Shown: piece by piece, positions 1 through 64,000 of the stretch
Layout: every line of letters begins with the position of its first letter
How positions within the stretch are numbered: the first letter of the stretch is position 1
Assembly (NCBI RefSeq): GCF_902713615.1
Contig: NC_052163.1
Coordinates: 17,308,248 to 17,372,247, forward strand
Length of the DNA stretch: 64,000 nucleotides
From: Scyliorhinus canicula
Lineage: Eukaryota
Direction of reading: 5' to 3'
The notes under the pieces: generated by a model
What the model was told of the DNA's origin: nothing
Databases searched by the model: none
The model's input: the letters and a program-made list of their open reading frames with translations, nothing else
Translations under genes and position numbers: made by a program

Positions 1-199
1 GGAGAAAGAGTGGTGGAAACAAATGAAAGAACTGCAGGTGAAAGGAAGGAAAGGATCACAATCACAGTGAGGATGATCAGGATCACTAAAAGCTGCACTG
101 GAACATTCACCGGAGTGATTCTGATATTAATGTATAATGCAAGTTTTCTCCATATACATATAACACCAAAGCACCATCCCCTCTCCAAACCTTGTTTAC

Positions 200-403
200 C
201 TGGGGCTTTGATTCCAGCAGCTGTGCGGAGTGCATTGTAGTGAGACACCCAATTTTCATGATTTACATCACCTTTGTAGCCAATAACTTTCACCCACTCT
301 GGATTTTCATTTACTACTTCCCCTGTGGTTGTAGTCCATTCCTTACCAAGTCCACCCACATAAAGGTGCTCATCTTTTACCGCCAACCATTCAGCTTTGA
401 AAC
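200..403 (-). CDS. CANT1: CANT1 internal coding exon (calcium-activated nucleotidase 1)
   Basis: Minus strand reads (G)[67 protein letters not shown](G). Acceptor ttcttaag| before 403, donor CCAG|gtaaac after 200; phase 1-1, 204 nt. Not in the ORF track. Confidence 0.96.
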
Positions 404-644
404 CTTAAGAAATAGCAGGACAAATTAAGGTTATAGCAAAGGTATTCCACAAATAATGTTCTGAATTAAGACAAAATGGCATATAACTCAAAATATATCA
501 AATAATGAGGGATGGTATTCCTATCCTGAGGATATACTCATGTTATTTATCTGGTACTTTGGAGTGCTGCGGTGCTATGGGTTCTAACCACTGCTCCTAC
601 AATACTATCAGATCCTCTTCCTACATGTTTTACTGAATGTCTTA

Positions 645-765
645 AGTTTATGTATATACATTGTGTATTTTTCATTGTGGAGTGATCTGCCTGGACTGGA
701 TGCAGAGCAATACTTTTCACTGTACCTCGGTAAACGTGTCAATAAATCAAATCAAATAAATCAAA
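645..765 (+). mobile_element. LINE 3' end (Rex1/Babar- or L2-type tail)
   Basis: CTTTTCACTGTACCTCGGTAAACGTGTCAATAAA followed by (ATCAA)n-type tail repeats. Confidence 0.5.
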
Positions 766-772
766 ATACCGT

Positions 773-1101
773 GGCAGCATGGTAGCACAGTGGATAGCAC
801 TGTTGTTTCACAGCGCCAGGGTCCCAGGTTCAATTCTCACTTGGGTCACTGACTATGCGAAGTCTGAACGTTCTCCCTGTGTCTGAATGGGTTTCCTCCA
901 GGTGCTCTGGTTTCCTCCCACAGTCCAAAGATGTGCAGGTTAGGTGGATTGACCATGCTAAATTGCCCTCCGTGTCCAAAAAAGAAGTTAGGTGGGGTTA
1001 CGGGATAACGTGGAGGTGCGGGCTTAGGTAGGGTGCCCTTTCCAAGGGCCGGTGCAGACTTGATGGGCTGAATGGCCTCCTTCTGCACTGTAAATTCTAT
1101 G
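773..1101 (+). mobile_element. HE1/V-type tRNA-derived SINE with CR1-like tail
   Basis: A-box/B-box head (GGTAGCACAGTGG...GGTTCAATTC), central GGGTTTCCTCC...CCCACAGTCCAAAGATGTGCAGGTTAGG domain, tail GGGCTGAATGGCCTCCTTCTGCACTGTAAATTCTATG. Confidence 0.88.
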
Positions 1102-1781
1102 GTAAACAGTTACAACAGTGAAACTTTGGTTCAGTGTTTATAATGAACTGCCTCAAATAATAGATCTTAAAAGTTTCCCATGTAACTACATGGAATAAAT
1201 CCCCAGTAGTCCTTTCTCCACAGTATTTTAATTTTATTAGAAAACTTATTTTGTATAGATTAGCCTATTTGGTAGATATAGAATTTCAATCTATTGGAGA
1301 AGTGGTTTTGGGGCCACAGAAGTGTGATTGGAAAAAAAAAGCAATCACACACTCAGGGCAAAATTCTAAACCGAAGAGCTACCGTAGTTATATTGACAAT
1401 GGATTGTGCAGATCACTTCCCCATCCTGTAAGAGGGTCAAAAAAATGTTACTGTCACTATCATGCATAAAAATAACAATTTTAGTTTAACAGAATAACAA
1501 AATGTGTTTAATAATCCAATAATTTACTACTAGATATAATAAGTTAAAGTAATTATACAGTACAGCAATAAGCTCTTTCTGAAGAAGAGACATTCAGTAA
1601 ATCTTCCACCTGTCTCTCTACCCTCATCTCTTAAGAGGTTTGTAAAGATTCCATGCTCAGGATGCTAAATTTATGGTGATTGACAGACGACAATATTCCA
1701 CAAGGCTAGTAGAAATTGCTTGTGCAAAAGAAGAATAAAATCGGTTATGCAAAAGAAGAATAAAATAAGTTATTATGGTAC

Positions 1782-2415
1782 CTTTCTCAACAGTTCCATC
1801 TCCATCTGAGAGAATTACCCAAGGGACTGCCTTATCGCCATCAATATCATATACCACTCCTGTCCTATCATCCACAGTGTAAAGCTTTCCATTAAATGCT
1901 ATGAGTTCTGACAATTCCATGCCACGTCCCTTTTCTGACAAATGCGTTTTGAGAATTGACACATTTTTGTCCCATTTAAGAGTCACTTTGTCACCACTGT
2001 TTGATAATATCAAGTAGCCTTTCTTTAAGTAACTAAACCAAGTGTCACTGTTGAGTTCATTCTTTGAGTTAGTGTCCAGGTCAGCAATCAGCCCAATACG
2101 GTATTGGATACCTTCCAGAGTCTTCTGTGGGGGCGAAAGAGGGTAAGTGTCATTGTATCTGTCCCTTGGAAAATTATCAATCTGCCAGTTGTGGACATTT
2201 CGCAGATGTGGGCTATTTGGGGAACTCTTGTGAAAATATAGCATGTATAGTATGAAGAGAACTATAGCAGCTATGAGTATAGTCTTCCATTTCAGGTGAA
2301 AACGTGAATCTCTTGTTTTTGTCATGGAAGCTATAACAGGAAGACCACCAATAGATATGTGAAGGGAGCTCATAGAATCATTTCCATTGGATAAATCATA
2401 TAGGTGTACAGACAT
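1782..2415 (-). CDS. CANT1: CANT1 first coding exon (cytoplasmic tail, TM anchor, start of beta-propeller apyrase domain)
   Basis: MSVHLYD...[17 protein letters not shown]...[10 protein letters not shown]...IADLDT...[27 protein letters not shown]...[15 protein letters not shown]. Acceptor cttttacag| puts the exon start at 2438; donor AAAG|gtacca after 1782 is phase 1, matching the next exon. Confidence 0.97.
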
Positions 2416-2896
2416 GAAGCTGCAGCAGAAGCAAAAACCTGTAAAAGAAAAACAAGATTAAGAAAAATTTCTTCATAGCTTACGGATTGACAATCAAAAA
2501 ACGTGAAGCATATGTGCAGGATGGTTATAAAAAGTGATAATTGTATGTAATTTCAGCACAATTATGGTATTCAGACAAATCAGAAGATATTGCTTTGATA
2601 ACTATTGTGGCTCAATGCAAATAAGTTACTTTTACAACCATTGGCACGACTGTACGCCACAAAATGCAAATTTTTACCAGAGAGCAAGTTTATAATAAAA
2701 CGGAGCAACAACTACACTCAGGTAATTTGAAACATCCTAAAGGGCTTTAAACATTAGTTGACACTGAAGCAAAGCCTAACATAATACCAATATACTCAAA
2801 TGCAAAACATAACTTTCTTGGTGTAATTTTAACCTTCCACAAAATCATTTTTGATTAACAAAAATTGCTTAACATGCTCTTTCCTGCTCACCTTGT

Positions 2897-3706
2897 GGGC
2901 ACGGTCTAATGGCCACGCTATGCCCGAAGAGCAGCTCGCCGTGGCGCAGCATGGCCTATGAAAGCCGGGAGACCCCATTCCCGGGATCTACCCGGCTCGC
3001 AAAGTCTCGTGAGATCTAATGCGATCTCGTGAGACGTTGCGATGTAAATTCCCCATTGTGGGTGGGATCACATTTTAGCAAATTTGCAAATTAGAGTGCG
3101 AGAGCTAGTCTCACTTTAATATGCAGTTTACAGAGGTAACTGAGTCATTGGTATCTATCCCATTTGCCTCAGAGACCTTGGGCCAGCGCCATTCAGCGTT
3201 GGTCCCCACAAAAGGAGACCAGACGGAATGACACTCGTGGGCGCCTCCCTTGGGGATCGGAGGTGCTAGGTGCATTCCCTTTGGGCAGGGTGGTACCCTG
3301 GCACTGTTGGTGCCATCCAGGCACTGCCAAGGTGATGCTGCCAGGGGCACTGCCAGGTTGGAACTGCCAAGGTGACAAGCTGCCATTTTTTGTGCACCAG
3401 CGATCGAGACGGGGTGCCCTGCGCAGATGTTGGGGGGGAGAAACGGTGATCACGTCGTCGCCCTCGGAGATTGCGCGTCATTTAAAAATGGCGTCCCAAT
3501 CTCTCGTTTTTCTGAGGGGTTGCAGGGAGCGGAGCTCCTCAGTGTAGCTAACGGGGCTACGTGCAACCTTGCGTTCCCCCGAGACCCCTTATTTAATGCG
3601 AGTGGCGCTATACAGCCAGGTGTTTCTTGGCGCTGCGAGCACCAAGAAACACGCGGTTAAAAGTGCTCCTCATTGGGCTTTGTTCCCATTTAGTTGAATC
3701 GCACCC
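2897..3706. mobile_element. MITE, PIF/Harbinger-like
   Basis: Imperfect TIRs GGGCACGGTCTAA / TTGAATCGCACCC; flanks TGT/TAT; GC-rich non-coding interior. Confidence 0.6.
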
Positions 3707-4247
3707 TATATCTTCTCCTGTTCTATCAAAACTAAAAGTGAATATTTCACTTGTGCTGTTTGAAAAGTTTGCATTGAATTTCAGAATCTAATCCACGGTG
3801 CTGTGTAAAGTTTGAAAGGCAGCAGTAGCAACACTGAGCTCTGGATCTCCCACTGTGTACTCCCCTCTAACCCCACCTTGACATTAGCCCACTGGTCAAT
3901 TCTTACTATTTTTCACCAGTATCTTATCCACAACCAAGTCTTGCCCTGAACTTTAGCTCCAAATATATACACATGAAAAATTATCAAATTATTTTAAGAG
4001 GTTTTATTAGACATATATGGTTTAGCACAGGCAACTTGGGTTATTTTCTCAAAGGAAATCAAGAAGATAGGACCTGTTGTTTATTAGGTTGCTGCACAGA
4101 TAATCCTCAACATTGCACCGGTTATCCTCAAATTTACTCCCAAATGATTCAATCATTTTGCATGGAATAGAAGACTAAATGTTTGGATGCCTGCATTTGT
4201 TTCATCACTCTTTTTAAATTTGGCCATCATAGTGCAGTGCTGATCAT

Positions 4248-4387
4248 CATACAGTGCAGAAGGAGGCCATTTAGCCCTTCGAAAGAACACATTACCAAGG
4301 CTCAATCCCCCGCCCTATTCCTGCAACCCCACCCTAAGAGGCAATTTAGCAAGGTAAATACACCTAACCTCCACATCTTTGGACTTT
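4248..4387 (-). mobile_element. HE1-type SINE 3' fragment
   Basis: Reverse complement of the GTCCAAAGATGTG...CTAAATTGCC...GGCCTCCTTCTGCACTGTA tail. Confidence 0.7.
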
Positions 4388-5409
4388 ACGCCTAACGTGT
4401 TCCACTGGAACACACCCTCCCTTCAACAACTTCCCATATATATCTGACACCTTGCCCTCTCCTATTTCCTCCTCGGACAGGAGTTTGTCCTGTACCCCCA
4501 TGCTAGCTGATTACAATCTATCGTTATTTCTCCAGTGTTCATTTACTGTATTATAGTGATGGCCAGCATTTAGTAAATCTCCTTTGAGTCTCAGTATTTT
4601 ATGTTAAATATCATGTAAACCTGGGGAAATATACTATATATATGTATATTTTTTATGTTGTTATTTATAACTTTTCCAATGAATGCTTTGAGAAAGTAAT
4701 CATTCAGAATATTCATCACCTACTTATTATATTTGCTTATTGTACATACTTAGCACATATTTGCATCTTCTGGTATTTTCACTTCTATTCTTACTTGTCA
4801 TACTGGAGAACATTTTACTCATCTATTTTGCATTTACAAGATGTGTTTTTTCAGTGTCCTAGTTCCTCCTCTGATCAACCTTTTAACTTGTTTCTACATA
4901 ATCCTACACTAATCACAGTGAGTGCCTTACCATTTTTCACTTCAGGATTTGTCAAGGTCATTTTACCACTATTTCATTTCTGATTTCTTTGTTACCCATT
5001 TAGGATCATGCTTATTTAATCTAAATTTGTTGATTTTAGATTGTTATCTACTTGTGCTGCATGTGAAGCGTTGTATAATCAGAGGTGTGGCATTTGCTTT
5101 TGACTAAAATATTGACAAAACACCTCCTTAAATCCACTTATTTCAATTCACACTCACCAATTTGCATTTAACCTTCGAAAAATCATAGAACCAAGATCCT
5201 GGAATCCCACATTATTGGGTCCCAGATAATGTCAAACTTGATTGCTCACACTCCCTTTGTCTTTTTGTCCACGACATCTTTGTCAATCTCCACCTATCGC
5301 TGGCCTCTATACTGCACCACTGCTCCATTCTATCCACCCGCCCCGAGAAGAAGTAGACAAGATTAAGTGACTTGTCAAACACATACAATGTCAAAATATT
5401 TCTTACTGG

Positions 5410-5603
5410 TTCCACTATCCAAACATCCAAGTCATCTCCTTCTCCATTCTCACCGAAAGCATTTACTTCCTGGTTTCCAGAAAGTGGCGACACAAAGTGA
5501 TGACTGTGTAGGTTTCTTCCAGTGTTGACATGTATCAGCCGTATTGACTGATCTCGTTTGATCAGTAGTCCTCTTGATAAACCTGCCCTGGCTTCCCTCT
5601 TAC
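5410..5603 (-). pseudogene. SDF2: Processed SDF2 (MIR-domain) gene fragment
   Basis: VRGKPGQVYQ/(frameshift)RGLLIKRDQSIRLIHVNTGRNLHSHHFVSPLSGNQEVNAFGENGEGDDLDVWIVE. HVNTGRNLHSHHF and SGNQ fit SDF2 better than SDF2L1. No start, no stop and no N- or C-terminal parts. Confidence 0.85.
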
Positions 5604-5761
5604 TTGGGAGACTGCCCGTGGCCGGAATTTTTAAAGCCGGTCGCGGCTGTTGGGAGACTTCGTCATACGACCAGGAACAACACAACAGATCGCTCCGCGA
5701 CCCTCCAGACACACGTCTGCGACCCACCCACAGGTCACGACCGTGAGTTTGAAAAACCCTG
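5604..5761 (-). mobile_element. One end of a hAT(Charlie)-like non-autonomous DNA element
   Basis: Terminus CAGGGTTTTTCAAACT (minus, 5761-5746), GGTCGTGACC/GGGTCGC subterminal motifs and a palindromic 8-mer CTTTAAAG immediately outside. The other end was not found. Confidence 0.55.
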
Positions 5762-5769
5762 CTTTAAAG

Positions 5770-5940
5770 TGAAAGTGAAAATCGCTTATTGTCACGAGTA
5801 GGCTTCAATGAAGTTACTGTGAAAAGCCCCTAGTCGCCACATTCTGGCTTCTGTCCAGGGAGGCTGGTACGGGAATCGAACCGTGCTGCTGGCCTGCTTG
5901 GTCTGCTTTAAAAGCTAGCGATTTAGCCTTGTGAGCTAAA
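5770..5940 (-). mobile_element. Short tRNA-head SINE with GTGACAATAAGCGATTTTCA tail
   Basis: B-box GGTTCGATTCCC; tail GGGGCTTTTCACAGTAACTTCATTGAAGCCTACTCGTGACAATAAGCG(ATTTTC)n; near-identical to the copies at 17938 and 47774. Confidence 0.85.
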
Positions 5941-6279
5941 GATGTTCCCATCACATTTATAAATCTTGTCCAATGGCCCCCCAGTTCTGTTATTTTGTCT
6001 TCTTTCAGTGTTCAGATATAAGCAGCTTAATGTAGATTTAATAGAGATCCAAAGGTATATTTCTGTAACTTTGAGGTACAAATGTAGAATTCTTTGTTGA
6101 AAAAAAGTACTCTCAATCACAAAAACATCTCCTTACCATTTCTAACACACAAGTAAATGATTTTTGGTGTTTTAATGGCACAGATGCTTGGGAGTTTGCA
6201 AATTCACAAAACTTGTGGAAATAACCAATTAAAGTTGAATAGCTCAGTCAAACGCAGAGCCTTGGGGAAATTAAATTTC

Positions 6280-9200
6280 TTTTTTTTTTTAAATCAAACA
6301 ATTTTATTGAGGTATTTTTCAGCATTGTAAACAGTTACAGATAACAACAAAAATACAAAAAAGGCAAAAATGTGCAAACATCAACGTAAAATCAATACTT
6401 CAATCGGACCATACTGCACAAGCCCGCTCCTCTGCCATTGACATTACCCGCCTATTTATCCCTCCTACTCTACTCTAATCTCCCCCCCCCCATGCTGACG
6501 TTCACTCTCCCGTGAAGAAGTCGATGAATGGTTGCCACCTTCAGGCGAACCCCAGTACAGATCCCCTCAAGGCGAACTTAATTTTTTCCATACCCAGAAA
6601 ACTTGACATGTCCGAAAGCCATATCTCGGTCTTCGGGGGTTTTGAGTCCCTCCATGCCAGCATTATTCGTCGCCGGGCTATCAGGGAAGCAAAGGCCAGA
6701 ACATCGGCCTCTTTCTCACCCTGGACTCCCGGGTCTTCCGAAACCCCAAAATGTGCCACCCCTGGACCCATCACCATCCTTGTTTTTAGCACCCGGGACA
6801 TGATCCCCGCAAATCCCTCCCAGTACCCCCTAAGCTTAGGACATGCCCAAACATGTGAAGGTGGTTTGCTGGTCCTCCCCCGCATCTCGCGCACTTATCC
6901 ACTATCCCAAAGAATTTGCTCATCCGAGCTACCATCATGTGGGCCCGGTGAATGACCTTAAATTGAATCAGGCCGAGCCTGACACATGTTGCGGTCGAGT
7001 TTACCCTACTCAGGGCTTCTGCCCACAGCCCGTCCTCCATCTCCCCGCCAAGCTCCTCCTCCCATTTGAGTTTCAGTTCCTCCGTCTGGGACTCTTCCCC
7101 CTTCATGAGCACCGTATAAATATCTGAGACTCTACCCTCTCCTCCAGAGACTATTCTGTCTTGGATCCCTATTGGCGGGAGGCGTGGGAAGGATGGGACC
7201 TGTCTGCGGACAAAGTCCCGCATCTGTAAGTACCTGAAGTAATTTCCCCTTACCAGCCCAAATTTCTCCTCCAAGCCCCTCAAACTCGCAAAGCACCCCT
7301 CCAGGAACATATCGCCCACCCTCCTCACCCCCGCCCGCCGCCATGTTCGAAACCTCTCATCCATGTTCCTCGGGGCAAATCGATGGTTATCACATATTGG
7401 AGCCCAGACAGATGCACCCACCTCCCCTACATGCCTCCTCCACTGGCCCCATATCCGCAGGGCCGCCCCCACTACCGGGCTGGTGGAGCACCTGGCCGGC
7501 GACAGCGGTAGGGGAGCCGTGACCTGGTGCCCCTGCACGAAGCCGCCTCCACCCACTCCCAGATAGACCCCGTACCCACCATCCACTTCCTTATCATGGC
7601 TATGTTAGCCGCCCAGTAGTTGATCAGACTCGGCAATGCCAGCCCTCCCTCGCTGCGGCTCCTTTTAAGCATCGCCTTCTTCACCCGTGGGGATTTACCC
7701 GCCCAGACAAAGCTCATGATGATTTTGCCAGTCCTTTTGAAGAAGGACTGTGGGATAAAGATTGGGAGGCAATGGAAGATGAACAGGAATCTAGGGAGGA
7801 TTGTCATCTTTACAGTCTGCACCCGCCCCGCCAGTGACAGCGGGAGTGCATCCCATCTCCGAAACTCCCTCTTCATTTGTTCCACCACCCTGGTCAAATT
7901 TAACTTGTGCACCTGCCCCAGTCTCGTGCCACCTGTATCCCCAAGTACTGGAAACTTTCCTCAACCAGCCTAAATGGCAGCTCCTTCAGTCTATTCTCTT
8001 GGCCCCTTGCCTGCACCACAAACATCTCACTCTTGGCCATATTTAATTTGTACCCTGAAAACCTGCCGAACTTCCTCAGTGTTTCCAGTATATTTTCCAT
8101 CCCTGCCAGTGGGTCCGACACATACAGGAGCAGATCGTCCGCATAGAGAGACCCTATGTTCACCCCGCCCCTGGTCATTCCCTTCCATGCATTTGCAGCT
8201 CTCAACGCAATCGCCAACGGCTCTATGGCCAGCGCAAACAGCAACGGGGAGAGTGGGCATCCCTGTCTGGTCCCGTGATGTAGTCTGAAATAATCTGACA
8301 CTACCCTGTTCGTCCTAACACTAGCTTTTGAGGCCTGGTACAAGTCTGACCCAATTCACCAGTCCCTCCCCGAACCCAAATCGTCCGAGCACCTCCCACC
8401 CCACCCGATCAAAGGCCTTCTCAGCGTCCATTGCCACCACTACCTCCACCTTCTTGCACGTCGGGGGCATCATGATCACATTAAGCAATCTTCTCAAGTT
8501 AGCTGTCAGCTGCCTGCCTTTCACAAACTCTGTCTGATCGTCCCCAATCACCTCCGGTATGCTGTCCTCAATTCTAATCGCCAGGACCTTTGCCAGGAGC
8601 TTGGCATCCACATTGATCAGGGAGATTGGCCTGTATGACCCACAGGATTCCGGGTCCTTGTCCCGCTTCAGTATCAGCGAGATGGTGGCTTGTGACATCG
8701 TCGGCGGCAGGGTCCCTCTGTCCCATGCCTCATTAAAAACCCTAGTCAAGACCGGTCCCACTAACTCCGAGAACTTCTTGTAAAACTCTACTGGGTATCC
8801 ATCTGGCCCCGGGGCTTTCCCCGACTGCATGGCCTTTGGGCCCCCCAATACCTCCTCCACTCTAATCGGGCCCCCCCCAGCCCGTCTACTAGTCCCCCGC
8901 CTACTTTTGGGAATGTTAGCCCGTCCAGGAACCTTTTCATCTCCTCCGGCTCTTCTGAAGTATACAGCCTACTATAGAAGTCCCAGAATACCTTATTCAG
9001 TGCTGCCGGGTCCTCCACTCTGCTCCCCTCCCCATCAATCACTCTATTTATTTCCCTGGCCGCCTCCCTCTTCCTGAGTTGCTGCGCTAGCAATCTGCTG
9101 GCCTTCTTCCCATGCTCAAACACCACTGTCCTCGCCTTCCTAAGTTGTTCCACGGCCCTACTCGTGGATAGCACCCCCAATTCCGCCTGTAATCTCCGTC

Positions 9201-11884
9201 TCTCCTTGAGTAGGTCCTCCCCCGGGGACCCCGCATGCTCCTCGTCTATCCGATACATTTCCCTAACCAATCTGTGCATTTCTGCTCTGTCCGCCCTGAC
9301 CCTGTGAGCCCGGATTGAGATCAGCTTCCCCCCTCACTACTGCCTTCAGCGCCTCCCACAGGGTTGCTGCTGAAACCTCCCCCGCATCTTTCACCTGCAA
9401 GTAGTTTTACATACACTTCTGAAGTCTCACACATATCCCCTCCCCAGACAACAATCCTACGTCTAACCTCCATTGTGGGCGTTGGTAATCCCCCCCCCCC
9501 CCCCCCGAGGGGCATGGTCCGAGATAGTGATTGCCGAATGTTCCGTATTCTTTACCTCCCCTACACAGTCCCTGCTCAAGATAAATAAATCAATCCTAGA
9601 GTATACTTTATGAACATGTGAGTAAATCGAGTAGCCCCTTCCCGTCGGCTGTCTGGCTCTCCATGGGTCCACTGCCCCCATTTGCTCCATGAACCCTTTC
9701 AGCTACCTTGCCATTGCTGGAGCCTACCCGTTCTGGGACACGACCGGTCCAGCCCCAGGTCAAGGACCATATTAAAATCCCCCCCCCCCCCCCCCCCCCA
9801 ATTATCAACCTACGTGAGTCTAGGTCCGGGATCTTCTGCAGCACTCTTTTGATAAAGTCCACGTCGTCCCAGTTCGGAGCATATATGTTCACCAGCACCA
9901 CTCTTCTCCCCTCCAGTTTGCCCCTTACCATCAGGAATCTGCCCCCCCCGTCTGCGACTACGCCTTCCGCCTCAAATTGAACCCGCTTATTGATCATAAT
10001 TGCTACCCCCCTGGACTTAGAATCCAAGTCCGAGTGGAAGACCTGGCTAATCCAGCCCTTCCTTAGCCTAGTCTGGTCAGACACTTTCAGATGTGTCTCC
10101 TGCAACATAATTACGTCCACCTTCAGAGCCCGCAAATGCACGAACACACGTGCCCTTTTAAATGGCCCATTTAGTCCCCTGACATGCCAGGTGATCAGCT
10201 TGGTTGGGGGGCACAACCCCCCCCCCTCCCCTCCATGCCGGTCAGCCATACCCTTTCTTGGGCCCGCCCCCGGCCCCGCACCATTCTTGGCTCACCTCCT
10301 GGCCGTCTCCACCCCCGACCTCCTTTCCATTACCTACGTCAGATCTCTCCACCCCCCCCCCCCCCCCCCCCCCGTCAGCAGAATAACACCTCCCCTCCCC
10401 CCCCCCCCCCCCCCCCCCCAGCTTCATCCCCCGGTAGCCCCACCCCTGTCATCCATTGGCTGTATTCTCCCCCCCCCCCCCAACCTGACTCCCTTGACTA
10501 GCCAATCTGCTAGCCCGGTGACTTATCACTCCGGCACCCACTTGTCCCATTCCCATTGTTACCCCGACCTCAACCCCACTCCCCAGCACACCATCCCCCC
10601 CTCCAACCCACTGGAGCAATCTCACTAACACGGGAAGGTCAAACAAAATGTAAACCTCAAACAGCCCCGCGAGGCTGCTCCAGGTGCAATACAGTTCCCG
10701 CCGCGTACACAGAAAAGTGTTAACCCACGTCCCTTTCCGAGCATTAATAAAATAACCCCGCAATACCCCAGTACCCATACAACACCCACCCGAAACAAAC
10801 CTAACAAACCATAAACATAAATAAAATGAAAGCCCCCAACCCACGTCTTTAATCCCCATTGCTGACCGGCCACCCAGTCCAGGCACAATCGGCGTCCCTT
10901 CAAACGGTGGTTTTCGGACCCTAGATTACGTCCGTGGGACATCTTTTCGGGACCAGCCCCTGATCCCTCGCAAAGTCCATCGCTTCTTCGGGCTCGGAGA
11001 AGTAGTGGAGTTGACCCTGATGCGTAACCCAAAGACGGGCCGGGAAGAGCAGACCAAACTTCATATGCTTCTTGAACAACACCTCCTTAACTTGTTTAAA
11101 GGCTGCTCGCCGTCTAGCCACCTCCTGGCTTAAGTCCTGGTAGATGCGAAGAACACTGTTATTCCACGTGCTGCTCTTGGCGCTCTTTGCCCACCGCAGC
11201 ACCCGCTCCTTTTCCACAAACCTGTGGAACCTAATCACCATCGGACAGGGGGGGGGGGGGACCCCCTTGTCTCGCCTGCACTCTGTATCAACAGGTCCGC
11301 CACAATCTCTGTGGCATCAGCTCCCTCAGCCCCCTCCAGGAGGCCGATGATCCTCAGATTTTGTCTGCGGGCTCTATTTTCCAACTCCTCTACTCTGTCC
11401 AGCAGTCTTCTCTGCCTCTCCTTCAACCCGTCGACTTCTAGTGCCGCAATCGACTGCGCATCCGCCTGCTCCTTCCGCCTCTCCCAGCTCCTTAACTTTT
11501 TCGTCCTGGGCATCCAGCCTCTGGTTCAGCTGATCCACTGCCTTCTGAAGTGGGTCCAAGTTATCCCGCTTCGACGACTCAAAGCTGATTTTAATAACCT
11601 GAGGCATGTTTTCCAGCGCTTGCTGGATTGCTGGGTCCGAGGTCCGCCATCAGGGTCCCGGGTCAGCTTCCCCTGCACCTTGTCTTTGTCCCTTCCTCTC
11701 CCATTTCCGATGCTTCCTGCTCTCCCGCGGTTCCATACAGCGCTGCCCGCTCCTCCGCACCTCCGTGGCCATCCTTTCACCGCTCCACAGTCCTGCAATG
11801 CCGGGTAACCAGGTCCTTAAGTCCCGCCGGAGTGCGAGCCCCCGAATGTGCAGCTAACTCACTCATTGCCGCAACCGGAAGTCC
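6280..11884 (-). mobile_element. Full-length L1-clade LINE (ORF1 + APE-RT ORF2, frameshifted)
   Basis: 15-bp TSD GGGAAATTAAATTTC at 6265-6279 and 11885-11899; 5' GGACTTCCGG; ORF1 pieces (LENRARRQNLRIIGL, IYQDLS); endonuclease (ITWHVRGLN, LQETH, NIYAPN, SRID, ISDHAP); RT (KAPGPDG, YRPISL, DAEKAFD, GTRQGCPLSP, LYADD); C-terminal CxxC...H; AATAAA and poly-A. Confidence 0.96.
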
Positions 11885-14800
11885 GGGAAATTAAATTTCA
11901 ATTTAAAAATAATTATTAGGATTAAAATTGCTTATTCATATTTCAGCTGAACAAATAAACTAACTTTGCAGTGAGACCTGATGGAGGTTTGGTCGGAAAA
12001 TATTACTCTTCAAGATAATCTCTATTGCTTGTGAAGTCCAATTGTCTTTGAAATATTTCTGAAATTAGTCAAGTACCTATCTTATGGTTGTTTTTGCTTT
12101 TTTCTAGTTACTTGTATAAATCTGCAAAGTCTTCTCTGGATCCATTTTCATTTTTGGTGAAGAAAAGAAATTTAGAAAGTTTTTTCATACCATTCTAGTA
12201 CATTGACTTCTTGGGCCCCAATGCCTTGAACTTAAACATCTCATCCTGGTGTTGAAATCTGTATTAAGCCTTGCCCCTCCCTATCACTGTAACTTCCTGG
12301 AGCTCTACAACCATTTTATAGCCACCCAACATTCTTTGGTTTCATGCTTATTGTGCATCTGCCTACAGTGGTAGCTGTGCCTTAAGCCCAATTATTCAGA
12401 GACACACCTTAAATAAAGAATGCTACTGTCAACACTTTTCAAGTGTAGAGGCATAGGTCGTCAACTGCAATTGATGGCTAGAACCAACTAAACTTGTCCA
12501 GCTGCTTCTTCAGTATGCCTCCGTAAATCCTGCTCACGTTCCACCGGGGTGGAGTCCCAGCAATAACTTTAATTTCTCACTCAAGTTTTTCCAAGTGACG
12601 TTAAAGACACAGGTCTCATTCGAGGCTGCATTTGGAAACATTTAAAGTGTTGTCTTGCCTTGTTCGGACAAGAAAGATTCAAATTTTCATTGAACTGTAA
12701 TGTTCTCTGCCGGTTGGGGTCTGATGGAGAACTGAGCGAGGATGGAGAATGCCCAAGAACAAAAGGACAAAAATTGCAAAAGAACATGAGTATGGTGCTA
12801 TTATTTCAATATCAGAACTAGCAAACAAAAGTGCCACAGTGACTAACTTTGACTCCCACTATACAAAATGATCTTGACAATTTTTAAACATTCCCATTCA
12901 GATAAAATTTGCTATGCTTATTGCTATTTCATAATGCATTCTTTATAATCCTGTGATAGCACAACGAGATCCAAATGTACTTCAAAATGTTTCCATTATA
13001 CATGCAAATTGTAGGAAAATTCTGTTGAACAGCACGAGTAATTTACATCTTATTTGTTAGCCAGTAATTTAATGAAGACAGTGCCAAAATATGTTCAGCT
13101 AGTTCAATTTTAAAATATACTATTCGATTATTTCATGATTTAATCAAAATATTGTATAGTGGTGTTTCTCTGGCAATTACAAAGAGTTTAGACCTAGCAC
13201 ATTGCAAAAGGCTTGGCCTTTTTCAGCTGACATCAAGTTTCTATTCTTTTATGAGCAGAGCTTATCAGATTTTAGCTCTGTATCTAACTGTTTGCAGTTT
13301 AAGTAGAGAAGTGAAAATAACTTGGAGGATTAGAGACCCAGAAGAATTTAACCGATGGCTCAACATCCCATGTATTGAGGGTAAAATGATTTAATGATGA
13401 TTTCAATTAACAATTAAAGGAAATGCTCCATGAATTACTATATATAGTTATGCAAGGGCACAATAGTCATGCGTCATGACTCGGGTTGCACTATTAGTCT
13501 TGGCAACAGATACACTGATGTAGGAAAAACAGTATTCAAGAATAATAGCAAAGTGTTCATGAAATACTAAAGACAACCGTTTCTAAAAACTTTAAAAACT
13601 GCTTTAGAATCAGAGGCACATACAACTTAGACAAGCACTGCCTTGAGATCCAAACAGGCAAACTACAGATATGACCGTATGTGGCTGTTTGCCAGAGGGT
13701 ATTGGCTTACAGAAAAAAACGACTTTAGCAGACTAGATCTGTCTACAAATAAGACACAGATTTCTCTAACACCGCATTTATCCATAGCAACTAATAAAAG
13801 AGCTCATTATTCGGTACTCCAGCGGGATTTCAGCTTCAACAGCTGAATCTTGCTTTATATTTATGTTTGATTTTTTTCAAGTAAATGCTTTAGTTGTGAG
13901 CTCTACGCTTCCCCCTATGCCACAACTATGATCAGGAACTTACTTTGGGAGGTTCATATAAGTGAACTAATGGTTTACGTTCACTAGGCACTATAGTTTA
14001 TGTCATTTAGACTCAATATTTTTTATTTAAAATGCATATTAAGAATTGAAGTAGCACATTTACTAAAACATGCTTATTCAGAGAAAAATAGCTAAGGACT
14101 GGTTAAGTCCTTGGTTCAATTATGCAACAACCACTAATGGGAAATTGCAGCTAATTTAATCTCTAGGTGTTGTCAGGTTGTCACTGTTCTTACATTATGG
14201 ATTACAATATAGGAAATGAAAGACATTTTATGTAATCAATTGGGAGTTCATACTTGAAACAAAAAGCTTTTCATGGTGTCACAATCACTTGCATTATGTA
14301 TATATTACTGATCAACAACAAGCACCTTGGGGAAAAAGCATAATGAAACCTTAGCCTTAAAGTCATTGCGAGCATGTTACTGCATAATATTCCAACACAA
14401 GTTCCTCGCTATCTTCAGAGAGCTATCTGAACTTCCATGGGACGAATGTCTCCATTAAAATGGTGGAAAAGGCTAAGCATTCAAAAGGTAGTCTAGTTCA
14501 GTGTGTAGATTCTTAAACTAGAAGACATAATTTTTCAAAGCTATTATTTTCCCATTGAAATGTTGGAGATTTGGGATCATGGGATTTATTGTATTGGCAT
14601 TTGATTGCAGAGAAAAGCAAGCTTGTTAGTGCTTACATTTAGTTAAATTAAAAAGAACAACAGAGGTCCCATGGTATGGTTGGATGGTGAATAGTAAATA
14701 AGACTTTGCAAAATATCATTTTGTCAAACCTTTCAAATATACAAAGGGTTTCATCAACAATAAATTATTTTAAAGTGTCTGTTAGTAAATCAGAATTATC

Positions 14801-14974
14801 AAGGACCCACTAAACCTTGGCAGCAGCCATTCCTCATGCATGGAACACAGCAGATACATTTCCTGCAAATAGGTTTTTGCTGAATGTGTTCATTCCAATA
14901 TCACTCGATTGGTTTCAACCATTTGCAGATTTTGTAATATGTTCTGATCTTTCAGCTTGATCGGGATCTCATCC

Positions 14975-15326
14975 ATTACCAGAGCACACCAACAGCAGTT
15001 ATACCACTACAAGATGCACTGCAGTAACTCACCAGGGTTTCTTTAACAGCACCTTCCAAACTTCTACCACCGACAACAACAAGGGCATCAGATGCAAGCA
15101 AGCACAATTAGCTGCAAGTTTCCCTACAAGTCACAGACCTTCGTGACTTGGAAATGAGTTTCCCCCACTGTCATGGGGTGGCCTGGAATCCAAGAATTCT
15201 CTCCCTACCAGCACTATGGGCATTCCAACACCACTTGGATTACAGCAGTGGCTCACCACAACCTTCTAAAGGACAATAAATGCCGGCTTTGCCACAGAAT
15301 CTCACATTCCATGAACAAATAAAAAG
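14975..15326 (+). mobile_element. Old CR1/L2-group LINE 3' fragment
   Basis: ACAAGATGCACTGCAG...GCTCACCACAACCTTCT...CAATAAATGCCGGC...CACATTCCATGAACAAATAAAAA, a typical shark LINE 3' end. Confidence 0.65.
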
Positions 15327-15364
15327 GCTTCCATTATTCTCCAATTTCCACCATTCTGTTTATT

Positions 15365-15696
15365 CATAGAACATAGAACAGTACAGCACAGAACAGGCCC
15401 TTCGGCCCTCGATGTTGTGCCGAGCAATGATCACCCTACTTAAACCCACGTAACCCGTATACCCGTAACCCAACAATCCCCCCATTAACCTTACACTACG
15501 GGCAATTTAGCATGGCCAATCCACCTAACCCGCACATCTTTGGACTGTGGGAGGAAACCGGAGCACCCGGAGGAAACCCACGCACACACGGGGAGGACGT
15601 GCAGACTCCACACAGACAATGACCCAGCCGGGAATCGAACCTGGGACCCTGGAGCTGTGAAGCATTGATGCTAACCACCATGCTACCGTGAGGCCC
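15365..15696 (-). mobile_element. HE1/V-type SINE with CR1-like tail
   Basis: Complete head, V-domain and (TTCTATG)n tail. Confidence 0.9.
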
Positions 15697-15734
15697 ATTG
15701 GCAAATCAGACTATGTCTAACCTTTCTAATTTTC

Positions 15735-15959
15735 TATTTTTTTATTTAAAATTTTTTTTAGAGTACCCAATTATTTTTTTCCAATTAAGGAGCAATTTAG
15801 CATGGCCAATCCACCTACCCTGTACATCTTTGTGTTGTGGGGGTGAAGCCCACACAGACATGGGGCGAATGTGCAAACTCCACACGGAAGTGACCCAACG
15901 CCGGGATTCGAACCCAGGTCCTCAGCGCCATAGGCAGCAGTGCTAACCACTGTGCCACC
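15735..15959 (-). mobile_element. Short A-tailed V-type SINE with long TSD
   Basis: TSD (C)TAACCTTTCTAATTTTC at 15717-15734 and 15960-15977; tail ...AATTGGGTACTCTAAA(A-rich). Confidence 0.9.
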
Positions 15960-17937
15960 CTAACCTTTCTAATTTTCAGCAGCATTCACCGACTCTCATT
16001 TGCCCAGCTACTTGAGTGCAATTAAGTTATCTAAACATAATAAAAATGTTTGTCTCCACCCATTCTTCTCATTTGCCAATGGGTCTATTGTCAGTAAACA
16101 ATTTGCATCTCTCTCGCTGTCCCCAGTCTCCACAAGAAACAAAGCAACTCAGTAGTTTTGAACTGAAGTCTGACCCTGCACACATATATAAAATGAATGT
16201 TATTGGTTACATCATCGGCCTCAAACTTTACCAAACTGTGTCCCAAAATTAAGTTCTCAGCCTCTCCAATTCTCCTTCACATCTTACAACTGCCACTCTA
16301 CAATACTAGGACTAAAAATTTGTAGAGGGAAGAAATAGATTGAAAGTAGATGAGCAAATATATAAAACAGTAAGAGTTTTTCCAAGGGAGAGAGTACCGA
16401 AAGTAAACCCATAGAGGATCAGACTGATATACTTCACCTAGAGAATGAGTAATTAAACACATTCAAGCCTGAGATAGTCAGATTTGAAGCCAAGATCAGA
16501 TAAGCCATGAGCTTACTGAAAGACAGAGCAGGCTCAAGGAGCCATAGGTCCTACCCCTGCTCCTATTTCTTACGTTCTTTTGTATAATATGAAGTAGTAT
16601 GATTTTTTTCAGTCTCCCCATTTGGCTATCTCATTCCCCAACCCAAGTTCCTCTGCTTGGAAACTAATCAGTTAAACATTAATGGATTATAATCATATCA
16701 AAATATTGGTTCCACTCCCTCCTCCAAAATTAATGTGAATTACCTTTTGACCAATGTTGCCAGGAGATTTAATCACTATATGTAAACCACAGTTGAAGTA
16801 TGATGAAAACTTGGCAAGAAAATTGGCAAACAGATCCAATTCCTTACTTTGAAGTTACAGTTGGGTAAAGTTTGAGCAACTAACCTTGTTCCGGTAGGCC
16901 ACCAGCCAATTTCTCAGAAGCTTTCGTTTGATTTTCTCTTAAACTTTAGCTCAGATGCACAAGCTCCATTGTCACCAGCAAATCTTTGCAAACAGTACAT
17001 CCTACAAGATAATTCATTGGAGAAACACGACTTCAAGTGGTGTACAATAAATGGTAATAAAATTAACAAAGCAATTAACCTTGGTACAACTTGCCTCAGG
17101 TATCTCATATCAGTAACTTCCCAAAGTCTTATGGGAGACTAATGAATCAAGATGTTGGATTAGCATTTTATGTGGGAGAAACCAACATAGTTTTAAACTA
17201 TACACTCTCCCATAAATCAGAGAAATAATGTTCAAATTACTGTAAATAATTCCAACCATCAACAATATGTTGCTCGGATTAGTTACTCAATTAACTATTA
17301 AGTGACACTTAAGTATGCCCCATGGCTGGCTGAAGGGAGGTCAGAATGGTTGGCTATTAACTCTCATCATTTCATATTAGATGTACTCACATGCTTTCTT
17401 GAGAAAGATTAACATTTGAGCTTTCTCAGATGCATCACAGATTAAATTACAATCCTTTACAGCAATGCCATTAAAATGGGCCACAGTTTAATGAAAATGT
17501 TAACTTATGCAATGTCATGATGTGTTTCCCACTTTGCTCCGATGCCGAATTCAGGCTCAGGAGGGAAGTTCTACAAGTGGGTGCACATCTCTCCTGATTT
17601 GGGCAGGGGATGGGGGAAAAGAGAGGTGGAGATGAAAAAGAGTGATTGGGATTGATCGTGATTCATTTCAGGCAGTTAGTACGAACCACAATATGAAGGC
17701 AGCCAAGTAACTCAGTAGTTACTTGCTTACAAAAGCACACCAACATCTCACAGGCCACAAGAGGTTGGCAAGAAATTGAGTCTTGCCAGTGACACCCAAA
17801 GTCCAAAACAAAAAGTTAGCTCATTGATCAGGTAGCCAGCAGTCATTGGCACCACACATATTGCTACACTTAAACATCAAATCATACTTAAGTATACAGA
17901 AATGTACATAGTAAATGCAAACCTATGGGACCAATCA

Positions 17938-18118
17938 TGAAATGAAATGAAAATCGCTTATTGTCACGTGGGCTTCAAATGAAGTTACTGTGAAAAGCCC
18001 CAAGTCGCCACATTCCAGCACCTGTTCGGCGAGGCTGGTACGGGAATTGAACTGTGCTGCTGGCCTGCCTTGGTCTGCTTTAAAAGCCAGCTCTTTAGCC
18101 CTGTGCTAAACCAGCCCC
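17938..18118 (-). mobile_element. Short tRNA-head SINE with GTGACAATAAGCG tail
   Basis: GGGGCTGGTTTAGCACAGGG head, GTTCAATTCCC B-box, (ATTTC)n end. Confidence 0.87.
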
Positions 18119-18831
18119 TAACATTGTGACAGAATCACAATGAAAATCCTTGCCCAGGGTTCACTACTCACTCCTCCAGGAAATAGATCTTATTTTAGTC
18201 GTAACATAGCCCCCAATTTCCAACATAAAATTTTAATAACTGAATAATATTGTACTCTTCTCAAATACAAAAGGAAAGAGAAGGGCATGGTTGCATTAAA
18301 GACTGCAGGGTATATAGAATGGGGGAAAGTTTATTTCAAACAGTTAAGATCGGTGCAAAACTATGTCACAAATGATAACAGGTGCCATCGATTCGCAGTA
18401 CCTGGTGGGTGTAATCATGACTGATAATCAGATTCTCCTGTATTTACAGACCACCTCATCATATTCCTTTTAATATTAACCTGATCGGTCTGCTGCAGTG
18501 ACAGAGGAACAGGGCGAGACCACGGATGTATTTTTTTTACAGCTGAACTTCCTGAGAGAAGCAGTAGCCCTGCTCCCCATAGACACAGCGCCGATTCCGG
18601 GGGGGGGGGGGGGGGGGGGTGGCAGGAGGGGGTCCATTGCCCTGGCAACGCCGGCCGGGCTCCATGACATGGGATCCTCGCCTCTCGGAAACACCTATTA
18701 CCCAGGGAATCGAGCTGAAAACCCTTACCGAGCGAGTCGAGCCCAGTGTCGTCGTCGCCGCCGCTCCAGGTTTGACTCTCACATTACAAGCAGGGGTGGA
18801 GAGCTGCCACACCGCCCGCTCACTCACTCAC

Positions 18832-18900
18832 CTGTGGACTTCCGCTCAGAGACAGCTGCCCCGCCCCCCCTCATTCCCCAACAAGCCCTGCCAAAGGGGG
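18832..18900 (-). other. CANT1: Putative non-coding exon 1 of CANT1 (5' boundary approximate)
   Basis: Consensus donor CAG|GTGAGT on the minus strand (exon end 18832) at the edge of the CpG island, pointing toward the CANT1 acceptor at 2438. A second possible donor CG|GTAAGG lies at 18729/18728. Confidence 0.65.
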
Positions 18901-19131
18901 GAAACGAATAGCGCAGGCGCCACCACACCGCGACAAATACGCATGCGTCAACCGGATTAGTTCGGCTGGTGCGCATGCGTCCGCCGGACAGGCTGCGCAT
19001 GCGCGGTCCCGCCTGTCCAACCACTGCGCGTGCGCAGGCCCGGATCCGTTCCTCGGCGCTTGCGCAGTCCCGGTTCCGTTCCTCGGCGCAGGCGCATTAT
19101 GCTCCCTCATCGCTGAGGGCCACGTCTGTTT

Positions 19132-19171
19132 GGAGAGAGAGAGAGAGAGAGTGTTGCTGCTGCTGCTGCTG
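19132..19171 (+). repeat. (GA)n and (GCT)n microsatellites upstream of the COG1 ATG
   Basis: About 10 GA units at 19132-19151, then about 5 GCT units. Confidence 0.9.
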
Positions 19172-19340
19172 AAGGGATAGCAGCGGCTTCAGCCATTGTT
19201 TACCGGTTACTCCAGTCCCAATTCTCTGGTGGTTGCTTTATTTCCGTCGGGAGGCTGCGCTGTGCGAGGCCTGGCTTTGCGGATCACTTTCGGAGCTGAC
19301 GATCCCCTTCCTCTCCCATCCCTCGCCCGGCGCCGGAGAC

Positions 19341-19655
19341 ATGGCCGTGTCCGCCAGGAACCTGCGGATCAGCGACATCCAGGACCCCGGCTCCCTCTTC
19401 GAGCGCTACGGCACCGAGGAGATCCGGCAGGTGGAGCGGAGGGTCCGCGCGGAGATCGAGCAGAAGAAGGAGGAGCTGCGCCAGATGGTGGGCGAGAGGT
19501 ACCGCGACCTGATCGAGGCGGCCGACACCATCACCGACATGAGGCTGTGCTCCGAGAAGGTGGTCAGCTCGGTGCGGGACATGTACGAGTACTGCAGCCG
19601 AATCAGACCGTCCGCCGCCGGCAGAGCGGCTCCTCTCACCGCCAAGCGCAGTAAG
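19341..19655 (+). CDS. COG1: COG1 exon 1
   Basis: gacATGG start; MAVSARNLRISDIQDPGSLFERYGTEEIRQVERRVRAEIEQKKEELRQMVGERYRDLIEAADTI (Vps51/COG1-type N-terminus); in-frame donor AAG|gtgtgt; 315 nt. Confidence 0.95.
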
Positions 19656-20799
19656 GTGTGTGTGCCCGGCAGCCCGTGTCTTCACCGCAGGGAAACCCTC
19701 ACACAGGCCGAGTCCTCTGCCATTCCTTACTGCAGCTTATTATTCTACTGAGTACAGTCTGAGGGGCTACTTCCCCGGGCTGGAGAATCTGGAGTGGAGG
19801 CGGCCAAAAGCAAAATACTGCAGATGCTGGAAATCTGGAATATAAACACCAAAAATGGCTGGATTTGCTAATAGGGTCTGTCAGCATCTGGGAACAGTCA
19901 CTGCTTTGGTCCGTGCGACCGTCCATCAGGGTGCTGGGGGGGGGGGGGGGGGGGCACAGTCCCGGGAGAAGGGTCAATAGTTTTGGACTGAGATCAGCAA
20001 TTTCCTAAAATTGGGAGTTGTGAATCTTTGGAACTCCCAATTCCACAGAGCTGTGGCTTCTCAGTCGTTGAGCATTTTTAGATGCCAGGGGAGTTGAAGA
20101 ATGTAGGAATAGGGTGGAGGTGAGGCAAAATGATCATCCGTTATTTTTTTAAAGGATGCACCAGGCTCGAAGGGCTATATGGCTTATTCCAGCTCTCCAT
20201 TGCTTATCTTCTCTCCACCTTCATTCCACTGGTCTCTTCTGTGTGAATTCATTCAGGCGCAATTTTGACTGGTGTCTATAGCAGTATTAAGTTCATAATC
20301 ATATGCATCGGGTATTACATATTTTTTGTCTTTATCAATTTTCCGCTAACACATTTTCAATGTTTTATCATGACATTAGCAACACCTACCTCATCCAGAA
20401 TTTACAATTTGTATTAATACAGTACTTGCTATACCATAGTTAAGTTATATGTTAAACAGTTCATGATATTTAACTGATCAAAAGAACAGGTCGCAGGATT
20501 AGTTGTACAGTCAGGGGAAGTAACTTGATTATGGACAAAGAGATTACTTTTTGGGGATGCTTTTGAAAGAAGGACAAGGCATACTAATGCAAGTGGAGTT
20601 GAGGGAGAGAATTCTAGTTTATATCATAAAGAATGCTGAAATTGAGGTGGTGATCGACAACTGGGAATTAATGTGGTTTTGGCTGCAGGCAGCAGTGTTT
20701 TGGGCGAGTTTGAATTTATGTATAGTGATCCTCAGAGGATCGGCAAAGTTGATTGAGTGATGACCATTATAATGCGGATTTGAGGAGGTTGTGTTAGAG

Positions 20800-21155
20800 G
20801 AGGATTAGATAGGGAAGATTCAGAAAGAATGTTCCTAATGGTGGTGGGGTGGGAGGTTGGGGTCCAGAACTAGGGGTCATAATTTGAGGATAAGGAGTAA
20901 ACCTTTTAGGACTGATGTGAGGAGAAATTTCTTCACCCAAAGAGCAGTGAATCTGCGGAATTCCCTACCACAAAAAGTAGTTGAGGCCGAAATATTGTGT
21001 CATTTCTAAGAAGGAGTTAGATATAGCTCTTGGGGCTAAAGGGATATGGGGGGAAGGCGGGATCAGAGTATTGAACTTGATCAGCCATGATCATAATGAA
21101 TGATGGAGCAGGCGTGCAGGGCCGAATGGCCTCCTCCTGCTTCTATTTTCTATGT
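20800..21155 (+). mobile_element. CR1 LINE 3' fragment
   Basis: AGAACTAGGGGTCAT...GAGGAGAAATTTCTTCACCCA...GTGAATCTGCGGAATTC...GGGCCGAATGGCCTCCTCCTGCTTCTATTTTCTATG. Confidence 0.85.
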
Positions 21156-22445
21156 GTGGGCAGAGACAGATGATATTTAAAGTGGCAAACGGCATCTTGC
21201 TGACAGTGCGTGTAGTTGGATTTATAAAGCAACTTTTAATGTAGAAAAATCCAAGCGGTGTAATTATTTAAAAAATATTATACCAGATAAGGAGCGATTA
21301 TTAATTAATTATAATAAATTCATTATAATTATAAAAGTGGTGAACAAATGCTTTGGCCAAGATTTGTGAAGGGAATTCCAATGTGTTGCTTTGGTGGTTG
21401 AAGGCTTAGCCAGCAGGGTGTAGGAAGGGGAAAGATTTATAAGGAGCTGGTATCAAAACAAATCTTGAAAGGCTGTTGTAGGGCTGGACAATGTTAGATA
21501 TCAGGGGTGAGGACATGGAGAAATTTAATCATAAGGATAAGTATTTTAATTTTGTTTGAAATTCTGCAGGAAAGGGTATGGGCAGCATAGTTTTGGATGG
21601 GCTTATTTTAATGTCAAGGTTGAAAAATTATAAATTGACAGAAACTTTGGAACAGTTGAGCCTGGAAGTAACCGATGCATAGATGAAGATTTTGGAATTG
21701 GATGGAGTAAGCTTTGAGCAGAAGTGGCTGGCATTATGGAGGTGATGTGCATAGTCTTTATGGTAGAGATTATGGTAGTGGTTGGAAGCTCGCTGCTGGG
21801 GGGGGGGGGGGGTGTTGTTACTCAAAATTAAGAATGGCGGTGGATCAAATTGCAAAGGATAAGGACCTGGTAGACAACTGTCATTAGGGAATCGTCTTGC
21901 ACTGCTATAGTATATGGTTTGAAGTTTCATTAGGTCATCAATATTGCATAGATTGAGCTCAATAATAATCCCAAAGGGAAGAATGGATTTAGGAACAAAG
22001 ATGTATATTTTATGGGAAGAGCTGAGAAGGGTGGTATTGATTTTGAAGTATTTAATTGGAGAACATTCTGGGCTATCTATGACTTGATGTGGGAAAGGGC
22101 AGCAGATAATTAATAGTGGTGTTATCTGGAAACTGACTACGTCATCATCAATAGAGTTTAGAGGGGCAGCATATAGTTGAGGTTGGGGAGGGGAAGCCAG
22201 AGAAAACACCTTGGGCCATGGGAAGTAATCAGACTCCGATTTAAAGCAATTTCAAGAGATGTTTGACAGGTCAGAGTAAAGCCAAGCAAAAGTAAAAACA
22301 GCTTGTGGTACACAGCAGATCAGTCAGCTTCTGGGAAGGGAAAAGGCAGGCTGTTATGATGACCTCAGCAGATTTAATCTTTAAACTATGTTACTGAGAT
22401 ATGAGCAACAGTAATGTAAATGGGGACAATGATTTTGTATTTCAG

Positions 22446-22690
22446 GTTCAGCAACAATCCCAGGAGAAATTCTACAGCATGGCAGCACAGATAAAGCTCC
22501 TTCTGAATATGCCAGAGAAAATTTGGAGTGCCTTAGAGTCATCACAATATCTCCATGCTACTCAGATGTATCTGCTGTGCTGTCACATTCATAGTATCCT
22601 CCAGTTGGATTCCTCGGGTTCCTATTACAGTCCTGTCCTAGCTCGCTTTCCCATTCTTGTTCGACAAGTAGCAGCAGCAGGTCATTTCAG
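22446..22690 (+). CDS. COG1: COG1 exon 2
   Basis: ttcag| VQQQSQEKFYSMAAQIKLLLNMPEKIWS...QVAAAGHFR |gtaagt; phase 0-2. Confidence 0.95.
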
Positions 22691-35717: not shown

Positions 35718-36510
35718 TGTTGTCAAATATTTTTGTCTTGCACTCATTAGGACAAAGTCACAACAAGACCAAATTTCAAAGATACAAGAAATTTATACTG
35801 CATGAGTAAAGAGTGATGATTGGTTGGCAAATGGATTCTGATTGGTTGAGGTCTTGCCATGGAGAATGAACCAGGGAACCATTATCCCCAAGATTTTTAA
35901 ATTTGAACCATGCAAGTCAGCTCTGATCGAGGCGTTGCCATAGGTAATGTATCAGAGGATACCTTTTATTCAGTTGAAAAAGGTGCAATGCCTGTACATG
36001 TTCTTTCTGTTTGCAGAAGACAGGGCCGGGAGTGTAGCTTCTAGCTACACATGTAGCTTCTAGCAGGTGTACGTGGGCTGCATTTTGAGCCCGACTGACA
36101 ATCTTAAATTGGTTGTTAGTGTAATTCTTAGCACATTTGCCATTATTGTCCAATCGCAGAATTAAACTAACAACCAATTTAAGATACAGTTGAGCTCCTA
36201 ATGTGGCCATGCCTGCTAGAATCTATACATTCATACACAGGACCTTGACCATCCTCTTGCAAACAAAAAGAACCTGTCCAGGCATTGCACCGTTATCAAC
36301 TAAACAAAGGCTTGGGGTACAACTTTCCCCTGGTGCATTCCCCATGGCAACACCTTGACCAATCAAAATCCATATACCAACTAACCTGCACCCTTTACTT
36401 AAGTAATATAAATTTCTTGTTCCCCGTTGAAATTTGATCATCTTATGATTTCTGTCCTGATGGGTCCAAAATGAAAAGCTTTGACAGCATGTATCTTTTT
36501 TCAGTAATAA
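35718..36510. mobile_element. Penelope-like element remnant with inverted pseudo-LTR arms
   Basis: The arms ~35718-36020 and ~36215-36500 are inverted copies. Minus-strand frame CAKNYTNNQFKIVSRA...LLEAT...GPVFCKQKEHVQAL resembles a Penelope GIY-YIG C-terminus. Degenerate CTGATGA...GAAA cores lie at both outer ends. Confidence 0.7.
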
Positions 36511-36665
36511 TGGTATCTGATGAAAAGAATCAAGGTATTTTCTATCTTATTCTATGATTACATTAAAACTTTATATAATAACAACATTATTATCATGGGT
36601 TGTAATTGGTAATTGGGACTTTGGTTCTATTAGACATATTTAATAAAAGCCCTTTTTTTCTGTAG

Positions 36666-37466
36666 GCATTGACAAAAGAAGGTTTAGAATCCATCTCCAA
36701 CAGTTCCAAACAGCTCTTGGTTTCGGCTCTGCAGGAACTTCAGGTCAAGAACTCCAACGCTGCTCCCAACAAACCTGTTGAATTTGAGTACAATGTTGCT
36801 GCATTTCTTTGGTCAGAGAGCAGCAATGATCTTTTGACAGACACTGCCTGGGTCAGCGTAACAAATCGTAGCCAGTTTGTCAAGAGTGGACTCTCTATGA
36901 AGGCCCAGGCTCTTACACTTTGTGTTCAAAGTTTCTGTTCTGCACTTGACTCCAAATTAAAAGCTAAATTGGATGATTTAGTTACATACCTTCCACCAGA
37001 TTCGTCCACAGTTAAAGACGGTTTAAATTACCACTCATCCTCACAACTACAGAGTTCAGCATTTGATAGGTATGCTGATACAGCGAAGGTTGAAGAAATG
37101 CTAAGGACGCATTGCCTTTCTTGTGTACAGTACATCCTGGACTGTGTGAAAGCAGAGCTTAAAATGGCAGAAGAGAGACTACAAAATTGCACATACTCTC
37201 CCAATGATTGCAATCTCAATGCTGTCCTTTTCATGGCACGGTTATGCCAATCTATCGGTGAACTCTGCCCTCATCTAAAGCAATGTATTTTGGGTAAATC
37301 GAGTAGTAATGACCAGCTTGTACGTGAGCCCCGTCCTGTCAAGAAGCTGGGTAAAGGGAAGCTGCAAGAAGTGAAGCCAACACAAGCTAAGTGGCAGGAA
37401 GTAAAGGATCAGCTGTTGCAACAGAGCATGAGTGCTTATAGGATTTGGAATGTTACCATATCAAAG
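36666..37466 (+). CDS. COG1: COG1 exon 7 (large exon, 801 nt)
   Basis: ttctgtag| ALTKEGLESIS...SGLSMKAQALT...VLFMARLCQSIGELCPHLKQCILGK...IWNVTISK |gtcagt; phase 0-0. Confidence 0.96.
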
Positions 37467-38458
37467 GTCAGTGACTAATGTACCCGATGTTTGCTTATAA
37501 ATAATGATTTTTGACAATGCTTTTATACTAATGAATTACTCTACGAATTCAGATTTTCGTCCTTCTGTTTAAAAAGATAACCAAAATTTAGAAAGACTGG
37601 AGCAGAACAAAATTTAAGAGCAATGTGATTGATTTTTTTTTCCCTTCTGGAAAATATGTTTGTTCTTGAGTGTACTCCGGTCATCTGTTGCTCTCCTCCT
37701 CCAGTGCTCTGATTCTCCCTTCTAATTCCAGTTCAGTCTTGTACTGCTGATTTATAATCTCCTAGCCCTGTATGTCCTTCTGGGTATCTCCACTTTTAGA
37801 TTGGTTTTCGGAGCCAGAATTGAAGATTTCGGAAAAGGAGGTTCCCACCTGTTGGTTGACTTCTCTGGGGCTGCAGTGTTCTGATCATAATGTTTCCTTT
37901 TACCTTCAGACTAGGCTTTTGTTGCTGATTTAAAATCAAATACACCCCAGAAAATAGATAGAGTGGGAGCAGAGCCTGGTGGTTGACATTCAAATGTTAG
38001 AGAGCTGGAAGAACGGATTTGCAAATAATTAACTTTGTTATTACAAATAGTCCTATTGGATTTATGACTGTGTAAATCTCAGTCACAGACATACACCGTC
38101 TGATTTAATATCATATTTTAACCATATATAATAGTTTTTTGTTCAGTTGGGTCAATCCCAGTTGTACCTAAGCCACTGTATTAGCTGTCACATCCTAATA
38201 GGACCGACTGGTGATTCTTGGCTCGAGTTTGCATGGAATACTTTTTCACAGCAAAAAGTGCATTTTATAGCCCATCATACAAATCTGCTGATGGTTTAAC
38301 TGCTAATATAAGTGGTCGCTCTGTAATAGAAACATGATGATTTTATTTGCCTCTGATTCCATAAGACCTTTGGCCTGGACAGCATTATATATCAATCGCA
38401 AAAATTCATGACTTCCCGATGGAGAGCTCCCAGTGATTGCCAAAGCTGTTGGAAGATT

Positions 38459-38958
38459 GGCTGGGATTCTCCTCTACCCGGCGGGACGGAGTGGCATGAA
38501 CCACTCCGGCGTCGGGCCTCCCCAAAGGTGCGGAATTCTCCGCATCCGGGGCCGAAAGGCCTTCGCCGGCCGCGGAAGTCCGTTCATGCGCTGGTGCGTC
38601 AGCGGCTGCTGACGTCATACCGGCGCATGCGCAGGGGAGGGAGTCTCTTCCACCCCCGCCATGGTGAAAGGCCATGGCGGGGCGGAAGAAAAAGGGTGCC
38701 CCCACGGCACAGGCCTGCCTGCCGATCGGTGGGCCTCGTTCGTGGGCCAGGCCACCGTGGGGGCACCCCCCGGGGTCAGATCGCCCCGTGGAGCCCGGAG
38801 CCCGCCCGCGCCGCCAATCCCGCTGGTCAGGTAGGTGTTTTGATTCCCGCCGGCGGGGGAGGCCTGTCAGCGGCGGGACCTCGGCCCATCATGGGCCGGA
38901 GAATCGCCACGGGGGGCCCGTCGACCGGCGTGGCGCGATTCCCGCCCCCGCCGAATCT

Positions 38959-38990
<32 letters not shown>

Positions 38991-39062
38991 CGGAGAATTC
39001 GGGACACGGCCGGAGCGGGATTGACGCCGGCCGGGGGGGGGGGGGATCGGAGAATTCCGCCC
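38459..39062. mobile_element. MITE, PIF/Harbinger-like
   Basis: TIR GGCTGGGATTCTCC / GGAGAATTCCGCCC; flanks ATT/AAT; CpG-rich. Confidence 0.8.
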
Positions 39063-39065
39063 AAT

Positions 39066-40263
39066 GTTCTCCAATTTAACCCAAAACACTGGTCTAGTCA
39101 CTCCTCATGGCTGAGGGTTCCCAGTACAGTTGAATGTCGCTTAGAGAGAGAGAAGGAGGGAGGTTTCAGCCACATGGTATCACGGCACCTTAGACTAGTG
39201 CGTGGTCAATTCCTGCCCCACTTTGACTTGGGTCGCAACACAGGTGAAATTAAAGTCACTTAAATATCTGATGTCTTTAGTTTGAACCCGGGTGTGCAGC
39301 CACCAGGTTTGTAAATTTTAACACACATAATCTTATTATTTAATTTGTATAAAGTGGGCAGCAATATAACTGGTTAACTTTTATCTAATTCCCAACCCTC
39401 CCTCTTTTTTAAAACATAAATTTAGAGTACCCAATTAATTTTTCCAATTAAGGGGCAATTTAGCAAGGCCAATCCACCTACCCTGCACATCTTTGGGTTG
39501 TGGGGGCAAAACCCATGCAAACACGGGGAGAATGAGCAAACTCCTCACAGACAGTGACCCAGAGATGGAATCGAACCTGGGACCTCGGTGCCGTGAGGCT
39601 GCAGGGCTAACCCACTGCTGCCCTCCCTCCCCCCTTTCTAACTCGTCCCACTCTATTTCACATACACAGCCAGACAACATAGAAGGAAAGGGTGGTGGAG
39701 AGGGAAGAAAATAATGATTAAAAAATAAAAGATGAGGAACTTTGAGTTCAGATGGATATCTTCCAGTTAGGGTCTTTCTCCAGTTTAGGCCTCCAGTTGG
39801 GTGTTATCTTTTCCTTCAGCTTGTAATGGTCTTTACTGTAGACTCGCAGAGATAGCAAGGCAGCCAGCCGACAAGACGGAGAAAACACAGCTTCTTTCTT
39901 CAAGGGTCCCATGTCTTCTGCGTTCTCTTCAAAAAAGCCCACCTGGCAGGAACCAATCGCTGTCTGTGCCAGGCAGAATACCCACTGGCCGCCTGCCAAT
40001 CAATCAAACCAAATCCCTCTAATCTGCTGGGTGCCAGCAAGTCGGGGATTTCCGTTCCCAAATACAAATCTTGAGGACATAGTGTTCCAGTTGTCAAGCT
40101 ATTTGAAATTTTGAATTCTGTACTTCTCCGCTCGACTTGAAGGTGTAACTCAATTAACAACCTCTGGACCAAAAAAATAAAATAAAAGAAATGGGAACAA
40201 AGAGAAATCAATAGGAAGGACTCTGACAATGGACTAACAGCTGTGTGCATTCCATTTGTTACA
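39066..40263 (-). mobile_element. Probable LTR-type repeat interrupted by a SINE (boundaries uncertain)
   Basis: Begins TGTAACAAATGG on the minus strand, with CCAAT-rich segments. The other end and the TSD were not resolved. Confidence 0.35.
39404..39623 (-). mobile_element. Short A-tailed V-type SINE
   Basis: Same AATTGGGTACTCTAAA tail; flanked by CCCTCCCTC-like repeats. Confidence 0.85.
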
Positions 40264-40621
40264 TGTTTCGTCTCTATTTCTAAAATCATACTGCAATGTA
40301 AATGAGAGCATCTAAACAGGAGTTTGGGAACTTAAAACGTATTGGAAAACTTTGAACCATGTTTTATTCTTTCATGCAAAAATAGAATTAAGTTTTACAT
40401 GTAGAAATCCTGTTCAAATATGTTAAGTTTTAAGTAATTGTACTTTAAAATACTAAAGTTTAATTCTTTTATTACACTGACCTTTTCATCGTGATCCATC
40501 GTGTTTTTGAGAATCATGTTAAGTCACAAACTTCACCTCCAGAGCTACCAGGTGATTAAATAATTTGCTGAGATTAGGAGAAATAAATACTTCTGAACGC
40601 AATGGTAATATATCAAATAAT

Positions 40622-40918
40622 GGGTGGCAAGGTAGCACAGTGGTTAGCACTGTTGCTTCATAGCGCCAGGGTTCCGGGTTCAATTCCTAGCTTGGGTCAC
40701 TGTCTGTATGGAGTCTGCACGTTCTCCCCATGTCTGCGTGGATTTCCTCCGGGTGCTCCAGTTTTCTCCCACAAGACCCGAAAGATGTGCTTGTTAGGTG
40801 AATTGGACATTCTGAATTCTCCCTTGGTGCCCGATCAGGCGCCGTAGTGTGGTGACTAGGGAATTCTCACAGTAACTTCAGTGTTAATATCAGCCTACTT
40901 TTGACACTAATAAAGATT
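40622..40918 (+). mobile_element. V-type SINE carrying the CACAGTAACTTC...GACACTAATAAA tail
   Basis: HE1-type head and V-domain, but the 3' part CCCGATCAGGCGCCG...GTGGTGACTAGGG...TCACAGTAACTTCA matches the tail of the 5770/17938/47774 SINEs. Confidence 0.82.
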
Positions 40919-41445
40919 TGATGCCACTGAAATGAAATGCTGCATTGCAAAGCTAATGATCGTGCAGGCCAATTTGTTGCACACAAGGGCTCCTACATAT
41001 AGGGGTATTGGTGAATTATAGCTCAATCTGAGCAACATTTGAGAGATTAAACTACTTTGTGTGGTGTTTGTGGCTTCGCTACAACTGCTGGTAATAACTG
41101 AAGGCCATATATCTTGTGAAATAGAGATGTCTTCCATACGGGTGCTACAAACTGGACCCATGATTGGCAGCATGCTTTACTGGATTGGATACATGTTAAG
41201 AAATATGACGATTGTAAATTTCAGTTATCTCTAAATAGTGAAATTCTAGAATATGGGCAACATATTTCAATTACACTTTGAGAAATTTAATGTAATGTTT
41301 TACAATTATGGTGTGTTGCGATTGTTCCAGCTGGAAACAGAAAAAACTATTTAATTTAAAAACGGTGTAAAGACGAGTAGTCATTGTACTTTCCTCGTCT
41401 TTTTATTCCTTTAACTACTTCATATTTTTGGTTTCTTTTTTTAAG

Positions 41446-41592
41446 GCTCTAGTTTACAGTTTCACTCGAACATTGCACTCTCATACAGCTGGAGCTATTT
41501 TATCTACAGCCACCAACTGGGATGAAATTGAAATTCAAGAGGAAACAGAAGCTGGAAATAGTGTTACGTCCAAAATTCGTCTTCCTGTTCAG
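41446..41592 (+). CDS. COG1: COG1 exon 8
   Basis: tttttaag| ALVYSFTRTLHSHTAGAILSTATNWDEIEIQEETEAGNSVTSKIRLPVQ |gtttga; phase 0-0. Confidence 0.94.
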
Positions 41593-43169
41593 GTTTGAAA
41601 GATTGTTACTTTTCTGCGTTGGAACTCTTCAGACTATTTTGTGATATATTATCTTCGCCACCTCCAAAACTGTGTATACTCTTCAGCCCCTCCCTATATT
41701 TGTTGCACTATTTGAAGGATTGCTTGTTGTCAGGGTAATTTCCAAATTACTCACATTTGTTGCTGTGGTGAGGAGATAGTGGGTGGTGATGGTAGCTACT
41801 CTCATTAGTCTGAAGAATTACAATTATGTCATAAAGATCTTCCTCCATGTAAGACAAAGTAAATCCAGAAATTTTCACAAGAAGATGAATGATAGCCTCA
41901 GCTTTCAGTACTGTTGAATTAAAACATTAATCTTTTTAAAATTTGTAAACAATATTAACCCATGGCACTCATTATTCTGGTTCAGAATTAGTGCAGAATT
42001 TAGAATAATTGCAGAAAACAGCAAGAGGTGCAGAACATTCATCAGCTCACATGTGCATAATTATTCCTACTGTTATTTATAGTAAAGTGCAACTGTTACT
42101 TGACTGCTGCTGGAATTTGCTGAGCTATTTCTGAGGCAATAAAAGTAGTGCTCATAGTAATGTGAAACCACACATGTCTAATCTAATCTAGATCATGTGG
42201 CAAGAACCTGACTATATACAATACAGAATTGAAATGTAAAATTTGATAGATAATTGCAGTACTATTACATTCAATCTGATGATAAAATGCAATGGGAACT
42301 TCATTTTGGGAAGGCTTCTTTTGCATGTTTGTACTAATTTCATGCTTGGAGAAAGTGATTTAATATAAGCCAAAAATAAGAGTTTTAAACATGCATGATC
42401 AGTATGTCTTACTGACTGGCATCAATTCCGCACAGCCAGGCCTTTTCCTTCCTCCTGTGAGGCCTGATCAGTAGTGGTGTGATTTTATTAAGCAGTCATC
42501 GAGAAGAATAAAAAGAGATGTACATATGAACATATGCCCTTGTGTTCCCTTGTCCAAGTGTAACTCTGTAATGTACAAGTCTGTTCCAGAGGTTAATGAT
42601 GCTTCCATATGTGGGGAAGCTTTTCCAACACATTTGTATGTGCAAAGATTAACCCAGAACTTTAGAAGGTGCCCACAGTTATTCTACTCTCTTAACGTGT
42701 ACTGTTGAGGTTCCTCCAGGCTGCAGTCTCAAATGTAGTTGGTGAATTGACAGAAGACTCTGCTTTTTACACTGTTAGTCTTGTTTAAAAATTTTTACAC
42801 CTATTGAATGTGATGGGTTTCTAGGTATTACCAAGTTCATAATTATTGCTGTCGACTACAACCGGTATGGAAAAGCTGGTTTTTATATTTGTGAATTATC
42901 ATTTCTCCATTATGGCAACATTTCACTTTTTCAGCTTATTTCTAATATTTTAATTTCTATCTTAAACCAGTCATTTATTTCACTTTTTGAAAATGTAAAT
43001 TAAAAGTGAAGGATAATAAATGCTTTCAACTTCCTTGCTTGTTGTCTGTGTGAATACTTGAATGTGATTGACTGCCTTTGGAATCTCTAGAGATCGCTAG
43101 ATTTTTCTGGGTAGTTTTCCTTGAGGTCGGCAGCCACCATTTAATTTAAACTAATATTCCAGCTTGACT

Positions 43170-45455
43170 TTCTTTATATCTTTAACAATTTTACTAACCT
43201 CTAAAATCAGCCATCCAACATAGCCGTCTCTTTCAGATATTAAACCCAGCTGCACCCATGCAAAAGCCATGAGTGGATACATCATACCCAACACCAGAAA
43301 AAAACAAAGAAAGACCACGAAAACCCGGCTCTAAGGTGAAATTACATGTGTACCCCAAAACGCGATCTAACCCAGGACCGGAAGAGAACCAGTGTCAATC
43401 ATATCATGAAAAAATGAAGAAGAGAGGACTACCAGCAACAGGTCCAAGCTATACTCATATCTAGTGTCTCCCATAGAAGAAGAAGAGAGAAAGGACCAGA
43501 GCGACCATGAACTAACTCTCTGGATAATAAGAGCTCAGGATCCAGCCAAGGTCCTGACTCATCACGGCACTCGTGTAGGAACCAGCAACCAAGGCAGAAT
43601 AGACCACTCACACCGACAAGCAGACAACACGCCCCGAATGGAAATGACAGGATACCCACAAAGCCCAAAACATGAGAGGACAATCATTCCAGACCCAGCC
43701 AAAAGGGGTCCCCCACCATGGGGAGAAGGGGGGGCTGTCAAGACGCCCCTCAAAAGGTCGCCCTGGGAGAGGACCGACCCTTTCGCAACCTCCCTCTTCA
43801 CCTAAAAAAAAACAATATTCAAAGTGGACTTACTTCTCCCACCCTTTAACATGGCCGGATTAACTCTAACCGTGGGGGAGTTGGACATCCTTGATAACAG
43901 CAAGGACGAACTAACCCTTTCATCCCTCTCCCTTGCTGAGGCTTGGTGGCACAGTGATTAGTACTGCTACCTCATCGCCAGGGACCTGGGTTCAATTCCG
44001 ACCTTGGGTGACTGCCTGTGTGGAGTCTGCACATTCTCCCCGTGTCTGCGTGGGTTTCCTCCGGGTGCTCCAGTTTCCTCCCAGAGTCCAAAGATGTGCA
44101 GGTTAGGTGGATTGGCCATGCTAAATTGCCCCTTACTGTCCAGGGATAGGTTATGGGGATAGGGGAGTGGGCCTGGGTAGGGTTATCATTCAGAGGGTCG
44201 GTGCAGACTCGATGGGCTGAATGGTATCCTTCTGCACTGTAGGAATTCCATGGTTCTTTCACTTCACCCATACTTCCCACTAAATGAGATGGGGTGAAAA
44301 CAAAGAACAACCCCGTCGCTCAACCATGAGGCACTATAAATCATGATTTTTAAGATTAAAACTATGCAAAAATGCCATTTACCATATACAACTAAACTTG
44401 AACTTGCTAAATCAGGATAATACAGGGTAAAGGCCATCGCATCCATGGTATACACTACCCTGCAGGAAATAGACCGCATCGGGAAAATAGCAACACGATC
44501 AAAAGGCAGCAACGTCCAGGATAATCATTGAATTGCGAGGCAGTCCTCACAACAAAGACATCCACGAAGGAAGCAAAAGCCAAGATAAAGCAGGATCAAT
44601 GAGCACTTTCAGGATCTTTCAAGGATTCCAATAGTCAAAGCACGAGATGCGTTAACTTTCATCATGTCATCTCACCAACACCCAAGCAGTCCACAGCCTA
44701 AGCCTCGGCTAGGAGGGATGCCTCGACCGGTACGGCCACCTCCAACCCCTCACGACGAGCTTCAGGAACATGACAACATAGGACCAGCGATTGGTAGGCC
44801 AAACCCAACACCTGCCTCGAAGACGGGATACAATTTGCCCCATTGAATCTGACGTGCCCAGTCTCCAAATCAAGATCCTCGAAACGTGGCAGCCATTCTT
44901 TGAACTCACTTGGGAACTCTTCCACACCTCATGCCAGTACCAGGCTCAGTTGTGTGCCCCTCTCCACCCCCTCTCCTTTCCCAGAACCCTCCAGGGTGGA
45001 TGGCAAGCCATGCAGCAGGAAATCGACAGAACGGAGTCGGGTCTCCACCTGGGAAAGTGCTCTCTAGTAGAAGAACCTCCTCGTGCACCTCCACGCCTCC
45101 ATAAAAGTACCTGACGACCTGCACCTCAGAGCTGAGACCTTCAGTCAGCATGACCTTTGCATTGGCAGCCACTGTTTGATGCATACAGCACCGCCAAGGT
45201 GGGAGCCCGCTCAATAGCAACTGCACCGCTGAAAGCAGGGCCCACCTCAGCCCACTCTGGCAGACACAGACTAACGAGGATTTTAACATTTCGTCTGTTC
45301 CCTTTCCTACAAGGACACCGGCCAAATACTTCTCAGGAGAAAGTACAAGCCATGCACCCCAAGAAAAGACCAAATGTGAACCGTGCAACAGGATGAAAAG
45401 ATGAGCAGAGCCGGAGCCGGCGGAAATGCAGCCGCTCCTCACGTGACCCCCTCCC
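43170..45455 (-). mobile_element. L1-derived element with 5'UTR and decayed ORF1, no detectable ORF2
   Basis: 5' GGGGGTCACGTGAGGAGCGGC...; ORF1-like EEFPSEFKEWLPRFEDLDLETGHVRF and ...YYPDL; then a TG-rich non-coding stretch ending in an A-rich tail near 43170. Confidence 0.55.
43945..44250 (+). mobile_element. HE1-type SINE with CR1-like tail (nested)
   Basis: Complete head, V-domain and tail. Confidence 0.88.
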
Positions 45456-45688
45456 GTAAATGCTTCTTTAACGAGCTGGAATAATTAAAAAGTGCAATCA
45501 ATTATTTTTGGCTCTGTAGTTCAACATTCTTTTGACTTTGCTGTTCTACCTTGATAGGACATGGTTAATGCCAAAGTTTTGAGGGTTACTTCCATTTCAT
45601 CCGTACCTATTTCAACACCATTGATGTTGCATACATGTTGTTTTATTTTCTTATGTGCAACATTCTATAATTCACATTAAGTGCCCTT

Positions 45689-45910
45689 GGGCAGCACGGC
45701 GCAGTGGTTAGCACTGCAGCCACATGACGCCGAGGTCCCAGGTTCAATCCCGGCTCTGGGTCACGGTCCGTGTGGAGTTTGCACATTCTCCCCGTGTCTG
45801 CGTGGGTCTCACGCCAACAACCCAAAGATGTGCAGGTTACGTGGATTGGGCACACTAAATTGTCCCTTAATTGGAACAAAGAATTGGATACACTAAATTT
45901 ATATTAAAAA
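45689..45910 (+). mobile_element. Short A-tailed V-type SINE
   Basis: Flanked by the degenerate repeats ATTAAGTGCCCTT / ATTGAGTTACCTT. Confidence 0.85.
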
Positions 45911-46289
45911 ATTGAGTTACCTTTCTTTTACCTCTTTGCATATTGTGTTCCATTCATTTTGTAATTTGTGAGCTGCCTCTTCCAATTCCAGTTCTCTACT
46001 TTGGTTAAATCCAGTTGTTGGATTTGTGTCCAGCTGCCAGAGGTGCTAAAATGATATCCTAATCTGCATTGCAATTCAATTCCTTTATCAGCATCTCTTT
46101 AAAAAAAAAAATCAAATTGTACCAAAGAATTGTGATATCTTTGATTAGTTATAGGCAGCCTGTCAAAGAGACCACAGTGCCTTTTGTTTTGGTAAAAGAA
46201 ATACCAGTGGCAGGCTTTCGCTTATATATTGAGAAACTTCAAAGTTGCTTCAGCAATCTGTATTAATTGTTTTATAATTACTAAACCGA

Positions 46290-46462
46290 GGGCTGGATTC
46301 TCCGCCGTCGGGATTCTCCGTTTTGCCGGCAGCCCGGGGGGTTTACCCGACAGCGTGGGGCTGCCCCACAATGGGAAACCCCATTGACCAGCCGGTGAAA
46401 TGGAGCATCCCGCCGGCGTGCTGAACCAGAAATCTGTCGCCGCGGGTTGGTGAATCCAGCCC
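46290..46462. mobile_element. Short MITE (Harbinger-like)
   Basis: TIR GGGCTGGATTCTCC / GGTGAATCCAGCCC. Confidence 0.8.
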
Positions 46463-46558
46463 CATGTGTTTATCATCAGGAAATTGTTTCTTTCAAGAAC
46501 ATCTAATTATTATTCTAGCATTTAATTTGTTTTGTGTCTTTGATTTTTCTTTTGATAG

Positions 46559-46720
46559 CCATCTTGGTACGTCCAATCTCTGCTTTTTAAGTTATGTCAG
46601 GAAGTAAACCGGGTTGGAGGTCATGCTCTTCTTAAGGTCACGCTTCAGGAGTTGCTGAAGACTTGTTTGGATGAGGTGCTTGCTGGTTATGAAACACTAT
46701 GTTCCAAAAAACAAGATAAG
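46559..46720 (+). CDS. COG1: COG1 exon 9
   Basis: tttgatag| PSWYVQSLLFKLCQEVNRVGGHALLKVTLQELLKTC...KQDK |gtgcgt; phase 0-0. Confidence 0.95.
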
Positions 46721-47539
46721 GTGCGTATATATTTTTTAAAAACTCGTCGGGGCATTTTTGGTGTGGCTCTAAGTAGTACTGTGACTGCTGTATAACTACA
46801 CAAAATATTCAGAGAAAATCCCAAGACATTAATTGCACTTCAAAACATTAATTTTAAGTCTCATTGGAGTCAGATATGCGTCACTCTGTAATTTCTTTCT
46901 TGTCCATCCGTTGCTATTCAAATCAGTTGATCAGTTTGTTCACTCATGAGGAATTGTGTCCTTCACTTTGGGATTAGGGGATAAACAAATCCAGATTCAT
47001 TGACTGGATAATGGATGGAAAATTATGACAGGGTATTTTTAATTTCAGTGGGATGATGGAATTTATTTTGCTCCTGTCTCTTGTGTTGCCTAGGAAACTG
47101 TGTGTGTAGCCATGGTTATCTGCCCGACCATGTTCACAATGGTGATAGCAGCTCTCCCATCAACATATTGCATGTTTTATATTTGGGTAGTTATTAATGG
47201 CATCTGTAATCCTTCAAATAAAAAAACTTCATAATAGAAATTTTTAGAAAGTAAAGAAAAAATTGAAAAGCACACTGAAATTAAGCAGTCATGTTTGTGT
47301 ATCGGGTGTATTTTAAGTGTTACTAATTTAGTATGCCACTCATGCTTCTATGCAGACAGTCATTGTCTTGTGTCATTAAACTTGAAAGTAAGAGATTCTG
47401 ATGAAGGCTGAAGCTTTTTGACCAACTTTTCTACTGACATAACTTCCAGTAAGGTTACGTCCGTGGAGTGGGAGCAATCCTTCAGGAAATTCCCAAGTAG
47501 TATTTTCAGAAATTTACTGCATCAGAAGATGAAAATATT

Positions 47540-47708
47540 AGGCTGAATTCTCCAGTCCCCCAGCCACGTGTTTCTCAGCGGCACGCCATTTGCTGGCGGC
47601 AGGATTCTCTACTCCCTCTGCTTGGCAATGGGATTTCCCATCCAATTGAAGCCACTGGGAAGCCCATGGGTGGGTGTGCACTGCTGGTGGGAACAGAGAA
47701 TCCCACCC
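47540..47708. mobile_element. Short MITE (Harbinger-like)
   Basis: TIR AGGCTGAATTCTCC / AGAGAATCCCACCC; flanks ATT/ATG. Confidence 0.7.
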
Positions 47709-47773
47709 ATGATGGATATTGTAAATGCCTTAAAATGCCAGCCGTCTAATCCTCAGTTTTTATGATAACAATA

Positions 47774-47947
47774 TGAAAAATGAAAATGAAATGAAAATCG
47801 CTTATTGTCACGAGTAGGCTTCAATGAAGTTACTGTGAAAAGCCCCTAGTCGCCACATTCCGGCGCCTGTTCGGGGAGGCTGATACGGGAATTGAACCGT
47901 GCTGCTGGCCTGCTTTAAAAGCCAGCCCAGTGTGCTAAATCAGCCCC
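47774..47947 (-). mobile_element. Short tRNA-head SINE with GTGACAATAAGCG tail
   Basis: Near-identical to the 17938-18118 copy. Confidence 0.88.
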
Positions 47948-48968
47948 TGATATAACCTCTGACAGAAAATCTGAATACCATAGATGTTTGTTGGTTTGTT
48001 TCATTTTCTCCAAACCTATATCTGGTTCACTGTAGACCTCTAGTGCATGGATCATGCTCAAAAGTATGCTGAAGAGCTCTAGTGGTAGCCATGTTTTGAG
48101 CTTTGATTCTCCAGACCTACTGTTGTGAAAATAAGGAGCCAGAGCTGCAATCCTACAACTTGGAACTAACGCATTTAAACGTGCAATCCAAACTGGTCTA
48201 CATTTTGTCAAATACCATAAAATCCTTTTTTAAAGTATTACAACTAAGTATGAGAAGTGTCAAATGAAATTCACACTGAAATATAAAATCAGATTAAACA
48301 AGCAAACAATGTAATGTGCTTTTCTTTCAGTATTTCACCAGGTTACTGCAACCATTCTTAATATGGTGGGAAGCAACAACAATTTTGTACCTTCCCCACA
48401 GCACTTGTGTCACCCCATCTGTTTCAACTTTTGAGAACTTTTTTTTTATAACCCCAAATAATCCCTTTTTATTTGATTTACAGTCAGATGATTGCCATTC
48501 AAAATTGCTAGTTCCTGATTACACTTGCAGATCCTGCTTACATTGGCAGCACCTTCCTCACTCCCTCCAATTCCAGTCTGGTCTCGGAGTATTTGGAAGA
48601 TACTAAAGTCAACAATGCATTTTGTATGGGCCAGCAGCAACATTGGTGGTGCATGCGCCAGGAGAGAACTTGTGGCTTTATTTATTTTTCTTCTATTATA
48701 GCTCATTTTATGTTCTGTTTTAGATCCCTATTTGCTTAAAAATAATTTATCATTCAAGAGGTAGGCAGGTAACCAGCTGAATTACCTTTGACAAATTTAC
48801 ATCAGTAAAGATTGTGTCCTGGATTGTAACCTTCTGTTAGAAATTTGTTGCTGTTCCGTGACTTTTGTTTGTTGGCCAAAGTTTTAAAAATTTTTTTAGA
48901 GTACCCAATTATTATTTTTTCCCCAATTAAGGGGCAATTTAGCATGGCCAATCCACCTAACCTGCACC

Positions 48969-51690
48969 TGGACAGGGGCTGGGGATGTGGTGTCAGAGCC
49001 AGGGAAGACAAATGAGGCATTTAGAGAGTATTACCAGGGACTTTGAGGCAGATCCAGGAGGAGAGGAGGAGGACATGGGGTGGTTTCTGGATGAGCTGGA
49101 ATTTCCCAGGTGGAGGAAGCAAAGAGACTGTTGTTGGAGGACCCCCTGGGGCTGAGGGAGGTGCTGGATAGTATCAGGGGTTTGAAGTCGGGGAAGGCTC
49201 CTGGGCCAGATGGGTACCCGGCAGAATTTTATCAGGAATTTGCGGTGGACCTGGCACAACATCTGTTGGGGTTTAATGAAGCACTGGAGAAGGGCTAGTT
49301 GCCGGAGACTATGAAGCAGCCAGTAATCACACTAATCCCCAAAAAAAGGGAAGGATCCGGTGGAATGTAGGTCGTATAAACCCATATCACTATTGAACAC
49401 AGATGTGAAAGTATTGGCTAAGTTGTTGGCGGGGAGGATGGAGGATTGTGTCCCGGGGGTGGTTGCAGAAGATCGAACAGACTTTGTGAAGGGCAGGCAG
49501 CTCGCGAGTAATATAAAACGGCTGTTGAATGTGGTGATGAATCCATCGAGAGCTCTGGTACTAGAGGTGGTGGTCCATGGACGCGGAGAAAGCATTTGAT
49601 CAGGTGGAGTGGCGGTACTTGTTCGAAGTTTTGGGAAGGTTTGTGTTTGGGCCGAGATTTGTGGCTTGGGTGCGTTTGCTGTATGTGGCGGCAAGAGCGA
49701 GGGTGAAGTCGAATGATATGAGCTCACAAAGCTTTGACTTGCACAGGGGTAGGAGGCAGGGGTGGCCGCTGTTGCTACTGCTATTTGCGCTGACAATAGA
49801 GCCATTGGCGATGGCTCTCAGTGAGTCGGCAAAGTGGCAGGGGATGATGAGGGGACAGAGGGAGCATCGGGTGTCGCTCTATGCCGATGACCTCTTGCTG
49901 TATGTTTTGGATCTGTTGGAGAGTGTGGGAAGGATTATGGGCCTGTTGGGGAGGTTTGGAGGGTTCTCGGGATACAAGCTGAGTGTCGGGAAAAGCAAGG
50001 TATTCCCGGTGAATGAGCTGGCACAGCGGGCTAATTTAGGAGGATGCCATTTACGGTAGCGAGGGATAGGTTTAGGTACTTGGGGATTCAGGTAGCAAGG
50101 GAATGGATGGGGGCTCCATAAGTGGAACTTAACGAAGCTGGTAGAGGAGGCCAGGGAGGATAAAAATGAATATTCTGCCGAGGTTGTTGTTTATCTTTCA
50201 TGCTCTCCCGATCTTTAAACCAAAAGCATTTTTCTGGAAAGTGGACACAATCATTTCTGACTTTGTATGGGTGGGGAAGGTGCCGAGGGTGGGGAGAACC
50301 CTGCTACAGAGGCAGCAGGGGGTTGCCAAACATGCTTCATTATTATTGGGCGGCGAATGTGGGCAAGGTGCGGCGGTGGTGGGAAGGAGAAGGGGTAGAG
50401 TGGGTTAGGATGGAGGAGGAATCTTGTAAGATGTCTAGTTTAAGGGCTATGGTGACGGCAGCATTGCCAATGGCTCCGAGTAGGTATTCAGGGAGCCCAG
50501 TGGTCCAGTCCACGGTGAAGATATGGAATCAGCTGAGGAGGCATTTTAGGGTGGAAGGGATGTCGGTGCTAACGCCGCTGTGCGAGAATCATGGGTTTGA
50601 GCCGGGGGCGATGGATAGTGTATACAGGAGGTGGAGGGAAGTGGGGCTGGTCAAGGTGAGGGATTTGTACTCGGAGGAAGGGTTCACCAGTCTGGTGGAG
50701 CTAAGGGAGAGGGTAGAGCTGCCGAGGAGTAGTGAGTTAAGGTATCTACAGGTTAGGGACTTTGCATGAAAGGTCTGGAAGAGATTCCCTTGATTACCGG
50801 TATACACCCTGCTGGAGCGACTGCTGCTTCCAGATGTGGAAGGGGAGGGAAGAATTGGGGATAAGTGGCTGTGGGGAGCAGGGAGGCGAGCGGGTGGTGA
50901 AAATCAAGGAGAGATGGGAATGGAGATCAATTGGGCAGTATGGAGTGAGGCACTGCGAAGAGTAAACGGGACCTCCTCTTATGCAAGGATGAGCCTGATA
51001 CAGTTTAAGATGGTGCACAGGGTGCATGTGACTCAGGTGAGAATGAGTGGGTTCTTTCAGGGGTAGCAGATGAGTGTGAGAGGTGTGGGCGCGGGCCAGC
51101 GAATCATGCGCACATATTTTGGGGTTGTGAAAAATTGGGAAGATTCTGGGCGGGATTGTTCGTGGTCTTAGCCTGGATTAGGAAGGAGGGAGTGGACCGG
51201 GACCCTTTGGTGGTGATATTTGGGGTTTCAGAGGAACCGATGTCTTGGCCTTCGCCTCTCTGATTGCTTGGCGACAAATTTTGCTGCAGTGGCGGTCGGC
51301 ATCGTCATCGGGGGTAGCAGCATGGTTGGGTGACCTGTATGACTTCCTGCGGTTAGAGAAGATAAAGTATGAGTTAGGGGCTCAGCAGGGGAGTTTGAGA
51401 AAAGGTGGTGGATGTTTGTGACCGTGTTTGAGGAGCTGTTCGTCGGGGGGGGGGGGGGGGGGGGGGGGGGTGATGGGGAGGGTGGTGGGGGGTGATGGGG
51501 AGGGAGGTGGGGGGTGATGGGGAGGGAGGTGGGGGGTGATGGGGAGGGAGGTGGGGGGTGATGGGGAGGGAGGGTAAAAAAGGAGAAAAAAGCTGTACAA
51601 ACTGTATAGTTGATTGTTGGGAAGAATGTTTCCCAGGGTGTTTATTTGCTGTAACCTACTTTGATACAAGTTTGAATAAAATTCATTTCT
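48969..51690 (+). mobile_element. 5'-truncated, decayed L1 ORF2 plus 3'UTR
   Basis: KSGKAPGPDG, YKPISLLNTD, DAEKAFD and LYADDLLLY in shifted frames; G-rich 3'UTR; AATAAA at ~51675. Confidence 0.92.
51445..51574 (+). repeat. Poly-G plus ~21-bp G-rich tandem repeat (GGGGGTGATGGGGAGGGAGGT)
   Basis: About 5 units in the L1 3'UTR. Confidence 0.9.
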
Positions 51691-51826
51691 CCAAATAAAA
51701 GAGTCTGCTTGTCTGTCACCATTGATCCACAATAGCTGAATTTGCTGATAGCTTTCAGTGGTGTGTTGTAGTTTTACCTTGCAGGGAATGACTAGAACTC
51801 TACTATCAACTCTATTATGTGACTGT

Positions 51827-52402
51827 TGTCATGAGAATGTCACTTGAAGCAATGTTTGGCTGCTCATGTTACTGCAGTGATGTCAGAGTGTGGGTGGAGC
51901 TGAGCTCTGGCTCTGCTTTTTAGTTTCACTTTGAGAAAAGCTTCGGTGTGTTTTTTTTTTGGTTTCGTTTTAAGTGTTGGAGCTGAAGCCAGACAAAGCA
52001 GGTGTACAGTTTTTTCTGTCATGAAAAGACTATCTCTTGATCATTTGGTGAATTCAGAATTATAAATGTTTTCAGTAGTGAATGTAAACCTGATGTGCTT
52101 CTGTTAAAAGGTGTTCTTTTGTCTTCGGGATGTTGTTTGGGAAGTTATTAAGGATTACTTAGTGTATTCTTTGGGGGTTGTATTTGAATTAATGGTTGCT
52201 AAGATGTTCACTGTATGTTTTAAAAAGGTTAGCTTGAGTTCATAGAATAAACATTGTTTTGCTTTAAAAAATACTTTTCCATTTCTGCTGTGCCACACCT
52301 GTAGAGTGGGCTGTGTGCTCCCCATATCACAATCTATTAAAAGTTGTGGGTCAGGTGAACTCCATGATACACTTGGGGTTCTCTAAACCCTGGCCCATAA
52401 CA
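51827..52402 (+). mobile_element. Solo LTR (Gypsy-like)
   Basis: TGTCATGA...CCATAACA termini; flanks CTGT/CTGG (4-bp TSD, one mismatch); internal AATAAA near 52246. Confidence 0.75.
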
Positions 52403-52562
52403 CTGGAGTTTTCAGTTCGATCCAGTGTACTTGGGGATCAGAAGTCCTCTGTTAATTCTTTCTGACTCAGAAACATCTTGGAATGAAAGATTACTGAACT
52501 AACTTCCCTGGAACATAAATGTAACACTAACATTTTGATATTCAATTTGTGTTTTGCTTCAG

Positions 52563-52690
52563 ATTGATTCTGCATTCCCGTTAACTCAGAATAGAGCTCT
52601 GCAACTACTTTTTGATCTTCGGTACCTTGGTTCAATTTTAACAGCCAGAAACGAAGAGGTAAAAAGCAGCAGGATCCAGCAAGACCCGAG
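52563..52690 (+). CDS. COG1: COG1 exon 10
   Basis: gcttcag| IDSAFPLTQNRALQLLFDLRYLGSILTARNEEVKSSRIQQDP(R) |gtactg; phase 0-2. Confidence 0.94.
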
Positions 52691-52789
52691 GTACTGAACA
52701 TCTGTTAAATAGCAAAGTTATTCAGATTTATAGTTTTTGTACTCCTGACATCAGAGATACAAAATCCTTCTTCTGTGTTTTTGATTCAG

Positions 52790-52898
52790 GATTCAGAATG
52801 TGGCAGATGCTTTGGAAAGTCACATTGATCCATTTGATTTGGATGTTTTTACTCCACACCTTAACAACAATCTGAATAAACTTTCTCAAAGGACTTCA
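52790..52898 (+). CDS. COG1: COG1 exon 11
   Basis: gattcag| IQNVADALESHIDPFDLDVFTPHLNNNLNKLSQRTS |gtaagt; phase 2-0; follows a 99-nt intron. Confidence 0.95.
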
Positions 52899-53310
52899 GT
52901 AAGTACAGCAGCCAATTTTAAAACAAATTTGTCTCGTGTTTTTCGAGTTGCAACCTTGGTTAAAATATTGGGCCAATACTTAATGAAACTGAGCTGCTGT
53001 GAGGAAGGGAAGTTGGTGAAGTATTACCTTGGCTTGTGCTTGGCTGGCCCCAGAGCCACAGTTTTGTCTATATTCATAGAATTCCTACAGTGCAGAAGGA
53101 GGCCTTTTGGCCCATATTATATAGATGTCCAAGAAATGCTTTAATGCTTCCCTCCTGATTTACGGTACAGGTAAAGTAGAAATAAAATACATATTTTACG
53201 AGAAAATATATATTCAGTTCAGGTGAAAATAATGTTGTGTAAGTGCTCATTTAACGGTTTGGAGTATATTTACCATTGCCCAATTTAAATTTTACAAATA
53301 CCATTGTATA

Positions 53311-54431
53311 CAGGTCAAATATTCTTTATCCATAAATCTGAAAACTGAACACATCCAAAAACGCACTTTTTGTTTTGAAGCTCTGTATTGTTTAGCTTGC
53401 GATTTTTGTGATGAGCATGTCAAAAGTAAACTTTATCAGGTACCCTGGGTGGGATTCTCCATCGGCCGATGGCGGAATCGCGAAAGGCGATTAGGTGGAG
53501 AATTGGTTTTGACGCTGAAATTATTGTAGGGGTCAGGTTCACGCCAAATTGCAATTCTTTGGTGCCTCGACAGCGGCGTCAATGCATTCACTGCGTACGA
53601 ACAGTAAATGCCGTTTGCGTATCATTAGCGGGCCTGGCCCGGTATTCTCCGTGGTTCTTCGCCTCCTTCGGGAAGAATTCCCGACAATGAAGTTCACTTG
53701 TGCTTTCAAAAATCGGGAAGCAGGTGCTGTGGCTGATGAGGATGGGGGGAGGATTGGGGTTGGGGGGGCGGTGCAGAAAGTGTCCAACATCGCCATAATG
53801 CGCTGATGGTTATGCTGCTCACTGAGAGGGGGGGGAGCTGACTGCCCACTGAGGACTTAGTGCCATGGGTCATATGGGTCCCCCCCAACCCCCACGACAC
53901 CCCCTGGGTGTCCTCTGGCCCGAGCCAACCCATCAATGGGATGGGTGCGCTCCAGCGCAACCAGTGACATCTTGTTGGCTGGAATGAGTGTGTGCGGGGA
54001 ATGACGTGTACAATGAATGAATGTATATGTGGCTGCAGTTTTTCAGCCTCCTGAGCGTCAATCATGGACCCGGCAAATCAGACACCGTTTTTCCTTGGAA
54101 TAGGTCGTGCTCCATGTGGCAGCAGTGCTAGCCCCTGAATGAACGCTGAACTGGTTTAGGTGTGGCGCCAGTTTTGCTGTTGTAGAAGCCCACGAATCCT
54201 GTCCCGCCGTCAACACTTAGTCTCAGGAACAGAGAATCCGGCCCCCTGTAATTATTATTCAATGATGCACCTTACTTTTCTAGCCATTTTATTTACTTTA
54301 GAGTAAATAAAACCTAGCCTAGGTTTAAGCTATTGTAATGCAAGTTGACACGTGGTATCTGAAAACCAAAATGATCTGAAATCTAAAATGCAATTCGTCC
54401 TGAAGGTTTTGGATAAAGGATACTTGACCTA
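53311..54431. mobile_element. TcMar-Tigger-like non-autonomous element
   Basis: TA|CAGGTCAAATATTCTTTATCC ... GGATAAAGGATACTTGACCT inverted termini; contains a nested MITE. Confidence 0.7.
53447..54244. mobile_element. MITE, PIF/Harbinger-like (nested)
   Basis: TIR GGGTGGGATTCTCC / AGAGAATCCGGCCC; 3-bp TSD CCT on both sides. Confidence 0.82.
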
Positions 54432-54950
54432 CTCCTAGATAAGCCTTTCAGTACTGGTAAATCCTAATGTAAATCCAGCATATTAATTGCTGTCTCCTTA
54501 TACTAACCAGTTTTGATGAACTGTGTTACTGAAGTAAATCATTGGTAATATATAATAAAACAACTCTTGGTGTTAGTTTTCACCTCCAGTATTGTTAATT
54601 ATATTAAATTAAAAAATATTTCTAAAATGTAGCTGTATCTAATATTGCTATCAATCCTGCTCATGCATCACTCCTCTTCTAACTGATGTAAGTTAATTTG
54701 CTATCCTTCAGTACCTTAAATCTAACGTCTTCCTCTTTAAATCCCTCATTCCAAAAAATATCTTTCATTGGCTAGAAGTGTTTTCCCACAAGTGAACGTT
54801 CAAGCTCTTCAACCACGTCAGACGTTGAAATATAAAACTTGCCGAAGAATGGCTATGAGCCAGAATTTTTCAGCAGCCCCTAGCGAGATAGGAAAGTGTT
54901 GTATTGATGTAGAAAAGTACACTGTAAATATACATATTTCTGTCCTTTAG

Positions 54951-55060
54951 GTGCTATTTGGGTTATTAACAGGCACAGAGAAACAATACACCAGCAGAAG
55001 TGCACCTTTTAATTCACAAGAACCTCATAACATCTTGCCACTGGCTTCTAGTCAGATCAG
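54951..55060 (+). CDS. COG1: COG1 exon 12
   Basis: cctttag| VLFGLLTGTEKQYTSRSAPFNSQEPHNILPLASSQI(R) |gtaaat; phase 0-2. Confidence 0.95.
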
Positions 55061-56326
55061 GTAAATTAATTCTCATTGTGTTTCTGCAGCAGCAAGCCGG
55101 AAAGGGTTCTACTGAGATAAACTTGTGCACATGTTGATGTGGTCAGACAAGAATTTAAATACAGTCCAAGCTTTAGTATTAGATACTATATTGGCCTATT
55201 TTCTCTGCAAATGGCAAACCAGTGAGACTATGTAGCTCTATATACCAAAATAAAATTAATTTGACAATTATGGAAACCTCCATCCTAAAGGATTACTCAC
55301 CAAATGTTCTTTGATAACTTTAATGACCAGGAGTCTACCGGTAGGAATAACAAAGGATTTATTTAATGTAACATAAAGTATGCCCATGGCAGTAACTATT
55401 TACACTTCACAGTCCCCGCTGGGACAACCAAAATGCCGGTTCCTGCCATCTTTTATGCTCAGTTTTACGAGCCCCAGTTGGGTGGGCCGGGGAAATTTGT
55501 ATTCCATGAGCCCCACGGGGAGATCAATTACGGTTCCCTGTGGGCCACGTGGAGGTTATTACAGTAGCATTCCTGTAAGAGCTTGGGATGTTTTACAACA
55601 CTAAAGGTGCTATGTAAATGCAAGATCTTGTACTAATCTTAATTTGCTTGATTGCGCACCCACTACCACCCCCTCCCCCAATTCTAACCATGCTTTCTAA
55701 TATTGTAACATTTTCAGGCAGGTGGAACTCTTCAGTCCATCTAGCATAGTCACAATATTCCCGTGGTCTACTTCTTATAATACTGAATATCATTAGTTGA
55801 TTAGAATCCTCCTTGAAACCCACAAAGGATTAAATAAATCAGCCAACACACAAATTCTGCGTCAGCACCTTACAAGCATTGCGTTGCTCATTTATCATGC
55901 AGACTGAGGTCTCAATACCCCAGAAAAAGTATTCCTTTTGAAGTGGTCCAGCAAGAGAGTAAAATAAAAATACTAATTTTGGTTGAGTAATGCTGCTAAT
56001 GCTTCTAGAACGCGTAGACCACCTGGGTTTATGGTAACAGCTTAGTTTGCTGTGTGTGTTTTTGGTGAGACGTGCTTCCCCTATGTGCCAGCTTGCCACA
56101 TGGCCCTGGTTAAAAAGCGAAGAGGTTGTGCAGCAGACCCAAAAAAGAAAATTCCAATTTCTGCTTTGACACTGAATACATTAGCAACACAGCAATTCAG
56201 CTAACTTATTGCATGTTATGTTTGTGTAACTAATTTTCACGCTTGTCCTGAGGATCCATAATAATTTGTCATCTAGTGGTCAACTATTCTGGACATGGCA
56301 TCAGCATTGTACATCTTTGCTTCCAG

Positions 56327-56405
56327 ATTTGGTTTGTTGCCCCTGAGTATGGTGAGTTCACGAAAGCCGAAATCATCTGTCCGGGGAAATGAAGTTAAGA
56401 GTCTG
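56327..56405 (+). CDS. COG1: COG1 exon 13 (penultimate; terminal exon not found in window)
   Basis: cttccag| FGLLPLSMVSSRKPKSSVRGNEVKSL |gtcagt; phase 2-0. The 3' boundary is less certain because of a competing donor after 56351. Confidence 0.85.
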
Positions 56406-56637
56406 GTCAGTGTAATTACTTTGTTTCTTTTATTATTATTGTGATGTATAATATAGACTTGATTTAAAATATAACGCTAGTATGATTAAAAATGTGTGCA
56501 AGTCTTTTTGTTTTTACAAACTATATTTACTTATACCTCATTGAAGTTTGTTTGCATTTAATATATTGATCTGTCTTTTGTCTAAAGTGATAGCAAGGTG
56601 GAATTCTGACAAATTAGCTCATTATTTGGGGTTACAG

Positions 56638-59600
56638 CTTTCGCAGCCTTCAATTACCCAAGAAGATGGTGGTCAACTGTTGGATGTGGAGCTCAGGAAC
56701 CTCATTCGTCATGACAGTTTCTGCCGCGTTTGCTGCAAATGAAATGGGTTTGCTGAGAGGATGCCGGATTTGCTGGCCTAGGGTTTTCCCTGGGCCCTTT
56801 TCTTAGCCAGCAAAGCTTTCCATTTTGCCTCGTCTCTTCCAAACAGTCAGCCTCTAGAGGTCATGGACATCAATTACTGTCCTAGTTGTCAGTGTTAAAT
56901 GGCAGCCATCTTCCTATCTTGCTTGTAGGTGTCCTTAGAATGGAGGTATGGGTGTCCAGCAGATCATGACTCGGTGTGAAGTTCACTTTTAAGAATGTCT
57001 TTAGATACACACCATTGTCCATCCATTGAAAATGGCCAAGCCAGTGCTGGTGTCTTGGCTTAACAATAAGTGCTTGGCTGATGGAATTTACATGCTCCAG
57101 TGTCTCTGAGGTGGTGACTTTGCCCTGCATGAGGTGTTGAGGATATGTCAGAGACAGCAAAGGTGGAAACTGTTCAGCATTTTTTCCTTCTAACAATGCA
57201 CTCCTGGAGAGGAGTGGGCTGAAGATGCAAGCTTGGTAGACATGCAGTTTGATGTTCTCAGTCAGGTTGCTGTTTTTCAAACGCTCTTGGATATAATAAC
57301 TGCACCTTTTCCAATGCGTATATGGATTTCAGCATCAAGTGACACATTGCCGGTTATTGTAGTGCCTAAACACATGAAACAACCTCCCGTGTCATCTTGT
57401 CAGTGCTGATTGATGGCAGTATCTAAACCTTGACATTTGTCTTTCTGATGCTGATGGGCAAGCCAAACGTTTTACAGGCATAAGAAAACCTGTCCATCTT
57501 CTACTGAAGGTGTTCCTCGGTATGGAATGCGAGATCGATAACGTCAGCATAGAAGAACTGTTTGAGAACTTGCAGCATTTATTTCTTGGATCCCAGGCGG
57601 GCAATGTTGAACAGCTTTCCATCAGTTCTGATATGTAAGTAGACATGCAGTCTAGATGAACCGAGGGAATATGACCACATCAAAGAGAAGGATATGCCAA
57701 AGAGTGTAGGTGCCAGAACACAACCCTGTTTGACCCCACTGAGGATATCAATGGGTTCCAATATTGCCCTGTCATAACTGACTGTACCTATCATTTTGTT
57801 ACGGAAAGAGGAGATCACACTGATCAGCTTCAGGTGTAGTCTGTTTCCTCCAGCAGCTTAAAAAGATCGTCTTTACTCAAGTGGTTGAATGTCTTGGTGA
57901 GATTGATGAAGGTAATTTATCACAGAATTGTTACAGTGTGGAAGGAGGCAATTTGGCCCATCGTGACTTCACAGGCTCAATGAATGAGCAATTCCCTTAG
58001 TGCCATTCTCCTGCCTTCTCCTCATTGCCAGCACATTTCTCCTCCTCCTCAACCAACAGTCCAATTGCTTTTTCAATGCCTCGCTTGAACCTTCCTCCAC
58101 CACTATCTGAGGCAGCACTGTTGTGTGAAAATGTTTATCGTCATGTTTCTTTTGCTTCTTTTGCCAACTACTTTAAGTCTGTGCTCTCTCGTTCTCAATC
58201 CTTTCACAAGGGTTCTGTCTAGATCCCTCATGACAAACTTCTTTTGTTCACGGCATTTCTCTTGCAGCTGCCAGACTGAGACATTCATGTCAATTGTAGA
58301 TCTTCCTGTTCTGAAACCACACCGAGTATCTGGGTAGATGCGTTCAGCCAGGATCTGCAATCTGACAAGGGCAACACTGGAAAAGCCCATTCCCATGATG
58401 CGCAGCAAGGAGATGCCTCGATATTTGTTTCAATCACTGTGGTCTTACTTGTTCTTGTACAGGATTTCACAGTCTCTGCATCACGTGCATTCTGAGGCAC
58501 TGCGCCCTCATCCACCAGAGACAGAAAAGCTTGTGAGGATGCTGCGAGTGCCAGTTTCCTGTGCTTGATGAGTTGAGGTGGTCGAGCATCAGCACCTGGA
58601 GACTTGTCAATGGCCAGCGAGTCAATAGCATTGCTAAGCTCCTCCACTGGGTTCGCTATCCAGCTCTGGCGTGACCGACAGGCTTCATATGGTGTCTAGA
58701 GCTTCCTCAATGACTGTGTTCTGCCTCAGATACACTTTCAGGTCATGTTCCACCCATCTCTCCAATTATGACCTCTCCTGGTTTGAATTCATTGGAGTTA
58801 TTTTCTTTGGACCTGTTGCCTTTTTGATCCAATATGCATATCCGAGCATTCCTTGTGTCGAAGGGCACCTGTATGCTCTGACAAAGTTGTAACCAGTAGT
58901 CACTGATGCACACTTAGACAGTTTGACTTTACTTTCAGCGGCTCATAATGCATTTAGAGCCATCTCCCCCAAATCTTCCTTGTAATGAATGAGATTTAAT
59001 CACTTAGCTTCAATAATAAGTTTCATCACAGTGATGTTAGCCTTGAACCAGTCATGTTTTCCGCTCTTGCTTTCCATACGTTGAGAGTGTGGTATTGTAC
59101 ATAGTGTCTCAAGTGTGTTCCATTTTGCTTCTGTACTTTGGTGGGGGGGGGAAACTGCTCAATCGCGTTGAGGAACTGTTCATTCTTATCTGGGTGGACA
59201 GTATTGCAGACATTGATACGAAGGTGGCTTTTCTGCTTTGAATGAAAAATCGTTAAAGGGTTTCATGATAACTCTGGTATACACTGCAGTCGGTGATGTA
59301 TTGAGGGTGCTGTTGAGTTGTCTGATGATGATCAGTTCCAGCTGGTGCCAATGCCTCCAAGACACCTTGTGGCATAGTTTGTTCTGAAAGAAAGTGTTAG
59401 GTATGCAAAGCTTGTGGTTGCAGTAAAGCTCTAGTAGTTTCTGCTGTTCTCTTTTATCTTTCCCAACCATGATGTCTGAGGCAGGAGGACCATTTTTGCG
59501 TTGAAATTCCCAGTCGGTGAAGATATTCTGACTCTGGGATTCTGCTGCTAATGTCCATCTCCCCATAGAACTGGTCTTTTTCCTCTGCTGTGAAGCACTG

Positions 59601-60385
59601 TATTGGAGCACAGATACTGGTGAGGTTAACTGGCTCTGTTGAGTTGAGAGGCAGATGGAGAGAACGCGTTCTGAATAATTCGTGAAAGTTCTATTGTCGA
59701 GAGCAGTGAGTTTCTTACAGTGTAGCCTACAACATGTTCACGTGTTTCCTCTCCATTTTCTCCTGGCAGATGAATGTGTAATGTTTCTCTAGCTAGTGAT
59801 CCACTCTCGGCAAACCTTGTCTCTTGTTGGAAAGCTAGGTCCGTATTCACCCTAGTGGCTTGGTTGCAGGAGTTGCTGATAGCCTCTTTAGACATGTCTG
59901 TTTTTGGGCTCCAACTCCCCTAACCTTCAACCCTCCCAAGATGTCTTCAAGGCAATGGAAGTATTCGTCCATCGCTGGGAGTTTGGTTCATAGAGTGCAA
60001 ACGTGGGGCCAGAGTTCCTAAGAAGTTTTAGGCTTAGCCCACAAGGGGCCCAATTTCTCTGTGTTGCCATGAACAGAGGACTTGCCGATGGAGTGGCTAT
60101 GTTCTCACTGGGAGGGATTTCTGCTTTAGGTTCTTCCTTTCACATTGCTTCCAAGCCATGGTGTAGGCTGAAAACGAGTGGCTGAAAGTAGGAAGCACGT
60201 TGACTGTCTTCACTCACAAACTTGATGCATCACATCGACGTATTGGACACACAACATGCCAATGCTTTGCGAACCTTTGGATCCAACCTGGAAGGTGAAG
60301 TGGGGCATCCTGACCTGTGGGCAATCCAAGGTCTCTCTACATTTTGCTCAGGCATGTGCCCTGGAGATGTCACTTTAGTTTTGCT
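56638..60385 (-). mobile_element. Near-full-length decayed RTE-clade LINE
   Basis: QETRFAESGSL (EN), NTFFQNKLCHKVSWRH, KSPGAD, CGFRTGRSTIDM...QLQEKCREQ, GVKQGCVLAPTLFGI (RT), KLHVYQAC, C-terminal FICSK..RNC; RTE-like 5'UTR near 60290-60365; GTTACAG on both flanks. Confidence 0.85.
57925..58225 (-). mobile_element. CR1 3' fragment nested in the RTE
   Basis: Reverse complement of GGGCCAAATTGCCTCCTTCCACACTGTAACAATTCTGTG tail; interrupts the RTE frame after EKCREQKK. Confidence 0.75.
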
Positions 60386-60659
60386 GCTTAGTTACAGTGT
60401 GTTACTTAAACTTTCTAGTAATGATAAATAAAATATATTCATAGTGCTCTTTTATAACATACACAGATACTGATGATCAAGTACATTGATATTCTGAGAA
60501 GTAGCACACATTTAACTGCACATACCAAACACTAATTCAGTGGAACAAGTGCATCATATTAACAAGAGCAAGACCCTTGGCTCTTCCCTCATCCCACATA
60601 CCAAGACCATGGGCAATTTTGATTGTTAAATCGGTACTATGTAATTTATTTTTATTGTT

Positions 60660-60966
60660 TTTTAAAAATAAATTAAGAGTACCCAATTTATTTTTTCCAA
60701 TTAAGGGGTAATTAAGGTGGTGTCCAATCCACCTACCTTGCACATCTTTTTAAAAAGAACTCAAGAGTACCCAATTATTTTTATTTTGCAATTTAGCGTG
60801 TCCAATCAACCTAACCTGCCCATCTTTGGGTTGTGGGGGTGAAACCCACGCAGACACGGGCTGAGTGTGCAAACTCCACACGGACAGTGACCCAGAGCCG
60901 GGATCGAACCTGGAACCTCGGCACCGTGAGACTGCAGTGCTAACCACTGTGCCACCGTGCTGCCCC
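60660..60966 (-). mobile_element. A-tailed V-type SINE with duplicated 3' segment
   Basis: ATTTTTATTGTT at 60648-60659 and 60969-60980 encloses a full SINE plus a second copy of its last ~90 nt. Confidence 0.85.
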
Positions 60967-61662
60967 TAATTTTTATTGTTGGTACTGCACTACATATTCT
61001 CACAAAAGACACTTAAGTAAAAATTACATTTTTAAAAATGTGTGTGATTTAATTTAACTGCTTTCTTTAAATTCAGTTTCAGTTGACACATTGAGCTGTC
61101 AGAGCTGCCATCTTCATGATGAAGCTTCACTGGGTATTTCATTGTCCTGTGTGCAGTGCTTTGCCTTGCAGCTTGAGTAACTATATACAGTAGACGGTAT
61201 TATGATTGGGTAACAATTAATACCAGTGTATTTGTGGTGAGTGAGTGCGTTAGTGGTAGAGTGAAGCTGAAATCAAGCCTTTTTAAGACTAACTTTGCTG
61301 AAACCTTAGTTTGAACCGGCTCAGTTCTTTAAATTTTCTCTAAAATTAGTTGAGAAATCTCATCTCTTCTAAGTAACCAAAGAATAATGTGAGCTACGCA
61401 TTTTGTTTTAAAGCTCAGAGCTTCCTGTTTCTCTAGTAGACTGGCATTGAGTTTTCAGCTGAAACTGAATGTGAAATAATCACTGTATTTAAAATATCAA
61501 GATGACACTCCCTTATTATAGTTTAAAATTTAAATTTAAATATTGCTAAATTAAAACAAAAACAAATTGCTTGGCCTATTGTCTTTATCCCAATTCCCAC
61601 TTTTAAAATCTTTTTGTCTTATTTCTATTGTCTAAATAAAGCTTTATTTTTCTTCCTGATCC

Positions 61663-62600
61663 AGTGACATACCGCAGGGATCTGTGCTGGGTCCCCTATT
61701 ATTTGTCATTTATATAATCGGCATGGATGGCCATATACGGGGTAGGATCTGTAAGTTTGCAGATGACACAAAGATTGGCTGGGTGGTTAACAGTTGGTTG
61801 AGTGTCTTGGGTTACAGGAAGATATAGACAGGATGGGCAGAAAAGTGGCAGGTGGAATTTAATCCTGAAAAGTGTGAGGTGATATTCTTTGGAAGGAGTA
61901 ATTTGACAAGGAAGTATTCAATGAATGGCCTGGCATTGGGAAGTTCCGAGGAACAAAGGGACCGTGGCATATTTGTCCATGGATCTCGAAGGCAGAAGAG
62001 CAGGTTAATAGGGTTGTGGAAAAGGCATATGGGACACTTGCCTTTGCCAATTGAGGCATAGATTACAAAGGCAGGGAGGTCATGTTGGAGTTGTATAGAA
62101 CTTTGAGGCCAAAGCTGTGGTAGTGTGTTAATTCTGGTCGTCACATTATAGGAAGGATGTGATTGGAGGGGATGCAGAGGCGATTCACCAAGATGTTGCC
62201 TGGGATGGAACATTTAAGTTGTGAAGAGAGGTTGGAGAGGCTTGGGTTGTTTTCATTGGAACAGAGAAGACTGAGGGACAGGGACAGGGAGCAGCTGTTC
62301 CCCTTTGTTGTAGGGTCAGTTATGAGGGTACACTAGTTCAAGGTCAGGAGCAGGAGGTTTAGGGGGAATTTAAGGAAAAACTTTTTTACCCAGAGGGTGA
62401 TGACAGTCTGGAATGCACTGCCTGGGCGGGTGGTAGAGGCGGGTTGCTTCACATCTTTTAAAAAGTTCCTGAATGAGCACTTGGCACGTCATAACAATCA
62501 AAGCTCTGAGCTGGCAAATGGGATTAGTTAGGCAGATCCAGTGTCTTCATGCAGACTAAATAGGCTGAAGGGCCTCTTTAGGACAGTATAATTCTGTGAT
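61663..62600 (+). mobile_element. CR1 (HER1-like) LINE 3' portion
   Basis: PQGSVLGPLLF, KFADDTK and EFNPEKCEV RT motifs; tail GGCTGAAGGGCCTC...ATTCTGTGAT. Confidence 0.9.
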
Positions 62601-64000
62601 CTATCTTTTTTTTCTAGTCATTTGTTAACTTTTAAAACCTATCTGTGTCCCTTTATTTTTATGTTGGTTTCTACCATTTACTTTGGAGGGATGGGGAAAG
62701 GAAAGGTGAGACCAGCACAAAACCCGATTTAAAAAAAAAAAAAAAATCTCATTTTAATCTTTGGTTGGCTGTCCAAATCTGCATCAAAATTAAAATAGAG
62801 GCTACTCCAAATTGAATAAAGAAGTGCAAATGTCTTGTCCAACTCATGGTTCTATAACATTAGCACAATCTGGAGGTTAGAAACAAAAGTATCATGGAAT
62901 TTAAATTCCATATAACAGTTCATTTTTGTCATATTGCACAAACCAAGGGACCAGTAATCTAAAAGTTAATCATGTACACATTGAAGGTACTCTTATCTTT
63001 GATAGTTAAAATTCTTTTTTCTTCTTGGGTAAATTGAAGTTGACCTTCTGTAGGCTCTGATGCTCTGCTAAATTCAAATGCACTGGTTTTATAGTTGCCT
63101 ATTTGTAGTAATTTGCATATTTATCCCTTGTTACCCAGTTGATATTTTGCTGTGGTTTGTGAGCATTCTCTTTTTAGTGTGCATCAACTGAGCTGCCGAG
63201 CTGAAGCTGTGAATAATCATCTGCAACAGCAAGATTGATTTGTAATCTACTGATTACTCATACGTTTGATAAGTTACTGTAGAATTTGGCAGCCCATGTG
63301 CAAGTGGCAATTCTTCTCCCTTCCTTTGGCTACCACAGTTGAAGATATTGTGACTTTAACATTTGGCTACGAGCGAATGGGTCATATCCTTTGAGAACTG
63401 AGTTTTCAGTAGCTTTCAAATCATTTTTTTTTAATACAGTGCCATGTACAAAAAAAATTATCTAAATAAATATCTAGTGTTGAGTGCCAACCGGTAAAAT
63501 CAAATTTGAGCAACTATAAAATTATTACTTTAACTTAATATTGATAATTCGGCTGAAAACCAGAGAGTATAAATGGTTCCACCGTCCTCAGAGGGTGACA
63601 TAGTCTTTGTCTGTGATACTCACTGTATACGACCTATAAATTTCTATTCCAAATGTGAAAACTTAATTTACTGCTGTGGAAAATAAGTTTGCATTGCAGT
63701 GGTTTTGTTCTTCAAAGCATTGCTGTTGGCTGCTATTTTGCCATTCAGTTTGTTTCATTGTCTATTGATTTGCATGCAACAGATATGGCAGTGATTTTCA
63801 ACAAAACAAATAAGAATCTATGTTCATGTCATCCAGAGTCATTTTATTGAGGCATTATTAATTATTGATTGTGAAAGGTGACAATTTGTTCTAAATTCAG
63901 ATCATCTTTCTCCTATCAGTTGTGTGAGATGAGAATGACCATCTCCATATTGGGAATTCCTGATTAGCTATGCCACTGAAGGTCTTGGCTGCTGTTTGTT

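What the first reader, a model, noticed from the sequence alone, without database searches (positions are those of the whole stretch)
15717..60980. A V-type SINE subfamily appears to have switched to L1 machinery
Seen: copies at 15735, 28324, 39404, 45689 and 60660 share head and body with the CR1-tailed SINEs (773, 15365, 24956, 31293, 43945). They stop after CTAAATTGCCCCTTAATTGG...AATTGGGTACTCTAAA plus an A-rich tail. They carry long TSDs (17-18, 15 and 12 bp perfect; two others shorter or degenerate), and the clearest sites read TT/AAAAG and CT/GAAAA, like the L1 copies here. Established: HE1 SINEs share their 3' tail with the CR1-type LINE HER1; long TSDs, A-tails and TT/AAAA sites are L1 hallmarks best known from mammalian Alu/B1/B2. 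Inference: Alu-like, L1-dependent SINE mobilisation arose independently in a shark. I cannot tell whether this is already published.
Basis: partly seen in the sequence, partly recalled or inferred. Interest (0 to 1): 0.7.

Follow-up and report, generated by a model that had tools for sequence, protein, structure and literature searches.

The report
Short-tailed shark SINE with L1-like footprints
A distinct subfamily of a common shark SINE has lost its usual CR1-type tail, ends in a T-run plus a short A-run, and inserts with long L1-style duplications like the true L1 elements beside it; L1 is therefore its likely driver, though this is not proven.

Summary
The window carries five full-length and two 5'-truncated copies of a short-tailed tRNA-headed SINE. 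They share head and body with five CR1-tailed copies and one copy with a third tail type.

The short form is a real subfamily. It has a 24-bp body deletion, diagnostic substitutions and a common roughly 40-nt tail. That tail is not plain poly(A): it ends in a T-run followed by only 4-7 A.

Four of five full-length copies have significant target-site duplications (18, 17, 12 and 9 bp). None of seven copies with other tails does (Fisher p = 0.01). The only other insertions here with an A-run plus a long duplication are two genuine L1-clade elements (15 and 13-14 bp). Their sites also read T/GAA.

The tail motif is on no LINE end in this window. The CR1 tails fold into a conserved hairpin that the short tail lacks.

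L1-type mobilisation is the best reading (about 0.55). It rests on seven copies, and I could not search a LINE library, so a different partner LINE remains possible.

I found no paper describing this. The closest precedent is marsupial WSINE1. First-stage readers flagged the same subfamily in 37 notes on other windows of this genome; none showed a follow-up.

The parts
15735..15959 (-). Short-tailed SINE copy S1, slightly 5'-truncated. Flanked by a perfect 18-bp TSD at 15717-15734 and 15960-15977. The site in element orientation reads GCT/GAAAAT.
   Evidence: P = 0.0005. A contig of a roughly 5% diverged relative ends 16 nt inside its head next to the same flank.
28326..28554 (-). Short-tailed SINE copy S2. 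Perfect 17-bp TSD at 28309-28325 and 28555-28571. The site reads TT/AAAAGG if the A's are taken as shared with the tail.
   Evidence: P = 0.0015
39405..39620 (-). Short-tailed SINE copy S3. 9-bp TSD at 39396-39404 and 39621-39629. The site is G-rich (G/GAGGGAGGG). Its own A6 follows a T-run.
   Evidence: P = 0.014
45689..45911 (+). Short-tailed SINE copy S4. It has only a degenerate flank match (10/13 by eye), which is not significant.
   Evidence: P = 0.21
60660..60968 (-). Composite: a full-length short-tailed copy (about 60752-60966) joined at its tail to a 5'-truncated copy (about 60660-60751, starting at AAAGATG). The whole unit is flanked by one 12-bp TSD at 60648-60659 and 60969-60980. 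The inner junction has no TSD of its own.
   Evidence: P = 0.002. Formation in a single event by template switching is an inference.
48883..48967 (-). 5'-truncated short-tailed copy (last roughly 85 nt). No TSD found. It abuts an old L1 fragment.
6280..11884 (-). Near full-length but frame-broken L1-clade LINE: ORF1, endonuclease and RT, an AATAAA signal and an A11 tail. Perfect 15-bp TSD at 6265-6279 and 11885-11899. The site reads TT/GAAATT.
   Evidence: PDB matches to human L1 RT (5e-29), ORF1p (3e-7) and endonuclease (2e-20).
34088..35454 (-). 5'-truncated L1 of a different lineage (44-51% aa identity to the full-length copy). A-rich tail. 13-14-bp TSD at 34074-34087 and 35455-35468. The site reads TTA/GAATAG.
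49143..51700 (+). Older 5'-truncated L1 of a third lineage, with a G-rich 22-bp tandem array in its 3' UTR. No TSD recovered.
29733..30556 (-). Old L1-like 3' fragment ending in A8. No TSD recovered.
773..1112 (+). CR1-tailed SINE copy (comparison set). The others are at 15365-15700(-), 24956-25216(-), 31291-31612(+) and 43945-44252(+). All have the full body, a tail hairpin and TTCTATG-type ends, and none has a significant TSD.
40619..40925 (+). Copy with the same head and body but a third tail type. That tail is shared with another tRNA-SINE family at 5780-5943(-), 17937-18116(-) and 47780-47946(-). No TSD.

Best explanation
This is a derived subfamily of the shark tRNA-headed V-domain (HE1-like) SINE.

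Shown:
- It keeps the Pol III A and B boxes and most of the conserved body.
- It has a 24-bp deletion in that body.
- It has replaced the CR1-type tail (hairpin plus TTCTATG-type repeats) with a roughly 40-nt tail: TTAATTGG, an A-rich spacer, AATTGGGTACTCTAAATTTAT, a T-run, then a short A-run.
- Copies are flanked by 9-18-bp duplications.
- The A-run belongs to the element, not the target, in three of four readable cases.

Inferred:
- The RNA is made by Pol III.
- It ends at or beyond the T-run and carries a few A's.
- It is copied into staggered nicks at (T)/(G or A)AA sites by target-primed reverse transcription. The enzyme would be an L1-clade protein that needs only the terminal A's, as with mammalian L1-dependent SINEs.
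- The composite copy flanked by a single duplication fits a template switch during one such event.
For: - Subfamily identity: the alignment shows the 24-bp deletion, diagnostic substitutions and the common tail in all 7 copies.
- TSDs: 4 of 5 full-length short-tailed copies are significant (18, 17, 12 and 9 bp; P = 0.0005 to 0.014 against 4000 controls). None of 7 other-tailed copies is. My Fisher test on those counts gives p = 0.010.
- A scan of the whole window for an A-run followed by a direct repeat of at least 12 bp gives four credible insertions: two of these SINEs and two L1 elements. Its other 11-12-bp matches look like chance or an internal SINE repeat. It missed the 28326 copy, whose A's lie inside its TSD.
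- True L1 is present. The 5.6-kb element matches human L1 RT, ORF1p and endonuclease. It has an A11 tail and a 15-bp TSD. A second L1 has a 13-14-bp TSD.
- Sites: SINE CT/GAAAAT and TT/AAAAGG; L1 TT/GAAATT and TA/GAATAG. This is read directly from the sequence.
- CR1 tails fold into a conserved nested hairpin with compensatory changes. The short tail gives only a weak AU hairpin, z about -0.6.
- The tail box is found only in the SINE copies, not at any LINE end in the window.
- Precedent: WSINE1 is a tRNA head, a truncated conserved domain and poly(A), with TSDs, and is taken to be L1-propagated (PMC3403934).
Against: - The sample is only 5 full and 2 truncated copies, with four readable sites. 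Two of those sites (G/GAGGGA and C/AACAAT) are not A/T-rich.
- The A-run is short (4-7). It is preceded by a conserved, specific roughly 40-nt tail and a T-run. A conserved tail is what a stringent, tail-recognising LINE would require.
- A T-run upstream of the A's should stop Pol III before any templated A's.
- Long TSDs are not unique to L1.
- I could not search any LINE library or the rest of the genome for a LINE with this tail.
- Short-tailed copies are younger here (7-13% from their majority sequence) than CR1-tailed ones (10-22%). Part of the TSD contrast could therefore be decay. However, the two CR1-tailed copies at 10% also lack TSDs.
- Whether L1 and the SINE were active at the same time was not tested.
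Confidence: 0.55

Rival explanations
1. The short tail is itself a LINE-derived recognition tail. The subfamily would be mobilised in the classical stringent way by a LINE of another clade (for example RTE, L2, Rex1 or Nimb), or by a tail-specific Tx1 or L1 lineage. That LINE's 3' end would read like ...AATTGGGTACTCTAAATTTATTTTT(A)n, and it would also make long staggered cuts.
For: About 40 nt of non-A tail sequence is conserved in all 7 copies, including a possible small hairpin (CCCTTAATT with AATTGGG). The A-run is short. Most SINE-LINE pairs share a tail, and a few L1-clade LINEs do too (PMC3747384). Other notes of this scan report U2-derived SINEs with A-rich tails in this genome; in crocodilians that kind is attributed to Tx1 (PMC4494074).
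Against: No LINE end in the window carries the motif. The hairpin is weak and not better than shuffles. The terminal box resembles the SINE's own body box (11 of 16 positions; two body boxes come up), which fits an internal duplication rather than capture from a LINE. The only elements here with the same A-run plus TSD signature are L1s.
Confidence: 0.28
2. There was no change of partner. The TSD contrast between tail types would be an effect of age or chance in a small sample, and the short form would be a truncated derivative carried along by the same machinery as the CR1-tailed form.
For: CR1-tailed copies in the window are on average more diverged. Only 12 copies were compared in all.
Against: Each of the three longest TSDs has P of 0.002 or less, and the contrast gives Fisher p = 0.010. 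Two CR1-tailed copies of similar divergence (10%) have no TSD. The short form lacks the whole CR1 hairpin and repeat end, which established knowledge of CR1- and L2-type LINEs says is needed for recognition.
Confidence: 0.07

Closest known systems
WSINE1, the marsupial short CORE-SINE (PMC3403934)
   Same: A tRNA head, a truncated highly conserved domain, no LINE-derived tail, a terminal A-run, flanking TSDs, and sister subfamilies that keep LINE-type tails.
   Different: WSINE1 carries the CORE domain, not the V domain, and is in mammals. It has a plain poly(A) tail, whereas the shark form has a specific roughly 40-nt tail and a T-run before a short A-run.
HE1 V-SINE of sharks and rays, with partner LINE HER1 (listed in PMC3747384, Table 1)
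   Same: A tRNA-type head with A and B boxes, and the conserved central body shared with the CR1-tailed copies in this window.
   Different: The short form lacks the CR1/HER1-type tail and hairpin. It has a 24-bp deletion in the conserved body and makes long TSDs.
Alu and B1 (mammalian L1-dependent SINEs without a terminator before the A-tail)
   Same: No LINE tail, a terminal A-run, TSDs of about 9-18 bp, and A-rich nick sites in some copies.
   Different: Alu and B1 have a 7SL head and no T-run before the A-tail. Their L1 dependence has been shown experimentally, which is not the case here.
B2-type 'T+' mammalian SINEs (PMC8466645)
   Same: A Pol III terminator-like T-run lies immediately upstream of the A-tail (6 of 7 copies).
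   Different: The defining AATAAA signal is absent from the majority sequence (present in 2 of 7 copies). Polyadenylation of the transcript is untested.
Crocodilian SINEU, mobilised by Tx1 (PMC4494074)
   Same: A non-mammalian SINE attributed to an L1-related (Tx1) LINE by insertion signature rather than by a shared tail.
   Different: SINEU shows target-sequence specificity (the Mariner-N4 element). The shark copies sit at unrelated sites.

Membership tests
V-SINE superfamily (HE1-like) | tRNA-related head with Pol III A and B boxes | tested here: met
   TGGCACAGTGG and GGTTCGA(A)TCC boxes are present in the short-tailed copies. ARAGORN did not call the heads as tRNAs, so the tRNA origin itself rests on resemblance.
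V-SINE superfamily (HE1-like) | Central conserved V domain | tested here: inconclusive
   The body is shared with the CR1-tailed copies over about 100 nt, less a 24-bp deletion. The published V consensus was not available (paper not held). Its identification as the V domain rests on my memory of that consensus.
V-SINE superfamily (HE1-like) | 3' tail shared with a CR1-type partner LINE (HER1) | tested here: not met
   The short form ends before the CR1-type tail and lacks its hairpin and TTCTATG-type repeats. The five long copies do have them.
L1-dependent SINEs (Alu/B1/WSINE1 type) | No LINE-derived tail; the 3' end is an A-run | tested here: inconclusive
   An A-run of 4-7 nt belongs to the element in 3 of 4 readable cases. 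It follows a conserved specific tail and a T-run. The LINE origin of that tail could be excluded only within the window.
L1-dependent SINEs (Alu/B1/WSINE1 type) | Target-site duplications of roughly 7-20 bp | tested here: met
   18, 17, 12 and 9 bp in 4 of 5 full-length copies, against none in 7 other-tailed copies. L1s in the window have 15 and 13-14 bp.
L1-dependent SINEs (Alu/B1/WSINE1 type) | Insertion at TT/AAAA-like endonuclease sites | tested here: inconclusive
   Four sites: CT/GAAAAT, TT/AAAAGG, G/GAGGGA and C/AACAAT. The two L1 sites are TT/GAAATT and TA/GAATAG. This is too few for a logo.
L1-dependent SINEs (Alu/B1/WSINE1 type) | L1-clade LINEs present and active in the same genome at the same time | tested here: inconclusive
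   L1-clade elements of at least three lineages are present. All copies here are broken, and overlap in activity period was not tested.
L1-dependent SINEs (Alu/B1/WSINE1 type) | Trans-mobilisation by L1 proteins in an assay | not testable with these tools
   This needs an experiment.
T+ SINEs (B2 type) | AATAAA signal upstream of the terminator | tested here: not met
   AATAAA is absent from the majority sequence and present in 2 of 7 copies.
T+ SINEs (B2 type) | Pol III terminator T-run directly before the A-tail | tested here: met
   A run of at least 4 T precedes the A-run in 6 of 7 copies.

The most novel reading that the evidence does not exclude
Cartilaginous fish have an L1 lineage with relaxed, A-run-based template choice that amplified a Pol III SINE to high copy number. 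That would be a third case beside mammals and flowering plants. The SINE's transcripts would end at a T-run and receive non-templated A's, a B2-like route so far described only in mammals.
Probability: 0.2. Interest if true: 0.7.

Novelty: new member of a known kind. Interest (0 to 1): 0.45.

Why it matters
The reviews I could read treat relaxed, poly(A)-based mobilisation of SINEs by L1 as a feature of mammals and flowering plants. Other vertebrate SINEs are described as sharing a specific tail with a CR1, L2 or RTE partner (PMC3747384, PMC5786205).

A high-copy shark SINE that dropped its CR1 tail and shows L1-type footprints would mean one of two things. Either this way of working is older and more widespread in vertebrates than thought, or it arose again.

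It would also give a natural pair of sister subfamilies, with the same head and body but different tails. That pair could be used to compare the integration signatures of two LINE machineries in one genome.

The claim can be tested directly from the assembled genome.

Tried and rejected
1. Orthologous empty sites. I looked for host genes to fetch the same locus from other sharks. An SDF2L1-like exon (5410-5574) gave shark proteins.
2. More copies from public collections. A tail pattern in metagenome contigs gave one chance hit inside a bacterial gene. A body pattern found nothing in bacterial genome contigs or viral contigs.
3. Reads. Only short Logan contigs were available. They show that the family is massively repeated in three organisms, and that the 15735 copy is shared with a roughly 5% diverged relative. 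They gave no empty site and no usable copy numbers.
4. TSDs for the two older L1 fragments: none found.
5. A structured recognition hairpin in the short tail: only a weak AU stem, no better than shuffles.
6. Literature. Eight searches and several papers gave no description of an A-tailed or L1-type V-SINE in sharks. The original V-SINE paper is not held.
7. I considered reading the composite at 60660-60968 as two nested insertions. I rejected this because the inner junction has no TSD of its own.
8. I built no L1 consensus or repaired L1 frame.
Full report
**What is there.** Reading the five listed places confirmed short SINE copies. Each has a tRNA-like head with A and B boxes and a conserved body. 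Each ends in ...CTAAATTGCCCCTTAATTGG, an A-rich spacer, AATTGGGTACTCT, and then an A/T-rich end. BLAST and a profile search of the window found 14 pieces of this SINE group:
- five full-length short-tailed copies;
- two 5'-truncated short-tailed copies, at 48883-48967 and at 60660-60751. The second is fused to the full-length copy at 60752-60966;
- five copies with a long CR1-type tail;
- one copy with a third tail type (40619);
- one fragment (4335-4383).

**It is a true subfamily.** In the alignment, all short-tailed copies share three things against the CR1-tailed copies: a 24-bp deletion inside the conserved body, several diagnostic substitutions in head and body, and the same roughly 40-nt tail. 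They are not random truncations. The deletion lies inside a domain that is otherwise conserved, so I infer that the short form is the derived one.

The terminal box AATTGGGTACTCTAAA occurs only in these seven copies. Two weaker matches fall on the related box GATTGGCCATGCTAAA of the SINE body. The tail may therefore have arisen partly by internal duplication. That is a weak inference, since only 11 of 16 positions match.

**The tail is not plain poly(A).** The majority reading of the seven ends is ACTCT-AAATTTAT-T-run-A-run. Six of seven copies have at least 4 T directly before 4-7 A. In three of the four copies with clear flanks, the A-run is absent from the 5' copy of the target, so it belongs to the element. 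A T-run before the A-tail is the layout of mammalian T+ SINEs such as B2 (PMC8466645, abstract seen), not of Alu. The AATAAA signal that defines that class is missing from the majority sequence.

**Target-site duplications.** I scored the best ungapped match between the 5' flank and the 3' flank of each copy. I compared these scores with 4000 random position pairs at the same spacing (exact and one-mismatch versions).
- Short-tailed copies: 18 bp (P = 0.0005), 17 bp (0.0015), 12 bp around the composite (0.002), 9 bp (0.014), and one not significant.
- The five CR1-tailed and two third-tail copies scored 3-6, at chance level.
- Four of five against none of seven gives Fisher p = 0.010.

One caveat applies. 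Short-tailed copies are 7-13% from their majority sequence and CR1-tailed copies 10-22%, so decay contributes to the contrast. However, the two CR1-tailed copies at 10% also lack duplications.

**L1 in the window.**
- The minus-strand element at 6280-11884 encodes an ORF1p-like RRM/CTD, an APE-type endonuclease and an RT. These match human L1 proteins in the PDB at 3e-7, 2e-20 and 5e-29 (Pfam). It has AATAAA, an A11 tail and a perfect 15-bp duplication. Its frames are broken.
- A second, 5'-truncated L1 of another lineage lies at 34088-35454. It has 44-51% amino-acid identity to the first and a 13-14-bp duplication.
- Two older L1 fragments have none.

I scanned the whole window for an A-run followed by a direct repeat of at least 12 bp within 7 kb. 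The credible insertions it returned were two short-tailed SINE insertions and the two L1s. Its other 11-12-bp matches look like chance, and one is a repeat inside the composite SINE. It missed the 28326 copy, whose A's lie inside its duplication.

Nick sites in element orientation are as follows:
- SINE: CT/GAAAAT, TT/AAAAGG, G/GAGGGA, C/AACAAT
- L1: TT/GAAATT, TA/GAATAG

The resemblance is suggestive, but six sites do not make a logo.

**Tails and structure.** The CR1-type tails fold into a nested hairpin (GUGCAGA...GGGCU-loop-GGCC...UCUGCAC). It is kept in the divergent 15365 copy through changes on both sides. The tails then end in TTCTATG-type repeats. This fits the HE1/HER1 pairing listed by Ohshima (PMC3747384). 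The short tail gives only a weak AU stem, no better than shuffles.

**The composite copy.** At 60660-60968 a full-length copy runs through its T-run and two to five A's straight into a second copy that starts at AAAGATG. A single 12-bp duplication encloses both (14 bp with one mismatch). The inner junction has none. I read this as one integration event with a template switch. That behaviour is known for L1 and other non-LTR reverse transcriptases, but here it is an inference.

**Age and spread.** Contigs of a relative about 5% diverged in unique DNA end 16 nt inside the head of the 15735 copy, next to the same flank. That insertion therefore predates the split. Contigs of three organisms pile up massively on both SINE types, so the family is abundant. 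The figures are not copy numbers.

**Beyond the window.** I could not obtain more shark DNA. The key refuting test, whether any LINE in this genome ends in this tail, is therefore answered only for these 64 kb.

**Earlier notes.** First-stage readers of this scan flagged the same subfamily and the same idea in 37 notes on other windows of this genome. No follow-up was visible. That shows recurrence of the pattern as read by the same kind of reader. It is not independent support. Other followed-up notes mention chimeric retrocopies and U2-derived SINEs with A-rich tails in this genome. I did not test these; they keep a Tx1-like partner in play.

**Comparison with what is known.** The closest published case I found is marsupial WSINE1. 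It has a tRNA head, a truncated CORE domain, poly(A) and flanking duplications, and is 'expected to be LINE1 propagated' (PMC3403934). Reviews describe relaxed L1 recognition as a feature of mammals and flowering plants, and note that very few SINEs share a tail with an L1-clade LINE (PMC3747384; PMC5786205). I found no paper on an A-tailed or L1-type V-SINE in cartilaginous fish. Curated repeat libraries could not be consulted, so an unpublished library entry for this family is likely to exist.

**Verdict.** I put L1-type mobilisation at about 0.55, a different tail-recognising LINE partner at about 0.28, and an age or chance artefact at about 0.07. This is a new member of a known kind (a SINE that dropped its LINE tail for an A-run), in a new lineage and with a T-run-then-A-run end. 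Interest is moderate, and the question can be settled from the assembled genome.

I did not do this, and I list it under referred steps.

Noticed in passing
window 60660-60968 (-): A full-length SINE is fused through its tail to a 5'-truncated copy of the same SINE, with one 12-14-bp TSD around the pair and none at the inner junction. It looks like a single integration with a template switch.
   Followed up: partly
window 5780-5943(-), 17937-18116(-), 47780-47946(-), 40619-40925(+): A second tRNA-headed SINE family (ARAGORN calls two of its heads 'tRNA-Phe') ends in ...GTGACAATAAGCGATTTTCA followed by ATTTC-type repeats. The same tail is attached to the V-type head and body at 40619. One tail is thus shared by two SINE families, which looks like module exchange.
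   Followed up: partly
window 15757-15772 and equivalents, compared with the body box about 30 nt upstream: The terminal box AATTGGGTACTCTAAA resembles the SINE body's own box GATTGGCCATGCTAAA (11 of 16). The short tail may have arisen by internal duplication rather than capture from a LINE.
   Followed up: partly
window 1657-2415(-), 5410-5574(-), 19233-19751(+): Host gene pieces: the first coding exon of an apyrase (CANT1-like); a lone SDF2L1-like MIR exon that is only 82-85% identical to its top elasmobranch and chimaera SDF2L1 hits, with no neighbouring exons found (possibly a paralogue or a pseudo-exon); and a first exon with a Vps51/Exo84/COG1 N-terminal domain. If that last gene runs rightwards, most of the SINE copies lie in its introns.
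   Followed up: partly
window 34354-34379, 38960-38990, 51453-51573, and about 10389-10425 and 11250-11262 inside the full-length L1: Long G or C homopolymers and a G-rich 22-bp tandem array (5.5 copies) lie in or next to L1 sequences, in the inter-ORF region and the 3' UTRs. They recur across the divergent L1 lineages here.
   Followed up: no
window 36669-39079 (+): Two ORFs of 269 and 223 aa have no Pfam match and lie next to a 31-nt G run. They may belong to another mobile element, but I did not identify them.
   Followed up: no
window 15944-16644, contig of run X9: A relative about 5% diverged in unique DNA carries the 15735 SINE insertion at the same site. That copy is therefore older than the split of the two organisms, although its 18-bp TSD is still perfect.
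   Followed up: partly
L001 12278-12304: The only metagenome match to the tail pattern lies in a bacterial-looking coding region of a 190-kb contig. There is no SINE around it, so it is a chance match.
   Followed up: yes
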